64,000 nt of DNA, taken from the sequence record LC680885.1; one strand, 5' to 3'. The translations under genes were made by a program, and so were the position numbers. Within the stretch, counting starts at the first letter, position 1. Each line of letters starts with the position of its first letter. Below are positions 1 to 64,000 of the stretch, one piece after another. Under the pieces are notes generated by a model. That model worked only from the letters and a program-made list of their open reading frames with translations, did no database searches and had not been told where the DNA came from.

Positions 1-127
1 TTTTATAAGTATAATTATATAATTATTTCAATCATTGGTATGTTTATTTTTGAATTGAATAGAGAACATATTAAGTTAATATAGATTTTTAAATTAAAAA
101 TATTATAGAAAATATACAGAGATATAT

Positions 128-139
128 AACAACCTTTTA
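128..139 (+). promoter_or_regulatory. Putative late promoter AACA-N6-TA
   Basis: aacaacctttta 38 nt upstream of the 178 ORF; the same motif recurs before most late units. Confidence 0.55.
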
Positions 140-177
140 TTAAATATACAAAGAGAGCGAGGATTAAATGAGATATA

Positions 178-2721
178 ATGGCTATAGAATTTAATGATTT
201 TAATAGATTCAGTAAAGATGATTTAAGAAAATACAATCCTCTCTATTTTTATAAAGCATTTACTGAAGAAGATATAGAAAATTTAGATGATGTTATTAAA
301 TATTGTCAAGGTCTAATTATTAAAGATCAGTCAATGGCAGATAAATTAGAATCAAATGACTCAATGATGGAATCTGATTTATATATAAGAGCTAAAGATG
401 ATACGCTTGATGATTACTATTCAGTTTTCGATAGAGATAGTATATTAAGAACGTATAAAGAAAAAAATCCATACTATGGTAAATTAAGAAATTTATATGA
501 TATTGATCCATATGATTCAAGAACGACTAGCGATTTTCAAATAATAAAAGCACTTAATAAAACTTTAGATAATAAAGAAGAATCTATATTATTGGAAAGT
601 TATACAGAATCAGTTGAATATTTTAAAAAAGTAACTCATACTAGAGCGTTTAATAATCAAATATATTACAGAGAAATGTTTTATATGTATCTAATTAATG
701 CAACTCTACATAGATATATTAATAAAACTATGTATAGAATATTCGATGTTGATAGATATACAAGGAGAGATCTTAAAAATGCATTTATATCTAATGGTTT
801 GGATTACTTTGATGAGTTCCCACTTGAATATCAAAGAAGAACTTACAAAAGATTAAATGATTTAATTAGAAATAAAGGCACTAATGAAATATTTCCTATA
901 ATTGAAGAAATATTCTCTATTAATTCTATTGATATTAATAAATATTATCTAGCTAAGCATCCGAATGATTTGAAATTTTATAAAACTAATGTAAATGATA
1001 ATTTCAATCCTTATAAAAATAACCAATATAGCTACAATGAAATTGTCGATCTTGATCCATATTGGAGAAATACTAAAGAAGAAGTTATGGATAAAGCATT
1101 TAACGTTATACAAACTAAATATTTGTCTACTGATGCTGTTATAGATATAATTAATAACAGTAAATCTTTATCATTCTTATACAGTTTAATTAACTTAATG
1201 AAAGAAGATAAAAATATTATCGAAGATGACAGTTTCAATATGACTAATACAAGAATTAGTTCTAGAAAATTTAATGTCTTTGACGGAATTGTTACACTTA
1301 ATACACTTGTCATAAATTATATTAAATGGAATGATAACATTAAGAATGATAAAAATATGAATATATATGCGTATAATTTTAATTCAGATATAAAAGATAC
1401 TGTAGATGATATTCGTAATTATATTTATTCTAGACAATTTGATAAATCAGACTATACTGATTTTGCTAGAGAGTTAAATTTCCTTAATATTAAGAAATTT
1501 AAAAATAGAAATACATTAAGCTATGAAGATATCATAAATGAATATGAATCATCTGACTTAGCTCAAAGACAATTTAAATTCATCTCTGAAATGTTAACTG
1601 GTGAAAATGGATCAACTCAATTAGAATATTATATTGAAAATGATTTAATTATTGATGGTATGCGTTATTTATGGACTCAGATATCAAAACCAGAAAGAAA
1701 CTTCTTATTCAAAAATATTTCTTATTATGAAAACTTTATGAAGATATATAAGAAATTCTTAAATGTAATGGTAAGAGATGGAAGAATTGATAGAGAAGAT
1801 GTATATAAAATAATGATTGAAGACGAATCAATTGATAAAGAATTAAAAGATTTTGTTAAAATTATGAATGTTAGATTTTTAAATGAATCTTACGATAGAT
1901 ATAAAGACAATAAGAATGCTGAAAATATTGAAAATATAGTTACTGCAGTCAGAAAATCTATAGACTATTCAATTAAGAATAATCAATATACTTCTAAAAA
2001 ACAAATATCTAGATATCCTGCATTAAAATCATATATTTCAGATATATTAGTTTATGATGATTCTGATAAAGATTTAATAAATATTTATGATATTATTAAT
2101 ATGTATAAGCATAATGAAAAATTCCGTAAAGAACTAGAAGAATTAATATACAATGCGAATGATCCTCATTTAAGAGAAAAATTTATTACATTGCATAAAC
2201 AACTATTTATCAATAATTCTAGTAATGATGTATTTAATGGATTTAAGACCTATTCAGATTATCTTAAATTTAAGGAACCTGATTTGTATTATTATACTAT
2301 TGTAGAATCAGAAATATATGATGAAGATACATTTGATAGAGAAACTATCTTTAGAGAAAGAATTTTTGAATTAGTTAGTAGTATTGATAATCATTTAAAT
2401 TTAAAAGAACAGTATTTCACTAATAGTAATTTTGTAGGTATAGTTAATTTTATCAGAGATTATATTACTATTTTAATTACATTATTTAAATCTTATTCAA
2501 CTGATTTAATTTATACTAGTCTATTATTTAAATTAGATGATAAATTTGAAAATAGTATACATTTAATAGACGAAGTCAATGTTAAATATAGTGGAACTTC
2601 TAAAAAAGTAGATAAAATCAATACACTCGACAATAAAAATATCATTGATAAAATTAATAGAAAAGAAAGTATTGAGACTAAAGATGAATTAAAAATCTCA
2701 ATAATTAAGAAGGGAGATTAA
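178..2721 (+). CDS. Baseplate wedge protein (P2 gpI/T4 gp7-like)
   Basis: 847 aa ORF; LNDLIRNKGTNE matches the KGT motif of gpI/gp7-type wedge proteins; late promoter; structural context. Confidence 0.55.
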   Translation: MAIEFNDFNRFSKDDLRKYNPLYFYKAFTEEDIENLDDVIKYCQGLIIKDQSMADKLESNDSMMESDLYIRAKDDTLDDYYSVFDRDSILRTYKEKNPYYGKLRNLYDIDPYDSRTTSDFQIIKALNKTLDNKEESILLESYTESVEYFKKVTHTRAFNNQIYYREMFYMYLINATLHRYINKTMYRIFDVDRYTRRDLKNAFISNGLDYFDEFPLEYQRRTYKRLNDLIRNKGTNEIFPIIEEIFSINSIDINKYYLAKHPNDLKFYKTNVNDNFNPYKNNQYSYNEIVDLDPYWRNTKEEVMDKAFNVIQTKYLSTDAVIDIINNSKSLSFLYSLINLMKEDKNIIEDDSFNMTNTRISSRKFNVFDGIVTLNTLVINYIKWNDNIKNDKNMNIYAYNFNSDIKDTVDDIRNYIYSRQFDKSDYTDFARELNFLNIKKFKNRNTLSYEDIINEYESSDLAQRQFKFISEMLTGENGSTQLEYYIENDLIIDGMRYLWTQISKPERNFLFKNISYYENFMKIYKKFLNVMVRDGRIDREDVYKIMIEDESIDKELKDFVKIMNVRFLNESYDRYKDNKNAENIENIVTAVRKSIDYSIKNNQYTSKKQISRYPALKSYISDILVYDDSDKDLINIYDIINMYKHNEKFRKELEELIYNANDPHLREKFITLHKQLFINNSSNDVFNGFKTYSDYLKFKEPDLYYYTIVESEIYDEDTFDRETIFRERIFELVSSIDNHLNLKEQYFTNSNFVGIVNFIRDYITILITLFKSYSTDLIYTSLLFKLDDKFENSIHLIDEVNVKYSGTSKKVDKINTLDNKNIIDKINRKESIETKDELKISIIKKGD

Positions 2722-2726
2722 AAAGC

Positions 2727-3563
2727 TTGTTTAATTTTGATAGATTTTCAAGAAGACTTGTTGAAAGTAACGCTATGGAACAAGAAAAAATAGATGAGAT
2801 AAGCTCAAGAGTGGAAACAAGAGACTCTAACGCTATTAATATCAAATCAGATTTTAAAGAAGATATAGGAAATTATATTAAAGGTATTGTTAAATTTTCT
2901 AATCCTAGAACAGGTGAACTAATACATCAAGAAGAAAATTTAGTTTTAATGAGAACTCGTGTTTGGTTATTAGAAAAATTATTTGGTAAAGGTATACCTT
3001 CAAACTATAATGCAGATAGTACTCCTGATCGTACAATTTGTTTATTCTCGATTGGGTCAGGTGGAGCAGATGTTAACAATGCAGCTTTTTCTCCTTATAC
3101 AGTTAAGTATTCGGATCAAAAATTAAATAGACCAATTCCATTTGTAGTAGAAAATCCAGATAAAGAAAACTCTGATTTAACTGCAAATAATCCTAGTATG
3201 ATTGAAGAATTATCTGATGAACAGAGAAGAAAATATTATCTTCCTGAAGATAAACAAGATGGAACCACTAGTTTCTATGGTAAACGTTTTACTAATGCAA
3301 CTAAAGAAAATCCTCTTGGAGATTCAAAAGGATGGATTATTGATAATGAAGATGGTTCAGTAGCATTTTCATTAAAAATGTCAGTAGAACCAGATGAAGC
3401 TAGAGGTTCTATCGTAAATGAATTAGGTTTATGGTTAGCTAAATATAATGAAACTGAAAATAAATTTGATGGTACTGAATTAGCTACAAGACTTACATTT
3501 GATAGTCGTTCTTTAAAGAACTTATCAGATGGATTAGATATAGAATATATTATTTATATTTAA
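2727..3563 (+). CDS. Putative baseplate structural protein
   Basis: 278 aa, TTG start with AGGGAG RBS; EENLVL, LFSIGSGG and ELATRLTF segments resemble jumbo-phage baseplate/tail-fibre-base proteins. Confidence 0.45.
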   Translation: MFNFDRFSRRLVESNAMEQEKIDEISSRVETRDSNAINIKSDFKEDIGNYIKGIVKFSNPRTGELIHQEENLVLMRTRVWLLEKLFGKGIPSNYNADSTPDRTICLFSIGSGGADVNNAAFSPYTVKYSDQKLNRPIPFVVENPDKENSDLTANNPSMIEELSDEQRRKYYLPEDKQDGTTSFYGKRFTNATKENPLGDSKGWIIDNEDGSVAFSLKMSVEPDEARGSIVNELGLWLAKYNETENKFDGTELATRLTFDSRSLKNLSDGLDIEYIIYI

Positions 3564-3570
3564 TAAAATA

Positions 3571-3600
3571 ACCACAACGATAAATTAATATCGTTGTGGT
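3571..3600. terminator. Intrinsic terminator, probably bidirectional
   Basis: 12-bp inverted repeat accacaacgata/tatcgttgtggt between convergent genes; T-rich flank. Confidence 0.8.
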
Positions 3601-3604
3601 ATAT

Positions 3605-3823
3605 TTATTTTTTATCTTGTTCTTTTATCTCTTCTAATAGGATTTCATTAAAAGTAGATAACTTATCTATTACTTTTCTTTGATTTCTATTTTCTTTTTC
3701 TATCATATTAATTCTTATAGATATATCTTCCAAATTCTTAAGGATTAATTTAGTTCTTACAATTAATGGTAGACTTATTAATAAGAAATATATTAAGAGG
3801 CAAAGGATAACAAGCTGTATCAA
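3605..3823 (-). CDS. Small membrane-anchored coiled-coil protein
   Basis: 72 aa, TTG start with GGAGG RBS; one N-terminal hydrophobic helix followed by a charged coiled coil. Confidence 0.6.
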   Translation of the reverse strand: MIQLVILCLLIYFLLISLPLIVRTKLILKNLEDISIRINMIEKENRNQRKVIDKLSTFNEILLEEIKEQDKK

Positions 3824-3892
3824 TAGCGGTTTCCTCCAGTACTTACATTATAGAAAAAATTTTATAGAAAAGGGAGCGTTGATGAAAATACT

Positions 3893-4561
3893 ATGAATTA
3901 TAAAGAATCGTTTAAAGAATTTGACTTCAGCAGAGACTTTGAAGCTGTAGTCATAGATAACTCAGATTTTGATACAAAATATGAAGTTAAGCTATTTGTT
4001 TTTGAACTAATAATGACCACCTTGCAAGATTCCCCAAGAAATATCAAAAGAAATCTATATGCATCAAATATTATTAACATAGAAGATTTAGATATATCTG
4101 AGAATATTGATATTGGAAATTATTTAGTCTGTCAACCGTTGATGAATAATGATCTTGATAAACCTTTAAGAAAACCTGAATTATATGACAGAGTTTTACT
4201 TAAATTCCATAATGCAAATCCTAAATTCCCATATTATTACGATATGCATCTTCCAAGAAAATATAAACCTGAAGAACCTCATATTCCTAATAGAAGACAA
4301 ATCAAAGGGAACTATTATAGATTGCTTATGTATAGAGAAGAAAACATGACAGGAAATGACGTTAATGTAGTAGGAATAACATTAAACGGTCTAGGATATT
4401 CTGTCAATAAATATGATAGTAAAAACTATATATTCGATAGAACCATGTTAGAATCATTGTTACAATTCCAAAAAGATAATAACCTTAAACAAGATGGAGA
4501 CGTTGGACCAATTACATTTAACAAATTAATAGAAAAATACAATGCAATTAGTTATTGTTAG
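3893..4561 (+). CDS. Gp5/VgrG-type OB-fold protein with C-terminal peptidoglycan-binding domain (PG_binding_1)
   Basis: N-terminal FEAVVIDNSD...YDRVLLKFHNANPKFPYY is gp5 OB-fold-like; C-terminal GNDV...LGY...LLQFQKDNNLKQDGDVGPITFNKL is a classic PG_binding_1 signature. Confidence 0.65.
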   Translation: MNYKESFKEFDFSRDFEAVVIDNSDFDTKYEVKLFVFELIMTTLQDSPRNIKRNLYASNIINIEDLDISENIDIGNYLVCQPLMNNDLDKPLRKPELYDRVLLKFHNANPKFPYYYDMHLPRKYKPEEPHIPNRRQIKGNYYRLLMYREENMTGNDVNVVGITLNGLGYSVNKYDSKNYIFDRTMLESLLQFQKDNNLKQDGDVGPITFNKLIEKYNAISYC

Positions 4562-4578
4562 AAATGAGGAATTAAAAA

Positions 4579-5163
4579 ATGTATTATGAAATTAAACAAG
4601 ATAGACGAAGAAGAAGTAATACCTTTCAAACACATATAATAATTACTCATATGAATAATTTAATACTTAAAGAAAATAAATTTAGTGACAGAAATTTACT
4701 TAAAGGTTCTTATAAATATTCTTGGGGTAAAGTTCAGAATTATTTAATTAGACATGCTAATATTAGAGCATTACCTATGCATTATTATGTGGAATTAATA
4801 GATAAGGATTATGCTGTTATGGAAGGATTATCCGATTATAAACCTAGTTATTACCTTCAAGAATTAGCAGATAAAGGAATTATACCTCAGAAATATAAAA
4901 ATAGTATTTTAATAGCTGTGGCTGATGATTTTAATTTATATAATCCTGATGTGAGGATGTTTAAACATCTAGCAGATAAATTATTAGTGCCTTTATGTAA
5001 AAGACATCGATTAAGTTTTCATGAGATAAAATTATTAGATGAAATTTATAGAGATGACTATCTTGATCATCTTGATGAAAATCGTTTTGAAACTAAATCT
5101 ATGAATAGATTTGATAAACATAGATTAAAAAATCAATTTAATATTTATAATGTAATGAAATAA
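4579..5163 (+). CDS. Amidase_2/PGRP-fold protein, probably catalytically degenerate
   Basis: IIITH...PMHYYV...SILIAVADDF...LVPLCKRH...IKLLDEI follows the T7-lysozyme/amidase_2 layout but lacks the catalytic Tyr and the last His/Cys ligands. Confidence 0.5.
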   Translation: MYYEIKQDRRRRSNTFQTHIIITHMNNLILKENKFSDRNLLKGSYKYSWGKVQNYLIRHANIRALPMHYYVELIDKDYAVMEGLSDYKPSYYLQELADKGIIPQKYKNSILIAVADDFNLYNPDVRMFKHLADKLLVPLCKRHRLSFHEIKLLDEIYRDDYLDHLDENRFETKSMNRFDKHRLKNQFNIYNVMK

Positions 5164-5501
5164 AATTTATTTATATTTTGTTACTAACAATATAAATATA
5201 GAAATCTAAATTTCTATATTGTTTTACCTTTTGTTTTGTCTTATGTTTGTGCTCTGATTTCAAAGTCATTTTGCTCTTAACTTCGTATAGTATAAAACTT
5301 TGCTATTTATAATTTTTTTAGCTAAGTTAATAAAGCTTATAAGCTTTATTGGACAAACTGCCATGTCAAATTTATAAATAACTTACAATATATTAGCGTA
5401 TTAAGTTTTTATAATAAAAAAATTATTGCTTTCGCTTAATGATTAAATTTCTATTTTAATCTTTATTTATGATTTACTCCTTATATAAATAAAAAATAAA
5501 T

Positions 5502-5531
5502 CCCCAATACCATAGAAAAATGGTATTGGGG
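5502..5531 (-). terminator. Intrinsic terminator of the protease-neck operon
   Basis: ccccaatacca/tggtattgggg 11-bp stem followed by a T-run on the minus strand. Confidence 0.8.
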
Positions 5532-5538
5532 TATTTTA

Positions 5539-6252
5539 TTAACCGAAATATAATTTCTTTCTGTTACTATTAAATATAGAATAATTTTCCATCTTTTCTA
5601 CTAACTCTCTACGTTTATCTCTTGCTTCACGTAAATCATCCATATTAAGATTTAATTCTCCAAAAGTAGTTTGTAAGCTCTGGAATCTACTTCTCATAGC
5701 ATATAATGATATTTGAACATCATAAGAAGCTAATTCTAAGAAATAGTCATGCATATTATTTGGTACAGAACCAAAATGTTTATCATGATAAGTATTCAGA
5801 ACGATTAGTAAATTAACAGAACCAATTACAGCAGAACTTAATATTTCTATTTTATTAGGATGGTGATATCTAAAAGTAGATGGTGATAAATTAATTGCCA
5901 TTAAGTCAGACATCATTTGACTATCTATAGGATTTCCCATAGCGAATCCTGCATAAGGACTCATATTACCTGCATAACCTGTTAAATTAGTAATAGGATT
6001 ATTAGCACCAATTACTCTATTAATATTAACTATAGGATTCTCAGAATCTATATAGAACATATTTGTAGTTCCTTCTACTTTATCTTCCGGTTTTATAATT
6101 ACTCTTTCTTGTTTAGGATGAAATTTACTAAATGTAGGAATAGTGAATCTTTCTACTGTTTTAATAATTTCATCAGGTTTTAATTCTAAATCAGTGAACA
6201 TGAAACCTACGTCACGTTCAATATAGTTAAGTATTTCTGTATTGGTTAACAT
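5539..6252 (-). CDS. Neck/head-completion protein (T4 gp13-like)
   Basis: 237 aa; N-terminal ILNYIERDVG...ELKPDEI and C-terminal GELNLNMDDLREARDKRRELVEKM pattern; downstream of the prohead protease. Confidence 0.5.
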   Translation of the reverse strand: MLTNTEILNYIERDVGFMFTDLELKPDEIIKTVERFTIPTFSKFHPKQERVIIKPEDKVEGTTNMFYIDSENPIVNINRVIGANNPITNLTGYAGNMSPYAGFAMGNPIDSQMMSDLMAINLSPSTFRYHHPNKIEILSSAVIGSVNLLIVLNTYHDKHFGSVPNNMHDYFLELASYDVQISLYAMRSRFQSLQTTFGELNLNMDDLREARDKRRELVEKMENYSIFNSNRKKLYFG

Positions 6253-6276
6253 AACCTTTAATCACATCCATACATA

Positions 6277-8290
6277 TTATTTAAAGTTTCTATAGAAATC
6301 ATCAAGTCCATTAAGAACAGATTCTTCTAAGAAAACTTTGATAGTTTTATTACTTTCTCTAATTGAAGCTAATTGAGAACCTTTATCATAACTGATATTA
6401 GATTCATCAACTCCAGCAAATCCCATATCTTCTGCAATGTATTTCACATTATCTGAATTTTCTTTAATATAAGTTAAAACTTCTCTAGGAGAGAATTCAG
6501 TAATTTTACCATTAGCAAACATATCAATTGATTCATTTACCATTTGTAAATCATTAGGATTATAGTTATTATGACCTTCTGAAATAATATTTTGAATATA
6601 AGAATCTTGATGAGATGGAATTACTACCCAATCATAACAAATTAATCTTAAAGGCTTAGTAACTTCAACTTCACCAGAAGGTGTTCTATTAATTTTACTG
6701 AAACCACGCATTGAGAAAGATACGTCAGATTTTTGTCCAATTAATCCTTTCATATCTTTACCAGCTGCAGTTTGAGCTGTTTCTACTTCTCCCATTAATT
6801 TATTACCATTCCACCAAGTTCTAGTAACAATATGAGAAATATTGCGTTGATCAATATACATTTGACGTTTAGGTTCATCACTTAAGGGATGTCCTGATTC
6901 CATTATCTTCATATAAGTTCGTTAGACTTATACCGTCTTAAAAAGACTGCTCTATAATTTCTATAGAAGATGAGACCATATCAAAATCCTTTATAAGAAC
7001 AAAGGACCTCTCAAATTTCGATTTCACTTGAAATCTACTCCCTATAGGGATGGTCGTTGAACTATCCAATTAAAGTTAAATCTTTCTTTCTACAATTACA
7101 AATTTTTGTATTATGGAAGTCACACATATTGTATCTTTCATATTTTATGTCATTGAAGTTTCTTGTAGGTTTATAACAAATACAAAATTTGTATTGATTT
7201 TCTTTAGGTATTAAATAGAAATAGGGTCTAAGTAAATCTAAAAAATCTAGTATATCGTCAAATTTTTTCATACCAATATCTTTTATTTTTCCTTTTTCTC
7301 TCATGACTTTAAAATTTAAATTAAATTTTTCATTAACTTCTTTAACGAATTTTTCAATATCTTCATCTCTATATGAAGCTAAAGTTATTTTTAATCTTCT
7401 ACTTAAAGTTGGTTTTCTATTATTTGGTCTCTTTTGATAACCCACTGAAAGTGAGCCATCATCGATATACCAGTATAATAGAACTAAAGGATCAATAAAA
7501 TTTATTTCTGGTAATTTTCTAGAATTATCTTCATATCTTGATATTTCAATCATATTACGAATTAATTCTTTCTCTTTTGAGCTTATACTAAATCTTAAAG
7601 TATTAAAATGACCTTTTCTTATCTTATTAGTTTTGTAATGCTCACTAATAATATTGTATTTTCTATTTATATATTCTACTTCTTTTATGGACTCTTGAGT
7701 AAATCCTAGAGATGGATTAATATTATTTCCTCTCGGAGTTTCTATATGTCCATCACCAAGTAGACTTCCTAAAATAATAGAATTAACTTTTTCTTTTTCC
7801 ATATTAATCATTCCCTTAATTTTATAATTATTTGTTAAGGGTGTCCTAATTAATAGGTAAAAGAGGATAGCTGCTGATTATCCATTATTAACAGTACTTA
7901 GGACCTTATATTATTAAATGTATAAAAATAATAAAAGGCTTTTATTTCACCATATACCATCTTAACTATTGTTTCTACTTTTCAGTAACCATTAAGGTTA
8001 GTTAAGCTTTAGGAGTTCCCAGCAATTAAAGAGATTTCGACACTATATTACTATAGTGAAGGGCAAATTCTACCATAAAAAGTTCTTCTTGCTAATTTTT
8101 CTTGTATTACTGGACTATCTAAACCACTTTGAATAACATCTTTACGATAAACACGACCATTACGGTTTTGTCTATCCGCTTCTTGTAACTCAGCAATGAA
8201 TCTAACCGATTTATTATTATCTTGAACCACTTCTGGTTGAGAAGTTGTATTAGATTCATTAATAAGATAAGCTTTTATATCTTTAGACAT
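6277..8290 (-). CDS. Prohead core protease (T4 gp21-like), spliced: exon 1 8290-8072, exon 2 6900-6277, 280 aa
   Basis: Exon 1 LQEADRQNRNGRVY...TFYG joins in frame to ESGHP...SHIV...GEVE...FSMRG...YDWVVIPSH, restoring the gp21 GExxHP and SxRG catalytic motifs. Confidence 0.9.
7062..7811 (-). CDS. Intron-encoded LAGLIDADG homing endonuclease (likely start at ATG 7802)
   Basis: Two motifs IILGSLLGDGHI and LLYWYIDDGSL; lies in the P6 loop and its stop abuts the P7 strand; AAGGGA RBS fits ATG 7802. Confidence 0.88.
   Translation of the reverse strand: MINMEKEKVNSIILGSLLGDGHIETPRGNNINPSLGFTQESIKEVEYINRKYNIISEHYKTNKIRKGHFNTLRFSISSKEKELIRNMIEISRYEDNSRKLPEINFIDPLVLLYWYIDDGSLSVGYQKRPNNRKPTLSRRLKITLASYRDEDIEKFVKEVNEKFNLNFKVMREKGKIKDIGMKKFDDILDFLDLLRPYFYLIPKENQYKFCICYKPTRNFNDIKYERYNMCDFHNTKICNCRKKDLTLIG
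7825..7836 (-). promoter_or_regulatory. Intron-internal late promoter for the endonuclease, inside an RBS-sequestering hairpin (7813-7841)
   Basis: AACAaataatTA lies between arms CCCTTAA and TTAAGGG; the 3' arm contains the RBS. Confidence 0.65.
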
Positions 8291-8324
8291 TTATTTAACT
8301 TCCTTTCACATATTAAATTTAGAA

Positions 8325-8336
8325 TATTTAAATGTT
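8325..8336 (-). promoter_or_regulatory. Putative late promoter for the protease operon
   Basis: AACAtttaaaTA on the minus strand, 35 nt upstream of the protease start. Confidence 0.6.
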
Positions 8337-8350
8337 TGATAAGCAATTTT

Positions 8351-8362
8351 AACAATAGAATA
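8351..8362 (+). promoter_or_regulatory. Putative late promoter for the head operon
   Basis: AACAatagaaTA 28 nt upstream of ORF 8391. Confidence 0.6.
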
Positions 8363-8390
8363 TTAACCTTAATGAAAATATGAATAGGAT

Positions 8391-9422
8391 GTGAAATACT
8401 TGAAGAATTTCAATGAAGTAGAAAGTGAATTAAAATATTTCATAGAACAAACAGATAACGATTCTTTTCCTGTTGATTTATATGATAAATTAATTGATAT
8501 TGAAAAGTATGCAGATGTAGATTCTTTTACAAGTGATCAAGTTAGGAAATCGGTTAAATATCTTGTTGCTTTAAAAGATTCACTAGAAAGATTTGAAATT
8601 GAAAATGAACAGTCTGAAATGGCAGTTAATATGGTTCTTCATAAAATAGAATTTTTAAAAGATAAGTATAATACTCTTTATATTAATAAACGTGTTCCAA
8701 ATAATGGTTACATAGATAATTTATATAAAGAAGATTTCAGTTCTAATATTAATACAGAATTTAATTTTAAACAATTAACTGTAGCATTAGCTGAAAGCCC
8801 TGCTGATTCTAAACTAGAAAGAAAAGCTGTTATTAATTTCTTAATGGAAGGTAATATGAATTATCTTAATGAAGCTTATGACAATGAAGCTTATGACGAT
8901 GATGATGAAGATTATCTTGATGGTCTTGATAGTAGTTTTGAAACTTCTAAAGAACCTAAAGTTGCTGAAAAGAATTTAAATAGATTAATTGGTTCTGTTA
9001 AAAAAGCAACCGCTTCTTCTAAAAATATGAATGATAAACAATTAGCTAAAGCTAATCGCATTAGATTTGTAAGAGCTTTATTAACTGGAATTTTATTCTG
9101 TATCGGTTTAAAAATTAGTTCAGCAGCTATTGGTAAAGCTAAAACAGCTTTAATAGGGTTATTGACTGTAATTGTTTATAATGCAAGTAAAGGTAATGAA
9201 CTTAATAGACTTATCATTGTATTAGAAGAAAGAATCCAAACTTTAGAGAATAGAATTGATTCGACTGATGATGGAGAAAAGAGAAAAGAATTAAGAATAT
9301 TAAAATCAGATTTAGAAGGTCAACTTAAGAAAGCTAATTTCCAAAAGAAATCTATTGAGAAAACTAAAAATGCGATTTCTCGTGGAGATGTAAACGATAG
9401 TGGGTCAGCGTATGACTATTAA
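8391..9422 (+). CDS. Putative internal head/ejection protein
   Basis: 343 aa; acidic propeptide-like N-half with LNE-A sites, two hydrophobic helices, C-terminal coiled coil; head cluster. Confidence 0.4.
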   Translation: MKYLKNFNEVESELKYFIEQTDNDSFPVDLYDKLIDIEKYADVDSFTSDQVRKSVKYLVALKDSLERFEIENEQSEMAVNMVLHKIEFLKDKYNTLYINKRVPNNGYIDNLYKEDFSSNINTEFNFKQLTVALAESPADSKLERKAVINFLMEGNMNYLNEAYDNEAYDDDDEDYLDGLDSSFETSKEPKVAEKNLNRLIGSVKKATASSKNMNDKQLAKANRIRFVRALLTGILFCIGLKISSAAIGKAKTALIGLLTVIVYNASKGNELNRLIIVLEERIQTLENRIDSTDDGEKRKELRILKSDLEGQLKKANFQKKSIEKTKNAISRGDVNDSGSAYDY

Positions 9423-10086
9423 TAATAGAGATCTTTTATCTGAATCAATTAAAAAATTATTAAATGGTAATAATATTCTTAATGAAGCTGAAGATGATGA
9501 AACTAATAATGATTCTTCAGATACTAATACAGATGATACAAGTTCGGAAGATACTACTAATGATAATGAAGAATCTTCAGAAGAAAATTCAGAAACAGAA
9601 GAAGATAATCAAGATGATAGTAATGAAGATGATTCTAGTACAGATGACTCTGAAAGTGATTCAGAATTAGATGATGGTTCAGAAGAGAATTCAGATGAAG
9701 ACAATCCTTTAGACGATCAATCTGAAGAAGAAAATAATGAACCTAAAGAAACTAATTCTGATAAATATTTAAAATTACAAATATTTAATAAATTAAATGA
9801 TTTAATAGATGTTTCATTAAAATTTAAAGATATTGTAAATGAAAAGAATATGGAATCTTTTGATAAAAATGAAAAAGAAAAAATGAGTGAAATTACAGTA
9901 CAGACTTCAAATAATTTAGACAGTTTAATTGATAGTATTAATTTATTTAACAATAAATTTATAAATAATATTGATGCTGATAAATGTGAGAAACTTTATA
10001 AGAAGTTTGAAAATACTTATAATGAAATCTTCAATATTTATTTAAAAGAATACAATAAATTGAATAAAGACAAAAAAAGCAAATAG
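9400..10086 (+). CDS. Putative prohead scaffold/core protein
   Basis: 228 aa with an ~85 aa D/E/S/N-rich tract, immediately upstream of the major capsid gene; start could be GTG 9400 or ATG 9412. Confidence 0.5.
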   Translation: MGQRMTINNRDLLSESIKKLLNGNNILNEAEDDETNNDSSDTNTDDTSSEDTTNDNEESSEENSETEEDNQDDSNEDDSSTDDSESDSELDDGSEENSDEDNPLDDQSEEENNEPKETNSDKYLKLQIFNKLNDLIDVSLKFKDIVNEKNMESFDKNEKEKMSEITVQTSNNLDSLIDSINLFNNKFINNIDADKCEKLYKKFENTYNEIFNIYLKEYNKLNKDKKSK

Positions 10087-10135
10087 TTTTATATTTCAAA
10101 TTTTATTCCGTTTTATTAATATTTATAAAATTAAT

Positions 10136-10147
10136 AACATTAACATA
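10136..10147 (+). promoter_or_regulatory. Putative late promoter of the major capsid gene
   Basis: AACAttaacaTA in the AT-rich gap upstream of 10265. Confidence 0.55.
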
Positions 10148-10264
10148 TGAAAAGAAATATTTCATTACAAATAATGATTATTTTTTATAAACAAATTTAT
10201 ATAATAAAATTAATAAATATAAACTACACGCTAATATATTTAAGAAAAGGAGCAGAAAAAATTT

Positions 10265-11869
10265 ATGTTAAACCCAAACAGAATTAAAGATGAATTTTCG
10301 GTTCGTTTAGAAGATATCGAAAACTCTATTAATGAATCATATAACCTTAGTACTATCGGCGGAGATTTCGCTGCTATTGCTACTGACGATGCAGTATTTG
10401 AAAGCTATAAAGATCAATTATTAGAAGGTTTTGACGCTGCTGAAGGAGAAGCTTTAGCTGGAATGTTAGATAATACTCGTGAAGAAATCTTAATGGAATC
10501 TTCAATGGGACCTATCCAACCTTACGCTTCACTTTCTATGCCTATTTTAGTTAAACTTTGGGCTCGTTTAGCTTTAACTGAAGCTTTACCAACTCAAGTT
10601 GCTAACAAACCAAACTTTACAGTTCCAATCTTAACTCCATATGTTGTGGATGCAGATGGTAACAAACATGCTTTACCAGAATCAATTAACAATACACCTG
10701 AAACTTTAGTTGGATTAGTTCAAATTAAAGAAGATATCGCAGTTGAAGGTGGAAAAGTTACTGATTACGATTTATTTACTGGATTAAAAGAAGGTAAAGA
10801 AGTTCGTAAAGGTATTGACCGTTTAGATCGTAAATTCAAAATCGTTGAAGCTAAATGGAGTGATTCATTCGATGAACGTACTTCAGCTGCAGGATTCGTT
10901 GAATTAGGTTCTAATGTAGTTAAATTACAAGACAATGATACATTAGTAGGACAAATTAAATACCCTACAAATGGTGATGGTGAAGTTGAAACTGATACTA
11001 TCTTAGGTAAAGTAGATGTTTCTTCAGGTGAACTTACTTTGACTTCTGCTTCAGGTAAATTAACTGATGTTAAAGTTAAAGGTTATGTAGCTTCTGAACA
11101 ACATACTTCAGCTACAAACGTTGAACTTGGTTTAACTCGTAAAGACGTTGTTATTGATACAGCTCAACACATCGAAGCTACAGTACCTCTTGAAGTAATT
11201 CAAGATATGAAAGCTACTTACGATATCGATGGAGTTGCTCGTTTATCTGAAACTATGTCTCAATTATCTAGTCAAAAAGTTGACTTAGACATTATTGAAT
11301 TCTTAGATCACGAATATAAAGAAACTGATGCTAAATATCACTTCAGCTTCGATGTATTCCCACATAGTGATTACAGTGCTCACCCTAAAGATTGGTTAGA
11401 AGGTCTACGTGAAGTAATTGACCACACTACTCAATCAATGAAAAACGATTACAAACTATATGACGTTCAATTCGTTATCGTTGGTAACCCATTAGATGTT
11501 CGTTTAATCCCTAACGTTTCTTGGACTTTCAATGGTGGAGACCGTAACGCTGATGCTTATTCTAACGGAATCAAAATTAACTATTCATTAGGTGCTGCTT
11601 CAGGTACTGCTAACTACCGTATTATCGGTTCTGACTTAGTTCGTCAAGGTGAATTGACTATTATTGCAATTCCTCAACAAGACAACTATAAAACATTCAT
11701 GTTCTACCCTTACACATTCAACGTTGTAAATGGTGGAGGTTACCTAAATACTCGTAACCCTAATGTTCCTAACATGATGATGACTCGTAGATATACAGTT
11801 GAATCATTTGTTCCGATCATTGGACGTATTACAATCAAAAACAACAACGGTTCAGTATACGCTCGATAA
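10265..11869 (+). CDS. Major capsid protein (HK97 fold, T4 gp23-like)
   Basis: 534 aa; IQPYASLSMPILVKLWARLALTEALPTQVANKP resembles the gp23 N-arm/E-loop start; strong RBS; high-expression codons; downstream terminator. Confidence 0.85.
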   Translation: MLNPNRIKDEFSVRLEDIENSINESYNLSTIGGDFAAIATDDAVFESYKDQLLEGFDAAEGEALAGMLDNTREEILMESSMGPIQPYASLSMPILVKLWARLALTEALPTQVANKPNFTVPILTPYVVDADGNKHALPESINNTPETLVGLVQIKEDIAVEGGKVTDYDLFTGLKEGKEVRKGIDRLDRKFKIVEAKWSDSFDERTSAAGFVELGSNVVKLQDNDTLVGQIKYPTNGDGEVETDTILGKVDVSSGELTLTSASGKLTDVKVKGYVASEQHTSATNVELGLTRKDVVIDTAQHIEATVPLEVIQDMKATYDIDGVARLSETMSQLSSQKVDLDIIEFLDHEYKETDAKYHFSFDVFPHSDYSAHPKDWLEGLREVIDHTTQSMKNDYKLYDVQFVIVGNPLDVRLIPNVSWTFNGGDRNADAYSNGIKINYSLGAASGTANYRIIGSDLVRQGELTIIAIPQQDNYKTFMFYPYTFNVVNGGGYLNTRNPNVPNMMMTRRYTVESFVPIIGRITIKNNNGSVYAR

Positions 11870-11899
11870 GAGTAGTACTTTATCATTGTTATTTATATT

Positions 11900-11928
11900 A
11901 CCCATACATCTCTCTGAGGTGTATGGGT
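11900..11928 (+). terminator. Intrinsic terminator after the major capsid gene
   Basis: acccatacatc/ggtgtatgggt stem plus T-run. Confidence 0.8.
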
Positions 11929-11962
11929 TTATTTTATATCAAAAAGGAGAATATAATTCATT

Positions 11963-13117
11963 ATGAATTTACAAGAAGAACAACAATTAAATAAAATTAA
12001 TAAAATAATGAATATCAATGAAGATGCTTTTAATTTTAGTAAAAATACTTCATTATTGAGAGAAATAGATGAAGAATTTAAAACATTATTAGATAGTTAT
12101 AATTATGATAAATCTGATTTTGATTTAATTGATAAACATGAAATAAATAAAATATCTACTAATATTTCTAAAATCACTAAGAAGCTATTTAATACTAATA
12201 TGAAATTAAAATTTGTTGAAGCTGATCCTAAAGGAAAAGATAAATTTAGAGTTGAATCAATTGCAAGTACAATTATAAAACCAGAACAAATTAGAAATAC
12301 ATTAGATGGAATTTCTAAAATAGTTATAGAAGAAAAGAATGGAATATATTATTCTAAACCTAGAGAAATTGAAGTTTTTATGGAGTTATCATCTTTAAGA
12401 TACTTTTTAGAAATGAAAAAGAATTCTAAGAAGGTAGTTTTTTCTAATTTTAATGAAAGAGTTTGTACTTCAGTACTACTACATGAAATAGGTCATAATC
12501 TATTTTTACCTATTGAAATTAAAGTAATAACTCAAGGCAAAGAACCTGCTTTTGAGCTTAAATATAAAGACAATAAACCGGTACAATTTCAATATACTAA
12601 AGATATAGAAGCGGACACTGATAGAAATTTAAAATTAGCTGGTCCTATGATAATTTCTATGACACTAATGGTTGCTATTTTAACTTCATTAACAGGTGTA
12701 GCTGCTATAACTGGAATTACTTCTATTTTTTCTTTCTTTAAATTAGGATCAATGGATAATAAAAGAGTAGAAAAAATGAATTATAATCTATCTGAAAGAT
12801 CTGCTAATCAATTACCTGCTTTATATGGATATGCAAAAGAGAATATAATGCTTTACGATATGGTTTATGCTGCAACTAATAGTAAAATGGAAAAAACTAA
12901 AAATAATATTTTCAGTAAAATATTTAGAGGATTAATGTATCCTGGTAGATTATTTATTAGAAATTATAAAGACTATTCATCAGATTCCATTGATAATACT
13001 ATTAAGACTCTTAAATTTGAAATAAGTAACCCTAATAATAGTAAAGAAGTTAAAGAAAGTTTAAAACAACAACTTTCTGATATTCAAACTTTGATGAAGA
13101 AATCAGATAGAATGTAG
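11963..13117 (+). CDS. Putative virion zincin metallopeptidase with hydrophobic segment
   Basis: VLLHEIGH motif, downstream ERSAN as candidate third ligand, hydrophobic stretch PMIISMTLMVAILTSLTGVAAITGITSIFSFF. Confidence 0.5.
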   Translation: MNLQEEQQLNKINKIMNINEDAFNFSKNTSLLREIDEEFKTLLDSYNYDKSDFDLIDKHEINKISTNISKITKKLFNTNMKLKFVEADPKGKDKFRVESIASTIIKPEQIRNTLDGISKIVIEEKNGIYYSKPREIEVFMELSSLRYFLEMKKNSKKVVFSNFNERVCTSVLLHEIGHNLFLPIEIKVITQGKEPAFELKYKDNKPVQFQYTKDIEADTDRNLKLAGPMIISMTLMVAILTSLTGVAAITGITSIFSFFKLGSMDNKRVEKMNYNLSERSANQLPALYGYAKENIMLYDMVYAATNSKMEKTKNNIFSKIFRGLMYPGRLFIRNYKDYSSDSIDNTIKTLKFEISNPNNSKEVKESLKQQLSDIQTLMKKSDRM

Positions 13118-13142
13118 ATAAGAAAAGTGAGTTGAAATAAAT

Positions 13143-15176
13143 ATGACTACTAAACCAAAATTAAAGAAAAAAGTGTATTATGATTATAAAACTAATAATG
13201 TTAGTTTTTTAAGAGTAGCTAGAGATCTTAAGAAGAACAACGTTAGAAATTATGGTATTCCATTAACTTTATATGATAAAAATCTTGTGGGAGTAGATCC
13301 TTGGGATCCTGAACTTTCTGATGAAATGAAAACTCGTGTGTTAAGAGAAGCTAAAATTAATATATGGTTTTATCTAAGGGAAGTTATAAGAGTTCCTGTT
13401 CCTGGTGGTAAGGTTATGTATGAACTTCATAGAGGTAATATGGCTATGACTTTTTGTATGCTACATAACCTCGATACAGCTATAATGCTTCCACGTCAGC
13501 ACTATAAAACATATTCAGCTGTATGTTATTATTCATGGATAATGTTATTAGTAGGTAGTAACTATACAATGCTATTTACACATAAATCATATTCAGATAC
13601 AACGGAAAACTTAAAACGTCTTAAAAACTTATTTAAAGAGAAGTGTTTACCTGAATATGTATTAGCTAACTTTGGTGATAAAAATGATAGAGATAAGATT
13701 AATGAGTTTCAATTAGCTAGTAATAATAATACCATTAAAACAGTTTCACCACCAACCAATGCTGAATCTGCAAACAAGGCAGGAAGAGGTAGTACCGTTC
13801 CAATGGTTTGGCTAGATGAGTGGGCTTTCATTCCACATAATCAAACAATGTTTGAAGCAATGAGACCGGCAGTCTCTACAGCATCAGCTATAGCTAAAAA
13901 GAACGGTACACCTTATGGTCTTCTTATCACCACAACACCGAGTACTTTAGATGTACCTCAAGGACAGTTTTTCTTTGAACAAATGAATGATGCGGCTCAA
14001 TGGACAGAAAAAATATATGATTATTACATTAATTCTGAAGAAGAAGGTAACGAAAAATTAGAAGAATATATGGAAAGTAATTCAGGTAATTCATTCATCT
14101 ATATAGAATATTCATATAAAGAATTAGGTAAAGATGACACTTGGTTAGAAAAGCAAAAACGTCAAATTGGTTCTTTAGAAGCAGTTAAACGTGAAATACT
14201 CCTTGAATGGGCATTTAGTAACGATGATTCATTATTTGATGAAGAACAAATGTCAGAATTATCATTATATGCAAATAAAGAGATATATAATACTATTGAT
14301 TTTAAAATAAATGGTAAAACTTATTATGTTCATATGGTTAAAAAGATGGAAAATATGCATGAAAAGAACTGGCTTGTTGGTATTGACATATCTGGCGGTC
14401 TTGGTCGAGATAATACTGCATTTACTGTAGTTGATCCGGGTACATTAGAACCAGTAATGGTCTTCCAAAATAATATAATTAATGGTCCTACTTTCAGAAA
14501 ATTAATTAAAGAACTTATTACACTTTATATACCTAATGCAGTATTAATACCTGAACGTAACTATGCTGGTACAGTAATGATAGAAGATATGATTCAAACT
14601 GATAATATTGGAGATAATATTTTTTATTCATTAAAGAATAGAACAGCAGAAAAACAAGTTGAAGTTAATAAACAAGTATTTAATGAAATGCCTAGACATA
14701 GTACTAATAAAGTTACTAAACAAGTAAGAAGATATGGTATCGATACAACTAAAAAATCTCGTGACTTAATGCTTAATGAAATTTTATCAATGATAGTTGA
14801 AGAAAAGCCTTATCTGGTTAATAATAAACCATTATTCCAACAAATAAAATCTCTTCAAATGAAAAAAGGTAGAATTGATCATCCTGATGGCGGTCATGAT
14901 GACTTACTTATGAGTTATTTATTCTGCTTATACGCATACTATTATGAAAAAGATATTAAGAAATTTGTTAAAGTTAAATACGGTTCAATAGTATCTCCAA
15001 CTGGAGAAAATGCGGAAGAGATTGAAAAAGAAAGACAAGCTAGAAGAAAAGATATTGCATCCATAAAACGTATTGGTGGAATTATTGATGGTAATTCTCC
15101 TAGCAATCCTCTATTACAGAATAATAATTCCGCTCCAAATCAAAAATCAAAAAGAATAATGAATTTATTGGATTGA
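13143..15176 (+). CDS. terL: Terminase large subunit
   Basis: PRQHYKT (Walker A), VWLDEWAF (Walker B), ITTTP coupling motif, VGIDISGG and GHDDLLMS nuclease motifs. Confidence 0.92.
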   Translation: MTTKPKLKKKVYYDYKTNNVSFLRVARDLKKNNVRNYGIPLTLYDKNLVGVDPWDPELSDEMKTRVLREAKINIWFYLREVIRVPVPGGKVMYELHRGNMAMTFCMLHNLDTAIMLPRQHYKTYSAVCYYSWIMLLVGSNYTMLFTHKSYSDTTENLKRLKNLFKEKCLPEYVLANFGDKNDRDKINEFQLASNNNTIKTVSPPTNAESANKAGRGSTVPMVWLDEWAFIPHNQTMFEAMRPAVSTASAIAKKNGTPYGLLITTTPSTLDVPQGQFFFEQMNDAAQWTEKIYDYYINSEEEGNEKLEEYMESNSGNSFIYIEYSYKELGKDDTWLEKQKRQIGSLEAVKREILLEWAFSNDDSLFDEEQMSELSLYANKEIYNTIDFKINGKTYYVHMVKKMENMHEKNWLVGIDISGGLGRDNTAFTVVDPGTLEPVMVFQNNIINGPTFRKLIKELITLYIPNAVLIPERNYAGTVMIEDMIQTDNIGDNIFYSLKNRTAEKQVEVNKQVFNEMPRHSTNKVTKQVRRYGIDTTKKSRDLMLNEILSMIVEEKPYLVNNKPLFQQIKSLQMKKGRIDHPDGGHDDLLMSYLFCLYAYYYEKDIKKFVKVKYGSIVSPTGENAEEIEKERQARRKDIASIKRIGGIIDGNSPSNPLLQNNNSAPNQKSKRIMNLLD

Positions 15177-15184
15177 TTACAATA

Positions 15185-15216
15185 AAGGTAATGGCATAAT
15201 AATTTGTCATTACCTT
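15185..15216 (+). terminator. Intrinsic terminator after terL
   Basis: aaggtaatggca/tgtcattacctt stem followed by a T-run. Confidence 0.75.
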
Positions 15217-15354
15217 TTTATTATCACAAATTTTTATTATTCCATCTTAACTAATTTGTATAATAGAATTTCAAGAATAATTTTAAATTAGAATTTTTTC
15301 TAAATTTAATAGAATAATATAATATATAATAATAAAACGGATGGTGAAAATAAA

Positions 15355-16146
15355 TTGGCAAAAACATATTTAATTGACGATAAAGATGATTTAGAAATGG
15401 TAAAAGAAGAATATGATGAAGTCATTATGAATATATCTGAAGACATTATGATTGATAATATTAAAGAACAAATTGAAGATTCAAATTCAAGACAGTTCTA
15501 TATTAATCAATATCATAAAGATTTCTTTGAATACTTTGAAATTAGATTTAAATTTATTTTAGAAAGATATAAAGAAGATAATGATATCTTAATTAAAACT
15601 AAACAAGTTTATCATGATATTCTTAATGAAATTCAAGAATCTATTGAAAATACTTATCAGTTTTCTTTAGAATTTCCAGAAGATATTTTAATTGAAGATA
15701 AAGCTCAATACATTAAATCATTGTATAATTTCTTTGTATTAAATAAAAAAGAAACTTTAAATAATTTATTTATTAACTATATTGAGAAGAATATAATGCA
15801 ATTAGCTAAAACTTATAAAGATAGTATGGATGAAGATGTTATTAACTCTCTTTCATATAATAACTTAAAGAAAACTATTGATAATGATTATACACCTTTA
15901 GTATATTCTATTCCTGAAATTATTGATGGTATTCATATTTCTGATAATGAAGATGTAATAGAGACTATTATCTATGATGAAGAATCTGAATTAAATAACT
16001 ATCAAATTGATAAAATGTTAGTAGAACAATCTGTAACAGATGTTAGATTTGATAATCATTTAATTAATGTATTTAGAGATTCTTTTATAGAGAATAATGT
16101 ATTACATCGAGAAGTTCAATACTATTTTATAGATAAGTATAAATAA
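15355..16146 (+). CDS. Hypothetical protein (acidic)
   Basis: 263 aa ORF, TTG start with GGTGA RBS. Confidence 0.75.
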   Translation: MAKTYLIDDKDDLEMVKEEYDEVIMNISEDIMIDNIKEQIEDSNSRQFYINQYHKDFFEYFEIRFKFILERYKEDNDILIKTKQVYHDILNEIQESIENTYQFSLEFPEDILIEDKAQYIKSLYNFFVLNKKETLNNLFINYIEKNIMQLAKTYKDSMDEDVINSLSYNNLKKTIDNDYTPLVYSIPEIIDGIHISDNEDVIETIIYDEESELNNYQIDKMLVEQSVTDVRFDNHLINVFRDSFIENNVLHREVQYYFIDKYK

Positions 16147-16170
16147 TAACATATAAGGAGAAAAGCTAAA

Positions 16171-16917
16171 ATGACTGAAGATAAGAGCAAAGAATTAGAT
16201 TTAGAAAAATTAGAACAAGATATAGAACAAGCTAATGATGAATTCGAAAAAGAAAATGAAAAGATTGAGAAAGAGTTAGAAGAAACAAAAGAGGGAATTA
16301 ATAAAGAAATAGCTTCTTATTATGGTAAAGATAGTATTAGTCTTAATGACACTATTTCAGTAGATGCTAAGGTTAATAGATACCAAGAAAAATTAGACTT
16401 TATTAATGGAGATTTAAGTTTTGATAGTGAAGATGATATTCCTGAAAGACTTAAACCTTTTAAAAATATGGAAATAAAAGATACTAAACAAATTGAAAAT
16501 ATTATTCAACAAATTAAAGACAGTAAAGAAGCTAAACATCTTGTAGAAAATATTACTATTAGTAAATTACCAGTTAATGATAATAAACTTAAAAAAGTAA
16601 ATGAAAAATTAAATATGAAAATTTACAGATATAATAAGTTACATGGTAATGAAAATAATGAATATAATTACATTGATTTAGAAGATATTCATAATACTCT
16701 AAAAAATGCTTTAGACAACGATAGTTTCAAAGAATCAAATACATTATACAAATTTATGTGTGCATTAGGTTCATACATGTCGCAAAATTATGAAAAATAT
16801 CCTTACTATATAAAATCTCTTTCTGAAAACGTTGACTACATTGGAAAATTCGGTAATAAATTGGATCAGAACGAAGACTTTATCAAAGTAATAAATAGTA
16901 TTCTTAAGAAATACTAA
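16171..16917 (+). CDS. Hypothetical protein with N-terminal coiled coil
   Basis: 248 aa ORF with AAGGAG RBS. Confidence 0.75.
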   Translation: MTEDKSKELDLEKLEQDIEQANDEFEKENEKIEKELEETKEGINKEIASYYGKDSISLNDTISVDAKVNRYQEKLDFINGDLSFDSEDDIPERLKPFKNMEIKDTKQIENIIQQIKDSKEAKHLVENITISKLPVNDNKLKKVNEKLNMKIYRYNKLHGNENNEYNYIDLEDIHNTLKNALDNDSFKESNTLYKFMCALGSYMSQNYEKYPYYIKSLSENVDYIGKFGNKLDQNEDFIKVINSILKKY

Positions 16918-16919
16918 AA

Positions 16920-16927
16920 TATATTAT
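16920..16927 (+). promoter_or_regulatory. Putative early-type promoter core TATATTAT for the nrd operon
   Basis: TATATTAT 32 nt upstream of nrdH; same core as the longer early motif at 44402, 50536 and 56309. Confidence 0.4.
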
Positions 16928-16959
16928 TAAAAATTATAAGAAAGAGGTTTGATTAAAAG

Positions 16960-17199
16960 ATGGAACAAATTAAATTTTATACTAAGAATAACTGTGCTAA
17001 ATGTGGTTTCAGTAAAATGTTTTTAAATAATAAAGGCGTTGCTTATACTGAAATCAATATTGATGAAGATGAAAGTGCTAAAGAAGAACTTTTATCTAAA
17101 GGATACCAATCATTACCTGTAATTGATTTTGGAACAGATGTAATCGTTGGTAATGATCCTGCTAAATTAAATCAAATTTTATCTACAGTTACCGCTTAA
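16960..17199 (+). CDS. nrdH: Glutaredoxin-like NrdH-redoxin
   Basis: 79 aa; CAKC active site; GYQSLPVI; upstream of nrdI/E/F. Confidence 0.9.
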   Translation: MEQIKFYTKNNCAKCGFSKMFLNNKGVAYTEINIDEDESAKEELLSKGYQSLPVIDFGTDVIVGNDPAKLNQILSTVTA

Positions 17200-17223
17200 T
17201 TAAATATAAAGGAGTCTATAATT

Positions 17224-17424
17224 ATGCAAACTATTTTTAATAGTCCAGAAGAAGTAGATTTTAAAAAATTAGCTGAATTAGCTAGAAATAATGATAATGT
17301 ATTAAATACAAAAGCTGTTCATGAAGGAGAGTACAATTACAATTTCAGTATTGAAGGTTGGAATTACTCATTCAGTTCAGATGGAACTTATTGGAAATGG
17401 AATTATCAACAAGTTAATCAATAA
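17224..17424 (+). CDS. Small protein resembling the N-terminal domain of staphylococcal SceD/IsaA transglycosylases
   Basis: 66 aa with AAGGAG RBS; VDFKKLAELARNND..LN....EGEYNYNF...GWNYSFSSDGTYWKWNY matches the SceD/IsaA N-domain pattern as I recall it; no signal peptide or catalytic domain. Confidence 0.6.
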   Translation: MQTIFNSPEEVDFKKLAELARNNDNVLNTKAVHEGEYNYNFSIEGWNYSFSSDGTYWKWNYQQVNQ

Positions 17425-17442
17425 TAATGATTAATAAAAAAC

Positions 17443-17473
17443 GATCTATCACAGAGATAATCTGTGATGGATC
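17443..17473 (+). terminator. Intrinsic terminator inside the nrd cluster
   Basis: gatctatcacaga/tctgtgatggatc stem plus T-run between the mini-gene and nrdI. Confidence 0.7.
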
Positions 17474-17511
17474 TATTTTTAACGAAAAATTTTATATTTG
17501 GAGAGATTTAA

Positions 17512-17916
17512 ATGAAATTACTTTATTTCTCATTAACAGGAAATAGTAAAAAATTTGCTGAGAAATTAGATAGCTCTATAGTAGGAGAACCTATTGAACT
17601 TAATAGAGATAATTGTGATGATATTAAAATGGATGAAGAGTATGTATTAGTATGTGGATCTTACAATACTCCTCACGCTATTTACAATCATGTAGAAAAA
17701 TTCTTTAATAATGGTAATAATTTAGAATTATGTAAAGGTATAATTGGCTCAGGAAATAGAAACCTAAATTATCAATTCTTAACTACACCTAAAAGATTAT
17801 GTAGTGATTTTAATTTAGAATTGATTGCAGGAGTAGAATTGTTTGGAATTAAAAATGAACATTTAGAAGTAAATAAAAAATTAGAAGAGTTATCTAACTC
17901 TAGTATTATAAATTAA
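17512..17916 (+). CDS. nrdI: Class Ib ribonucleotide reductase flavodoxin NrdI
   Basis: YFSLTGNSKKF and GIIGSGNRN motifs. Confidence 0.92.
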   Translation: MKLLYFSLTGNSKKFAEKLDSSIVGEPIELNRDNCDDIKMDEEYVLVCGSYNTPHAIYNHVEKFFNNGNNLELCKGIIGSGNRNLNYQFLTTPKRLCSDFNLELIAGVELFGIKNEHLEVNKKLEELSNSSIIN

Positions 17917-17942
17917 TATATTGTAAGGAGACTTTTAATAAA

Positions 17943-20144
17943 ATGCCAAAAGAAATAGACTTAACTTCAGAAAAATTTAAAGATTATTCATATAACGAAT
18001 TAAACTCAAGAGGTTCACAATTAAAAGATGGTAATTTAGATTTAGAATTTGAATTAGCATCTGTTAAAAAATATTTCTTAGATTCAGTTAATAAGAATGT
18101 AAGATACTTTAAAACATATAAAGAAAAAATTAATTATTTAGTTGATAATGATTATATTGATGGAGACATGATCAGTAATTATGATTTTGAATTTATTAAA
18201 GGATTAATGAAAGAATTAATGGCTTATAAACATAGATTCACTCGTCTATTAGGAGCTAAGAAATTCTATGAACAGTATGCAATGAAAGATGATGCAGGAG
18301 AAATTTTATTAGAACTATATGAAGATAGAATTTTATTTGTAGCTTTATATTTAGCTGATGGTGATGAAGAATTAGCTAGAAATATTGCTAATGAAATTAT
18401 TACAGGTACTTTCCAACCTGCTACACCAACATTCCTTAATGCAGGTAGAGTACGTTCTGGGGAATTAGTAAGTTGTTTCTTATTAACTATGGAAGATTCT
18501 TTATCATCTATTTATAGAAATATTTCTAACGTGGCACAATTAAGTAAACGTGGTGGAGGAATTGGAGTATCTTTAAGTAATTTACGTGCTGACAATGATC
18601 CAATTAAAGGTGTTGAAGGAGCAGCTTCAGGAGTAGTTCCAGTTATGAAAGTATTTGAAGACACATTATCGTATGTAAATCAATTAGGGCAACGTAATGG
18701 TGCGGGTGCACTTTACTTAAATATTTTCCATAAAGATGTAGTAAAATTCTTAGATACTAAGAAAGAAAATGCTGATGAGAAAGTAAGATTAAAAACTATT
18801 TCATTAGGTTTAACAGTTCCAGATAAATATTATCAATTAGTTAAAGAAAATAAATCATTATATACATTTAGTCCATATGATATTAAAAAATATTACGATT
18901 TAGATTTCGATAGTATTGACTTTAATACTTACTATGATATCTTTGTAGATGATAAACGTATTAGCAAAGAGAAAATGTATGCTCGTGATTTAGAAACTAC
19001 TATTAGTAAATTACAACAAGAGTCTGGTTATCCTTATATCATTAATATTGACACTGCTAATAGAGCTAATCCAATTAGTCATGGTACAATTAAAATGAGT
19101 AACTTATGTAGTGAAATTTTACAAGTACAATACCCTTCATTAGTTGACGATAATCAACAATATGTTAAAACAGGAACAGACGTTTCATGTAACTTAGCTT
19201 CAACTATTGTACCTGGTTTAATGAAATCAGAAGACTTTGGTAAATCAGTTGGAACTATGTTAAGAAGTTTAAATTCAGTAGCAGAAAAATCTAATATTGA
19301 AGCTGTACCTACAGTTAAGAAAGCTAATGATCTATTCCATACAGTTGGTTTAGGTGCAATGGGATTACACACTTATTTAGCCGAAAATCATATTCAATAT
19401 GGATCAGAAGAATCTAAAGACTTTACTAATATTTATTTCATGTTATTAAACTATTGGACATTAGTTGAATCAAATAAAATTGCTAAAGAAAAAGATGAAT
19501 CATTCTACTTATTTGATAAAACTGAATATGCTGATGGTTCTTACTTTGATAAACGTTATATTGGTAAAAATATTCAACCACGTACTGAAAAAGTTAAAGA
19601 ACTATTTGAAGATATCTTTATTCCATCTGATAGTGATTGGGAACAATTAAGAAATAATATCGTTATGGATGGTTTATACAATCAAAATAGATTAGCTGTA
19701 GCACCTAATGGTTCTATTGGTTATGTTAGAGAAGTATCACCTTCAATTCACCCTATTGTTGAATTAATTGAAGAACGTGTAGAAGGTAAAACAGGTACTA
19801 CTTTCTATCCAGCACCAGGTATTACACCAGATAACTTTGATTACTTTAAGAAAAATGCTTATCAATTAGATATGAGAGATATGATTGATTTATATTCAGA
19901 AGCTCAATATCATGTAGATCAAGGTATTTCTATGAATATTTATTTAATGAATGAACTTGATCCAGATCTTTATGAATGGAAAAAAGATTCTTTAGATAAA
20001 GAAACTACTACTCGTGATATTAGTAGATTACGTAACTATGCTTACAGTAAAGGTATTAAATCTATGTATTATACTCGTATTTATTCACCAGACCATGATG
20101 AAAATTCTCAAGGTATTGTTGAATGTGAATCTTGCTCTATTTAA
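17943..20144 (+). CDS. nrdE: Class Ib ribonucleotide reductase alpha subunit
   Basis: FQPATPTFLNAG, LVSCFLL, SNLCSEI, SCNL, APNGS, C-terminal CESC; no ATP cone. Confidence 0.97.
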   Translation: MPKEIDLTSEKFKDYSYNELNSRGSQLKDGNLDLEFELASVKKYFLDSVNKNVRYFKTYKEKINYLVDNDYIDGDMISNYDFEFIKGLMKELMAYKHRFTRLLGAKKFYEQYAMKDDAGEILLELYEDRILFVALYLADGDEELARNIANEIITGTFQPATPTFLNAGRVRSGELVSCFLLTMEDSLSSIYRNISNVAQLSKRGGGIGVSLSNLRADNDPIKGVEGAASGVVPVMKVFEDTLSYVNQLGQRNGAGALYLNIFHKDVVKFLDTKKENADEKVRLKTISLGLTVPDKYYQLVKENKSLYTFSPYDIKKYYDLDFDSIDFNTYYDIFVDDKRISKEKMYARDLETTISKLQQESGYPYIINIDTANRANPISHGTIKMSNLCSEILQVQYPSLVDDNQQYVKTGTDVSCNLASTIVPGLMKSEDFGKSVGTMLRSLNSVAEKSNIEAVPTVKKANDLFHTVGLGAMGLHTYLAENHIQYGSEESKDFTNIYFMLLNYWTLVESNKIAKEKDESFYLFDKTEYADGSYFDKRYIGKNIQPRTEKVKELFEDIFIPSDSDWEQLRNNIVMDGLYNQNRLAVAPNGSIGYVREVSPSIHPIVELIEERVEGKTGTTFYPAPGITPDNFDYFKKNAYQLDMRDMIDLYSEAQYHVDQGISMNIYLMNELDPDLYEWKKDSLDKETTTRDISRLRNYAYSKGIKSMYYTRIYSPDHDENSQGIVECESCSI

Positions 20145-20159
20145 TTGGAGGTATTTAAT

Positions 20160-20378
20160 ATGACATTAAAAGAAAAATTTGAAAGTAAATATAGAAATTT
20201 AAATAAAGAACCAGAAATTTTAATTGTAGTAATTAAACTACCAAGCGGAGCTAAGGAAGTAATTTCCAATAGCTCTGACTTGGATAATAAAGTTCATTAT
20301 TACTTAGAAAATTATGATGATCAATTTAGACATGTTAGAGATAGCAATGTACAGATAATTGATTTCGTATTAGTTTAA
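20160..20378 (+). CDS. Small conserved Firmicutes-phage hypothetical protein
   Basis: 72 aa from ATG 20160 (GGAGG at 20146-20151); LPSGAKEVISN...KVHYYLENYD pattern. Confidence 0.7.
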   Translation: MTLKEKFESKYRNLNKEPEILIVVIKLPSGAKEVISNSSDLDNKVHYYLENYDDQFRHVRDSNVQIIDFVLV

Positions 20379-20403
20379 AAATAAAGAAAAAGGATGAAGT
20401 TAA

Positions 20404-21474
20404 ATGGATAGAGGAGATTTCTTAACAAGTTATACAAAAGATAAAGGTTATTATACACCTGTAAATTGGAATAGAGTAGATGATTATGTAGATATTATGA
20501 CATATGACACTTTAGTATCTCAATTTTGGACATCAACACGTATTCCAGTATCTAATGATATTAAAGCTTGGTCTAATACTGATGATTTAACTAAAGGAGT
20601 AGTTAATAAAGTATTTGCTGAATTAACTATTTTAGATACACTTCAATCTCGTGAAGGTTCTGATGCTTTAATGCATAGTGCATTAACTACATTAGAAGAA
20701 GATGTATTAAGAAATATCGGTTTTATGGAATCAATTCATGCTCGTAGTTATAGTACTATTTTTACTACATTATGTACTTCAAAAGAAGTAGATGAAAACT
20801 TTGAATGGGCAGAAAATAATAAATATGTACAAAAGAAAATTAAATTAATAAATGAAGCTTATCAATCTGGAGATATTCTTAAAATTCAAGCAGCTTCAGT
20901 ATTCTTAGAATCATTCTTATTCTATTCAGGTTTCTATACTCCTTTAAGATTAAAAGATAGTCTTAAATCAGTTCTTGAAATCATAAAATTAATCTTAAGA
21001 GATGAGTCTGTTCATGGTTCATATATTGGATATAAATTCAGTAAGAGATTTGAAAAATTAAGTGAAGAAGAAAAAAATGAAACTAAAATGTGGGTAAATA
21101 ACTTACTATTTGAACTTTATCAAGTTGAATGTGAATTCATTGAAGAAGTTTATACTGAAATTGGTTGGGCAGAAGATGTTAAATTATTCGCTCAATATAA
21201 TGCTAATAAAGCTCTATTAAATCTTAAATTAGATCCTATTTTCGAAACTACTGAAGAAGATGTAAACCCTATCGTAATGGCAGGATTAAAAACTTCTACA
21301 GGAAATCATGACTTTTTCTCTCAAGAAGGTAATGGTTATTTATTAGGTAAAGCTGAAAATACTAAAGAAGAAGATTATGATTCAATCGATATTAATGAAC
21401 TTAATAAGAATATCATTGATTCGTATAAAGATAAAGCAGATGATAGATTTAGTCATAGTTACTATATAGATTAA
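20404..21474 (+). CDS. nrdF: Class Ib ribonucleotide reductase beta subunit
   Basis: LDTLQ, MESIHARSY (radical Tyr), LESFLFYSGF, RDESVHG; all dimetal ligands present. Confidence 0.97.
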   Translation: MDRGDFLTSYTKDKGYYTPVNWNRVDDYVDIMTYDTLVSQFWTSTRIPVSNDIKAWSNTDDLTKGVVNKVFAELTILDTLQSREGSDALMHSALTTLEEDVLRNIGFMESIHARSYSTIFTTLCTSKEVDENFEWAENNKYVQKKIKLINEAYQSGDILKIQAASVFLESFLFYSGFYTPLRLKDSLKSVLEIIKLILRDESVHGSYIGYKFSKRFEKLSEEEKNETKMWVNNLLFELYQVECEFIEEVYTEIGWAEDVKLFAQYNANKALLNLKLDPIFETTEEDVNPIVMAGLKTSTGNHDFFSQEGNGYLLGKAENTKEEDYDSIDINELNKNIIDSYKDKADDRFSHSYYID

Positions 21475-21561
21475 TAAAAATTTTATTAAATGATTAACAA
21501 ATATAGTATAATAAAAATAAAAAAGGTAATTTGTTTTTATTATGATTAATTTGCATACATT

Positions 21562-21593
21562 TCCCCTAACATTCTTAATTGATTGTTAGGGGA
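21562..21593 (+). terminator. Intrinsic terminator after nrdF
   Basis: tcccctaaca/tgttagggga stem plus T-run. Confidence 0.75.
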
Positions 21594-21618
21594 TTTTTTA
21601 CGCCAAATTTTGATCTGT

Positions 21619-21630
21619 AACAAAGATATA
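21619..21630 (+). promoter_or_regulatory. Putative late promoter
   Basis: AACAaagataTA 34 nt upstream of ORF 21665. Confidence 0.6.
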
Positions 21631-21664
21631 TTAATTCAATTAATGGGAAAGGAGATAAAATGGA

Positions 21665-22411
21665 TTGAAACTTAAAGAACTTAAAAGAGATGGAAATTCT
21701 ATTATATTCACTGGTGAAATATTAGACATTTACATTCCAAGAGAACAATTCAAAAAAGGTTTATCAGAACATCGTGGTGAGTATATTAACACGTATGGAA
21801 TGTTTCAATTTGAAATAAAAACTGAGAAGCAAGCTGAAGAAGGTAAACAAGGTGTTTTAAGAAAAATGAAATATCCTAACCCTATCGATTTTAACTATGT
21901 AGAGAATTTTAAGTTTGATGGAAAACTGTCAGATAACATGGATTCAATACAGTATGAAGTCTTTAGACTAAGAACCGGATGTCAATTTGTAGCTAATGTT
22001 AATATAGAACAATCAGCTGAAACTGTTAAGAATTTCTTATTCTTATTCCATGCAGGTAAATTACCTACTTTTATAGATTATAATGATATTATTAAACTTC
22101 ATTATGATGTATTGGATAGTAATAAAGTAAACCTTAAATCTAATTCATTAACTTATGAATTGATTATTGCTGAATTATGTAGATATAAAGAAAATGTAGA
22201 AACGCCTTATAGAATAGCTTTAAATAAAAAACAAAATGTTGGTCCTTTAGATTATATTAATTACAATCTTAAAAAATTACCTAACCTTAATTCTACATTT
22301 GCTTCATTCACATTTGAAGGTATGGATGATACTATTGTGACATCTATAGGTAGAACTGCTAAAGGTGGAACAGAAAAACGTTCACCATTAGAAGACGTAA
22401 TGAAATATTAA
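21665..22411 (+). CDS. Probable C-terminal fragment of a phage multisubunit RNA polymerase beta-prime subunit
   Basis: YELIIAELCR resembles RpoC HIEVIVRQMLR; STFASFTFEG...SPLEDVM resembles SFISAASFQE...GLKENVI; late promoter. Confidence 0.5.
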   Translation: MKLKELKRDGNSIIFTGEILDIYIPREQFKKGLSEHRGEYINTYGMFQFEIKTEKQAEEGKQGVLRKMKYPNPIDFNYVENFKFDGKLSDNMDSIQYEVFRLRTGCQFVANVNIEQSAETVKNFLFLFHAGKLPTFIDYNDIIKLHYDVLDSNKVNLKSNSLTYELIIAELCRYKENVETPYRIALNKKQNVGPLDYINYNLKKLPNLNSTFASFTFEGMDDTIVTSIGRTAKGGTEKRSPLEDVMKY

Positions 22412-22434
22412 TATGAAAGGATGAATCTAATAAA

Positions 22435-22629
22435 ATGTTCTGGAAAGTATCAAAGAATCTCTTAAAGTTATCTAGAAGTATTTTAACATTCATTGAACTT
22501 AATTCAAATAAAAAGAAATATCCACCTTATTTAGCTTTTTTAGTATTCCAGAATAGTATAACAATAGATCAAGTTCCTAATGAATTTAAAGAAGAAGTTC
22601 AATATTTATTGGATGAAAGTTTTAAATAA
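22435..22629 (+). CDS. Small protein with XkdX/CD1375-like C-terminus
   Basis: 64 aa; AFLVFQNSITIDQVPNEFKEEVQYLL pattern; AAAGGA RBS. Confidence 0.45.
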   Translation: MFWKVSKNLLKLSRSILTFIELNSNKKKYPPYLAFLVFQNSITIDQVPNEFKEEVQYLLDESFK

Positions 22630-22667
22630 ATTATGATTGGTATCGTTGTATATACTTTTCTAAATTA

Positions 22668-22679
22668 AACATACTATTA
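22668..22679 (+). promoter_or_regulatory. Putative late promoter of the tail sheath gene
   Basis: AACAtactatTA upstream of 22758. Confidence 0.55.
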
Positions 22680-22757
22680 TAAAATTTAATTATAATATAA
22701 AATCTATTGAAATTAATCACATAGATGTAAATATTCGAAAGGAAGGTTACAAAACAT

Positions 22758-25700
22758 ATGGCAGACTTTATGTATCTCCATCCTTCTGTACAAACACAAA
22801 TCAACTCTTATCAAAATAATTACCCTACAGCTGAAGGTCCTGTAACATTATTTGCTGCAGACACTTTTGAAAAAGGTAAAGATGGAGTTATTGATTTTGT
22901 AGGTACTGAAGAAGAATTTATTTTTAAATATGGTGAACCAAACTATACGAAATACGGTCAAGCTGCTTATAACCTCGTGAACTGGTTACGTTCTGGTGGT
23001 CAAGCTTATGTATTACGTGTATTACCTAAAAATGCAACTTACTCTCATGCTATATTAAACGTACAAAGTAGAGTACAAAAAGATGGTAAAAAAGTTTTAA
23101 CGGATGCAAATGAATTAGTTAAAATTGATGATGTTAAAATTCGTCCAACAATTGCATTTGTTAAGAAAAATAATAGAAATATTGAAGAATTAGTTAACGA
23201 AATCACTTTAGATCGTGGTAATGAACAAACAGTAGACGGTTATAATAATAACTTCTTACTTTTAGCTTATCCAAATGGTCGTGGTGAATCTTATAATGAT
23301 TTAGGTATTCGTTTAACTTTAAATACTTCATATGACACTAGTGGTCGTACTGAACGTGTTTATAACTTAGAAGTACTTGAATTTGATGAATTTAGTAATG
23401 TTAATGTAATTGATGGTCCATTCTTAGTTACATTTGACCCAGATTCAATTTCAGATACTGGTGAATCAATGTTCATCGAAGAGGTTGTTAATCGTTATTC
23501 TAAATACGTTAACATCAAATTTAATCTAGAAAACTTCCAAAATCTAGCTAAAGAAATTAATCCTAATGTACATCCTGCAAGCATTGATGTTATTTCTGGT
23601 AAATCTAAAGTTAGTATTGATGGAACTCCTGAGACTTTTTACTCAGAAAAAACTAAACAATCTGAAGACATCCATATCACTTTACACCGTTACAATAATA
23701 AAGGTGTGCCAGTAACTATTAGTGGTAACCCTGTATTGAATAAACCTGATTTTAACGATCCAGTTGAAAATGCATTAATTTCATTAGACAATGGTATGCG
23801 TGAAAAAACTTTCGTTACAGATTCAGATCGTCTTTCTTACATGAGAGATCAATACAAAACTTTACGTTCTGATAGCTTTACTGAATTTAAATCATTATTA
23901 AATAAAATTATTGTACCGGCTAATGGTTTATTTGAAGATGATGCGGGTAGTTTACCTAAGACGATTAAAGACAATTTAGTTTCTGCAAAATTAACTCAAG
24001 AAGATGTAACTGCAGATATCAATGATGAAGAAGCAGTTGAAGAAGAATTAGCTGGAAAATTCAAACCTTCTGAAATTAATTTCGGTGGTAAACCTGCTGG
24101 AGCAGCTGAACGTTTAGTTCAAGATTATAACACTTATTTTGAAGATTCAAATGAAGAAAATCTTTCTGCAGTACTTTCAGGTACAGAAGAAATTGGTTCT
24201 TTATTATTAAACGAATTCTTAGATAACGGTAATAAACTTAACGCTGCTTACGAATTAGTTTATAAATCTAATTCAGGTATTTCTTCAAATCCTAAATATC
24301 AAGCTGATGTTAAAGAATTACGTGATGTATTGGCTCAAAAAGACCAAATCCGTATCTTTGGTATTCAACATAAATCTAATATCTTAGATATTACAAATGA
24401 TATTGCTGAATTACGTATTGGTATGAAATCAGTTACTAACTTAGAAGGTATGTCTAAAGTATTAAATGATACTGAAACAGAATTACGCTATGTAATTGAC
24501 AACTTAATGCCTGCTGTTCGTGAAGGACTTCCTAAAGAAGCAGTTGACTTTATTAACACTGTTCCTGATGGTGATGATGAAGATACAGAACGTGATTTAG
24601 TTTCTCCAGAAGCTATGTTAAACTCATTAGCTGACAAACAAATGTTAGTTGACGATATTAACTTAGGATTAATGGAAGACAATGCCGCTAACCGTGAAGA
24701 AGTATTCGTAGCTTGTAATGAAATCGCTAACCAATTAGTTGATTTAATTAACAGAGCTGTTTCAGTAGCTTCTGTATATAAAGTTGCTCGTGCGGTACGT
24801 ATTGCAGCTAATACAATCTATTATGATATTTCTATCTTCCGTAAAAATATTGATGAAATGATTCAAACTCGTTCTAACTATACAGAAAGAGATATTACAT
24901 TGAATGCTCATCAAAATATTGAATTAGCTGTTGCTAACTTGAATAAAGCTAACTCTAAATACTTCAATACAAATCTTATTGATGTATCTAGTCCAGTTAA
25001 ATTCTTATTCGGTTCTGACGGTGACTTCTCATATGCTGAAGATATTTCATATAAAGAACGTAAAAACTCTGTTAATCGTGAATTAATTAAAGCTTATAAA
25101 GGTTTAATTGATGAAGAAATTACTAACACTAAAGCTTATCCGTTTGATGTTGTTCTTGATGCTCGTTATTCTAACGAAGTTAAGTTCGCTATCTCTGAGT
25201 TAGCTAAAAATGTTCGTAAAGACTTTGTATTCTTAGCTGATACTGTTACTGATCGTTACCCAGTTAGTCCTGAAGATGCAATTAGATGGAGAAAAGAAGA
25301 ATTTGCTGTTTCTTCTGAGTATACAGCTATTTACTCTCAAGATTTAACTTACTATGATGAGTACACTGGTAGAGACATTCGTTTCACACCAACTTATCGT
25401 TTAGCTTCAATGATTCCTTATCAAGCTGTTAACTCTGGTTTACACTTCCCAATTGCAGGACCTAGACGTGGACTAGTTGAAGGACATAAAGCTTTATCTT
25501 GGGCTCCTAATGAACCTTATAAAGAAAAACTTTATACTTCTAAAATTAACTACATTGAAAAAGATATTGATAGAACTAAATTTGGTGCACAAATGACTTC
25601 TATTAAATCTGATGGTCCATTATCTAACTTGAACAACATCTTTACATTAAATCAAATTAAACGTGATGCAGAAACTCTTGTTTCTGATTACCAATTTGAA

Positions 25701-25910
25701 TTAAATGATGATGAAACTCGTTCAATTATGGGTACAGAGTTGAATGCTTATCTTACTCGTTATGTATCTAACCGTAGCTGTGAAACTATTCAAGCTGAAG
25801 TTAGTGCAGATGAATATGATAAATCTCAACGTATTGTACGTGTTAAAATTTCTGTTAAATTCAACAATGTTATTGAACGTATCTTCATTGACATTAATGT
25901 TGAAAAATAA
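22758..25910 (+). CDS. Tail sheath protein
   Basis: 1050 aa; N-terminal HPSV...EEEFIFKYGEP...GGQAYVLRV; C-terminal FELNDDETR...VKISVKFNNVIERIFIDI sheath signatures. Confidence 0.9.
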   Translation: MADFMYLHPSVQTQINSYQNNYPTAEGPVTLFAADTFEKGKDGVIDFVGTEEEFIFKYGEPNYTKYGQAAYNLVNWLRSGGQAYVLRVLPKNATYSHAILNVQSRVQKDGKKVLTDANELVKIDDVKIRPTIAFVKKNNRNIEELVNEITLDRGNEQTVDGYNNNFLLLAYPNGRGESYNDLGIRLTLNTSYDTSGRTERVYNLEVLEFDEFSNVNVIDGPFLVTFDPDSISDTGESMFIEEVVNRYSKYVNIKFNLENFQNLAKEINPNVHPASIDVISGKSKVSIDGTPETFYSEKTKQSEDIHITLHRYNNKGVPVTISGNPVLNKPDFNDPVENALISLDNGMREKTFVTDSDRLSYMRDQYKTLRSDSFTEFKSLLNKIIVPANGLFEDDAGSLPKTIKDNLVSAKLTQEDVTADINDEEAVEEELAGKFKPSEINFGGKPAGAAERLVQDYNTYFEDSNEENLSAVLSGTEEIGSLLLNEFLDNGNKLNAAYELVYKSNSGISSNPKYQADVKELRDVLAQKDQIRIFGIQHKSNILDITNDIAELRIGMKSVTNLEGMSKVLNDTETELRYVIDNLMPAVREGLPKEAVDFINTVPDGDDEDTERDLVSPEAMLNSLADKQMLVDDINLGLMEDNAANREEVFVACNEIANQLVDLINRAVSVASVYKVARAVRIAANTIYYDISIFRKNIDEMIQTRSNYTERDITLNAHQNIELAVANLNKANSKYFNTNLIDVSSPVKFLFGSDGDFSYAEDISYKERKNSVNRELIKAYKGLIDEEITNTKAYPFDVVLDARYSNEVKFAISELAKNVRKDFVFLADTVTDRYPVSPEDAIRWRKEEFAVSSEYTAIYSQDLTYYDEYTGRDIRFTPTYRLASMIPYQAVNSGLHFPIAGPRRGLVEGHKALSWAPNEPYKEKLYTSKINYIEKDIDRTKFGAQMTSIKSDGPLSNLNNIFTLNQIKRDAETLVSDYQFELNDDETRSIMGTELNAYLTRYVSNRSCETIQAEVSADEYDKSQRIVRVKISVKFNNVIERIFIDINVEK

Positions 25911-25918
25911 TTAAACTT

Positions 25919-25952
25919 ATAGGATACGGCTTAATATACAGTCGTATCCTAT
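25919..25952 (+). terminator. Intrinsic terminator after the sheath gene
   Basis: ataggatacggc/gtcgtatcctat stem plus T-run. Confidence 0.75.
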
Positions 25953-26063
25953 TTTATTATATAAATAAAGATCTTATATTAAATTATACGTATGAAGATG
26001 GTATATAAACTTCTATAATATACATTTATGTAAATAAGATTAATGAAAAGGAGAAAATAATAT

Positions 26064-26870
26064 ATGATTTTACCAAGTAAAAATCAGCGTGTGTTTGATA
26101 ATAACATCGCTAAGAACAAGTGGTTCTATAATGGGCATATGAATCTTCAAACTCTTGAGTTTGATCCATTCGTAACTGGTTATTCATTCATAGTATGGAC
26201 TAAGATTCCTTCTTGGGTTGAAAAACAATTCCCTGGTTTTAAAGCTATGACTCAAAAGAACTTTAAATCATTCCAAGGTTTAGAAAACATTGAAATGACT
26301 ACAAACGATTATATGCATACGTTTAACGGTAATAACTATCGTACAGCTGCTAGTATTACAAAAGGAAACACTGGTTTCCAAATGACTCACCAAGAATTCT
26401 CTGGTAGTCCAATTAAAAATATGTATCAATACTGGGTATCTGGTATCCGTGATCCTCGTACTGGTATTGCAACTTATCCTAAAATTCATAATTTAGAATA
26501 TGCTGCTAAAAACCATACAGGTGAATTATTATATATTCAAACTCGTCCGGATGCTAATAATACATCTAAAAATAATATTGAATTCGCTGCTTATTACACT
26601 GCAGTAATGCCTACTCGTATTTCTCTTGATCACCATAACTACACTATGGAAACTCATGAAGAAGCACAAATTGAGCAAGACTTTGCAGGTAATATGGAAA
26701 TTTCAGCACGTGTAAATGACTTTGCTAAGTCTAAACTTAATGAAATTTACAGCTTCACTGAACAAGGTATGTTTGATCCATCTGCACCTAAAACTGCTGG
26801 AGATAACTTATCTGATTTCGACTATAATAAAGGTGGAATCACTGGTTCAGGTAACGGAGATCTTAAATAA
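26064..26870 (+). CDS. Tail tube protein
   Basis: 268 aa directly after the sheath; DPFVTGYSFIVWTKIP and EFSGSPI...YWVSGIRDP motifs; near-consensus promoter TACA-N6-TA at 26021-26032. Confidence 0.75.
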   Translation: MILPSKNQRVFDNNIAKNKWFYNGHMNLQTLEFDPFVTGYSFIVWTKIPSWVEKQFPGFKAMTQKNFKSFQGLENIEMTTNDYMHTFNGNNYRTAASITKGNTGFQMTHQEFSGSPIKNMYQYWVSGIRDPRTGIATYPKIHNLEYAAKNHTGELLYIQTRPDANNTSKNNIEFAAYYTAVMPTRISLDHHNYTMETHEEAQIEQDFAGNMEISARVNDFAKSKLNEIYSFTEQGMFDPSAPKTAGDNLSDFDYNKGGITGSGNGDLK

Positions 26871-26890
26871 TAGATTTTCTCAAATAAAAT

Positions 26891-26920
26891 CCCCTAATAC
26901 TAAATTAATAGTATTAGGGG
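26891..26920. terminator. Bidirectional terminator
   Basis: cccctaatacta/tagtattagggg 12-bp stem between convergent genes. Confidence 0.8.
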
Positions 26921-26932
26921 AATATTTTTGAA

Positions 26933-29098
26933 TTATTTATTAATTCTACTGTATATATGACAAAATGTTATGTCGTCTAAATTTACTGTTTCATTTAATA
27001 ATCTGTCTTTCCAGTTTTCTCCAAGATCATATATCATTTCTGATAATACTTTCTCTGTATAATTTTGTAGAGGGACTAGTTTAGCATCATATTTACTGAA
27101 TTTTCGTATATAGTTTTCATAACTTAAATCGTCAGATACATATTTAATGGATTCAAATATATAAGGTTTAAATATCATATATCTATCAAAATCCATATCA
27201 TCATGAATCATTAATAATTTAGGTAAATAATAAGATTCAATAGGAACTTTAATTTCTAATCCTTGAATATTATTTTTATAATGAACTTCATATTTTAATT
27301 TTCTATCTTTCCAATCAAAATTATTAAGAGCATAATGTATAGGTTCTTCTTTAAGGTAATAATCAATTCCATCATTACTATATGATTGAACACTATCAAA
27401 CGATCTAGGATCGTTATCTGAATCAATATTATTTAACTCATTATCTTCATTAGTCATTACATAATCTTCATATATAAAATAATAATTTTTAATATTAGGA
27501 TACACTAAAGCTTTTTTATTGACATTTGAATGTTTTTTGACTGTATTTGAATTTATAATAAGAGAATCAAATAAGAAATTATTTTTGTCAGGTGTAGTTA
27601 TTTGTATATCATTTTCTTTTCTAAGATAAATTTCATTGATATATTCATCTATATTCATTTCTGGAAATCTCTTATATAAACCTAATGTACATAAATTGTT
27701 ATGATCTTCATGAACTTTAGCAATATAATTTTTACCATTAATATTTACTACCGCTTCTTCTTGTTTAGAATTCTTTATTTGATCATTATTAAATTTTCTT
27801 CTAAATAATATTTTGAAATCATACATTCCAGATTCAGATAAATTTAAAGTATTCTTAACAGTTCCTGTAGTTAAAGAAAATTTATCAGATAAACTACTAA
27901 CTTCTTCTATATTTGTAGTTTTATTATCTATTTTAAAAGTTTCTAAAGTTTTACCGGTTCCTTGATTATAAGAATCATTATCTATATAGAAATCTTTAAT
28001 AGGTACTATAGTTCTAGTTCCTACTTTAAAGTGATTTTCTTGTTTTGAATAGAAAGGATTTTTAGCTTCAGGAACTTCAACTTCTTCTAATAATATAACG
28101 TTTATATCATTTTCTTTAGTAGAGAAGTTTTTATCATATTCAAATTTAAATGTATGAGTTCCTTCTTCTAAATATAAAGGCGGTTCTTCAAAATATTCAT
28201 CTTTAGCATCATCATATTTTTCTAATATAGATCTAAACCATAATAAACTTTTATTCGTAGGAGTTCTAAAATAACTTCCCACATTATCTATAAATACTTT
28301 ATTCACTGTACCATTATTATAATGATTTCCAGCTTTAAATCTTACTTCATAATGGGATGATTTAGGAATATTAATTTTCATTTCTAATATTCCATCTTCT
28401 ATAGTCACATATCCTTTTCCTAAGAACCTATCATAACCTGAATCTCTCTTATAAGCTCCATCAAATTCACTTTCTCTAGTTCTATAAACATCACCTAGAT
28501 ATGCATCATAGAATATTCTTCCATCTTCTACTAATCCATTATATATAATGCCATCTATTAATTCAGATTCTTTTAATATTTTTTGATTAAACGCATAGTC
28601 TTTAGGATAATTATTATTATCTTTATAGACTGGTGGATAAGGTTCAATTTTCACCTCACTTTCTACCAGATTGTTAAAATTTAAATCTTCATACTCAATA
28701 TTACCTATATAATTGGTATCATATATTCTTTCCATTTTACCTAAGTAATTATAATATATTGTAAATAAATCATATTTTAATTCACCAATTAATTCATAAG
28801 GTCTTTCTTCATAAACTAAAACATCTTTAGTTAATTCATTTTGATTTAATATAGGATTTTCAATTCCATATTCTTTTTTAATATATGAAGCTGATTCAAA
28901 TAAATTAACCTCACCATCTTCTTTAAAAGATAATTTTTTGTATTCATCAGAATCAAATTCTATTTTTAATAATAATTTTTCTTTCTTTTTAGTTTTAGTT
29001 GTAATCAATGGTCTATTTTCATTATCTTTAATTTTAGTAATAACGATTTCACCATTATTATTTTTATCAATTAACTCTTCTATTCTATAAAGCTTCAT
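26933..29098 (-). CDS. Putative tail/baseplate protein with tandem CBM6/CBM35-like beta-sandwich domains
   Basis: 721 aa; ESEF.GA....GY....GKGYV...INIPKSSHYEVRF...LEEGTHTFKF, plus a second NLSESGMYDFKI...VNING...IYLRKENDIQI repeat. Confidence 0.45.
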   Translation of the reverse strand: MKLYRIEELIDKNNNGEIVITKIKDNENRPLITTKTKKKEKLLLKIEFDSDEYKKLSFKEDGEVNLFESASYIKKEYGIENPILNQNELTKDVLVYEERPYELIGELKYDLFTIYYNYLGKMERIYDTNYIGNIEYEDLNFNNLVESEVKIEPYPPVYKDNNNYPKDYAFNQKILKESELIDGIIYNGLVEDGRIFYDAYLGDVYRTRESEFDGAYKRDSGYDRFLGKGYVTIEDGILEMKINIPKSSHYEVRFKAGNHYNNGTVNKVFIDNVGSYFRTPTNKSLLWFRSILEKYDDAKDEYFEEPPLYLEEGTHTFKFEYDKNFSTKENDINVILLEEVEVPEAKNPFYSKQENHFKVGTRTIVPIKDFYIDNDSYNQGTGKTLETFKIDNKTTNIEEVSSLSDKFSLTTGTVKNTLNLSESGMYDFKILFRRKFNNDQIKNSKQEEAVVNINGKNYIAKVHEDHNNLCTLGLYKRFPEMNIDEYINEIYLRKENDIQITTPDKNNFLFDSLIINSNTVKKHSNVNKKALVYPNIKNYYFIYEDYVMTNEDNELNNIDSDNDPRSFDSVQSYSNDGIDYYLKEEPIHYALNNFDWKDRKLKYEVHYKNNIQGLEIKVPIESYYLPKLLMIHDDMDFDRYMIFKPYIFESIKYVSDDLSYENYIRKFSKYDAKLVPLQNYTEKVLSEMIYDLGENWKDRLLNETVNLDDITFCHIYSRINK

Positions 29099-29128
29099 TG
29101 TAATAACTCAACTCTCTTCTATAATATT

Positions 29129-30589
29129 TTATGATAATGCACTTCCAATAGCACTGTTAGGATGAGGGTTTGCTTGAGATTTATAACCGTAAATAGTATC
29201 ATCTATTTGTTGTTTAAATACTCTTCCTTTTAAAACTTGCATACTTCTTGAATACTGATTTTGCATATTAATTTGAGCTTTATCTATAATTGATAGTTGA
29301 TCTCTTCTAATACCTGCTAAACAATCAATATAAGAAATTAAACCTGTATTAAATTTCATACGTTGGAATGATTTTGATGCCATTAAGTTAGGGTACATAT
29401 CTCTTACATTTAGTGAAACTGTTATTTCTCTAGGGAAACCATCTGCTGTCCATGTACCTTCTTCTCCACGAACTATATTCATTGATGTTATAATACCTGT
29501 ATGACATTCAAATCTACCAGGACAGTTTGCTCTAACAATGAATGGTTGTTTATATGAGAAAATAGAATCTTGTAAAGGTAAAGCTAATACCAATAATGAC
29601 ATGAACGGTAAATATACATTTTCAAAAATAGATTGAGGATCTCCATACGCACTATAGAATTTAAATTCTAAGTTATAAGTACGGTCAAAAGTTGAGTTCA
29701 TCCATACATCAGGATAATACATTGATGCTCCATCTAAATTTTCCATAAAGTTACCAACTATACCACCTAATACTGGCATATTTGCAACCATATCATTAAT
29801 GCTATCTTTAATAGATCTTGTAATTTTACCTAAAATAGAAGCTCCTCCAATACGAGCCATTTCTTTTTCTTCACGTATTTCTTGGTTTTTATTATTAATC
29901 TGAGAAGCTATATCAGATTGATTATACTCATGCATTGCTGATTCAGATACACTAGTAGCTTTATCCGCATAATAAGCTAAACCATAGTTTTTGTCATCTA
30001 AAGATCCACCTAAATCAAATGATCCTTTTAATCCCATAGATGCATGTAATTGACTTCCCATGGTTTGTACGTATTTATAATATTCACTCATTTTAGGTTC
30101 AAAACTAACCATACGTCCATCTTTAGTATTACCTATACCAACTAATCCAGCTGTAGTATTTGCCAATCTATCTAAACCTTCTCCAAAACTCCATAATTTA
30201 CCTTCACCCGGTTTACCAAATAGTTTACCGTTCAATTTAGGCATACCTGGCATTATAAATACTAAAGGTAAGTCTAATTCAAATGTTCTTTTATATATTC
30301 TTCTATTAGGGTCATCTAAACTAGAGTAGTACATAGGCATTCCAAATACATCTAGTTCACCTTTAACATTTCTCAATTTAGTTTTATCGGAAGCACCATA
30401 TTCAGAAATATTACGAGTATTACCTGTAGCATCTTTAAATACACCTAAATCATTCTGACTTGGATCATATTCTTGGAAATCATAATCACCTTTAGTTTCA
30501 TCAGGTTTAGGTATTAAAGCAATATCGTCATCACTAATATCTAAAGGTTTCGTACTACCTTTTTCATTTTTATCTTTTTCTTCTGCCAA
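29129..30589 (-). CDS. Baseplate tail-tube cap/initiator (T4 gp48/gp54-like)
   Basis: YPDVWMNSTFDRTYNLEFKF...PFIVRA...GIITSMNI...WTADGFPREITVSL tube-fold signature. Confidence 0.65.
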   Translation of the reverse strand: MAEEKDKNEKGSTKPLDISDDDIALIPKPDETKGDYDFQEYDPSQNDLGVFKDATGNTRNISEYGASDKTKLRNVKGELDVFGMPMYYSSLDDPNRRIYKRTFELDLPLVFIMPGMPKLNGKLFGKPGEGKLWSFGEGLDRLANTTAGLVGIGNTKDGRMVSFEPKMSEYYKYVQTMGSQLHASMGLKGSFDLGGSLDDKNYGLAYYADKATSVSESAMHEYNQSDIASQINNKNQEIREEKEMARIGGASILGKITRSIKDSINDMVANMPVLGGIVGNFMENLDGASMYYPDVWMNSTFDRTYNLEFKFYSAYGDPQSIFENVYLPFMSLLVLALPLQDSIFSYKQPFIVRANCPGRFECHTGIITSMNIVRGEEGTWTADGFPREITVSLNVRDMYPNLMASKSFQRMKFNTGLISYIDCLAGIRRDQLSIIDKAQINMQNQYSRSMQVLKGRVFKQQIDDTIYGYKSQANPHPNSAIGSALS

Positions 30590-30630
30590 TATTATTCACT
30601 TCCTTTAATTTCATTTATTTTGAAATAATA

Positions 30631-30670
30631 TATGCGGATATGACATATAATAAACTGTCATATCCGCATA
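30631..30670 (-). terminator. Strong hairpin after the 1960 aa tail gene
   Basis: 15-bp perfect stem tatgcggatatgaca/tgtcatatccgcata. Confidence 0.7.
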
Positions 30671-30720
30671 ATCTTTACTATATAAAAGAGTTGTTCTTCT
30701 ATTTATTCAAATCATTAACT

Positions 30721-33700
30721 TTATTTACCTGAAAATACTGGTATAGCAGATCTCACGTCAATATTGAATTGATCTCCATAAGCTCTATTAATAGCTTCTT
30801 GAAGATCAGAATCTCCTTGTGAAGGTCCATTATTATTACCTGGATTGATAATAATAGTACTTCCGTTTCCATTATTACCACCTGTACCAGGATTATATGG
30901 ATCATTAGGATTAACAATGACATTACCATTATTATTATTACCATTAGCTCCATTGTTTCCATTTTGTCCATTATTTCCAGTATTGCCGTTGCTACCATTA
31001 TTTCCATTTGCACCGTTAATAATATCTGGGTTATTTTGTAAATTATCTTTAATGATTTTATCAATTTCTTTATTAATTTCTTTGATAATTACATTACCTT
31101 TAGAATCAACTAAGTCACCTTTATTATTGATAGTTGTGTTATTAAAGATATTATCACCTTTATTAATAGTAGTGTTATTACCTTTAAATGACATTTTTCT
31201 AAGCTGATCTAACATCTTAGCTGTATTCTTATCAATATTACTTGTATGCTTATTAATTTCATCTAAATCCATACGTTTTTGCTTATCAACTTTCATAGGT
31301 CCATTTTTGTAAGACACTGTAGAGTTATTATAATTATTAGTAATATTATAAATATTTCTTACAGTATTATTATCACCTTGAATTGTTTGATGAGTAGTAG
31401 AATTGTTGGTTGTAGTTCCCGGTGAAGTATAGTTATTATTAACTATGGTAGAATTAGTATTCCCCCCATTATTAATTACAGTACTTCCGCCAGAAGAACT
31501 TCCTGATCCTTGTTGTTGAGATTGACCTGGCATTGATGAAGATGATCCATCTTGACCAGTTGTACCAGATTCACCATCTTCTCCATCAGATCCTGATGAA
31601 CCTGATGAGCCAGAGTCTCCTGATTCACCATCTTCTCCATCAGATCCTGATGAACCTGATTCAGATTTCTTCTTACCAGCTTCAGATTTAAGCTTTTCTT
31701 GTTGTTCTTGATCTATTTTTTTGGCTTCTTCGTAATCAATACCATATATTTGAGCGTAACGTTTCATTAAACGATCATTTAATGCTTCTTGTTCTTCTTC
31801 ATCCATACGGTTATCGTCACGTCCAGTAATGGATCCGTACCAAGTACCATTTTTGAAACTATATTCTGAAGCTCCTGGTGAACCTCCTGATTCTGAACCT
31901 TCATCACTTGAGCTTCCGCTATCAGAGCCTCCTTCACCATATCTCATATATCCATCAATTCCCCATTTAGGGTTTTTATATTTATTAGCGCTGTTAATAA
32001 CAACACCATCAACGCCATTAGCTTCTACTTGTTTACCTCCACCAATGTACATTGTAACGTGTTCTATATTATCACATAAAATAATGTCACCTGGTTTAAG
32101 GTCTTTGGGACTTTTAGCTTTAATTTTCTCAAAAGGCGTATCTCCATTCCAGAATGAATGAGTAGTGGCGTTTTTATCCATATCTAAACCAGCTTTTACA
32201 TAAGCTCTAGCTATCAAACTAGAACAGTCAAAAGAATTAGCTCCTTGTCTGTTAGGTTGTGAATATTTTGCACCAACCTGTTTCTTAGCCCATGCAACAG
32301 CTTTATCAATTTTGGCTTTTTGACTTCCGCCACCACCACCGCCTCTTTGTATAGGTGGATTGCCTTTAATTATTCCTGTTCTACGTGAGCTTTTGTTTTT
32401 TCCTGATGTAGATGAAACCATGTTAGAAAATTTACTAATATCATTTGTATCAGCTATAACTGAACCGGCTCCACCTCCACCAGCTCCTCCACCTTTTTTC
32501 TTAGTAGATTTTTTACCAGAACCACTGAATTGTTTGATAAAAGCATTACCAGAAGAAATACGTGACCCTAAAGCAGGAACGCCAGCTCTTTCATATTTAC
32601 TTACCCAAGAAGCAGCTGCTTGTTCTACTGTTTTAGTAGTTTTAAGGTGAGATAAGGCAGCACTTTCTGATCCACTTAATTCTTTCCATAAATAATCTAA
32701 TTGTAAGTCTAAATCAGACCATTTTTTACCTTTTTCTTTAGCATATTTCATTAAACCTTGTCTACGAGTATTATCCCATTGAGCAATACCAATACCATAA
32801 CCAGAAATAGCACTATTAGCTTTTGCTTCATCAAATTTGGCATCTCCTTGAACACGATCAGCTTTCATTCCAGATTCATGTGCAAAGTTACCTAAAACAC
32901 CAGCAGTTTGTTCATCAGAAAGTCCTTTATCTTTAAGGAAATTCCAAATTTTCTCTGCACCTTCACCTTCAATTCCGGCTGCATCACTTCCTGAAGATGA
33001 TGCTGAACTTGATGAAGATGATCCAGAGCCAGCCATAAAACCAGCCATGATATCATTCATCATTCCTCCGAGCTTGTCAAACCAGTCTCCAATAGTGTTA
33101 ACTACTTCTCCACCTGGTTCATTTATATCTAATTTAGATTTTTTCTTTTTCTTCTTACTTAGTAGAGAATAAAAAGGAGACATACGCATCATAGTTTCTG
33201 CTAATTTCTTAGGAGCCTTTTTAAGTTTACTCATAAGATTTTTAGGCATTAATTTATTCATTTGATGACCAATTCTACCCATTACTGATAATGGTGAATT
33301 TTTCATAGCTCCGTCTACATCTTTTTTAATGTCGTCTCTAGTTTTTCCTGCTGATTCTTCTACTTGTTTCTTAGCATCTTTGTTAGCTTTATCTGACATT
33401 CCATTCATTTCAGCTATTTCTTTTTTAGCTCTATCAGATGCTTCACTTTCAATTCCTTCTTGATATGAGCTTAATTCTTCTTTACTAGCTTCAGTCATTT
33501 CTTTACTCATATTTCCCATTTCTTCTTCATGACTAGAGAATTTGTCTTTTAACCATCCCCAACCAGATTTAATTAATCCAGTTCCTCCTTGAAGAAGCAT
33601 AGAAGTCATACCAGTTAAATTACTTAAGCCTTTACCGGCTAATGCTAAAGGAGCCATCATTAACATAGAAGCACCACCGACAACTTTTTTAATCAACCCA

Positions 33701-36603
33701 CCAAAGCCACTTGATTTTTCTTCCATAGCCATATCAGTTTGATCTCCAAAGCTTTTAGCCATACCTGTAGTTTTCTGAACCATGTTCATACCTAAACCAA
33801 ATGCTGGTTTTACAATTGATTTATATAATCCCATTCCAGCTAATCCTAATAAAGGAGTAGAAGCTAATAAAGGATTATCTTTAATAAAACCGCCTATAAT
33901 TGAAGATTTATCTACAGAACCACCCATTTTAGTATCAACTGAAGGATCAACTGCAAAATTTTCTCCACCAGGTTGAGTTGAATCTAATTTCTCTTGTTCT
34001 TTTTTAGTTTTAGAAGGATGATCATTGAATCCAATAATGCTACCTAATGTTTTAATTGGATGTTTTAATGATTCTATAGGATGAGTTATTGTTCTAATAA
34101 TATCTGGTCCAGCTAATGCCAATGATGCAATTTGTCCAATACCAGGTATAGCATTTACTCCAACACGAGCACCTACTTTAGCTCCTGCTTTAAGTAATCC
34201 TTTACCTACAGCTTTTTTAGCACCTTTTCCAGCAGCCATTTTAGCAGCTCTAGCTTTAAGTTTTCCTTTAAGTCTACTACCTGCACCAGCCATTAAAGCA
34301 CCACTAGCAGCAAATTTGCCAGTTAAAGAACCACCCATGCTAGTTACTTTACCACCTAATTTAGTATTAGATAATTTACCTATTTTTTCTTTAACAAGAT
34401 CTTTACCTTTGTTTTTATATTTATCAAATTTTTCTTTGAGATGTTTATTACCCTCAATAAAATCTTGAGCTTCTCCTACTTTATCTGCAAAATCTTTATC
34501 ATCTGAATTGTCAGAAGATTTAGCTTGTCCATTTTCTAAAGTTTGTTCATTAGGAATAATAGTAGATCTATTATCTTCATCTTTAATATTATCATTTCTT
34601 GTATTATCAGATTTTCTACTTTGATTTGTATTAGAAGATGCTGTAGAAGTATTTTTATTTAAAGTTTGCTCTCTAGGATCTATTTCTCTAGAAACATTAT
34701 CATTAGGTTGATTTACATCACTAATTATACCACTTGAATTACTGTCACTAGAATTACTGTTATATCTTTTCTCAGGTATTTTGCTATTTATTCTAGATAC
34801 AATTTGTTTAATTTCACTTATATCTTTATTAACGATATTGAAGTTAATATTATCGTATACTGCATCTTTATTAGTGCTAAGAATACCACTTCCATTTTCA
34901 TTATTTAATTTAGAAGTAATATTTTTAGAAGTACCTTTTCTTTTATTTTCATCATTAAGAGCATTTATAGAACTACTAGATAGTTTCTTCTTAATATCTT
35001 TAGATTCTTTATTTAATTGCATTCTAGTTTTAGTTAAACTAGTTTTAGCTTCTTTATCATTAAATAATTTATCTAGGAGAATATTAAATGGATCATTCGG
35101 GTCATTTGATTTAACCTGATCAAGTTCATTGCTTTTATTAATATTTTTAGAAATAATTTCTTTAATCTTAGATGTAGCTTTATTTTTGTTATCTTCATTA
35201 CTGAAAAGATCAATTCCCATTTCAGAAGCTATATTTTCAAATTCTTTAGTAAAACTAGATTCTTTGATAGTTTTATTAACTTTTTCTTCTATATCATCTT
35301 TAATAGATTTAGAAGTTTTAAATGAACCTGAATCATAGTCATAATGAATTTCTTGACCATCTTCTGAAGTTAAACCAACTATTTTGGATAAATAACCAGG
35401 TATAACTGTATTAAGTGTATTATGAGTTTCCACATCAAAAGCAACTTTTTGATGTCTATCTTTTCTGTTAGCAGTTGATATACCACCAGTTACACTATCA
35501 AATATTTTGTCAATTAATTTACTTTTACCTGATTTGACATCCTCAAGAAGATCATCTCTTCTTTTGTCTCTTTTTCGTTGTTTAGTACCATCTTTATCAT
35601 CTTTACCAAAAGGATTAATTTTTTTATTGGCAAATTTACCGACTGCTTTTTCTATAAAAGTATTTTCATTATTAAGGAAATCAAAAGCTTTACCTTTAGC
35701 TACATCGACTAAACCTAAACTTTTGATACCTTGTTTTTTAGAACCAATAACTTCTTTAAGTAATTCAGTTCCTTGTTTTTTAATAAAGTCTTTAGCTTTA
35801 TCTTTGAATCCTTCTTCTTGAGATCCTTCTAATATACTTGATAAAGTTATATTAGATAAGAATAGATCTTCTAATGAATTACTATTTTTAATTTCAGATA
35901 TATTTTTAATTTTAGTATTCTGTCTAATAGCATTACTAGTTTGAATTAAACCATTTAAATTCTGGAACATACTTTCTCTAATACTATCATTAGCTTCTCT
36001 CATTAAGTTAAGATTATCAATCATAGAAGTAAAACCAGTAGTATTTATTTGAGAAAGATTAGATACAGAAGAAGTTAATAGAGCTGTAGATTTAGCAGAA
36101 GAACCGCCATCATTAATAACTGTTGTGGAAGATACTATTCTAGATTTATTATCATCTTCTTCGTCAAAGTCATCAAATTCAAAATCACCATCTAAAGAAT
36201 CATCTGTGTCAGAATCCATATCTGAAAAACTATCGTCAAAACTAAAATCTTCAAAATCACCACCGACATCCATGCCCATGTTATTGAAGTTTTTTAATGA
36301 TTCTTTATCTTGGATTGTTTCTCCAGTTTTAAATGTATTCTTAGTAGATTCTAAAGCTTCTTTAGATAAATCTTTAGTAGATTCACTTATCTTTTGTAAT
36401 TGTTTTTTCTTTTTATTCTTTAATTCTTTGACAGCCTTTAATGGATTATTCTGATCCATCATACGCTTCATGTCATTAGATTTCATTTTATTTAAATTTT
36501 TATTAAATTCAATATCTATATATTTTCTAGAAGATTTAGAGGAGGAGTTATTTCTAAACTCCTTCTCTATCTTGCTAGTGTTAAATTTCTTATCTCTAGC
36601 CAA
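30721..36603 (-). CDS. Giant tail-associated lysin/tape-measure-like protein: phage tail lysozyme (Phage_lysozyme2) plus NlpC/P60
   Basis: IWNFLKDKGLSDEQTAGVLGNFAHESG...GIGIAQW (about 32530-32960); FDCSSL...EHVTMYIGGGKQVEA Cys-His-Glu (about 31940-32310); AGGAGGTG RBS with TTG start. Confidence 0.85.
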   Translation of the reverse strand: MARDKKFNTSKIEKEFRNNSSSKSSRKYIDIEFNKNLNKMKSNDMKRMMDQNNPLKAVKELKNKKKKQLQKISESTKDLSKEALESTKNTFKTGETIQDKESLKNFNNMGMDVGGDFEDFSFDDSFSDMDSDTDDSLDGDFEFDDFDEEDDNKSRIVSSTTVINDGGSSAKSTALLTSSVSNLSQINTTGFTSMIDNLNLMREANDSIRESMFQNLNGLIQTSNAIRQNTKIKNISEIKNSNSLEDLFLSNITLSSILEGSQEEGFKDKAKDFIKKQGTELLKEVIGSKKQGIKSLGLVDVAKGKAFDFLNNENTFIEKAVGKFANKKINPFGKDDKDGTKQRKRDKRRDDLLEDVKSGKSKLIDKIFDSVTGGISTANRKDRHQKVAFDVETHNTLNTVIPGYLSKIVGLTSEDGQEIHYDYDSGSFKTSKSIKDDIEEKVNKTIKESSFTKEFENIASEMGIDLFSNEDNKNKATSKIKEIISKNINKSNELDQVKSNDPNDPFNILLDKLFNDKEAKTSLTKTRMQLNKESKDIKKKLSSSSINALNDENKRKGTSKNITSKLNNENGSGILSTNKDAVYDNINFNIVNKDISEIKQIVSRINSKIPEKRYNSNSSDSNSSGIISDVNQPNDNVSREIDPREQTLNKNTSTASSNTNQSRKSDNTRNDNIKDEDNRSTIIPNEQTLENGQAKSSDNSDDKDFADKVGEAQDFIEGNKHLKEKFDKYKNKGKDLVKEKIGKLSNTKLGGKVTSMGGSLTGKFAASGALMAGAGSRLKGKLKARAAKMAAGKGAKKAVGKGLLKAGAKVGARVGVNAIPGIGQIASLALAGPDIIRTITHPIESLKHPIKTLGSIIGFNDHPSKTKKEQEKLDSTQPGGENFAVDPSVDTKMGGSVDKSSIIGGFIKDNPLLASTPLLGLAGMGLYKSIVKPAFGLGMNMVQKTTGMAKSFGDQTDMAMEEKSSGFGGLIKKVVGGASMLMMAPLALAGKGLSNLTGMTSMLLQGGTGLIKSGWGWLKDKFSSHEEEMGNMSKEMTEASKEELSSYQEGIESEASDRAKKEIAEMNGMSDKANKDAKKQVEESAGKTRDDIKKDVDGAMKNSPLSVMGRIGHQMNKLMPKNLMSKLKKAPKKLAETMMRMSPFYSLLSKKKKKKSKLDINEPGGEVVNTIGDWFDKLGGMMNDIMAGFMAGSGSSSSSSASSSGSDAAGIEGEGAEKIWNFLKDKGLSDEQTAGVLGNFAHESGMKADRVQGDAKFDEAKANSAISGYGIGIAQWDNTRRQGLMKYAKEKGKKWSDLDLQLDYLWKELSGSESAALSHLKTTKTVEQAAASWVSKYERAGVPALGSRISSGNAFIKQFSGSGKKSTKKKGGGAGGGGAGSVIADTNDISKFSNMVSSTSGKNKSSRRTGIIKGNPPIQRGGGGGGSQKAKIDKAVAWAKKQVGAKYSQPNRQGANSFDCSSLIARAYVKAGLDMDKNATTHSFWNGDTPFEKIKAKSPKDLKPGDIILCDNIEHVTMYIGGGKQVEANGVDGVVINSANKYKNPKWGIDGYMRYGEGGSDSGSSSDEGSESGGSPGASEYSFKNGTWYGSITGRDDNRMDEEEQEALNDRLMKRYAQIYGIDYEEAKKIDQEQQEKLKSEAGKKKSESGSSGSDGEDGESGDSGSSGSSGSDGEDGESGTTGQDGSSSSMPGQSQQQGSGSSSGGSTVINNGGNTNSTIVNNNYTSPGTTTNNSTTHQTIQGDNNTVRNIYNITNNYNNSTVSYKNGPMKVDKQKRMDLDEINKHTSNIDKNTAKMLDQLRKMSFKGNNTTINKGDNIFNNTTINNKGDLVDSKGNVIIKEINKEIDKIIKDNLQNNPDIINGANGNNGSNGNTGNNGQNGNNGANGNNNNGNVIVNPNDPYNPGTGGNNGNGSTIIINPGNNNGPSQGDSDLQEAINRAYGDQFNIDVRSAIPVFSGK
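31568..31660. repeat. Tandem direct repeat, 39 nt x2 at 54-nt period, encoding an SGSSGSDGEDGES linker
   Basis: gattcaccatcttctccatcagatcctgatgaacctgat at 31568-31606 and 31622-31660. Confidence 0.9.
31658..31878. repeat. 221-nt module copy A (copy B at 37141-37361)
   Basis: Gap-free manual alignment: 23 differences, about 18 synonymous; 3 amino-acid changes in about 74. Confidence 0.9.
34040..34083. repeat. 44-nt identical segment shared with 39247-39290 (HPIESLKHPIKTLGS)
   Basis: ctacctaatgttttaattggatgttttaatgattctataggatg occurs in both giant genes. Confidence 0.9.
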
Positions 36604-36626
36604 TTATTAGTTCCACCTCCTGCTAT

Positions 36627-39600
36627 CTATTTCAATTCTTCTAATAAACGGTCTAATTCTTTAGTAGAAGCTAATGTATTTCTATCTATATTAGCTAACA
36701 TTCTTACTAAATCATCTGAATACCATAATTTTTCATAATCATAGGTATAACCAGAGTTACCATTTTCAATTTTAGAATTTTTATGATTGTTTACAATTTT
36801 ATTATAATGGTTAGTTACTCGGTTTTTACCTTTTATAAATTCTTTATTCACATTTTCATTATTAATGACATTACTTTGTCCATTTTGATAGTTGTTATTA
36901 ACTGTTTTAGTATTTTTACTACCTTGATTATTGACATTGTTATTACCTCTATTAATATTAGAAAAACCACTATTAGCTAATGTTGGTAATTGGAATACCG
37001 GAGGATTTCCGATATTCTTATTATTAGTTATTTGAGATCTTGATTCTTGTGGTTTAGATGGCGATGCTGAAGAATCAGAACTATCTGAAGATTCTTCATC
37101 TCCAGAATCTTCACTTCCAGATCCTGATGAACCTGATCCGGATTCAGATTTCTTCTTACCGGCTTCAGATTTTTTCTTTTCTTGTTGTTCTTGATCGATC
37201 TTTTTAGCTTCTTCATAGTCAATACCGTATATCTGAGCATAACGTTTCATTAATCTATCATTTAATTCTTCTTGCTCGTCTTCATCCATACGGTTATCAT
37301 CACGACCAGTTATTGAACCATACCAAGTACCATTTTTGAAACTATATTCTGAAGCTCCTGGACCTGATTCACTATTTCCTTCTTTATCATCTTCATCACT
37401 TTTAGAAGCAGAAGAACTAGATCCTCCTCCGCCAATAGTCTCTTTAATTGTACTTGCTAAAGCTTTCTTACCTTTACTATTCGGATGAACACCTAAACCA
37501 TCATTTTCAATCATATCAGAACTGGCTTTACTATTCCAGTCTATTACTTTTGAATCTGAACTTTCAATAGCTTTATTAGTTGCTTCAATAATATCAGAAA
37601 TATCAGATCCTTTTCTCTTTTCAGGATCTACATACGTATTAACAAAGTATACATCTGCTTTGTCATACATATCTTCTATTTCTTTAACATTACCTGTAGT
37701 TAATCCTCCATTAGTACCTAATTGCACTATAATTGCATTTTTATCTTTATTGTATTTCTTTTTGTTGGATTCTAATACATTTTTACCATTAGGCGAAGGA
37801 CCTCCACTTGAATAAGTTCTTGAAGGAACTGCATTAATTTGAATTTTACTAACTGATTTTCTTATTTCAGAAGCAGCTCCTGCACCTATGGAGTCACCTA
37901 CCATAAATACTTTATTGTAGGATTTACCTCCACCGCCTCCACCAGTTACCGTTTTAGCTATTTTTCTAATGGCTTCAGGAGTATTACTGAATGGAAATCT
38001 ATCTTTAATAAAATTATCAACTCGTTTTTTAATCTTCTTAATATTGTATATATCTGAATTGTAAATCTTAGTTTTTTCTTTTTCTGCCTTTTCTTCAGTT
38101 TTCTTCTGATTATTTTCTAATTTATTTAAAAGAGCTCTATCATTTCTTACTTCTTTAGCTCTTTGTCTTTTAGCTTCTTTGACTTCTTGTGATTTATAAC
38201 CACCGTCTACCATTTTTACAGTAGGATCAAATGCAGCTCCACCTTTTTTACCTTTTTTAGATTTTCCAGCTTTACTACCTTTGTCTTCATCACTACCGCC
38301 TTTAGAACCTTTTAAAGGAGCTTTAATCCAAGGTGATGGATCTACAGAGTTTTTCTCCATAGCCCAACCGCCTGGTTTACCTTTATTTATTTGGAAGTGA
38401 AGGTGACCTGAACCAGCAGTATTAGCACCAGTGTTACCTGAGATTGCTATAACTTGTCCAATTTTAACTTTATCGCCCTTTTTAACTAATTGTTTAGTTA
38501 AATGCATATACGTACTATAGATGTTACCAGGTGATTTAACTTGAACAATATTACCTCCACCCGGATCGGTGTTTGATCTAATAACTGTACCTTCTACCAT
38601 ACATTTAACTTTTTGACCTGGAAGCATACCTATATCAATACCATAGTGCTTTCCTCCGTTAAATGATAAACCAGAATAGTTACCATATGGTTGCCAAATC
38701 GCAGCACTTGGTATTTTTTTCATCCAAGCACCAACTGTGCCATCTGGTATTTGATTAATAGAACCAGGTACAATTTTCTTAGTATTCATATCTACTTCGC
38801 CAGCTTCACCTGAAACTTCAGGTTCACCGTCTCCACCAGAATCGCCACCACTGGAATTTTTCATTTTAGACATTGCAACAACCATTTCTTCCATTTTAAC
38901 TAAGAAACGACTGAACCAATCTCCGATTTCTCCTTTACCATATTTAGAGAAATCAATTCCGCCTTTAGCTATTTGATACAAACTACCTAGAGGTGTACTC
39001 ATGAACATATCTTTTTGAATATCTTCTTCAGCTTTTGGTCCTGATTTCATTTTATTATCAGTAATTGTTTTAAACATATCTCCACCAACTTTAGCTAGTG
39101 GGAACATAGGAGATGCTCTAAACATTAGTTTAGAAGTACTTAATATTAATCTACCTAAACCTGTTTGATCTTCAGTATGTTTTTCTTCTTTACTTTTAGC
39201 TTCATCTTCTATTTTATCACCAGGATGTTCACCAATTCCGAAGAAACTACCTAATGTTTTAATTGGATGTTTTAATGATTCTATAGGATGTTTAATAGTT
39301 TTAATGATATCAGGAGCCCACATTGCTGCACCAATTACTGGTCCAACAAATGGTATGAATGGTAAGGCTGTTTTCAAACCTGCTTTTAATGCAAATTTTC
39401 CTCCAGCTTTCATTGCACCTTTACCAAATAATTTATTTTTAGCTTTACCTATAGCACCAAAAGCTTTTCCTCCAAGTTTCTTAGCTCCACCGAATAAACC
39501 TTTACCGATAGATTTAGCTCTGTTAAAACCTTTAGAAGCAAATTTACTTATTCCTTTAGTTGCAGCTGAAGCATTCTTTTTATTAAATATTTTAGATATA

Positions 39601-42600
39601 CCACTTTTAGCTACTTTTCCTATAGTTTTACCGGCACTTAATCCTTTTTTAACTAATCCTGCACCTTTACCTATAACCATTTTACCTAAAGATTTAACAG
39701 AAGGTAATTTATCTTTAGCAAATTTTCCAATACCTTTAAATACATTACCTATTTTTTTAGGAGCACCTTTAATACCTCTAAATAATTTTCCTAATCCAAA
39801 TTTTCCAGCTATATTTTTAATTCCGCCACCTATTTTACCTAACATGCCAGGCATACTAGTAAAGAATTTACCTATTCCGCTTGGTAATAATTTAGATAAT
39901 AATTTAGGTCCAAATTTAGCAGCTAAGAATCCTCCAGCACCCAACATTGCAGCGTTACCTAAGAATCCTCCAGCAGATGCTAAGAATCCTTTCTTACCAG
40001 GTTCTAGATCTTTTTTACCATTTTTACCTTTCATTAATGAACCTAATACAGCTGCAGAAGTTCCAGCAAATAAAACTGGCCCCATTTTACTAAAATCAAG
40101 CATACCATTCATCATTTTTTTAGCACCAATGGATTTTTCAGCTTCTCCACCTTTTCCAAAGTTTATATTGCCTCTAATGGATTCAGCAATTTCTTTTTTA
40201 TTGGAACCTGTTATTTTAGACATAACATCTTCCCCAGATTTTCCTGCATCGGCAGTTGAAAGGCCTTGTTTCATTCTTTCTAAAGCTCCAGCATCTTGAG
40301 AATCTTCCATATCTTTTTTAATAGTTGGATCATTGCCAAAAGCAGTTTTAACTAAATCGATTATTGTACTCTTAGCTTTCTTTTCTTTTTCCTCTCTAGT
40401 TAAATCATCTATCGTTTTGCTTGGTTCTTTAGTGTAAGCATCTTTATTAGCTTCATTATTATTAATTGATAATTTATTTAAACCAGGAATATTCTTCATT
40501 AAATCCATTAATGGATTATTATCTATAATACTAGATTGATTTATATTCTGATAAGGATATTCATCATCTTGATCTGGTTGAGTATTTTCTTGAGTTGAAT
40601 TAACTCTACTAGATGCAGAAGAAACCATATCTTTAATAGCACTTGTAGGATTTTCTTTGTATTCTTTAGCTTTACTAACAGCATTAGAAAGACTATTTAA
40701 TTTATCCATTACAGAAGCATGAGCTTCATTATTTCCGTTATTTCCACTTAGAATAGGGAAACTTTTACCTTTATCTATGATACTATTGATCGTATTAACT
40801 TTATTATTAATAAATTCTTTATTATTATTAATATTATCATTACTGAAATTATTATCTAATTTTCTTTCTATTTCTAAGAAAATATTTTTAATTTCTTCTA
40901 AATCACTATTTTCCCAGTTAATATTACCAAAATCTTTAATCTGATTAATATTATCATTATTATTAGATCTAGAATAAGTCGAATTAGATTTATTTAAACC
41001 TTCTATTTCAGTAAATGCCATTATTCTTGAATTATCTTTTTTATCAAGTGTTTTTGAAATAGATTTCTTAATATTGAATAAATCAGTATTAAATTTAGCT
41101 GAATTCTTTTCAAACACTTCAGATAATGACTCAGTATTAACATTTATATTTTTCTGATTAACTATTTCTTTAAGTTTAGAAGTTTTTTGGATAGGTTTGT
41201 CTATTTTAGTTAATTCAGCTAAAACTTCTTTAGTTCTTTCTTCATCATTATCTAATTTAGATAATAATTCTTTACCTAAATAAGTATCTTTAAAATTAAA
41301 TAACGAATCTGATTTAATCTTATCCAAATCTTTTTTCTTAGCCGAACCTCGATTTTCCCAAACACCTTTTCGGTAATTATAGATACTACCTAATTCAGCA
41401 TTATCTGCTAATCCGCCTGAACGACCTTCTTTTTTGGCTATCAAATTACCTTGAAGTCTAGATAAGAAGTCTGGTATAACTTTATTAATAGACGTATGAG
41501 ATTCCATATCAAATTGAACAGGAGTATCTTTTTTACGTTTATTTTTTAGAGAAATTCCACCCTTACCATCACCTAATACTTCTTCTTTAAATTGATCTAA
41601 TCTACCTGAAAGAGCATTTCCTAAATTAGATATATACTTATTATCATTACCAGTTAATCTTTCTAAACCTTTAGTAAGTTTACTATCTTCATCAAGATTT
41701 CTATTAATAAGCATAGAACCTATATTTTGTGGATCAAATCTTTTATTCAATCTATTAAATATATTTTTATTATCGCCTTCAGGATCATAACCACCAATAT
41801 CACCGTAAAGAAGCTTATTAAATGCAATTTTAGCTCCTTGAGTTGCAGCAAATTCAATAGGATTTTTAGCTACACCCATTAACATTGATTTAAGTTGGTC
41901 TCCTGACATCATACCCATTAATAAATTTTCAGGATTAGTTTTCTCATCCAAATATTTTAATAAACTAATATTACCATTCAATATAGAATGTAATTTACTT
42001 TGTTTATTTCTTTTGGTATTTTCTTCCATTATTGTATTTTGATATATACCATCCTGTATTGTACTTAAATTTGATAAAGCTGAATCTACGAGACTGTTAG
42101 TTGCTTGCATTGATAAAGAATAATTATTCAGTGCAATATTTGTTCCAACAAATCCTCTTTGATTTATCTCAGCTAAATTATTCATTGCTACTAGAGGTGA
42201 ATTTGTTATTTTAGATTTCTTTTTATCTGATAAACTAACAATTTCAGATTTAGTCCCATCAGGATTATCAATATATTCTGTTACTGATTCATATTCAGGT
42301 TTTTCATTAGATAATTTTTCATTACTACTTGAAAAAAGATCATTTTCATTAGATTTATTTTTTAGTGTTTTTAATAAATCATTAGTAGAACCTTTAACTT
42401 CAGAAAATTTCTTTAATCTTCTTTCATCATTGTTGAATAATTTTAAACCTGAATCTCCCACTATAGCATCTAATGATGGATTAGATTTTATAAACGCATT
42501 AAAAAGAATACGACCAGTATTTTTAGAAGCATTTTTAATGACAGTTGATTTATTATTATTTTCTAATTGTCTAATATTCTTTTTATTTCTATTATTTTTA

Positions 42601-42605
42601 GCCAA
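36627..42605 (-). CDS. Giant tail-associated protein: M23 (LytM/lysostaphin-like) endopeptidase plus OatA-C-like SGNH hydrolase
   Basis: PYGNY...GGKHYGIDI...YMHL...GHLHFQ (about 38325-38700); FMVGDS...QLGTNG...DVYFV...IDW...DGLGVHP (about 37440-37920). Confidence 0.85.
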   Translation of the reverse strand: MAKNNRNKKNIRQLENNNKSTVIKNASKNTGRILFNAFIKSNPSLDAIVGDSGLKLFNNDERRLKKFSEVKGSTNDLLKTLKNKSNENDLFSSSNEKLSNEKPEYESVTEYIDNPDGTKSEIVSLSDKKKSKITNSPLVAMNNLAEINQRGFVGTNIALNNYSLSMQATNSLVDSALSNLSTIQDGIYQNTIMEENTKRNKQSKLHSILNGNISLLKYLDEKTNPENLLMGMMSGDQLKSMLMGVAKNPIEFAATQGAKIAFNKLLYGDIGGYDPEGDNKNIFNRLNKRFDPQNIGSMLINRNLDEDSKLTKGLERLTGNDNKYISNLGNALSGRLDQFKEEVLGDGKGGISLKNKRKKDTPVQFDMESHTSINKVIPDFLSRLQGNLIAKKEGRSGGLADNAELGSIYNYRKGVWENRGSAKKKDLDKIKSDSLFNFKDTYLGKELLSKLDNDEERTKEVLAELTKIDKPIQKTSKLKEIVNQKNINVNTESLSEVFEKNSAKFNTDLFNIKKSISKTLDKKDNSRIMAFTEIEGLNKSNSTYSRSNNNDNINQIKDFGNINWENSDLEEIKNIFLEIERKLDNNFSNDNINNNKEFINNKVNTINSIIDKGKSFPILSGNNGNNEAHASVMDKLNSLSNAVSKAKEYKENPTSAIKDMVSSASSRVNSTQENTQPDQDDEYPYQNINQSSIIDNNPLMDLMKNIPGLNKLSINNNEANKDAYTKEPSKTIDDLTREEKEKKAKSTIIDLVKTAFGNDPTIKKDMEDSQDAGALERMKQGLSTADAGKSGEDVMSKITGSNKKEIAESIRGNINFGKGGEAEKSIGAKKMMNGMLDFSKMGPVLFAGTSAAVLGSLMKGKNGKKDLEPGKKGFLASAGGFLGNAAMLGAGGFLAAKFGPKLLSKLLPSGIGKFFTSMPGMLGKIGGGIKNIAGKFGLGKLFRGIKGAPKKIGNVFKGIGKFAKDKLPSVKSLGKMVIGKGAGLVKKGLSAGKTIGKVAKSGISKIFNKKNASAATKGISKFASKGFNRAKSIGKGLFGGAKKLGGKAFGAIGKAKNKLFGKGAMKAGGKFALKAGLKTALPFIPFVGPVIGAAMWAPDIIKTIKHPIESLKHPIKTLGSFFGIGEHPGDKIEDEAKSKEEKHTEDQTGLGRLILSTSKLMFRASPMFPLAKVGGDMFKTITDNKMKSGPKAEEDIQKDMFMSTPLGSLYQIAKGGIDFSKYGKGEIGDWFSRFLVKMEEMVVAMSKMKNSSGGDSGGDGEPEVSGEAGEVDMNTKKIVPGSINQIPDGTVGAWMKKIPSAAIWQPYGNYSGLSFNGGKHYGIDIGMLPGQKVKCMVEGTVIRSNTDPGGGNIVQVKSPGNIYSTYMHLTKQLVKKGDKVKIGQVIAISGNTGANTAGSGHLHFQINKGKPGGWAMEKNSVDPSPWIKAPLKGSKGGSDEDKGSKAGKSKKGKKGGAAFDPTVKMVDGGYKSQEVKEAKRQRAKEVRNDRALLNKLENNQKKTEEKAEKEKTKIYNSDIYNIKKIKKRVDNFIKDRFPFSNTPEAIRKIAKTVTGGGGGGKSYNKVFMVGDSIGAGAASEIRKSVSKIQINAVPSRTYSSGGPSPNGKNVLESNKKKYNKDKNAIIVQLGTNGGLTTGNVKEIEDMYDKADVYFVNTYVDPEKRKGSDISDIIEATNKAIESSDSKVIDWNSKASSDMIENDGLGVHPNSKGKKALASTIKETIGGGGSSSSASKSDEDDKEGNSESGPGASEYSFKNGTWYGSITGRDDNRMDEDEQEELNDRLMKRYAQIYGIDYEEAKKIDQEQQEKKKSEAGKKKSESGSGSSGSGSEDSGDEESSDSSDSSASPSKPQESRSQITNNKNIGNPPVFQLPTLANSGFSNINRGNNNVNNQGSKNTKTVNNNYQNGQSNVINNENVNKEFIKGKNRVTNHYNKIVNNHKNSKIENGNSGYTYDYEKLWYSDDLVRMLANIDRNTLASTKELDRLLEELK
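37141..37361. repeat. 221-nt module copy B
   Basis: About 90% identical to 31658-31878. Confidence 0.9.
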
Positions 42606-42638
42606 ACTTCAAATTCACCCCTAACATGATTTTCTTAA

Positions 42639-42650
42639 TACATATATGTT
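42639..42650 (-). promoter_or_regulatory. Putative late promoter of the giant tail operon
   Basis: AACAtatatgTA on the minus strand, 34 nt upstream of TTG 42605. Confidence 0.6.
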
Positions 42651-42697
42651 TCTATCAGATTCATATAGATTAAATTAAAGGATAAAAAAAATAAAAT

Positions 42698-42749
42698 ATT
42701 CACCCTAACACAAATAATCCAATTAAGGACTAAATGTGTTAGGGTGAAT
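42698..42749 (-). terminator. Intrinsic terminator of the HU/NTPase operon
   Basis: 15-bp stem attcaccctaacaca/tgtgttagggtgaat with a T-tract on the minus strand. Confidence 0.75.
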
Positions 42750-42754
42750 TAATA

Positions 42755-43423
42755 TTATTTATTCTTGACTACATCTTGTATTTTATTCAATACACTATCT
42801 AAATTTTTAGTATAAACTAAATTAGTAAATAATACATCTAATAAAAATACTATCGTTTTATGAGTGATATAAAATAAATTATTAACTATTTTATCTTGTT
42901 CTTCTTCGCTAATTTCTTCTTTATCTTGATGATATTTTCTATTAGGTAATGAACGTCTACTTAATCCCATATATTCAACTAAATATTCATTTAATTTCGT
43001 TTTAATATCATCAAGTCTATCATAATCACTAATACTCTTATCGTTAGCTAAAAGAAGAGTTTTGTTATAATCGATATTACTTGTTTGAAGAAATTTATTG
43101 TCCATATATTTACTTAATAATGTTGAATTGATAGATATTAAGTAAAGAATAATATCTAATAATTCTTTTGATGCATTATTAATATATTCAAACTTCTGAG
43201 ACTGATTGTATTCAGGATTATTAGTAATTTGATTTATTTCATAATTAAATTCATGAATTTCTTCAACTATTTGAGGTATGAATCTATCTACCATTTGATG
43301 TAATTCCTCATTACCAAAATCGTAACGAGAAATTACATTTACATGATTTATATACATAGCACTTATATCTAATTCAATAGATTCTCTTTTCTTATAAAAA
43401 TGTTTCATTGACAATTCCTCCAT
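42755..43423 (-). CDS. All-alpha NTP pyrophosphatase-like protein (dimeric dUTPase/MazG-like)
   Basis: IVEEIHEF and KELLDIILYL acidic helical motifs; substrate not inferable. Confidence 0.4.
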   Translation of the reverse strand: MEELSMKHFYKKRESIELDISAMYINHVNVISRYDFGNEELHQMVDRFIPQIVEEIHEFNYEINQITNNPEYNQSQKFEYINNASKELLDIILYLISINSTLLSKYMDNKFLQTSNIDYNKTLLLANDKSISDYDRLDDIKTKLNEYLVEYMGLSRRSLPNRKYHQDKEEISEEEQDKIVNNLFYITHKTIVFLLDVLFTNLVYTKNLDSVLNKIQDVVKNK

Positions 43424-43437
43424 GTTTTTAATTGGTC

Positions 43438-44349
43438 TTATCTAAAACGTTTTTTGTATTCTTCTTCATATTTAGCATTGACATCTGAAACTTTAATATC
43501 TTTACCATCATCTGTTTTAAAGTTATCTTTATCAATTTCTTCACCTTTAATTACTTCTTTATCTTCATTTTCTACTTTAGCTACCATAGCAATATGAGGT
43601 GGTACAAATGATGCTTGTTTAACTGTTTCCATTTTAGCATTATGAATACGACCTTTAATTAATTTACGAGAGAAATGTACATTTTTCATAGTTAATGTTT
43701 TACCTTTAACTAATGCATTTTCTCTAAGTGCATCAATTTCATTAATAATATCACTTAATTCTTTTTTAGAATATCTATTATCTTCTAGATTTGTTACTAA
43801 GTCATTAATAAGTTCTTCTTTAGTATAAGATTTCTCACTGAATTTTTTAACATTTTTCTTTCTACTAGTCATTTTCTTTTTACCAACCTTCTGATTTGAT
43901 TTAGTTTTTGTACTTTGTTTCTTTTCTTTTAATACTGGATTCTTAACTTCTTCTTTAGTCTCTTCTTGCTTAGTTTCTACTTTATCCTCTTCTTGTTTAG
44001 TTTCTTTTTGCTTAATTTCTTTTGCTTTCTCTGGATTTAAACCTGAAGCTGTTACAGTTACTTTATCATAAGAACTTTCTGTTGGAATATCCTTAAGATT
44101 AATTTCAACATCTTTAAGTTCATCTGAATTGATGAAAATTTCTTTTTTATCATAATTAATCTTAATAACATCATCATCTTCAGGAATTAAAACTAAATTC
44201 TTTCTGTCATATTTCTCTGGAATAGTTTCGATATCAAATGTAATTGTATCTCCTTCATATCCTTGTTCTTCTGATAATTTAATCTTAGCTGACTCTAATA
44301 CAGTTAAATCCTCTTTTTCTTTTGTAACTTTCTTTCTTGTAATTGCCAT
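43438..44349 (-). CDS. HU/IHF-like DNA-binding protein with long charged N-terminal extension
   Basis: C-terminal YTKEELINDL...SKKELSDIINEI...ALVKGKTLTM...FSRKLIKGR...VPPH matches the HU fold; ATG 44349 fits the RBS better than TTG 44355. Confidence 0.65.
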   Translation of the reverse strand: MAITRKKVTKEKEDLTVLESAKIKLSEEQGYEGDTITFDIETIPEKYDRKNLVLIPEDDDVIKINYDKKEIFINSDELKDVEINLKDIPTESSYDKVTVTASGLNPEKAKEIKQKETKQEEDKVETKQEETKEEVKNPVLKEKKQSTKTKSNQKVGKKKMTSRKKNVKKFSEKSYTKEELINDLVTNLEDNRYSKKELSDIINEIDALRENALVKGKTLTMKNVHFSRKLIKGRIHNAKMETVKQASFVPPHIAMVAKVENEDKEVIKGEEIDKDNFKTDDGKDIKVSDVNAKYEEEYKKRFR

Positions 44350-44401
44350 ATCCAAATCTCTCCTTATATAAAATAATTTGAAGCTAATATTCTTACTAAC
44401 T

Positions 44402-44423
44402 TCATTAAAATAATATATATTTA
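44402..44423 (-). promoter_or_regulatory. Putative early promoter TAAATATATATTATTTTAATGA
   Basis: 22 nt identical to 50536-50557 (+); contains TATATTAT. Confidence 0.65.
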
Positions 44424-44701
44424 TATTATTAATTGAAGTTTATAAATTTTTATTATTAGAGTTTTTCTATGATCCAGAGTATTAATATATTTTATTAATT
44501 AAAAATATATTTATTAATAATATTTATATTAATATTAATTATTAAATTTATAATTACTTACTAATATAAGTAATATATTAATACAAAATTTTAAAAATTT
44601 ATAAATAAAAATTTTATAAAATCTGAATAACCAATTTATATTAATTAAAAAATCAATGACGTTTAAAAATATAATAAATTTGATTGAGGTGTATTAAGAT
44701 A

Positions 44702-45910
44702 ATGGGTTTAAATAAAAAACAAGAAGAAGGATTAAGATTAGCTAAAGAATGGTATAATAATGATAGTCATAGACCTTTTGTATTATCAGGTATTGCTGGA
44801 AGTGGGAAGTCATTTACAATGACTAAAATAATTGATTCTTTAGGCTTACATGAAGCTAATGTTTCTTTTATAGCATATACAGGAATGGCTGCAGGTGTAT
44901 TAGTCAAAAGAGGTTTGAATGCTACTACAATCCATAGAACTATTTATAATCATTTTATGGATGAAAAAACTGGTAAAGTGAATTTTAGATTAAAAGATGA
45001 ATTACCGAGAGATATTAAATTAATAATTATAGACGAAGTTTCAATGGTTCCTATGAAGATGATAGAAGAAATTCAAAGTTTTGGAATACCTATACTATGT
45101 TTAGGAGATCCAGCACAGCTTAAAAGTTTATCAGGAAGAAATGAATTACTAGATAAACCTGATATATTCTTAGATGAACCAGTAAGACAATCATTAGATA
45201 ATCCTATACTTGTTGCAGCTAATTTAGTTCGTAATGGTAAAGATTTAGAATATGGTTCATATGGAGATAATGTACATGTAATTACTTCAGATGAATTGAC
45301 TTTAGATATGTATCAGAATGCAGATCAAGTTCTAATGAGCTATAATAGAACAGTGGATCAATTTAATAGATTCTATAGAAGTCAAATATTAAATATTGAT
45401 GTTGAAAATAATCCATTTCCTAAAGAAGATGAAAAAATTATTTGTCTAAAGAATAATTGGTCTAAAGTAGTTAATGAAGGTAATATAACTCAGTACTTAA
45501 CTAATGGTTTGATTGGTAATATAACTAGATCTGGTAAAAAGAAACCTATGACTAAATCAACTCAGTTGGATTTTAAACCTAAAGGTTTTGAATTAGAAAG
45601 GTTTAGTAGAATATATTACGATGATTTAATTTTTGAAGGTACTATTGGAGATCAACAAGAACTATTTGATTTAAGATTCAAAGATAATGAAATTAATAAA
45701 ATATTTAAGAAACGATATGTAACTGAAATGTCTGATTTTGGTATGAAAGTAAATCCATTTAATTTTGCATACGGAATTACTATTCATAAATCTCAAGGTT
45801 CTGAATTTGATAATGTAATAGTATTTAGTGAAAATATGAGTAAAGATAGATTCAAGTCATTATATACAGCTATTACTCGTGCTAAAAAGAATTTGATTGT
45901 AGTTCAATAA
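44702..45910 (+). CDS. RecD/Dda-like SF1B helicase
   Basis: GIAGSGKS, IIIDEVSMV, LGDPAQL, YGITIHKSQGSEF, YTAITRAK; GAGGTG RBS supports ATG 44702. Confidence 0.92.
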   Translation: MGLNKKQEEGLRLAKEWYNNDSHRPFVLSGIAGSGKSFTMTKIIDSLGLHEANVSFIAYTGMAAGVLVKRGLNATTIHRTIYNHFMDEKTGKVNFRLKDELPRDIKLIIIDEVSMVPMKMIEEIQSFGIPILCLGDPAQLKSLSGRNELLDKPDIFLDEPVRQSLDNPILVAANLVRNGKDLEYGSYGDNVHVITSDELTLDMYQNADQVLMSYNRTVDQFNRFYRSQILNIDVENNPFPKEDEKIICLKNNWSKVVNEGNITQYLTNGLIGNITRSGKKKPMTKSTQLDFKPKGFELERFSRIYYDDLIFEGTIGDQQELFDLRFKDNEINKIFKKRYVTEMSDFGMKVNPFNFAYGITIHKSQGSEFDNVIVFSENMSKDRFKSLYTAITRAKKNLIVVQ

Positions 45911-45930
45911 TATGTATAAGGATGATATAA

Positions 45931-46182
45931 GTGGATAATAATAATGTAAGTAGTAAAATCAATAAAAATCAATTACAAACAGCAATGAATAATATGTCTA
46001 AAAATATAAATGGTATAAGTAGAAAGATAACAGGACAAGATAAAATTGATGAAATTAATAAACTTAAAAGAGAAAATGAAGAATTACATCGTTTTCTCTT
46101 TAAGATCTATCAAGATGATGAATTTGATAGGAAAGAATTGAAGAAAATTATATTTAAAGATGTAAATAAAAAATTTAAATAA
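45931..46182 (+). CDS. Small coiled-coil protein, KENFK-tail family variant
   Basis: 83 aa; ends KDVNKKFK. Confidence 0.7.
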   Translation: MDNNNVSSKINKNQLQTAMNNMSKNINGISRKITGQDKIDEINKLKRENEELHRFLFKIYQDDEFDRKELKKIIFKDVNKKFK

Positions 46183-46184
46183 GG

Positions 46185-46391
46185 GTGATTAATTTGAATT
46201 CAGATATCCGAATAGATAGAAGTGGCCTTTATATACAATCTAATGAGAAGCAGATGAAAGGACAAATTAAAATTATAGAAGAAAACAAAAAATTAAAAGA
46301 TTTTATTATTGATATTAAAAATAATGGTGGCTATGATGAAAAGGAATTAAATAAAATAGTAAATGAAATTGTTAAGGAGAATTTAAAATAA
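46185..46391 (+). CDS. Small coiled-coil protein, KENFK-tail family
   Basis: 68 aa; ends EIVKENLK. Confidence 0.7.
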   Translation: MINLNSDIRIDRSGLYIQSNEKQMKGQIKIIEENKKLKDFIIDIKNNGGYDEKELNKIVNEIVKENLK

Positions 46392-46846
46392 TGTCAAATG
46401 AAAAAGTTATTGCTAAAGAATTAACGTTAGACCAGAAAATTAAAATGTTAGAACCAAAGATAGATGAAGAGACTTATTTAAGACCATTAAGTCAAGTGGA
46501 TGAGTCTTTTTATAATGAAGTTATTAAAGATGAATTAATTGAGAAAATTAATAATGAAGACCATAAATTTGAAAATAATTTCGATTATCATATATTTAAA
46601 AATGGACCAATACAATTACTAGGTTTCATTTATAAATTTGAATTTAATGAAAATGCAGTAAATGTTAAAAAAGAAAAACCTAATGAAGGTAATATCTATT
46701 TTGGAAGCTTTATATTAAATAATAAAAATAAAAAAGATGATTCAATATATTTACTTAGAGTTGATAGCAGCTTAGTTGATTTTAGTCTATTAGAAAATAA
46801 AAAATATAAAGAATTTGGTAGAAACTTATTTAAATTAATTAAATAG
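46391..46846 (+). CDS. Hypothetical protein
   Basis: 151 aa; translationally coupled; AAGGAG RBS. Confidence 0.75.
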   Translation: MSNEKVIAKELTLDQKIKMLEPKIDEETYLRPLSQVDESFYNEVIKDELIEKINNEDHKFENNFDYHIFKNGPIQLLGFIYKFEFNENAVNVKKEKPNEGNIYFGSFILNNKNKKDDSIYLLRVDSSLVDFSLLENKKYKEFGRNLFKLIK

Positions 46847-46857
46847 GAGTGATATAA

Positions 46858-47136
46858 ATGGATAAAGAAATCGAAGATTTAGCAGGAAAAATAAATAATC
46901 TAGAAATTGACCTTAAAGGGATGAATTACAGATTATCTAATGATAAACAAGTTATTGATTTTGAAATAAATAAAATTAATGAATATATTAAATTTTTACA
47001 TGAAGAAAATCAAAGCATCAAAAAAGAAAATATGTTGTTAAAAGAAGCAATAGTGTCTATTTCTAAACATACAGAATTTAAGAATGATTATATAAATAAA
47101 CTGTCTAAAGAAATTGTTAAAGAAAATTTTAAATAA
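46858..47136 (+). CDS. Small coiled-coil protein, KENFK-tail family
   Basis: 92 aa; ends EIVKENFK. Confidence 0.75.
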   Translation: MDKEIEDLAGKINNLEIDLKGMNYRLSNDKQVIDFEINKINEYIKFLHEENQSIKKENMLLKEAIVSISKHTEFKNDYINKLSKEIVKENFK

Positions 47137-47156
47137 TAAAGAGATGTGATTTTATT

Positions 47157-47432
47157 TTGAATAATGAAAAAAGTTTAATTAAGCGTATGGAAGATTTAGA
47201 AGAACGTACTAGAATGAATGAAATTAAATTAAATACTATGAAAGATAATTATCATTATATAAATGACATTATAGGCACATTAATTAATAGAATAGAAAAT
47301 TCTAATCAAACTAATGAAAAGAAATTAGATGAAATAAGATTAGAGTTAGTCCGTCTTTCTAACGAATTAAATTCACATTCTGAAGTAACTAAAAAGTATC
47401 TAAAGAATTTTATCAAAGATAATCTTAAATAA
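47157..47432 (+). CDS. Small coiled-coil protein, KENFK-tail family
   Basis: 91 aa; ends FIKDNLK. Confidence 0.75.
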   Translation: MNNEKSLIKRMEDLEERTRMNEIKLNTMKDNYHYINDIIGTLINRIENSNQTNEKKLDEIRLELVRLSNELNSHSEVTKKYLKNFIKDNLK

Positions 47433-47436
47433 AGGA

Positions 47437-47724
47437 ATGAAGTGTATGAAGACTATTAAAAGAATAATTGGTTCAGAAGAATTTATCAATACGGTAAAGA
47501 AAACTATAGCTAGAACTAAGAAAGCAGAAGAAAAATTTTATGATTTAAATAATAGAGTTGATAAAGCTTTATCTTTAGCTAGTAGAGTTGTTGAAGATAA
47601 TAAAGAAAAAGAAAGACAAATTAAAGAGCTAAAAGAAGCTTTATCTAAAGAAAAAATTAATAACAGAAGCATAAAATCCCGATATAATAGATTATTATAT
47701 AAAAATGGAAATGGAGGGAAATAA
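47437..47724 (+). CDS. Small coiled-coil hypothetical protein
   Basis: 95 aa ORF in the same operon. Confidence 0.7.
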   Translation: MKCMKTIKRIIGSEEFINTVKKTIARTKKAEEKFYDLNNRVDKALSLASRVVEDNKEKERQIKELKEALSKEKINNRSIKSRYNRLLYKNGNGGK

Positions 47725-47729
47725 TAATT

Positions 47730-47957
47730 ATGAACTCAAATATTAATTTTAATGATAATGGATCATCTATGGATGAACTATATTCAAGAATGCAACTTAG
47801 AGCCGCTAAACAAGTAGAAAAAGATATATTGGGAGATAATGAAAAAGATTCCCTAGAAAAAGAAGTAAAAGAACTTAGAGAACTTGTTCTTGAAGTAGCT
47901 AAAAAGTATGATGTTAAAGAAATAAAAGAATATCTAGTTAGAAAAAATATGAAATAG
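47730..47957 (+). CDS. Small coiled-coil protein, KENFK-tail family variant
   Basis: 75 aa; ends LVRKNMK. Confidence 0.7.
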   Translation: MNSNINFNDNGSSMDELYSRMQLRAAKQVEKDILGDNEKDSLEKEVKELRELVLEVAKKYDVKEIKEYLVRKNMK

Positions 47958-47982
47958 TGTTTAAGAAAAGAGTTGAATAAAA

Positions 47983-48174
47983 TTGGTTGAAAATGATTTA
48001 GATATCTTTAAAGCAATTGAAAAAGCAACTAATAATATCTTAGATAAAAATGAAAAACTAAAAAGTGAGAATTTAGAACTTAAAGAATTGATATTAGATA
48101 TTTCTAAAGAATATAATATAAAAGATAAAAGAATAACTGAAATAAAAGTTGATCTAGCAAAAAATAAGAGGTAA
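47983..48174 (+). CDS. Small coiled-coil protein
   Basis: 63 aa; ENLELKELILDISKEY shares the module of its neighbours. Confidence 0.55.
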   Translation: MVENDLDIFKAIEKATNNILDKNEKLKSENLELKELILDISKEYNIKDKRITEIKVDLAKNKR

Positions 48175-48197
48175 TGACAAATTAATGTCATTACCTC
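48168..48197. terminator. Bidirectional terminator
   Basis: gaggtaatgaca/tgtcattacctc 12-bp stem between convergent genes. Confidence 0.8.
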
Positions 48198-48210
48198 AAT
48201 TATACTGCTT

Positions 48211-50439
48211 TTAGTCATCATATTTATCTTTATATTCATAATAACTATCAAATTGAACTTCTAAACCTGAGAAAGCTGAAATGAATCCCATTCTACCTTC
48301 CATATTGATATTTTCAATATCTTTAAAATCAACATCTGGTTTACGATAATTGAAATTCTTATTTTTGTCTATAAATATTCTAATTCTATTTTCATTTTTA
48401 ATAATCTTGATATACTTGTTATTAATGTCTAATGGAACATGATTAGTTAAAAATAATTGTTTTTCTGATTCATCTTGGAATATTTCTTTAGGTTTTCCAA
48501 ATACTTTATCAATTTCATAGAAACCAGTTTTCATTATACGGTCAGGATCTTTCATTACATCTCCATCATTTAGATCAAAGTAAGGAACATCCCAATTTTC
48601 TTGTTGAGAAGCTATCCAAAGCATGTAACCTGAATTGAGTTGAGTGTTATAATCAAATACGATTCCTGCTCCACCAGTTTTATTTTTATTAATTACTTTA
48701 AATGTCATAATATAATTTTTAGGGAATTTAAAGTTTTGACTATACACATAATTTAATGCATCATCATCGAATTTAGTTGTTCCATCTATGAAGCTGATAT
48801 ATCCATAATTACCTAATGACTGTTTAGATAAAGTTTTATTATAAAATCCTGTATAAGTTTGAGTTTCTACAGGGAATGTACCATATGATCTTAATGCAAC
48901 TATCATAGGATTAAAGTATATTCCTGATCTACTCTCATCATAGAAATAATCAGAACCATCTGGATTTTTAAGTGAATAATTATACTCCAACTCAACATTA
49001 TACCAATCTTCTTTAGTTACGATAAATGTATTATCGAATTCTTCATGACTAATTCCAGCTATTTCAAATTCATCTAAACTAACTTGAATTATTTCATTTG
49101 GATCAACGTCATCAACAAAATTTGTTAATTTGACTTCTATTTCCATTCTCTTAATATTTTTCATATTGTACATCATATGTTTAAGATATGATTTTTGACC
49201 TTGAGTATTATAATTTTTATTATTTGAAGGGAATATATTTTCTACTTTTTTAACTTTACCTGTATTTGATGTTAATGTGATATCATAAACTAACTTAGCT
49301 GTAGGATGATTATTATCTTTAAAGTTAGTTGAATATCCCATATTAAAAGCAAAGAAATCATAATTTAATAAACGTTTAATATTCATTCTAGGATTTTCAT
49401 TTTCATCATCTAAAGTTATTTTAACAAATGATGCAGAATTTTCATCTTCTTTATCAGATTTACTTAAAATATCTCCTTTAACTTCATATAAACCGGTTTC
49501 TTGATTAAAACTTACTGAAGATAATCTTGTTGATTCAAGATTAGAATGACTTACATCTTCATCATTAGCTTTTCTTAAATCAAATATAGCTGTAGGTGCT
49601 TTAAATTGATAGTTCTCTGTAGCATTAATTATATTAAAACCTTTTCGATCTGTTATTTTTAATTTAGATGTACCATTTTGTAAAGGTGCAAATAAATATT
49701 TCTCTCCTGGTTTAAAATACATTTTACCTTGAAATTTACGTGAAAAACCTTTTTTGTAAAATAGATGTGGTAGAGTTTTTAAACCATCGTTATTAAGTGT
49801 AAATGGTTCTACTAAATCTTTATTATCTGTATCAGGTCTATAGAATTTATGCTCATGAACTTCATGTCTTTCTCTTAGATATCTATCAGAAGTGATATTT
49901 TCTAATTTATCTTCAAAATCAGTTTCAGGTACAAACGGTATAATTCTAGGATCGTTATAACCCGGAGTAACTCTACCGGATTTTTCTTCAGTACTTTTCA
50001 TCATGTGTTTAAAAATAGGCTTGGGATTATTTTCAGTGCCTAATATTTCATTTTCTTCATTAATAATCTTATTTAAATCATTAATGACAGTCTCTGGGAA
50101 AATTTTTACAGTATCTGTATTAAATTGATCTACTGTTTGCATATCATTAACAAAAAGTAAAAGATACCAAAGATCAGTAGTTCCATATAGTTCATTAGAT
50201 AGATATTCAGGCCGATAGTGATATGATTTTGATAAGTCATAATCTATTAAATCTCTTTTAAGTACATTTTCATATTTTTTTAGTAATGGTAAACTAAAGA
50301 CAGCTTGTTTTTCAAATAAATACCATTCTGATATATTATTAAGTAATATTTTATTCGTCTTGGAGTATTCTATTTCATCAGACATTTCAGGTACATCATT
50401 TCTACCCATATTGTTATTTCCTACGTCACGAATAAGCAA
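48211..50439 (-). CDS. Baseplate wedge gp53/LysM-like protein with C-terminal lectin-like beta-sandwich domains
   Basis: YHYRPEYLSNELYGTTDLWYLLLFVN is the gp53/tail-X signature; C-terminal GGAGIVF...GYMLWI...GRMGF is ConA/DUF1080-like. Confidence 0.6.
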   Translation of the reverse strand: MLIRDVGNNNMGRNDVPEMSDEIEYSKTNKILLNNISEWYLFEKQAVFSLPLLKKYENVLKRDLIDYDLSKSYHYRPEYLSNELYGTTDLWYLLLFVNDMQTVDQFNTDTVKIFPETVINDLNKIINEENEILGTENNPKPIFKHMMKSTEEKSGRVTPGYNDPRIIPFVPETDFEDKLENITSDRYLRERHEVHEHKFYRPDTDNKDLVEPFTLNNDGLKTLPHLFYKKGFSRKFQGKMYFKPGEKYLFAPLQNGTSKLKITDRKGFNIINATENYQFKAPTAIFDLRKANDEDVSHSNLESTRLSSVSFNQETGLYEVKGDILSKSDKEDENSASFVKITLDDENENPRMNIKRLLNYDFFAFNMGYSTNFKDNNHPTAKLVYDITLTSNTGKVKKVENIFPSNNKNYNTQGQKSYLKHMMYNMKNIKRMEIEVKLTNFVDDVDPNEIIQVSLDEFEIAGISHEEFDNTFIVTKEDWYNVELEYNYSLKNPDGSDYFYDESRSGIYFNPMIVALRSYGTFPVETQTYTGFYNKTLSKQSLGNYGYISFIDGTTKFDDDALNYVYSQNFKFPKNYIMTFKVINKNKTGGAGIVFDYNTQLNSGYMLWIASQQENWDVPYFDLNDGDVMKDPDRIMKTGFYEIDKVFGKPKEIFQDESEKQLFLTNHVPLDINNKYIKIIKNENRIRIFIDKNKNFNYRKPDVDFKDIENINMEGRMGFISAFSGLEVQFDSYYEYKDKYDD

Positions 50440-50472
50440 AATTATTTCACTTCCATTCTTATTTTGTTATAA

Positions 50473-50484
50473 TAAATGCATGTT
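50473..50484 (-). promoter_or_regulatory. Putative late promoter
   Basis: AACAtgcattTA 34 nt upstream of TTG 50439. Confidence 0.6.
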
Positions 50485-50535
50485 AAAGTTCGAATGAGCA
50501 TATTAATAAAAAACTAAAAATTTCAACTAATATTT

Positions 50536-50557
50536 TAAATATATATTATTTTAATGA
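50536..50557 (+). promoter_or_regulatory. Putative early promoter TAAATATATATTATTTTAATGA
   Basis: Identical to 44402-44423 (-). Confidence 0.65.
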
Positions 50558-50623
50558 GATTGAGATGGAATTAATCTTAATACTCAAAAATAAAAATTTT
50601 TAATTACAAGGAGAGATTTGGAT

Positions 50624-52168
50624 ATGGCAAAAGTAAAATACTCACAAACAAAATTATTGGTAAGAGGAGCATTTAGATCAGATGAAATTATCAACGTAGT
50701 TGGTGATGGCGGAATTGGTAAAACACAAATGATGAGAGATATTGCAGAAGAAGATAATATGAACTTCATTACTATCGCTGCAAATAACCTTAAAGAAGGG
50801 GAATTATCTTTACCAATGTTATCACAAAAAGATAATGAAGTTATCTATGCTCCAATGGATAAAATTAAGTTAGCTAATAGTCTTTTTGAGAGATATAAAG
50901 AGTATCAAAGAGAAGGTGGAAAACAATATTCACGTAAAGACCTTTCTTTAAAATCTGTTGATGAATTAAAAGAAATTTATGTGAAATTGACTGGTAAAGA
51001 TGTTGTTGATTATTATGAGGATACTCATGAAAACTATGTTAATAAAGTATTTAACAAAGCTAGAGTTAAAAATGTTAAATATAGTAAAAATGATTTAATG
51101 AAAAAATCATTTAATGAATTAAATGAAATCTTTGTAGAATTAACTGGTAAAGAATTAAGAGATAAAATTGGTAAAGGTTTCTATATCAAAGAAATTTTAG
51201 AAGCAGTTCCAAGACCTTATACTCTATTATTTATTGACGAAATTGGACGTACAGACCAACAAGTACAATCAGAGTTAATGAACTTCTTATTAGAACGTCA
51301 AGTAAATGGTTATCATTTACCACCTAACGTTAAGATTGCATTAGCACAAAACCCATCTTCAGACATGCCAGGATTTGAAGACTCAGAATACGCAGCAACT
51401 TCTATGGATAACGCAGTAAGTTCTCGTATTACATTTGTACACATGGTTCCTGATATTGAAAGTTGGGTAGACTTTGCTACTAAATATAAAGATGGTTCAG
51501 AAAAGCAAAATATTCATCCATCTATTGTTGAGTTCGTAACTGAAAAAGAAAGTACTGAATATTTATTCAGACCTCATAAAGAAGCTGGTAAAGACTTCAA
51601 TGATACTAACCCACGTTCTTGGGAAATGATTTCTAATATGTTATATGTATTAGAAGAAGATGATTTATTTAAATTCTCTAATAGTGAAGAAGAGAAACGT
51701 AAGAAGAAAGATACTTTACAATTCTTCACTGAAGGTAAAATTAATAGTGATTTAGCAAACTTATTTGTTAAATTCTATATTGAAAAACAAGCTAAATTAC
51801 CTCGTCCAAGTGATATTTTATTTGAATATGATAAAGGTAAAATGGTTCCTCGTAAAGAATTAGCTAAACAACACATTGAAGCTATTGAAAGTCAATCAAC
51901 TATTAGACAATTAACATTGAAAACTTCAATGATTAACTATCTTAAAAATAATCCTGATTTAGCTGAAGAACAAGTTATTCAAATTGCTGTAGAAGCTTTA
52001 TTATTAGGTAAAGTTGAAACTAATGCTACACCAATTAGATTAATTTCTAGACTTTCAGAATCTACTGAAGAGTCAGACCAAGAATTATATGAGAAATTCA
52101 CTGATAATGAATTATACAGTGATAAAGCATTTGCATTATACGAACAAATGGTAGGAAGCTTAGGATAA
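50624..52168 (+). CDS. MoxR-like AAA+ ATPase
   Basis: GDGGIGKT, LFIDEIGR, LAQNP, AVSSRI, NPRSWE; ATG 50624 fits the RBS; paired with a VWA gene. Confidence 0.85.
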   Translation: MAKVKYSQTKLLVRGAFRSDEIINVVGDGGIGKTQMMRDIAEEDNMNFITIAANNLKEGELSLPMLSQKDNEVIYAPMDKIKLANSLFERYKEYQREGGKQYSRKDLSLKSVDELKEIYVKLTGKDVVDYYEDTHENYVNKVFNKARVKNVKYSKNDLMKKSFNELNEIFVELTGKELRDKIGKGFYIKEILEAVPRPYTLLFIDEIGRTDQQVQSELMNFLLERQVNGYHLPPNVKIALAQNPSSDMPGFEDSEYAATSMDNAVSSRITFVHMVPDIESWVDFATKYKDGSEKQNIHPSIVEFVTEKESTEYLFRPHKEAGKDFNDTNPRSWEMISNMLYVLEEDDLFKFSNSEEEKRKKKDTLQFFTEGKINSDLANLFVKFYIEKQAKLPRPSDILFEYDKGKMVPRKELAKQHIEAIESQSTIRQLTLKTSMINYLKNNPDLAEEQVIQIAVEALLLGKVETNATPIRLISRLSESTEESDQELYEKFTDNELYSDKAFALYEQMVGSLG

Positions 52169-52175
52169 CAATTAT

Positions 52176-52206
52176 AGATAATGGAGATTATTAGTCTCCA
52201 TTATCT
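52176..52206 (+). terminator. Hairpin/attenuator between the AAA and VWA genes
   Basis: agataatggaga/tctccattatct 12-bp stem followed by a T-rich tract. Confidence 0.6.
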
Positions 52207-52232
52207 TCATTTATTTTTTTATAATTAGGAGA

Positions 52233-54170
52233 GTGAATTTGATAATGAATGATAATAGAACAATTAAAGTAATTAGAAAAGAAATATTAGACGAAGTACA
52301 AGAATCGATTGTAAATGATAGACAGTTAGATAAAAAGAAATTAACGAAGCTTGGAGAAGAATTAATTGAAAATAGTATTTTTGTGTTGTATACTTCTGAT
52401 GTTGATATTTATGGAGTAATGTTAATGACTGTAGAAAAGATCATTGACATTGAAATTCCAGAACCAACTTTCTCAGTATTTGATGAAGAAAAAGGTTATA
52501 AGATTGGTATTAATCCAGTGTTATTAGCCACTATGGTTGATAAAGATGAAGAAATAGTTTCTATGTTCCTACATGAAGTTATCCATGTAGCTCATGGACA
52601 TTTAATTGAATTTAGAATGTTAAGAAATAAAGAAGATTCTCAATTAAAAATGTTAAGTCACTTAGGAATGGATTTATCAGTATTTGAAATTGAAGAAGAC
52701 TTCCAATTAGGTAAACGTGAAGCTAATACAAGTAAAAAAGTTTTACCTGAAATTGCACCTAATGTAGATAAGATTGAAAAGTATATTCAAGATAAATTTA
52801 ATAAAACAAATTTTAAATTAAATCATAATGATGCTTCTCACTATTATATTAAACAATTAGTAGATATCTACAAAGAAAATAATGAAGAAGATATGTTTGA
52901 TTCTATGGGTGAATCTATGCAAAATATGATTCAAGAATCTTCAGAAAAACAGAATGAACGTGATGAAGATTCATTGAATGAAGAAAATGAAATGTTGAAA
53001 GACATGTTAGAAGATTTAAAAGACATTGAAGATAAAAATGATTTATCTAGTAAATTAGAAGATAATAAACTAGAAGAAAACAAAGTTAATGATTTTGAAA
53101 ATAAAGCTCAAGATTATATGAATAAATTAGATGAAATGAATCAAAATGATGAAGAGAATAGTAATGATACTCAAAATCAGAAAAATATAGAAGAGAAAAT
53201 GAATGATTTACTAGATTCAATGAGAAATAATACTTCAGATAATAAATTTAATAGTAAAGATAATAATGATTTATCTGATAAAATACAAGAAATGAAATCA
53301 GATATATTAAATCAAATGATTCAGAATAATATGCAACAGGGTTCTCAAGGTATGCAAGGTGAAGATGGTGGAATGCAAGACGGACAAAATGTTTCTGATA
53401 TGGGAAGTAACATGACTATGTCATCTTCTTTAGATGGAAATTCTAAATATGCAGATAAATTTGATTCCAATCCTCTTGAAGGAGATGCTACAGAGGAAAG
53501 AATGAAAGACCAATTGTATGATTTATTAGAAAGTGCTAGTAGTAATAGTCGTGGTGATACACCTAATCATATTAAAGAACAAATTGAAATTCTAAAACGT
53601 AAACCTAAGATTAAATGGCAAGATTATCTTAAAGCTAAAGTAGGTAAAAAACGTTCTTCTAGTACGAAAACTATTTTAAGAAGAAATAGAAGACAACCTT
53701 ATCGTAGTGATGTACGTGGAACTTTACCTGGTAGAAAATTAGGTAAAGTATTTGCGGCTATTGACACTTCAGGTTCAATGGGTAGAAATGAAATTGAAGA
53801 AATTATTGCTGAATTGTATTATATTAGTAGTGATATGAAAATTGATTTAGTTTTATTATTCTTTTCAACTGGTGTTGAAGAAGTAGTTGAAGTAAACAGA
53901 CCAAATCAATTTAATGATTATGTAATGGGTCGTGGCGGAACTTACTTCAGTTCTGTATTTGATTTCTTAAATGAAACTGATAACAAACGTAAATATTCAG
54001 TATCAAAAGATGATACTCTATTATTCTTCTCAGATGGTTTTGGAGAACCTGAGGTGGAATACGGTGTATTAACTGATGTTGTTTGGGTTATTACTGAAGA
54101 TGAAAATAATCTTTCAGTTAGAGATCCAAAAGGTAAAGTACTAAAATTAGAAATAGATAATAAAAGATAA
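52233..54170 (+). CDS. DUF2201-type metallopeptidase-like/VWA domain protein
   Basis: FLHEVIHVAHGH; MIDAS AIDTSGSM, GRGGT, FFSDGFG. Confidence 0.85.
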   Translation: MNLIMNDNRTIKVIRKEILDEVQESIVNDRQLDKKKLTKLGEELIENSIFVLYTSDVDIYGVMLMTVEKIIDIEIPEPTFSVFDEEKGYKIGINPVLLATMVDKDEEIVSMFLHEVIHVAHGHLIEFRMLRNKEDSQLKMLSHLGMDLSVFEIEEDFQLGKREANTSKKVLPEIAPNVDKIEKYIQDKFNKTNFKLNHNDASHYYIKQLVDIYKENNEEDMFDSMGESMQNMIQESSEKQNERDEDSLNEENEMLKDMLEDLKDIEDKNDLSSKLEDNKLEENKVNDFENKAQDYMNKLDEMNQNDEENSNDTQNQKNIEEKMNDLLDSMRNNTSDNKFNSKDNNDLSDKIQEMKSDILNQMIQNNMQQGSQGMQGEDGGMQDGQNVSDMGSNMTMSSSLDGNSKYADKFDSNPLEGDATEERMKDQLYDLLESASSNSRGDTPNHIKEQIEILKRKPKIKWQDYLKAKVGKKRSSSTKTILRRNRRQPYRSDVRGTLPGRKLGKVFAAIDTSGSMGRNEIEEIIAELYYISSDMKIDLVLLFFSTGVEEVVEVNRPNQFNDYVMGRGGTYFSSVFDFLNETDNKRKYSVSKDDTLLFFSDGFGEPEVEYGVLTDVVWVITEDENNLSVRDPKGKVLKLEIDNKR

Positions 54171-54178
54171 TTCAAATT

Positions 54179-54210
54179 ACGTCAATGGATATTAATTTAT
54201 CCATTGACGT
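54179..54210 (+). terminator. Intrinsic terminator
   Basis: acgtcaatggata/tatccattgacgt 13-bp stem. Confidence 0.75.
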
Positions 54211-54247
54211 TTATATTTAAAATTTTTTACTTAAAGGAGATTAAACA

Positions 54248-56311
54248 ATGTTAAAAAAGACTACAGAAAATGAATTAGAAAAGTTATTCAATGTCACTAT
54301 TTATAATGAAGAATTTTCTAATTTAAAACCTATGTATAATAGAAAAGATACTGAAACTAGAACTAAATTAAATGACAATCAAAATTCTAGAGTGTATGAG
54401 AATTTAATAAATTTCATTAATTATTCTAAAGCAGGAATGACACACATGTTTTTAACTCGTTCTAATAAATATAGAGATAAATATATTGATTTTCTAAGAA
54501 ATAGACTTGGTAAGGAAGATTTATTAGATGAGGTTGAATTTGAATATACAGATAGATATTTCAGATCTTTCATATATAATATAGATATAATTAGAAGAAG
54601 TGAATATCAAACACATCAATCTATAGAAAATGACTCTAAATTAGAAGATTCATTCTTATTAAGAAATGGAAATACAAATATAGATAGCTTTAAAACGGAT
54701 AATGGTTTATCTATAGAATTTTTAGATAAAGATGTAAAGAAAGATTTTTTAGATAAGAACAAACAAATTAGTTTAGAATCTTTGCTAGCTATCGATACGA
54801 TGGTGTCTAATTCATTAAGAAAGAAATGGTTAAAATCAATTGAAAAAGAAGAATTACCTGATATGAATATTATATTTAAAGAAGTTCCAGAAGTAGTAAT
54901 TATACTAGCAAACAGTATATATGAAAGATCAAATTTCAAATTATCATATGTAGATAGAAGTGTTATTAATATACACGCAGACGTTTCAGATGTTTTTGAA
55001 TCAATACTAACTTTAACTTCTAATTTTAATTATAAATTAATATTAGATTTAATAGATGAAGATTACTTAAGTAAAAATTTAAATCATTTCAAAGCTTCTG
55101 AATTTTCTTTATCTGACAATAATGACATTGATAATATATTTAGTATAATCGGAATTATTAAAAAACAAACGGACGTTATTAATAAATTTATAGAAAAAAG
55201 CAAATCAGATAATCTAGAAGACAATATTAATTTAATAATTAAAGAAAATGAAATAGATGATGACTTTGGAGAAATATTAAAAGTTTATATTGATAGTGTA
55301 TTATCTAAATTTAGAGAATATATTGAAGATGATACCAATATATTAAAAGATTCATCTAAGGTTTTAATAGGTGAAAATCTATTTGATTTCTTTATGAAAT
55401 TAGATGATCTCGAAATTTTAATGATTAGAAATATATACAGAGTTTTAGATAGTAATGTATATAATCCTGTAATCAGAGATGTTAAAGAATCACAAGAAAA
55501 AGTTATGAATGGAATAGTAGATTATTTTAAAAATAATACTAAAAAATTATCTTTAGATTTATCTAATATCGATATAAGTAGATTGAAAGATAGTTCTTTC
55601 ACATTATTAAACGATTTCATAACAAATGGAGAAGTAAGTAATCTTCGTATGAAACCTAATGAAGCTAATATAGAGTATTTCTATAAATTAAGTGTGGATA
55701 AAGAATTAAACCGTGACATATTAAATAGTAATATACAATATATGAAACAGGAATTATTAAAAGGTTTTAATGATGATTCTAAAATGACTTCGAATGCTAT
55801 TATTGAATTTGATAATTTTAATATTAATTTTGCTGTAATAGAAAATAATTCATATAATAATGAAATAGAAATAATGATGCAAGGAGTTACTTTTAAGAAA
55901 AAATTAACTGATGAGGATATTGCTACTATCTTTTTATATTCACATAAAGAAGTTAGTATATATCAAGACAAAAAATTAGTTATCATGGATAGAAATTATT
56001 TCTCTAGAAGAGGTATAAATAAATTTATAAATAATATGAATAATGTCTTCACTGATTTAGATGGAGAAAGTTTATCTAAATATATGTCTTTAATTTATAA
56101 TTTATTATCTTTATCAGATAATTCTTTTGAGGAAGATAAAGCAATTTATAATACTCTATATTACAATAAATTTGAATATATTAATAAAGAAAATGAGTTA
56201 AAAGTTGATAGTTATATTAATATGATTAATAATAAAGATGTAACAGATGATTTTAAAAAGAAATTTAAAAAGGTAAGATCTAAGTATTTAGTTTCTAGAA
56301 TATTTATTTAA
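54248..56311 (+). CDS. Hypothetical protein
   Basis: 687 aa ORF, AAGGAG RBS. Confidence 0.8.
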   Translation: MLKKTTENELEKLFNVTIYNEEFSNLKPMYNRKDTETRTKLNDNQNSRVYENLINFINYSKAGMTHMFLTRSNKYRDKYIDFLRNRLGKEDLLDEVEFEYTDRYFRSFIYNIDIIRRSEYQTHQSIENDSKLEDSFLLRNGNTNIDSFKTDNGLSIEFLDKDVKKDFLDKNKQISLESLLAIDTMVSNSLRKKWLKSIEKEELPDMNIIFKEVPEVVIILANSIYERSNFKLSYVDRSVINIHADVSDVFESILTLTSNFNYKLILDLIDEDYLSKNLNHFKASEFSLSDNNDIDNIFSIIGIIKKQTDVINKFIEKSKSDNLEDNINLIIKENEIDDDFGEILKVYIDSVLSKFREYIEDDTNILKDSSKVLIGENLFDFFMKLDDLEILMIRNIYRVLDSNVYNPVIRDVKESQEKVMNGIVDYFKNNTKKLSLDLSNIDISRLKDSSFTLLNDFITNGEVSNLRMKPNEANIEYFYKLSVDKELNRDILNSNIQYMKQELLKGFNDDSKMTSNAIIEFDNFNINFAVIENNSYNNEIEIMMQGVTFKKKLTDEDIATIFLYSHKEVSIYQDKKLVIMDRNYFSRRGINKFINNMNNVFTDLDGESLSKYMSLIYNLLSLSDNSFEEDKAIYNTLYYNKFEYINKENELKVDSYINMINNKDVTDDFKKKFKKVRSKYLVSRIFI

Positions 56312-56322
56312 ATATATATTAT
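56309..56322 (+). promoter_or_regulatory. Putative early promoter TAAATATATATTAT followed by a 5' hairpin (56326-56355)
   Basis: Third copy of the early motif, upstream of ORF 56384. Confidence 0.55.
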
Positions 56323-56383
56323 ATAATTGAGTTGGTAATTGAACTTATCAACTCAATTTAATTTTTAATTAATAGGAGATGAA

Positions 56384-57571
56384 ATGGATATGAGTAAAGC
56401 AATAAAAGATTTATTTATCAATTACAATATATCTTATATTGAAGTTAATGAAGATCATGAACTTAATGAAATTGATAAAGAAGAATTATTAAAAATATTA
56501 GATTTTGATATTAAATTTGAAAAGGAAGAAATTTTAATAAGTGATAATATTAAAATAAATAATTTTAACGGTAATAAGTTAATAAATTTTGTATTTAATT
56601 ATTACTATACAGATAATGAATCACTAAAAGTATTTTTAAAAGACGTTATCAAAGATATTATTATGTATGGATATAAAGAAGATAGAAAAATAAGTCTAAA
56701 TATAAATCAATTACCTTTAGTATTTTATATAAATAAATTTTGTAAAGATAATGACATTAAAAATATTAAATTCTTTTATACTTTTAAAAATTCTTATGGG
56801 AATTTTTCATTTGGTTTATTAAAAGAAGAACATCTAGATGAATTTATTGATGATATAGAAGAAATAAGCAATAATAAGTTCTTCAATTTAAATAGTGGAT
56901 TATTAGATAATGACTTAATAATTAATGGAAATGAAAAGAAATTTATGAAGCTAATATCAAGTTTAATAGATTTAGATATGTCACATAAGGGTAATATATT
57001 TAAATTAAAAATGATAAATTATTTTTATAAATTATTTAATAGTTATATTAATAGTAAAGAAGATTTAGAATATGCAGATGAATTAATGAAGTTTAAAATA
57101 GATAGTCTTAAATATGGTGAATTTAATAAATATTATCTATATGAAAGATTTATAATCGGTATAGATAATTTATATGAACAAGAATTCTTAGGATATAATA
57201 CAAGAATGAATTATAATTATTTTATTGATAAAATACAAAAAATTGAAGATGAAGATGAAGTTAAATATATTTCAAAAATTGTTTTCTTTACATTAATAGA
57301 TGATATTTATAATGAAGCATCATTCTTTTTATCTTTTAGAACAGTCAATAAATATACTGATATTGCAGTTAAAGAAATATTGAAATTGATTGAAGACAAT
57401 CTTACAGAAAATCAGAAGAAACAATTTGTCAGAGAATATATGAGTATGAAAGATAGTTCATTTTATGCTTCAAATGAAAAATATAATCAAACATCTACAC
57501 TTGTTAAAATGTCTAAAGGGAAATTGAAAAAATTAATTATGAATGAAACAGTTAAAAAGACATTTATTTAA
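56384..57571 (+). CDS. Hypothetical protein
   Basis: 395 aa; ends TVKKTFI. Confidence 0.8.
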   Translation: MDMSKAIKDLFINYNISYIEVNEDHELNEIDKEELLKILDFDIKFEKEEILISDNIKINNFNGNKLINFVFNYYYTDNESLKVFLKDVIKDIIMYGYKEDRKISLNINQLPLVFYINKFCKDNDIKNIKFFYTFKNSYGNFSFGLLKEEHLDEFIDDIEEISNNKFFNLNSGLLDNDLIINGNEKKFMKLISSLIDLDMSHKGNIFKLKMINYFYKLFNSYINSKEDLEYADELMKFKIDSLKYGEFNKYYLYERFIIGIDNLYEQEFLGYNTRMNYNYFIDKIQKIEDEDEVKYISKIVFFTLIDDIYNEASFFLSFRTVNKYTDIAVKEILKLIEDNLTENQKKQFVREYMSMKDSSFYASNEKYNQTSTLVKMSKGKLKKLIMNETVKKTFI

Positions 57572-57585
57572 AGGAGAATCAGCTT

Positions 57586-58299
57586 ATGTTAGTTAAAAAA
57601 GAAAAATTAAAGAATAGAAATGATATCAGAATAGATCATATTATAAGTATTAATTTAGATGATCCTTCTGCACTTAATATGGTTTCATTCCAATTATTAA
57701 TAGAAAGTAATATTCTGAGTTGTTATATTAATAACAACTTAGATACTACTTTATTTACTAAAAAAGAATTAGATAAATATAATAAATTCATAGATTTTGC
57801 TATTGATAATTTTGAATCAAATGGTTTATTTATAAATAAAAAACCAGATGAATTTCTAACTGGTTTAATAAGAAAAGCTTCTATTTCTAGATTATTTAAA
57901 ATGATCGATCCAATTGATAAAACTATCAGCAATGAAAATTTATTTATTACCAGATTAAAAAATATTAGACATAATATAAATGAAACTGATAGTAAAGATT
58001 TAGCTTACTTCTTATATACTAACTTTAGAGAAGATGTTCCGTTAGATAGATTAAAAGGTTTAATGTCTAACCCACATTTAACATCATTATTTGAGTATTT
58101 AATGAATGGTAATTTAATAATGGAGATTGATGAGCAATTGTTAAATAAATGGATTATGTTTATTGATTATGAAATAGATGGCCTTAAAGGATCCATTTAT
58201 CATAGATTAAGACATAGTTTAGTTAATGTAATCAATAAGTATAATAATATACAAGAAGCTAAAGGTTATTTAGGGTATGAAAGATTAGAATTAGAATAA
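57586..58299 (+). CDS. Hypothetical protein
   Basis: 237 aa, AAGGAG RBS. Confidence 0.8.
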   Translation: MLVKKEKLKNRNDIRIDHIISINLDDPSALNMVSFQLLIESNILSCYINNNLDTTLFTKKELDKYNKFIDFAIDNFESNGLFINKKPDEFLTGLIRKASISRLFKMIDPIDKTISNENLFITRLKNIRHNINETDSKDLAYFLYTNFREDVPLDRLKGLMSNPHLTSLFEYLMNGNLIMEIDEQLLNKWIMFIDYEIDGLKGSIYHRLRHSLVNVINKYNNIQEAKGYLGYERLELE

Positions 58300-58332
58300 A
58301 CTTAAAAAGTTTAGTGAGAAGGGAAATTTTGA

Positions 58333-58992
58333 ATGAAAAAATTTAGAGATGAATTAATAAATCACTATACAAATTTATTGAGATTCAACGATGATTCTTT
58401 TTATTATAGATTAAAAATTAATTATTTGAATTTCGATTTCTCTAAAGATGTAAATTTAAGAAAAAATAATGTGTTTAAATTAAATTATAAAATCAGCTTT
58501 TTCCTATATTTTAAAATTTTAATAAAAGATTTTATTTCAAATAATTTAGATGAAAATGGTGTATCATTATTATTTTCAGATAGTGTTAATAATAATAATT
58601 TTATTTCTACATTATTTGTTAAGAATAATTCTGATATTGAATTGAAACTAGATTTGGGTGTGTATTATGAACTAGATGAAACTAAAATAGTTCTAATAGA
58701 TTTAAATGAAGAGTTTAATATAGAATATTCAGATGATAGTATTATAATTCATACAGATGAAGATAATTTTGAAAATGTAGTTTATTCTATTCTAAACAAA
58801 ATCAAATTCATCTTAGAAGGAAATATATATGCATTTAGCATATCTTTATTTGGCAATGGAAAAATAGGAGATAGTAATATATTTTATTTAGAAGAGATTG
58901 AAAATATATTTAACTCTAGAAAAAATAGTATAATTGAAGAACTTTCTGAAAGTGAAGTTAAAAAATATAAAATCAAAGAAGGGTTTAAATAG
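58333..58992 (+). CDS. Hypothetical protein, KENFK-tail family
   Basis: 219 aa; ends KIKEGFK. Confidence 0.75.
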   Translation: MKKFRDELINHYTNLLRFNDDSFYYRLKINYLNFDFSKDVNLRKNNVFKLNYKISFFLYFKILIKDFISNNLDENGVSLLFSDSVNNNNFISTLFVKNNSDIELKLDLGVYYELDETKIVLIDLNEEFNIEYSDDSIIIHTDEDNFENVVYSILNKIKFILEGNIYAFSISLFGNGKIGDSNIFYLEEIENIFNSRKNSIIEELSESEVKKYKIKEGFK

Positions 58993-58994
58993 TA

Positions 58995-59606
58995 ATGGGT
59001 GATATTAAATTTAATGAAGAATATATGTCAGTTAAAATTTATAAGTTAATTAATTTGTTTGAGTTTCAACAAACAACTCGTAAAAGAGCATTTTCAAACC
59101 ATAATTCTGAAAGTGATGAAAATGAGCTTAATATGTATATAGGTAAAAATGACAATAAAAATATGATTGACATTTTTACTAGTTCTTTCTTTTTATACAA
59201 TCAATTTAAAGATGTTTGCAGTTTAGTATTTAACAATGGTAATACTATTATTGCAGAAATTGAGATATTAAATAAAAATAAATTGTCAATTGAAATTAAT
59301 TCAGAAATCTTAATTGATGATAGTGAAATTAAAAATTTCATTATCAAAAATGATTTTAGTGTAGGAGATGGATTCTTAGGCTTAATTATTGAAAATGATA
59401 AAGAAAAAATTCTTAAATTATTTTTAGAATCATTGTCTGATAGTTATTTTTGGATAAACAAGAAAAGAAGTTTAAATATATCTGATTCTAAAAAAATTAA
59501 ATTTAAAAAATATTTAGAAGATTTATATAAAATGAAAGATTTTTATAGTAAAGAAATCACTGAAAAAGAATATAAAGAAAATATAGTAAAAGATAATTTC
59601 AAATAA
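58995..59606 (+). CDS. Hypothetical protein, KENFK-tail family
   Basis: 203 aa; ends YSKEITEKEYKENIVKDNFK. Confidence 0.75.
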   Translation: MGDIKFNEEYMSVKIYKLINLFEFQQTTRKRAFSNHNSESDENELNMYIGKNDNKNMIDIFTSSFFLYNQFKDVCSLVFNNGNTIIAEIEILNKNKLSIEINSEILIDDSEIKNFIIKNDFSVGDGFLGLIIENDKEKILKLFLESLSDSYFWINKKRSLNISDSKKIKFKKYLEDLYKMKDFYSKEITEKEYKENIVKDNFK

Positions 59607-59697
59607 TATAATCCCAATACTTATTAATGTAATTAACAAATTTAAAAGATTAAAAATTATTTAGTTTACGAAAGATTAGAACTGGAGTGATATTTTA

Positions 59698-60339
59698 ATG
59701 GAAGAGATTTATCTTGATAAAAGATTTGATAGTGAATATTTTAAAATAAAAACTAGAGATATGATAAACTCTGTAAGATTTACTAAAGAACCAAACTTTG
59801 ATTTAATTATAAATAACCGTAAAGAAGAAAAAATTTTATATACTAAAAATGACAGTATTAGAAATTTATTTATTGAATCTTTTATCTTGTATTTAAATAA
59901 TATTACAGACGTTTATACATTTAGTATATCAATCAGTAATATTAAGTTAATTTTTAGTTTAAGATACAATCATACGAATAAAGATACCAAATTTTTAATT
60001 TATATAATAGAAAATGATAAATTTAATTATGAAAAAGATGTATCTGAATTAGAAAAAATATTAAATGACATATCTTCTTTAGTAAATAAAGAATACTATA
60101 TATCTAAAGGTAGTTTTATAATAGACTATTTAGATATAGAAAAAATTGATAAGATATTATATTACATTAATAAATTAGATGATCTTCGTATAATGTTAGA
60201 TGATTCAGAAAAAGAAGGAAAATCGTATTTAAGTTACAACTCTTTTCTTAAAGAACTTTATTTAAAAAGAAACCTATATTCTAAAAGTATTACTAAAAAG
60301 GAATATACTGATAATTTAGTTAAAGAAAATTTTAAATAA
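59698..60339 (+). CDS. Hypothetical protein, KENFK-tail family
   Basis: 213 aa; ends YSKSITKKEYTDNLVKENFK. Confidence 0.75.
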   Translation: MEEIYLDKRFDSEYFKIKTRDMINSVRFTKEPNFDLIINNRKEEKILYTKNDSIRNLFIESFILYLNNITDVYTFSISISNIKLIFSLRYNHTNKDTKFLIYIIENDKFNYEKDVSELEKILNDISSLVNKEYYISKGSFIIDYLDIEKIDKILYYINKLDDLRIMLDDSEKEGKSYLSYNSFLKELYLKRNLYSKSITKKEYTDNLVKENFK

Positions 60340-60344
60340 TATAA

Positions 60345-60377
60345 TCCCAATACCTATTACATCAATAGGTATTGGGA
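60345..60377. terminator. Bidirectional terminator
   Basis: cccaatacctatt/aataggtattggg stem between convergent genes. Confidence 0.8.
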
Positions 60378-60394
60378 AAAATTTAAATTATTTT

Positions 60395-60691
60395 TTATTT
60401 CATGCTGTCTAATTCAGCTAATTTTAATTTAGCTTTAGTTGCATATTTTTGACGAATTATGTCACGCCATTTTTTACGAGCACGAGCAGCTTTTTGATAT
60501 TTAAAATAGATTGGATCTTGAGCTTCTTTAGCTGCAACTAATGCTAATTGGTTTAATCTACGTTTACGTTTAGTACGTTCATCTAAACGCATGATATTTT
60601 GTTCACGTAAAAGAGCTTCATCAGTTGCTTGCATAATTTGCTCTTCTAGTGGAGTAATGTTATTTTTCATAATGGAAGATCTTCCTTTCAA
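60395..60691 (-). CDS. Small basic protein, possibly virion-associated
   Basis: 98 aa (start may be ATG 60670); LLREQNIMRLD...AAKEAQDPIY...RQKYATKA resembles conserved jumbo-phage small proteins. Confidence 0.6.
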   Translation of the reverse strand: MKGRSSIMKNNITPLEEQIMQATDEALLREQNIMRLDERTKRKRRLNQLALVAAKEAQDPIYFKYQKAARARKKWRDIIRQKYATKAKLKLAELDSMK

Positions 60692-60817
60692 TTATTTTTA
60701 TTATTCATTATAATGATTATAAGAAATATGTTTTATTTAAGAAATATGAAAAAATTATTGAACCATAATAACTTATCTTATATAAGTATGAATCTATAAG
60801 GAGATGAGAATTTATTT

Positions 60818-62752
60818 ATGTCTAATCAAGATAATAAATATGAACGTAAAAGAGCTATAACAGGATATTTAGAAAATTTAATCAAATTAATTAAAATAAG
60901 AAAACCTGATATTGATAATGAAAAGTTAATTAATACTTGTAGAGAGTATATTAAAAAACATGTAGATCCAGCTTTAATAGAAATATCTGGACAAAAAATG
61001 AATGTGGATACAACTTTAAGACAAATTATAGATAATAATTTAATTGTAACTGGTTCTGGTTCTATTTATCAGCCTCAATCACAAAGAAAAAATTTAAATG
61101 CAGACATGTTAAAAGACTTTATAGATTCTCGTAAAGTAGCTAAACATAATATGTTTATATATAAAGGTAAAGATGATGTTTTACATGATAAATATATGAA
61201 CGAACAAAAAACAATTAAGATCTTGGCTAACAGTTATTACGGTGCTATGATTCAAAAGAATAGTACATTCTATGATGCTAATTCAGGTCCAGCAACTACA
61301 TATAGTGGTGTTGATATTGTAACTACTTCAGCAATAGCTTTAGAAAGATTTATAGGTGGAAAAATATTCTTTATGAAAATTGATGAAATATATCATTATA
61401 TATTAAGAATAATCAATGAAGAATATAAAGATCATGATATTAAAATAAAAACAATTCCAACTGATATGGAAATTTTAGAAGGTTTAGTTTCTAATGTTGA
61501 AGAATCTTTTAGCGAAGAAGAATATCTTAAATTAGAAGAAGTATTTAGTAAATTAAGTCAAGAAGATAAAAATAAGGTATATTTCAAAAATAACTTATTT
61601 GGTTTAATTGATCATACTGATATATTTGAGAATAAAATTAGTAAAATGACTGGTAGAGAAGATTTCTTAGATCCGAACGAACCACCTGAAGATATGATTC
61701 CATTATTAGATGAATTATTTGAAATATTAAAAGATTGGGTTATATACAACTATCAAGATTATAATAGAATGTATAGAATGAATTACAAGAAACGTAGAAG
61801 TGTTCTCACAATTGACACAGATTCAAATTTCGTTCACTTAGATCCATTATACGAAAAAATGAAATCATTAAAACCTGAAGATTTTCCTTTAGCAGAAAAT
61901 GGTTTAGAAGATAAATTAGAAGAACGTGTAGGTAATATATCTATTATTAACTATCAAATAACTAAATTATTAGAATTATCTTACTATGGATTCTGTAAAG
62001 ATGTAGGATTAGAAGAAGAACATTTAGGTTTAATATCAATGAAAAATGAATTTTTACTTGATAAACAATTAACAACAGATAAAAAGAAAACTTATGCATC
62101 ATCAGTAATTCAACAAGAAGGTAATTTAATTCAACCTCCAGATTTAGATGTTAAAGGTATGGCTATTAGAAAAGTTAACACTAATAAACGTATTAGAGAA
62201 TTATTTACTGAAATATTACAAAAAGATATTTTAGAAAATAAAACTGGTGTAGATCGTATTAAGATAATACGTAAATTTAAAGATATTGAAGAAATGATTA
62301 AGAAATCATTAGATAATGGAGAAATTGAATTCTTAAAACCGTTTAAAGCTAATAATGCTGAAGTGTATAAAGATCCTTATTCTCAAATGGCTTATAGAGC
62401 TGCTTTAGCATGGAATATAATGTTCCCAGAAAAGGAAATAGCACTACCTGCTAAGATATTAGCAGTTAAATTAAATATTAGTACATTTGGAGATATTAAG
62501 AATAAGATAACTGATGAAAATACTTTAAATAGATTTAGAGAAGTATTTAAGAATGAAAGTTTAGTTAAAAATGGTTTAAATGTAATTGCAGTTGAAGGTA
62601 ATACAATTCCTGAAGAGTTTAGACCTTTTATTGACTATGATAGTATGATTGAAGATCATATTAAACCAGGTAAAGATATTATTGAATCTATAGGAGTTAG
62701 AGTATTGGAATCTTCAAATAGCTCATTTGTATCTAATATGATTAAATTCTAA
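60818..62752 (+). CDS. Family B DNA polymerase, palm/thumb part of a split enzyme
   Basis: KTIKILANSYYG (motif B), TIDTDS (motif C), KKKTYA, VKGMAIRK; no exonuclease motifs or clear motif A. Confidence 0.8.
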   Translation: MSNQDNKYERKRAITGYLENLIKLIKIRKPDIDNEKLINTCREYIKKHVDPALIEISGQKMNVDTTLRQIIDNNLIVTGSGSIYQPQSQRKNLNADMLKDFIDSRKVAKHNMFIYKGKDDVLHDKYMNEQKTIKILANSYYGAMIQKNSTFYDANSGPATTYSGVDIVTTSAIALERFIGGKIFFMKIDEIYHYILRIINEEYKDHDIKIKTIPTDMEILEGLVSNVEESFSEEEYLKLEEVFSKLSQEDKNKVYFKNNLFGLIDHTDIFENKISKMTGREDFLDPNEPPEDMIPLLDELFEILKDWVIYNYQDYNRMYRMNYKKRRSVLTIDTDSNFVHLDPLYEKMKSLKPEDFPLAENGLEDKLEERVGNISIINYQITKLLELSYYGFCKDVGLEEEHLGLISMKNEFLLDKQLTTDKKKTYASSVIQQEGNLIQPPDLDVKGMAIRKVNTNKRIRELFTEILQKDILENKTGVDRIKIIRKFKDIEEMIKKSLDNGEIEFLKPFKANNAEVYKDPYSQMAYRAALAWNIMFPEKEIALPAKILAVKLNISTFGDIKNKITDENTLNRFREVFKNESLVKNGLNVIAVEGNTIPEEFRPFIDYDSMIEDHIKPGKDIIESIGVRVLESSNSSFVSNMIKF

Positions 62753-62756
62753 ATAA

Positions 62757-63353
62757 TTGAATGAGGTATTTATTATGGAAAAATACTATAAATTTAATTT
62801 ATTTGAGTGCATACTAAAAAATATTGGTATGCACTCAGATAAATATGAAAATTTGATAAGTAATATAAATAAAAATTTTACATCTTTATATTTTTATGAC
62901 TATGAGATTAATAATAGTGATATAGATAAATTGATATATGATAACATTCAAAAACAATTAATTGATGATAGTTATTTTTTATTTGAAATCAATAATAAAG
63001 AAGAAAGACTATTAGTTGATTTTGAAAATAACCTTTTATATGATAAATATAATGAGAAAATAGGAATGGTTTCTTTAAATAGGATTACTTCTTCTAGAGT
63101 AAATTTATTTTCAGATTTTGAGAATAAATATAGAGATTTAATATTTATGGAAAAAGAAGATATAAAATATGAAAATTTAATTGATATGGGATTTAATATT
63201 GTTACTACTTTTGAAATTTCTACCGTATGTAAAAATAAAATAAATAATTTTAGTTACTTTGGTTTTGATATTAAAGATAATAAAAATAATCTATTAATTG
63301 AATGTGATGAAAAAGAATTCAAAATTAATAAAGTTAAGAATAATTTTATATAA
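62757..63353 (+). CDS. Hypothetical protein, KENFK-tail family variant
   Basis: 198 aa; ends NKVKNNFI. Confidence 0.7.
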   Translation: MNEVFIMEKYYKFNLFECILKNIGMHSDKYENLISNINKNFTSLYFYDYEINNSDIDKLIYDNIQKQLIDDSYFLFEINNKEERLLVDFENNLLYDKYNEKIGMVSLNRITSSRVNLFSDFENKYRDLIFMEKEDIKYENLIDMGFNIVTTFEISTVCKNKINNFSYFGFDIKDNKNNLLIECDEKEFKINKVKNNFI

Positions 63354-63411
63354 TTAGAAAAGTTAAAAGATAAATTTATTAATGATTATGAATAAGGAGA
63401 CTTTGAATTTT

Positions 63412-64000
63412 ATGTATAAAGAAGATGAAATGAATACAGGTCATATAGTTGCTGATTGTGATGAAGTTTTAGTAAATATTTCCCCTAAGATAGTTCAATT
63501 AATGCATGAAGATTTTGATTATTACAGTCAATTCTTTAGACTATCTCCAGAGTATAATTACGGTACTCATTACAATACAGTTCTTAATCGTCCTGAATAT
63601 TATATTGACCAATGGTTAGTAAGAAAAGATGTTTATGAAAGATTTTCTGAAGATGAAGTTAATGAAGCTAGAAATAGGTTACAAAATGAAATTATATTTA
63701 AAAAAGATTTATACGATACATTAGAACCAACAAATTTAGCTAAAAGTTTATCATATACAATCAATACACCTTTAATGAATAGATTATCAATTGTAACTAA
63801 AACTTCTGATAATAACTTAAAATCTAAAGAGAAATTTTTGAAAACTTTATTTAGAGGAAGTATGGAAAAGGTTGATATTTATTATCTTGAATCAGATGAA
63901 AAGAAATCAGATGTAATTAATACATTAGGTTATGTTACTAGAATATATGAGGATGAAGTTAGTAATATTAAAGACATTATTATGAATTGTGATAATGTTA
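63412..64000 (+). CDS. HAD-superfamily phosphatase (5'-nucleotidase-like), truncated by the window end
   Basis: Not in the ORF track; open from ATG 63412 to the window end; ADCDEVL (DxD), IVTK, KSDVI, IYEDEVSN motifs; AAGGAG RBS. Confidence 0.7.
   Translation, partial: MYKEDEMNTGHIVADCDEVLVNISPKIVQLMHEDFDYYSQFFRLSPEYNYGTHYNTVLNRPEYYIDQWLVRKDVYERFSEDEVNEARNRLQNEIIFKKDLYDTLEPTNLAKSLSYTINTPLMNRLSIVTKTSDNNLKSKEKFLKTLFRGSMEKVDIYYLESDEKKSDVINTLGYVTRIYEDEVSNIKDIIMNCDNV

What the first reader, a model, noticed from the sequence alone, without database searches (positions are those of the whole stretch)
30721..42605. Four-enzyme tail drill including an OatA-like SGNH esterase: possible virion-borne de-O-acetylase
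Seen: adjacent giant genes carry a tail lysozyme (HES Glu) plus NlpC/P60 (Cys-His-Glu), and a LytM/lysostaphin-like M23 plus an SGNH domain. The SGNH domain has GDS, LGTNG, DW and DGLGVH, closely following the OatA C-terminal domain (GDS, ELGTNG, DW, DGIH). Knowledge: staphylococcal OatA O-acetylates MurNAc C6 and blocks lysozymes and lytic transglycosylases; M23 enzymes cut pentaglycine bridges. Inference: the virion strips O-acetyl groups so its own glycosidase can cut, a counter-defence built from a host OatA-like domain working as a hydrolase. Caveats: SGNH domains are known in some staphylococcal phage tails, and the acid-His spacing here (DxxxxH) is atypical.
Basis: partly seen in the sequence, partly recalled or inferred. 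Interest (0 to 1): 0.85.

Follow-up and report, generated by a model that had tools for sequence, protein, structure and literature searches.

The report
OatA-like esterase domain in phage tape-measure
Two giant tail proteins of the Staphylococcus jumbo phage S6 carry four cell-wall enzymes, one of them a previously unremarked domain that resembles the bacterial enzyme that acetylates the wall and probably strips those acetyl groups, although half of the sister phages carry a version that has lost its catalytic residues.

Summary
The window is the first 64 kb of Staphylococcus jumbo phage S6 (LC680885.1). Two adjacent minus-strand genes (30721-36603 and 36627-42605) encode paralogous tape-measure-like proteins of about 2,000 aa. 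Protein A has a gp13/PrgK-type lysozyme (PF18013) plus NlpC/P60. Protein B has a LytM/lysostaphin-type M23 plus a 170-aa SGNH domain.

The SGNH domain's closest solved relatives, by sequence and by predicted fold, are the peptidoglycan O-acetyltransferase domains OatA-C and PatB. In S6 its Ser, Asn, Asp and His are intact, and it has no AT3 acetyl-donor partner.

- **For:** the nearest non-phage relatives are fused directly to the same lysozyme family in wall hydrolases of type IV secretion loci (Saccharibacteria, conjugative elements). The DxxxxH spacing is a trait of that clade.
- **Against recent host capture:** identity to S. aureus OatA-C is only about 24%.
- **Against necessity:** in 5 of the 10 sequenced relatives the catalytic Ser and His are both replaced, while the other three enzymes stay intact. 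So de-O-acetylation cannot be essential to this tail.

Esterase activity, substrate and presence in the virion are untested. The lysozyme, NlpC/P60 and M23 domains were already published. The SGNH domain was not mentioned in any paper I could search.

The parts
36627..42605 (-). Gene B: 1992-aa tape-measure-like protein (orthologue of Madawaska gp087 'tape measure protein'). It has a long N-terminal body, a Gly/Lys-rich central region, then M23, a linker, SGNH, a conserved module and a low-complexity tail.
   Evidence: ORF; translation; annotation of orthologues; Pfam; composition.
30721..36603 (-). Gene A: 1960-aa paralogue of B (orthologue of Madawaska gp086 'tail lysin'). Same body plan, with a PF18013 lysozyme and NlpC/P60 in place of M23 and SGNH.
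   Evidence: ORF; translation; A versus B blastp gives 24% identity over 2024 columns, E 1e-85; Pfam.
37422..37940 (-). SGNH domain of B (aa 1556-1728), flanked by poly-Gly linkers. Catalytic positions are Ser1572 (37890-37892), Asn1632 (37710-37712), Asp1702 (37500-37502) and His1707 (37485-37487).
   Evidence: PDB phmmer hit to OatA-C, E 3.9e-10; AF2 pLDDT 92.5; Foldseek top hits OatA-C and PatB; column shares.
38379..38651 (-). M23 (LytM/lysostaphin-type) metallopeptidase domain of B, aa 1319-1409. The HxxxD and HxH motifs are present.
   Evidence: Pfam E 1.5e-21; PDB hits 5KQB, LytM and lysostaphin; motifs conserved in 4 lineages.
32527..32958 (-). PF18013 'phage tail lysozyme' domain of A, aa 1216-1359, with its catalytic Glu in the AHESG motif. 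It belongs to the same family as phi29 gp13 N-terminal domain, which a preprint relates structurally to the PrgK MUR muramidase domain.
   Evidence: Pfam E 1.6e-35; PDB 3CSQ E 2.9e-4; Glu conserved; PrgK muramidase activity in bioRxiv 10.1101/2024.02.15.580431.
31981..32241 (-). NlpC/P60 cysteine peptidase domain of A, aa 1455-1541 (Cys in FDCSS, His in EHVTMY).
   Evidence: Pfam E 4.9e-11; PDB 8ER5 and the diffocin hub-hydrolase 8V3W; Cys and His conserved.
37137..37364 (-). Conserved module of about 70 aa that directly follows the enzyme cassette in B (aa ~1748-1823). Function unknown; it may be a docking or assembly element.
   Evidence: 87% nucleotide identity to its counterpart in A over 255 bp; nearly invariant protein sequence in A and B of four lineages; no PDB or NCBIfam match.
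31654..31881 (-). The same conserved module in A (aa ~1575-1650).
39306..40208 (-). Gly/Lys-rich, partly hydrophobic central region of B (aa ~800-1100; 18-22% Gly, net charge about +20 per 100 aa over aa 901-1100), of the kind seen in tape-measure proteins. It ends in the 23-aa patch PDII.TI.HPIESLKHPIKTLGS, which A shares.
   Evidence: composition and hydrophobic segment; shared patch with 90% nucleotide identity.
22758..26870 (+). Neighbouring tail sheath gene (22758-25910) and tail-tube-like virion protein gene (26064-26870). They place A and B in a tail module.
   Evidence: PHROGs and Pfam; Madawaska annotation.
29129..30589 (-). Downstream gene on the same strand, a 486-aa 'virion structural protein' (phrog_20401).

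Best explanation
Genes A and B are two ancient paralogues of the tape-measure-like protein of the contractile tail of jumbo phage S6. Each carries a two-enzyme cassette near its C-terminus, set off by poly-glycine linkers.
- Protein A carries a gp13/PrgK-type muramidase plus an NlpC/P60 peptidase.
- Protein B carries a LytM/lysostaphin-type glycyl-glycine endopeptidase plus an OatA-C/PatB-type SGNH domain.

In the S6 lineage the SGNH domain is probably an active serine esterase. It would remove 6-O-acetyl groups from MurNAc in the small patch of peptidoglycan under the tail tip, so the muramidase of the sister protein can cut there.

Shown: domain identities, the intact catalytic residues, the lack of an AT3 donor domain, and the recurrent fusion of this SGNH clade to the same muramidase family.

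Inferred: esterase rather than transferase chemistry, O-acetyl-peptidoglycan as the substrate, delivery with the virion, and any synergy with the muramidase.

The activity is an accessory, not a requirement. Sister phages keep the fold but have lost the nucleophile and the base, so the domain probably also has a non-catalytic role, such as glycan binding or regulation of the neighbouring hydrolases.
For: - Sequence match to SaOatA-C, E 3.9e-10.
- AF2 model pLDDT 92.5. Seven of the top eight distinct PDB entries are peptidoglycan O-acetyl enzymes (OatA-C x3, PatB x4); the eighth is a putative GDSL-like lipase.
- Ser1572, Asn1632, Asp1702 and His1707 are present. The same positions are 57/57 Ser, 57/57 Asn and 56/57 His in the lysozyme-fused clade.
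- No AT3 domain in protein B or in the window.
- Of the 150 best homologue clusters, 58 have a PF18013-type lysozyme in the same polypeptide, including 27 of the best 36. Only 17 are AT3-fused, the first at rank 37.
- These fusion proteins sit at the end of a PrgI/TraC-like/VirB4-like operon.
- At the position of the Val/Ile that promotes transferase activity in OatA (PMC5697884), S6 has Pro. The lysozyme-fused clade has mostly Ser/Ala/Asp; 10/16 AT3-fused sequences have Val.
- A domain that a preprint relates structurally to phi29 gp13 and to 'phage tail lysozyme' proteins has measured muramidase activity in PrgK.
- Tail-module context.
Against: - Five of ten related phages, four of them isolated on S. 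aureus, have both the Ser and the His replaced. They keep intact lysozyme, NlpC/P60 and M23 motifs in the lineages aligned, so that tail works without this chemistry.
- All characterised members of the closest structural family are transferases, not esterases (PMC9487903).
- Asp-His spacing is DxxxxH, and the triad geometry could not be measured because the tools return no coordinates.
- There is no proteomic evidence that A or B is in virions.
- The genuine peptidoglycan O-acetylesterase Ape1 is only a weak structural match (E 3.5e-3).
Confidence: 0.5

Rival explanations
1. The SGNH domain is mainly a non-catalytic module, in S6 as well. It would bind the glycan strand, or restrain or position the neighbouring hydrolases. 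The intact catalytic residues in S6 would then be an ancestral leftover.
For: - Five of ten sister phages keep the fold at 36-41% identity, with Asn, Asp and Trp conserved, but have lost the Ser and the His.
- The three degenerate lineages examined form one clade (40/40 bootstraps), so the degenerate form has persisted through considerable divergence.
- There is a precedent in PrgK, whose LytM and CHAP domains are inactive regulators of its muramidase.
Against: - S6-type phages keep all four catalytic positions.
- The wider clade keeps Ser, Asn and His in 56-57 of 57 sequences, which argues for catalysis as the ancestral and usual role.
Confidence: 0.25
2. The domain is an active esterase, but on a different ester. 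Candidates are D-alanyl esters of teichoic acids, O-acetyl groups of capsular or other surface polysaccharides, or membrane lipids met during penetration.
For: - Substrate cannot be read from an SGNH fold.
- The SGNH-AT3 family also includes O-antigen acetyltransferases (PMC9487903).
- SGNH domains in other phage tail fibres and spikes are common.
- The SGNH domain of 80alpha/phi11 Tal is of unknown activity.
Against: - The top structural neighbours are peptidoglycan-specific enzymes.
- The closest relatives are fused to peptidoglycan hydrolases of four kinds: PF18013, M23, CHAP and amidase_2.
- Other viral SGNH domains are far more distant (E >= 7e-7, 11-19% identity).
Confidence: 0.17
3. The domain was captured recently from the staphylococcal host's oatA gene.
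For: - The best solved match is S. aureus OatA-C rather than S. pneumoniae OatA-C.
Against: - Identity to SaOatA-C is only 23-25%.
- Thirty-six clusters from other sources score better than any AT3-fused sequence.
- The phage domains group with conjugative-element SGNH domains in the tree. An AT3-fused sequence fell in the nearest group in only 2 of 40 bootstraps.
- The 2-residue insertion is absent from 16/16 AT3-fused sequences.
Confidence: 0.04
4. The domain works as an O-acetyltransferase on the host wall, like OatA-C, for example to seal or mark the entry site.
For: All characterised close structural relatives are transferases.
Against: - There is no AT3 or MBOAT donor domain in the protein or the window.
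- The Val/Ile that favours transfer in OatA is Pro here.
- It is fused with or adjacent to lytic enzymes only.
Confidence: 0.03

Closest known systems
OatA C-terminal domain (SGNH-AT3 family; PDB 6VJP/6WN9 from S. aureus, 5UFY from S. pneumoniae) and PatB (DUF459; 7TJB, 8TLB)
   Same: Closest solved sequences and folds. It shares the compact SGNH fold of about 160 aa, the GDS Ser, the G(T)N Asn, the DW motif, Asp/His in Block V, and Ser-Arg in Block II.
   Different: It has no AT3 or MBOAT partner. It sits in a phage tail protein next to a lytic peptidase. It has Pro at the transferase-promoting Val/Ile position and a 2-residue insertion between Asp and His. Identity is only about 24%. It is predicted to hydrolyse rather than transfer.
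Ape1, the O-acetylpeptidoglycan esterase of Neisseria (PDB 4K3U)
   Same: It has the proposed function: removal of the MurNAc 6-O-acetyl group so that glycan-cleaving enzymes can act.
   Different: It belongs to a different SGNH subfamily (GDSL-2, with an inserted carbohydrate-binding module; PMC9487903) and is only a weak structural match (E 3.5e-3, TM 0.44-0.46). It is a functional analogue, not a relative.
SGNH-PF18013(-M23/CHAP/amidase) wall hydrolases of type IV secretion loci in Saccharibacteria, and N-terminal SGNH domains of large membrane proteins in conjugative elements (uncharacterised)
   Same: These are the closest non-phage sequence relatives (35-44% identity). They have the same catalytic set, the same DG-LG-VH insertion, and the same partner enzyme families as the S6 pair.
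   Different: There the domains are on one secreted polypeptide of 420-780 aa. In S6 they are split between two 2,000-aa paralogous tail proteins.
phi29 gp13 (3CSQ) and pCF10 PrgK
   Same: Both are envelope-penetration hydrolases that combine a gp13-type lysozyme-like domain with an M23/LytM domain. PrgK also has CHAP and has degenerate domains that act as regulators.
   Different: Neither has an SGNH domain, and neither is part of a tape-measure protein.
Tape-measure proteins with lytic domains, and the Tal SGNH domain of staphylococcal siphophages 80alpha/phi11
   Same: These are virion tail proteins carrying wall-active domains. A peptidase_M23 domain in the tape-measure protein of these jumbo phages is already published (PMC10638138), and an SGNH domain is known in a staphylococcal phage tail.
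   Different: The Tal SGNH domain matches GDSL lipases and carbohydrate esterases (3BZW, 3HP4, 5MAL, 2WAO), not OatA-C/PatB, and sits on the baseplate hub protein. Its activity is also untested.

Membership tests
SGNH/GDSL hydrolase superfamily | Block I GDS with a Ser nucleophile | tested here: met
   Ser1572 sits in VGDS. The position is Ser in 57/57 lysozyme-fused, 16/16 AT3-fused and 69/69 other homologues.
SGNH/GDSL hydrolase superfamily | Block III GxN with an oxyanion-hole Asn | tested here: met
   Asn1632 sits in LGTNGG and is invariant in the phage, lysozyme-fused and AT3-fused groups (68/69 in the remaining homologues).
SGNH/GDSL hydrolase superfamily | Block V DxxH (Asp and His of the triad) | tested here: inconclusive
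   Asp1702 and His1707 align with the family's Asp and His, but the spacing is DxxxxH because of a 2-residue insertion that most of the lysozyme-fused clade shares. The Asp-His geometry could not be measured because no coordinates are returned.
SGNH/GDSL hydrolase superfamily | Three-layer alpha/beta/alpha fold with a central parallel sheet | tested here: met
   AF2 model with pLDDT 92.5 and alternating strand/helix elements. 21 PDB matches reach E <= 1e-3 and all are SGNH enzymes.
OatA-type peptidoglycan O-acetyltransferase (SGNH-AT3 family) | N-terminal AT3 membrane domain fused to the SGNH domain | tested here: not met
   The domain lies at aa 1556-1728 of a tail protein, preceded by an M23 domain. 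There is one weak hydrophobic segment in the whole protein and no AT3-like sequence in the window.
OatA-type peptidoglycan O-acetyltransferase (SGNH-AT3 family) | Block II (V/I)(G/S)(R/V) motif with an invariant Val/Ile that promotes transfer (PMC5697884) | tested here: not met
   S6 has Pro-Ser-Arg. The Val/Ile position is Pro1594 in S6 and is Val in only 6/57 of the lysozyme-fused clade, against 10/16 of the AT3-fused sequences.
OatA-type peptidoglycan O-acetyltransferase (SGNH-AT3 family) | SGNH domain closest in sequence and fold to OatA-C | tested here: met
O-acetylpeptidoglycan esterase (function, as for Ape1) | Release of acetate from 6-O-acetyl-MurNAc in peptidoglycan | not testable with these tools
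   This is a biochemical property. Only indirect comparative evidence is available.
Tape-measure protein of a contractile tail | Gene lies in the tail module, near the sheath, tube and baseplate genes | tested here: met
   Sheath at 22758-25910, tube-like gene at 26064-26870, baseplate wedge at 48211-50439.
Tape-measure protein of a contractile tail | Length matches tail length (about 1.5 A per residue, from general knowledge) | tested here: inconclusive
   The tail is 233-237 nm, which needs about 1,550-1,580 helical residues. B has about 1,650 residues outside its two globular domains and A a similar number. This is consistent, but there are two candidates and no direct test.
Tape-measure protein of a contractile tail | Present inside the tail of the virion | not testable with these tools
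   Neither protein appears in the parts of the shallow DC4 virion LC-MS results (15 proteins) that I read.
PF18013 phage tail lysozyme (gp13/PrgK MUR type) | Profile match and a conserved catalytic Glu | tested here: met
   E 1.6e-35. The Glu in AHESG is conserved in four lineages and invariant in 23 bacterial relatives.
Peptidase M23 (LytM/lysostaphin type) | HxxxD and HxH zinc ligands | tested here: met
   HYGID and HLH are present and conserved in four lineages. Best PDB hits are 5KQB, LytM and lysostaphin.
NlpC/P60 | Catalytic Cys and His | tested here: met
   FDCSS and EHVTMY are conserved in four lineages; Pfam E 4.9e-11.

The most novel reading that the evidence does not exclude
An OatA-C-like SGNH esterase paired with a gp13/PrgK-type muramidase may be a widespread, so far undescribed 'deacetylate, then cut' module of machines that cross Gram-positive walls. 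These include jumbo-phage tails, conjugative type IV systems and the type IV apparatus of epibiotic Saccharibacteria. It would be the Gram-positive counterpart of the Ape1/lytic-transglycosylase partnership. The staphylococcal jumbo phages would then offer natural active and inactive alleles of it in otherwise similar tails.
Probability: 0.35. Interest if true: 0.75.

Novelty: new variant of a known kind. Interest (0 to 1): 0.58.

Why it matters
O-acetylation of MurNAc by OatA is known to protect Gram-positive pathogens, S. aureus among them, from lysozyme (PMC5697884). No enzyme that reverses it is characterised for Gram-positive systems in the papers I could search. If the S6 domain and its type IV secretion relatives are de-O-acetylases, they would show how phages and secretion machines get a muramidase through an acetylated wall. 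They would also define a new functional branch of the OatA/PatB fold. The intact and degenerate alleles in sister phages would give a ready-made comparison. If instead the domain is a binding or regulatory module, it is one more case of pseudo-enzymes tuning wall hydrolases, as in PrgK. In either case the published annotation of these tape-measure proteins is incomplete.

Tried and rejected
- Pfam at default thresholds does not call the SGNH domain. On the isolated domain it gives only sub-threshold Lipase_GDSL and DUF459 hits. NCBIfam gives nothing.
- The word-indexed homologue search with the 173-aa domain found nothing, because of its length window.
- Plasmid collection: no DNA or protein match to the region or the domain.
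- tblastn of the domain and of the N-terminal body of B against 50,697 phage records found only the ten staphylococcal jumbo phages. No AR9/PBS1 homologue was detectable.
- I looked for an AT3 partner. None is in the window. A tblastn of an OatA-like protein against all phages showed no jumbo-phage hit among the 25 listed rows, but 55 rows were not listed, so that part is inconclusive.
- The conserved 70-aa module after the cassettes has no PDB or NCBIfam match.
- I considered that the giant ORFs might belong to a conjugative element, because of the very low GC and the wall hydrolases. I rejected this after the 100% match to phage S6.
- The 331-aa plus-strand ORF at 39304-40299 lies antisense inside the Gly/Lys-rich part of B, and I treat it as spurious.
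- The genome-contig scan used a single peptide pattern, so its all-Saccharibacteria result is biased and is not a measure of taxonomic range.
- Asp-His geometry could not be checked because the structure tool returns no coordinates.

Full report
**Identity of the window.** The 13 kb around the finding is 100% identical to Staphylococcus phage S6 (LC680885.1), with window coordinates equal to record coordinates. It is 96-98% identical to PALS_2, vB_SauM-UFV_DC4, Madawaska and MarsHill, and 77-88% identical in parts to LY01, vB_StaM_SA1, PB50, Machias and AH12. There is no plasmid match. These are the AR9/PBS1-related staphylococcal jumbo myophages. Their tails are 233-237 nm long (bioRxiv 10.1101/2020.12.14.422802).

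**The observation.** Two adjacent minus-strand ORFs fill the stated interval: A at 30721-36603 (1960 aa) and B at 36627-42605 (1992 aa).
- Pfam finds Phage_lysozyme2 (PF18013, E 1.6e-35) and NLPC_P60 (E 4.9e-11) in A, and Peptidase_M23 (E 1.5e-21) in B.
- The M23 domain is closest to S. aureus 5KQB, LytM and lysostaphin.
- The lysozyme domain matches the phi29 gp13 N-terminal domain (3CSQ). The NlpC/P60 domain matches 8ER5 and the diffocin hub-hydrolase.
- Pfam and NCBIfam do not call the fourth domain. The 173-aa stretch B 1556-1728 (window 37422-37940), bounded by poly-Gly runs, matches the S. aureus OatA C-terminal domain at E 3.9e-10.
- An AlphaFold model built on 24 homologues is confident (pLDDT 92.5). 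Its best PDB neighbours are SaOatA-C (E 3e-9, TM 0.70-0.81), SpOatA-C, and then PatB of Campylobacter and Neisseria. The true esterase Ape1 is a weak hit (E 3.5e-3).

**What was already known.** Madawaska annotates the orthologues as 'tail lysin' and 'tape measure protein'. Korn et al. note two potential tape-measure proteins, one of them with PF18013 and PF00877. The DC4 paper notes the M23 domain. None of the four genome papers mentions an SGNH or esterase domain, and a full-text search for SGNH together with jumbo, Staphylococcus and tail found nothing relevant. The SGNH domain of the 80alpha/phi11 Tal protein is a different, GDSL-lipase/carbohydrate-esterase-like kind, and its activity is unknown.

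**Anatomy.**
- A and B are paralogues over their whole length (24% identity over 2024 columns, E 1e-85). All ten phages have both copies (two places per record).
- Each has a long body with a Gly/Lys-rich central stretch. Then come two enzyme domains, a module of about 70 aa, and a low-complexity Ser/Asn/Gly tail.
- The 70-aa module is almost invariant in A and B of four lineages. It is 87% identical at the DNA level between S6 A and B.
- The genes lie between the sheath and tube genes and a baseplate wedge gene.
- Subtracting the globular domains leaves about 1,650 residues. That fits a 235-nm tail at about 1.5 A per residue. This ruler rule is general knowledge and was not tested here.
- Virion presence is not demonstrated. 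The shallow DC4 proteome (15 proteins) does not list either protein in the parts of its text and Table 3 that I read.

**Relatives of the SGNH domain.** An exhaustive HMMER scan of 1.84 billion cluster representatives gave 189 hits at E <= 1e-3. I used Pfam on the top ten and local domain typing on the top 150.
- The best hit is the Machias tape-measure protein.
- Next come proteins of 420-780 aa with one N-terminal hydrophobic segment, the SGNH domain, and then the same PF18013 lysozyme. These often carry M23, CHAP or amidase_2 as well.
- In all, 58 of the 150 have the lysozyme in the same polypeptide, including 27 of the best 36. Only 17 are AT3-fused (OatA-like), and the first of those is at rank 37.
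- Five loci show where the fusion proteins sit. Three lie at the end of a PrgI / TraC-like / VirB4-like operon, and four of the five lie beside recF-dnaN.
- A pattern-biased genome scan found 17 loci, all in Saccharibacteria/Patescibacteria or unclassified bacterial MAGs.
- In a neighbour-joining tree the four phage lineages form one group (32/40 bootstraps). Their nearest neighbours are P0002 and P0004, proteins of 1,500-1,660 aa with several hydrophobic segments and an N-terminal SGNH domain. P0004 lies in a conjugative locus with a MobL relaxase and a coupling protein.
- Among viral predicted structures only the Machias protein is close. All other viral SGNH domains are at E >= 7e-7 and 11-19% identity.

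So this SGNH clade lives in wall-crossing machinery and is a habitual partner of the very lysozyme family found in S6 protein A. It is not a recent copy of the host oatA gene.

**Catalytic residues.** Shares by column come from my alignment of 146 domains.
- The Ser nucleophile is Ser in 57/57 lysozyme-fused, 16/16 AT3-fused and 69/69 other sequences.
- The Block III Asn is 57/57 and 16/16. The His is 56/57 and 16/16. The Asp is 42/57 (Asn in 7) and 16/16.
- S6 has all four. The two residues between its Asp and Gly-Val-His are an insertion. A residue is present at those two columns in 38 and 43 of 57 lysozyme-fused sequences and in 0/16 AT3-fused ones. The 'atypical' spacing is therefore a clade trait.
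- In OatA, replacing a particular Val/Ile by Gly or Ala cuts transferase activity 5- to 10-fold while leaving esterase activity intact (PMC5697884). At that position S6 has Pro and the lysozyme-fused clade has mostly Ser, Ala or Asp.
- There is no AT3-like sequence in the window.

These points favour a hydrolase over a transferase.

**The complication.** The domain is 100% identical over residues 6-169 in S6, Madawaska, PALS_2, DC4 and MarsHill. In Machias, PB50, AH12, SA1 and LY01 it is only 36-41% identical.
- In those five phages the nucleophile position is Glu or Asp and the base position is Met or Thr. The Asn, Asp and Trp are kept.
- The three degenerate lineages examined form one clade (40/40 bootstraps).
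- In the lineages aligned (Machias, SA1, LY01) the lysozyme Glu, the NlpC/P60 Cys and His, and the M23 HxxxD and HxH motifs are all intact.
- Four of the five were isolated on S. aureus.

So a tail of this design works on S. aureus without SGNH catalysis. The activity, if present in S6, is an accessory, and the fold must have some other retained role. PrgK offers a precedent: its LytM and CHAP domains are inactive and damp its muramidase.

The M23-linker-SGNH cassette is also a divergence hotspot between lineages. LY01 is 88-97% identical to S6 over most of the N-terminal 1,200 residues (72% in one window) but only 25-55% identical across aa 1300-1700. Within the S6 lineage the SGNH domain is unusually uniform: 2 synonymous and 0 non-synonymous differing codons in 173, against 72 and 31 in the 1,275 N-terminal codons, for S6 versus Madawaska. 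This pattern suggests cassette exchange or a recent sweep.

**Mechanism proposed.**
- Shown: two paralogous tape-measure-like proteins with four wall-active domains, an OatA-C/PatB-type SGNH domain with an intact catalytic set and no donor domain, and comparative linkage of this SGNH clade to a gp13-type lysozyme domain. A preprint relates that type structurally to the PrgK domain, which has measured muramidase activity.
- Inferred: on tail contraction the C-terminal cassettes reach the wall. The SGNH domain then hydrolyses MurNAc 6-O-acetyl esters locally. This makes the glycan a substrate for the muramidase, while M23 and NlpC/P60 cut the cross-bridges and stems.

I put this at about 0.5. 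The main rivals are a non-catalytic binding or regulatory role (0.25) and an esterase acting on a different ester (0.17). Recent capture from the host (0.04) and transferase action (0.03) are disfavoured.

**Novelty and score.** Three of the four enzymes, and the tape-measure assignment, are already published. The OatA-C-like domain, its membership of a lysozyme-fused clade in type IV secretion loci, and its loss of catalytic residues in half the sister phages are not in the searched literature. I class the finding as a new variant of a known kind: virion-associated wall hydrolases and tail SGNH domains are known, but this SGNH subtype and this pairing are not. Interest is 0.58. It is well above ordinary because the comparative pattern makes a concrete and checkable prediction about how muramidases deal with O-acetylated walls.

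Noticed in passing
window 31654-31881 (A) and 37137-37364 (B): A module of about 70 aa directly after the enzyme cassettes is nearly invariant at the protein level in both paralogues of four phage lineages. It is 87% identical at the DNA level between S6 A and B, although A and B are only 24% identical overall. It has no PDB or NCBIfam match. It may be a shared docking or assembly element, or a product of gene conversion.
   Followed up: partly
window 34040-34107 (A) and 39247-39314 (B): A second short patch shared by the paralogues (23 aa, 90% nucleotide identity) lies at the end of the Gly/Lys-rich central region.
   Followed up: no
window 37400-38700 (B aa ~1300-1730); L005, L006, L007: The M23-linker-SGNH cassette is a divergence hotspot between phage lineages (LY01 25-55% identity here against 88-97% over most of the N-terminal 1,200 residues). 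Within the S6 lineage it is unusually uniform. This suggests cassette exchange or a recent sweep.
   Followed up: partly
L028 1-11314; L029 1-11380; contig of P0005: In Saccharibacteria the SGNH-lysozyme protein is at or near the end of a conserved operon, followed at most by one more gene. The operon runs TrbL-like / PrgI / TraC-like / VirB4-like ATPase / a protein of about 1,050 aa (VanY domain in some) / a small protein / SGNH-PF18013. In the two loci whose flanks extend that far (L028, L029) it lies next to recF-dnaN-dnaA. The third lytic domain varies: M23, CHAP, amidase_2 or C39-like.
   Followed up: partly
L003 10001-14989 (P0004): A 1662-aa protein with several hydrophobic segments and an N-terminal SGNH domain lies in a conjugative locus (MobL relaxase, coupling protein; about 37% GC). 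It is the nearest neighbour of the phage SGNH domains. Its body is about 26% identical to hypothetical proteins on 55-65 kb Staphylococcus plasmids that lack the SGNH part.
   Followed up: partly
window 39304-40299 (+): A 331-aa ORF lies antisense within the Gly/Lys-rich part of gene B. It is most likely a by-product of the biased composition and not a gene.
   Followed up: no
window 42755-44355 (-): Two genes upstream of B on the same strand (222 and 305 aa) have no Pfam or PHROG match. By position they could be tail assembly chaperones.
   Followed up: no
phage collection records OR844991.1, OR844999.1 and similar ('SA ... Kay', 'LM 4-..'): Unannotated records labelled as phages carry full-length OatA-like AT3-SGNH genes. 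They look like host chromosomal DNA filed as phage, so AT3 hits in the phage collection need care.
   Followed up: no

What the first reader, a model, noticed from the sequence alone, without database searches (positions are those of the whole stretch)
45931..63353. Family of early orphan proteins sharing a C-terminal [VI]K[ED]N[FL]K-stop tag, flanking an AAA+/VWA chaperone pair
Seen: termini EIVKENLK (46391), EIVKENFK (47136), FIKDNLK (47432), NIVKDNFK (59606), NLVKENFK (60339) and KIKEGFK (58992), with variants DVNKKFK (46182), LVRKNMK (47957), TVKKTFI (57571) and KVKNNFI (63353). The proteins are 68-395 aa with unrelated N-termini. Codons vary synonymously (aag gag aat tta; aaa gaa aat ttt; aaa gat aat ctt; aaa gat aat ttc), so the constraint is on the peptide, and the stop always follows directly. 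The small members also share a preceding EN.EL+E.I..I helix. The two clusters bracket the MoxR-AAA/VWA operon. Inference: a C-terminal address label recognised by one hub, such as the AAA-VWA machine, a host protease or TPR adaptor, or a packaging/localisation factor. I know of no description of this.
Basis: partly seen in the sequence, partly recalled or inferred. Interest (0 to 1): 0.8.

Follow-up and report, generated by a model that had tools for sequence, protein, structure and literature searches.

The report
C-terminal tag on forty phage proteins
About one in seven proteins of the Staphylococcus jumbo phage S6, mostly fast-evolving orphan genes behind early-type promoters, end in the same 18-residue peptide with phenylalanine second from the end; it looks like a shared docking label, but its partner is unknown.

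Summary
The window is bases 1-64000 of Staphylococcus jumbo phage S6 (LC680885.1). All ten quoted C-termini are real.

It is an 18-22-residue C-terminal module: a hydrophobic residue, then T/S/D, E, K, E, Y/I, K, x, Y, L, V, K, x, N/T, F, K, stop. It ends 40 of about 282 S6 proteins, nine of them in the window.

- **Position:** a position matrix separates these termini (15.5-41 bits) from all other termini (at most 4.0) and from all 82,000 internal positions (at most 13.9).
- **Level of constraint:** codon usage in the tails equals genome usage, so the constraint is on the peptide.
- **Bodies:** between gene arrays only the tail aligns. Within arrays some neighbours are tandem paralogs.
- **Orthologs:** some keep the tail at 0.7-0.9 identity while bodies fall to 0.2-0.5.
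- **Copy number:** differs between sister phages, with breakpoints in duplicated tail-to-next-gene DNA.
- **Timing:** at least 29 members lie just downstream of AR9-type early promoter motifs.
- **Virions:** none of 15 SA1 members was detected by mass spectrometry.

The AAA/VWA "bracketing" is incidental. A docking label read by one partner is the best but unproven reading (0.45). A hyper-diverged paralog superfamily is the main rival (0.35). I found no prior description.

The parts
45931..46182 (+). Small protein (83 aa) weakly similar to its neighbour 46185. Its terminus DVNKKFK is degenerate and does not fit the tail matrix (-14 bits).
   Evidence: End-aligned with 46185 in BLAST without composition correction (E 4e-5).
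46185..46391 (+). Small tail-bearer (68 aa; annotated start 46194). Tail at 46335-46388, ending EIVKENLK.
   Evidence: (16.1 bits).
46858..47136 (+). Small coiled-coil-like tail-bearer (92 aa). Tail at 47080-47133.
   Evidence: 15.7 bits; only weak coiled-coil Pfam noise.
47157..47432 (+). Small tail-bearer (91 aa). Tail at 47376-47429.
   Evidence: (15.5 bits).
47730..47957 (+). Small tail-bearer (75 aa) with the full module (…DVKEIKEYLVRKNMK). Tail at 47901-47954.
   Evidence: 29.1 bits. The tail is conserved in SA1, MarsHill and Machias.
47983..48174 (+). Small paralog (63 aa) of 46858/47730 that lacks the tail (ends AKNKR).
   Evidence: phmmer E 1e-3 to 46858.
50537..50559 (+). AR9-type early promoter motif (AAATATATATTAT-N5-TGA), 68 nt upstream of the AAA gene.
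   Evidence: 21.2 bits; AR9 training sites score 15.7-21+.
50618..52168 (+). AAA+ (MoxR-like) ATPase, not a tail-bearer. Walker A is at 50702-50725 and Walker B at 51224-51241. They are separated by an insert of about 165 aa holding two repeats about 51 aa apart.
   Evidence: (Pfam AAA, 28.6 bits against a cut-off of 21.2). Detected in SA1 and DC4 virion preparations.
52233..54170 (+). Protein with a VWA-like (DUF2201) domain. It has an N-terminal HExxH signature (52572-52586), an acidic and Asn-rich linker, and a D-T-S-G-S metal-site signature (53763-53777). Not a tail-bearer.
   Evidence: (DUF2201, 33 bits against 26.4). Detected in the SA1 virion preparation.
54248..56311 (+). 687-aa orphan with a borderline tail (…SKYLVSRIFI; 4.0 bits, the best non-member terminus).
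   Evidence: Orthologs show body identity 0.31-0.36 and last-18 identity 0.50-0.67.
56310..56332 (+). AR9-type early promoter motif, 61 nt upstream of 56384. It heads the co-oriented run 56384-60339.
   Evidence: (19.8 bits).
56384..57571 (+). 395-aa tail-bearer (…LIMNETVKKTFI). Tail at 57515-57568.
   Evidence: 17.6 bits. In SA1 the body is 0.28 identical and the tail 0.94. AF2 predicts it mostly helical at low confidence.
58333..58992 (+). 219-aa tail-bearer. Tail at 58936-58989.
   Evidence: (33.4 bits).
58995..59606 (+). 203-aa tail-bearer, tandem paralog of 59698. Tail at 59550-59603. It also holds the best internal tail-like window of the proteome (aa 105-122, 13.9 bits).
   Evidence: E 2e-16 to 59698; 39.2 bits.
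59698..60339 (+). 213-aa tail-bearer. Tail at 60283-60336.
   Evidence: (33.7 bits). AF2 shows a strand then a helix in the tail at low confidence.
60345..60377 (.). Terminator-like hairpin (detected on the - strand) that closes the 56384-60339 run. The 14 nt just after the stop (60340-60353), which overlap one arm of the hairpin, are also found after 58995's stop.
62757..63353 (+). 198-aa tail-bearer after the DNA polymerase gene (annotated start 62775). Tail at 63297-63350, ending KVKNNFI.
   Evidence: (33.2 bits).

Best explanation
The tail is a short, self-contained peptide module at the extreme C-terminus. It reads as a probable beta-strand residue pair, then one three-turn alpha-helix with its own N-cap and C-cap, then an obligatory Phe-X-COOH.

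It works as a common docking peptide. It ties about 40 rapidly diversifying early proteins of S6-like phages, which have no predicted membrane segment, to one shared partner. The variable bodies carry the individual activities.

The repertoire grows, shrinks and is swapped between phages by unequal recombination in the duplicated 3'-end-to-next-gene DNA. This DNA includes the roughly 70-nt tail-coding stretches, which are the only DNA similarity detected between the paralogs compared.

Shown here:
- the module, its strict terminal position and its enrichment;
- constraint at the peptide level;
- absence of detectable body similarity between arrays;
- tails conserved more than bodies;
- position behind early-type promoter motifs;
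- non-detection in virions;
- differences in copy number between sister phages.

Inferred, not shown:
- that the helix binds in trans;
- that there is one partner.

The partner is unidentified. The candidates below are named for testing only:
- the MoxR-type AAA+ / VWA-metallopeptidase pair, which sits behind early-type promoter motifs;
- a host hub such as a Clp unfoldase or the sliding clamp.
For: 1. Terminal position. 40 termini score 15.5-41 bits, the next terminus 4.0, and the best of about 82,000 internal windows 13.9. Phe is at -2 in 37 of 40, and no member has any extension.
2. Profile-profile comparison of six arrays. Without the last 22 residues, all 15 pairs have probability of 1.8% or less. 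With them, in all but one pair only the last 13-25 columns align, at up to 94% probability and E 9e-8.
3. After trimming, BLAST and phmmer link only four small neighbour groups.
4. The best-kept columns are charged residues (K -13 in 29/39, E -12 in 25/39, K -10 in 32/39, K/R -5 in 33/39, K -1 in 30/39) together with F -2 and V/I -6. The helix's other hydrophobic positions vary more. This pattern is what recognition from outside would give.
5. Against Machias, tail-bearers gain 0.20 in identity in the last 18 residues over the body, against 0.05 for other genes (P 0.02). Extreme cases: 56384 in SA1 at 0.28 and 0.94, and 68229 at 0.39 and 0.94.
6. Small proteins of 68-92 aa share only the last 6-8 residues with the larger ones.
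7. Codon usage in the tails equals genome usage.
8. At least 29 of 40 members lie 0-6 co-oriented genes downstream of an AR9-type early promoter motif.
9. Cassette dynamics. S6 has 3 members at 58.3-60.3 kb, MarsHill 2, LY01 1 and SA1 0. S6 has one more gene than its near-twin PALS_2 at 76.3-77.1 kb, with the junction inside duplicated tail-plus-next-gene DNA. PB50 and AH12 hold a 92-95% copy of that gene although their backbone is only about 78% identical.
Against: - No partner was identified, and no tool here can test binding.
- Members sit in tandem arrays. Bodies are slightly more alike than controls (mean z 0.54 against 0.11; top pairs are neighbours). Common descent by duplication therefore explains why many genes carry the tail, without any hub.
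- The module reaches back to hydrophobic positions -16 and -19/-20. These look like a strand that could be part of each body's fold.
- Both AF2 models are poor (mean pLDDT 52.6 and 55.2). They cannot show whether the helix is free or packed.
- The paralog families in AR9 and BpSp also end at one fixed position. A fixed terminus alone is not proof of carboxylate recognition.
Confidence: 0.45

Rival explanations
1. One hyper-diverged paralog superfamily. All members descend from one ancestral gene by tandem duplication and dispersal. The C-terminal strand-helix is the structurally indispensable end of a common fold, so it stays while the rest drifts beyond recognition. No separate receptor exists.
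For: - Tandem arrays hold genes of similar size.
- Paralogy is detectable within arrays: 66335/67545, 76346/77144, the 218.5-220.4 kb trio, and 58995/59698.
- Bodies are slightly more similar than controls.
- Unequal crossing-over between neighbours is documented.
- AR9 and BpSp have ordinary paralog families with conserved, fixed C-termini next to the same AAA/VWA pair.
Against: - No body similarity between arrays, even profile against profile.
- Sizes range from 68 to 395 aa, and the small members share only 6-8 residues.
- Charged surface residues are conserved more strongly than most of the hydrophobic ones.
- The two low-confidence models differ in class, alpha/beta against all-alpha.
Confidence: 0.35
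2. Degron or timer. The tail is a recognition signal for a protease or unfoldase that clears or remodels the early proteins together. The protease could be the phage's AAA+/VWA-metallopeptidase or a host Clp or FtsH machine. This is a special case of the hub idea.
For: - The motif is strictly C-terminal on genes behind early-type promoter motifs.
- An AAA+ ATPase lies behind such a motif, followed by a VWA protein that carries a zinc-peptidase signature and an intact metal site.
- In AR9, BpSp and S6 the genes right after this pair are multi-copy families with conserved C-termini.
Against: - The tail ends in Lys in 30 of 40 members. It is polar, unlike the non-polar C-terminal degrons I know of (own knowledge).
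- There are no expression or stability data.
- Most members are far from the AAA/VWA genes.
- The AAA and VWA proteins appear in virion preparations, which suggests a role in or near particles.
Confidence: 0.12
3. Capsid cargo or packaging signal. The tail directs the proteins into the head, as encapsulin cargo peptides or T4 capsid-targeting sequences do, for co-injection.
For: The carriers are diverse, the terminal peptide is constant, and the jumbo capsid is very large. This rests on analogy only.
Against: - SA1 virion LC-MS/MS detected 52 of 259 ORFs but none of the 15 SA1 tail-bearers I could score (P about 0.035 if detection were random).
- The shallow DC4 proteome of 15 proteins lists no protein that I could identify as a tail-bearer.
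- All members lie in + strand, early-type blocks, none in the structural gene blocks.
Confidence: 0.04
4. A nucleic-acid signal translated by accident. Candidates are a ribosome-binding site or promoter for the next gene, a terminator part, or a recombination site.
For: - One tail (46185) contains AAGGAG nine bases before the next start.
- Tail-coding stretches are the only DNA repeats detected between the paralogs compared. Mean pairwise identity is 0.59, against 0.36-0.37 in the flanks. They lie in the junctions of gene gain and loss.
Against: - Codon choice in the tails follows genome usage: Leu uses five codons, Val three, Ile three.
- What follows the stop differs: overlapping starts, spacers of 3-90 nt, terminators.
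- Only one member has the ribosome-binding-site-like codons.
- Recombination at the repeats is a consequence of peptide conservation, not a reason for it.
Confidence: 0.03

Closest known systems
Encapsulin cargo-loading peptides and T4-type capsid-targeting sequences
   Same: A short conserved terminal peptide on otherwise unrelated proteins, read by one receptor surface. In encapsulins the peptide is also at the extreme C-terminus and the receptor is an HK97-fold shell.
   Different: S6 tail-bearers lie behind early-type promoter motifs and were not found in virion preparations. The T4 signal is N-terminal and is cut off. No motif likeness was seen.
C-terminal hub-binding tails (clamp-binding motifs, TPR, PDZ or HbYX-type ligands)
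   Same: A strictly terminal position with an aromatic residue next to the free carboxylate, on many different client proteins.
   Different: The defining residues of those motifs are absent here. The tail has polar residues at -3 and -4, no leading Gln, and no aromatic pair. No receptor is known.
C-terminal degrons of bacterial AAA+ proteases (ssrA-type and related)
   Same: A terminal peptide that marks many unrelated proteins for one machine.
   Different: The S6 tail is an 18-residue capped helix ending mostly in Lys, not a short non-polar end. No turnover data exist.
Lineage-specific gene expansions in jumbo phages, such as the ~35 zinc-ribbon copies in Bacillus phage G (Iyer et al. 2021, PMC7824862) and the AR9 gp030-036 and BpSp gp088-091 and gp099-104 families
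   Same: Many tandem copies in one phage lineage, and conserved C-termini that end at one fixed position. The AR9 and BpSp families lie right after the same AAA/VWA pair.
   Different: In the AR9 family, homology spans about 200 residues (E 1e-11 to 1e-38). In S6 only 13-25 terminal columns are shared between arrays.
MoxR AAA+ / VWA chaperone pairs of jumbo phages, with a metallopeptidase fused to the VWA protein (Iyer et al. 2021)
   Same: The S6 pair 50618-54170 has the AAA domain, the VWA-like DUF2201 domain, the zinc-peptidase signature and the metal-site signature.
   Different: Iyer et al. describe the pair for another jumbo-phage group and propose a role in virion assembly. No connection to a C-terminal motif family has been described. 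The S6 AAA domain is split by an insert of about 165 aa.

Membership tests
Ordinary paralogous gene family (homology over the whole length) | Significant similarity outside the shared terminus | tested here: inconclusive
   Met for four neighbour groups and weakly for a few more neighbours. Not met between any two arrays (hhalign probability 1.8% or less). Array profiles are noisy, so very remote homology is not excluded.
Capsid cargo or packaging signal (encapsulin or T4 type) | Carriers are found inside particles | tested here: not met
   0 of 15 SA1 members are among the 52 proteins detected in virion preparations. The DC4 list of 15 holds none that I could identify as a member. Small proteins are harder to detect, so the test is moderate.
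Capsid cargo or packaging signal (encapsulin or T4 type) | Genes expressed with the structural (late) genes | tested here: not met
   All 40 members are on the + strand in blocks headed by AR9-type early promoter motifs, and none is in a structural block. Timing is inferred from motifs, not measured.
Clamp-binding C-terminal motifs (PIP-box or beta-clamp type) | A leading Gln and hydrophobic or aromatic residues at the fixed spacing of those motifs (own knowledge) | tested here: not met
   Column shares: -9 is K/N/E/D, -3 is N/T/G/S, and only -2 is aromatic.
Non-polar C-terminal degrons (ssrA type) | The last residues are small and non-polar (own knowledge) | tested here: not met
   Residue -1 is K in 30, R in 3, I in 5, L in 1 and S in 1 of 40. 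Residues -3 and -4 are polar.
Non-polar C-terminal degrons (ssrA type) | Protease-dependent turnover of carriers | not testable with these tools
   No expression or stability data are available.
MoxR AAA+ / VWA pair (genes 50618-54170 only) | AAA+ ATPase domain with Walker A and B | tested here: met
   Pfam AAA scores 28.6 bits against a cut-off of 21.2. AAA_3 is below its cut-off. The Walker motifs were read at 50702-50725 and 51224-51241.
MoxR AAA+ / VWA pair (genes 50618-54170 only) | Adjacent VWA-domain protein with a metal-site signature | tested here: met
   DUF2201 (VWA-like) scores 33 bits against 26.4. D-T-S-G-S is at residues 507-511 and H-E-V-I-H at 110-114 of the annotated protein. 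AR9 gp028/gp029 and BpSp gp083/gp084 are the syntenic pair.
MoxR AAA+ / VWA pair as reader of the tail | Physical contact between the tail and the AAA or VWA protein | not testable with these tools
   No complex prediction is available here. Proximity holds for 9 of 40 members only.
Sliding-clamp (PCNA) fold for the 58333/58995/59698/62757 bodies | Significant match to clamp families or structures | tested here: inconclusive
   The family profile hits only the N-terminal domain of PCNA1 from one AT-rich archaeal group, at E 0.002 and 21 bits. There is no Pfam clamp hit. Foldseek on the poor model gives nothing (best E 0.27).

The most novel reading that the evidence does not exclude
S6-like jumbo phages use a genome-wide C-terminal address code. 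One 18-residue helix ending in Phe-X-COOH marks about 40 interchangeable early effector proteins for a single receptor, for instance the MoxR-AAA+/VWA-metallopeptidase machine or a host hub. New effectors become functional simply by recombining behind the tag. This would be a viral counterpart of secretion or cargo signals.
Probability: 0.3. Interest if true: 0.85.

Novelty: new variant of a known kind. Interest (0 to 1): 0.68.

Why it matters
Jumbo phages are mostly made of orphan genes with no handle for study. Here one seventh of the gene set carries one recognisable peptide and lies behind early-type promoters. Many of these genes are among the most variable in this phage group.

If the peptide is a docking label, a single partner would organise a whole class of host-takeover or counter-defence proteins. 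The label would then allow such proteins to be recognised from sequence alone.

If it is only the surviving end of a diverged fold, the family is still one of the largest lineage-specific expansions in a Gram-positive phage. It is also a clear example of gene turnover by recombination at short conserved coding repeats.

In either case the motif gives annotators a simple rule for 40 'hypothetical proteins' per genome in ten Staphylococcus phages that are being considered for therapy.

Tried and rejected
- **Chance or composition:** rejected.
- **DNA-level signal:** rejected on codon usage and variable downstream context.
- **Simple TATATTAT count as a promoter test:** uninformative, 28 found against 32 expected. 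I replaced it with a 23-column matrix from 17 annotated AR9 early promoters.
- **Sigma-70 scan:** at background level.
- **Family libraries:** Pfam, PHROGs and PADLOC found no family for any window member.
- **Word-indexed protein searches with the tail region of 58995, with 59698 and with 56384:** only close orthologs.
- **Full HMMER search of 1.84 billion representatives with the 58-63 kb family:** four hits, all from the S6 group.
- **tblastn of a canonical member against 50,697 phage records at E up to 10:** only the ten Staphylococcus jumbo phages.
- **AR9 and BpSp:** no S6-type tail in the first 99 kb of AR9 (scored), and none seen by eye in 24 kb of BpSp. The remaining 150 kb of AR9 were not read. 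An HMM of AR9 gp030-036 finds nothing in S6.
- **AlphaFold2:** two runs, both of low confidence. The second model was not searched for that reason.
- **AR9's 'ATP-dependent protease' gp082:** no BLAST match in S6.
- **Practical note:** only the first locus fetched between two scripts reaches the script machine. Several fetches had to be repeated for this reason.

Full report
**Identity of the window**

The window is identical to bases 1-64000 of Staphylococcus phage S6 (LC680885.1). S6 is a 267,055-bp jumbo myovirus of the AR9/PBS1-like, multisubunit-RNA-polymerase group. Nine relatives are in the phage collection:
- PALS_2 and UFV_DC4, 99.8% identical over the AAA/VWA region;
- MarsHill and Madawaska, 94%;
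- LY01, 91%;
- SA1, 84%;
- AH12, PB50 and Machias, about 78%.

In S6 almost every gene is annotated 'hypothetical protein'.

**Checking the observation**

To test enrichment I read the rest of the S6 genome in separate pieces and called ORFs in each, giving 281 non-overlapping ORFs and 82,514 residues.
- The strict hexapeptide occurs 8 times, 7 of them as the last six residues.
- A relaxed version occurs 30 times, 24 of them terminal.
- From composition, about 0.001 and 0.02-0.03 terminal matches are expected. The 6 internal relaxed matches equal the chance expectation of about 5.

**The real extent of the motif**

Printing all termini shows that the conserved unit is longer. It runs: a hydrophobic residue, then T/S/D, E/D, K/E, E, Y/I/V, K, x, Y, L/K/I, V/I, K/R, x, N/T/G, F, K/I/R, stop. 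There is often another F or Y four to five residues further upstream.

An 18-column matrix gives 39 termini at 15.5-41 bits. The next best terminus scores 4.0 (54248). The best internal window in the whole proteome scores 13.9, inside 58995. Scanning every ORF of at least 40 aa in six frames adds S6 73971-74747, which my overlap filter had removed. That gives 40 members, and no spurious ORF reaches 8 bits.

All members are on the + strand. They lie in arrays at:
- 46-48 kb (4 members);
- 56-63 kb (5);
- 66-72 kb (9);
- 74-81 kb (6);
- 179 kb (1);
- 213 kb (1);
- 218.5-222 kb (7);
- 240-247 kb (7).

Nine are in the window. Phe is at -2 in 37 of 40, and no member extends beyond one residue after it.

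**Peptide or nucleic acid**

Codon usage inside the tails matches genome usage. Lys AAA is 0.89 against 0.86 and Glu GAA is 0.87 against 0.90. Val is split over three codons and Leu over five. What follows the stop differs from gene to gene. At DNA level the tail-coding 57 nt are still 0.59 identical on average between members, against 0.36-0.37 for the flanks.

**Are the bodies related**

- With the last 20 residues removed, BLAST (E below 1e-3) and phmmer (E below 0.05) link only 66335/67545, 76346/77144, the trio at 218.5-220.4 kb, and 46858/47983.
- A Smith-Waterman z-score test shows a small excess of similarity among bodies. Mean z is 0.54 against 0.11 for tail-against-control pairs, and 5.3% exceed z of 3 against 2.2%. 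The best pairs are neighbours in one array.
- Profile-profile comparison of six array-level alignments, with Machias and MarsHill orthologs added, gives probabilities of 1.8% or less for all 15 pairs once the last 22 residues are cut.
- With full-length profiles, in all but one pair the only aligned stretch is the last 13-25 columns, end to end, at up to 94% probability.

So members multiply locally by tandem duplication. Between arrays nothing but the tail is recognisably shared. 'Unrelated N-termini' is an overstatement for neighbours and a fair description between arrays.

**Conservation in relatives**

In SA1 and Machias the tail-bearers include some of the most diverged genes of the region, with body identity of 0.18-0.5, yet their tails stay at 0.67-0.94.
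- 56384 is 0.28 and 0.94 in SA1.
- 68229 is 0.39 and 0.94.
- 69599 is 0.31 and 0.78 in Machias.

Over the S6-Machias pairs the last 18 residues exceed the body by 0.20 in tail-bearers. The excess is 0.05 in other genes (P 0.02).

Copy number differs. At 58.3-60.3 kb S6 has three members, MarsHill two, LY01 one and SA1 none. S6 has one gene more than its near-twin PALS_2 at 76.3-77.1 kb. The two colinear alignments overlap in about 150 nt made of a tail, the spacer and the start of the next paralog. Apart from the colinear blocks, nearly all other DNA matches between the two loci are stretches of about 71 nt at gene 3' ends, at 76-90% identity. PB50 and AH12 (backbone about 78%) hold a 92-95% copy of that same gene. 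PALS_2's best match is 31.5%. The repertoire is thus turned over by unequal and inter-phage recombination in which the tail repeats take part.

**Timing**

I built a matrix from the 17 early promoters annotated in the first 99 kb of AR9. With it S6 has 43 hits of 11 bits or more, and about 35 are intergenic. Most of these lie 45-70 nt upstream of a start codon and read AAATATATATTAT-N5-TGA. The MarsHill authors reported the same AR9-like motif upstream of 29 genes.

In the window such motifs sit at:
- 50537, before the AAA gene;
- 56310, before 56384 and the run to the hairpin at 60345-60377;
- 44400 on the - strand.

Twenty-eight of the 39 members, plus S6 73971-74747 (which starts 64 nt after the motif at 73894), lie 0-6 co-oriented genes behind such a motif. 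No opposite-strand gene lies in between. The small cluster at 45931-48174 has only a degenerate copy, about 260 nt upstream of the helicase gene. 'Early' is therefore a reasonable inference, not a measurement.

**Location of the proteins**

SA1 virion preparations analysed by LC-MS/MS gave 52 of 259 ORFs (PMC9096886, supplementary sheet S2). None of the 15 SA1 ORFs that score 10 bits or more with the tail matrix is among them (P about 0.035 if detection were random). No ORF in the unscored remainder of the syntenic arrays (ORFs 177-196) was detected either.

The AAA ATPase (ORF168), the VWA protein (ORF169) and the 91-aa product of the - strand gene at 60395 (ORF173) were detected. DC4's shallow proteome also lists the AAA protein and a 91-aa, pI 10.2 protein that by position is the 60395 product.

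No member has a hydrophobic segment of membrane-span type. Bodies are acidic (median pI 5.3), like other + strand proteins.

**What the tail looks like**

This paragraph rests on established helix-capping rules and my own knowledge, not on a tool. The pattern is a hydrophobic residue, T/S/D, x, x, E, then a hydrophobic residue. That is a capping box with a hydrophobic staple. The end of the module is a hydrophobic residue, three residues, a polar C-cap, N/G, then Phe. That is a Schellman-type C-cap. Together they frame one three-turn helix that should be stable on its own.

AlphaFold2 places a strand and a helix there (residues 195-198 and 200-207 of 59698), but at pLDDT below 50. The 56384 model is mostly helical and the 59698 model is alpha/beta. 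Both are poor, with mean pLDDT of 55.2 and 52.6. Foldseek on the 59698 model gave no match better than E 0.27.

**Surroundings**

- 50618-52168 is an AAA+ ATPase. Its Walker A and B motifs are separated by an insert of about 165 aa.
- 52233-54170 has a VWA-like DUF2201 domain with an intact metal-site signature. It also has an N-terminal zinc-peptidase signature and a long acidic, Asn-rich linker.
- This is the MoxR/VWA-peptidase pair that Iyer et al. described in another jumbo-phage group.
- 44684-45910 is a Dda/RecD-like helicase, 48211-50439 (-) is a baseplate wedge protein, and 60818-62752 is the divergent family-B polymerase.

In AR9 (gp028/gp029) and BpSp (gp083/gp084) the same pair is followed by multi-copy families. 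These have their own conserved, fixed C-termini. In AR9 they are ordinary paralogs with about 200 homologous residues and no detectable relation to S6 proteins.

The terminus of 54248 (…KKVRSKYLVSRIFI) resembles both those Bacillus-phage termini and the S6 tail. This hints that the S6 module arose from that ancestral family next to the AAA/VWA pair. I could not make the hint significant.

**Interpretation**

The bracketing of the AAA/VWA pair is not special.

I commit to a docking peptide for one shared partner as the most likely mechanism (0.45). The reasons are:
- only the tail is shared between arrays;
- charged surface positions are the best conserved;
- tails resist divergence that erases the bodies;
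- the distance to the carboxylate never varies.

The main rival is a single hyper-diverged superfamily whose C-terminal element is structurally required (0.35). Tandem duplication is demonstrably how members arise, and no partner is known. A degron reading is a sub-case (0.12). Packaging is disfavoured (0.04). A nucleic-acid signal is nearly excluded (0.03).

**Novelty**

None of the following mentions the motif or the family:
- the genome papers on MarsHill, Madawaska and Machias;
- the PALS2, SA1 and DC4 papers;
- Iyer's comparative study;
- the 2026 jumbo-phage review.

No family library knows the proteins. Shared terminal peptides on polymorphic protein sets are known from secretion systems, encapsulins and T4 head proteins. 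I therefore rate this a new variant of a known kind, not a new category.

Noticed in passing
window 50537-50559 (+), 56310-56332 (+), 44400-44422 (-); S6 genome-wide: An AR9-type early promoter motif (AAATATATATTAT-N5-TGA) occurs about 35 times in S6 intergenic DNA. Most of these sites are 45-70 nt upstream of a start codon. A few precede - strand genes next to structural blocks.
   Followed up: partly
window 50618-52168 (repeats start at 50927 and 51080): The AAA+ ATPase has about 165 residues inserted between Walker A and Walker B. The insert holds two repeats about 51 aa apart of the form Y-S-[RK]-x-D-L…K-S…E-L-x-E-I-x-V-x-L-T-G-K. These look like helix-extension-helix DNA-binding motifs. 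PBS1 relatives are annotated as 'transcription factor'.
   Followed up: no
window 50618-54170 and 60395-60691 (-): The AAA ATPase, the VWA-metallopeptidase protein and the basic 91-aa product of the - strand gene were detected by mass spectrometry in SA1 virion preparations. In DC4 the AAA protein was detected, and so was a 91-aa protein that by position is this product. They may be particle-associated or abundant contaminants.
   Followed up: partly
window 57586-58299: This 237-aa protein has no tail, but its own last 18 residues (…GYLGYERLELE) are 100% identical in Machias and 94% in SA1. Its body is only 56-74% identical. It is a second, different conserved C-terminus in the same run of genes.
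   Followed up: no
window 58333-60339 and 62757-63353: A profile of these four paralogs weakly matches the N-terminal domain of an archaeal sliding clamp (PCNA1; E 0.002, 21 bits). The alignment pattern looks clamp-like. The genes flank the DNA polymerase gene. Pfam and the poor AF2 model give no support, and composition bias is a possible cause.
   Followed up: partly
window 59607-59620 and 60340-60353: The 14 nt after the stops of 58995 and 59698 are identical (TATAATCCCAATAC). Only the second copy continues into a complete terminator hairpin. The tandem duplication unit therefore included the tail and part of one arm of the hairpin.
   Followed up: no
window 60818-62752: The divergent family-B DNA polymerase gene is one uninterrupted ORF in S6 and SA1. 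It is annotated as interrupted (two or three joined pieces) in MarsHill and Machias. LY01 has a transposase gene in this neighbourhood.
   Followed up: no
window 30721-36603 (-) and 36627-42605 (-): Two adjacent giant genes (1960 and 1992 aa) are full-length paralogs (E 9e-85). Both are annotated as tape measure proteins in relatives.
   Followed up: no
L043 (AR9) 24579-30840; L166 (BpSp) 8130-12939 and 15616-20926: The Bacillus relatives carry multi-copy families right after their AAA/VWA pair, each with its own conserved and fixed C-terminus. AR9 gp033 (56 aa) is little more than that terminus. This parallels the small S6 members.
   Followed up: partly
window 52233-54170, residues about 215-440: The linker between the peptidase-like and VWA-like parts is a low-complexity stretch of about 225 residues, rich in D, E, N, S, Q and M.
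   Followed up: no
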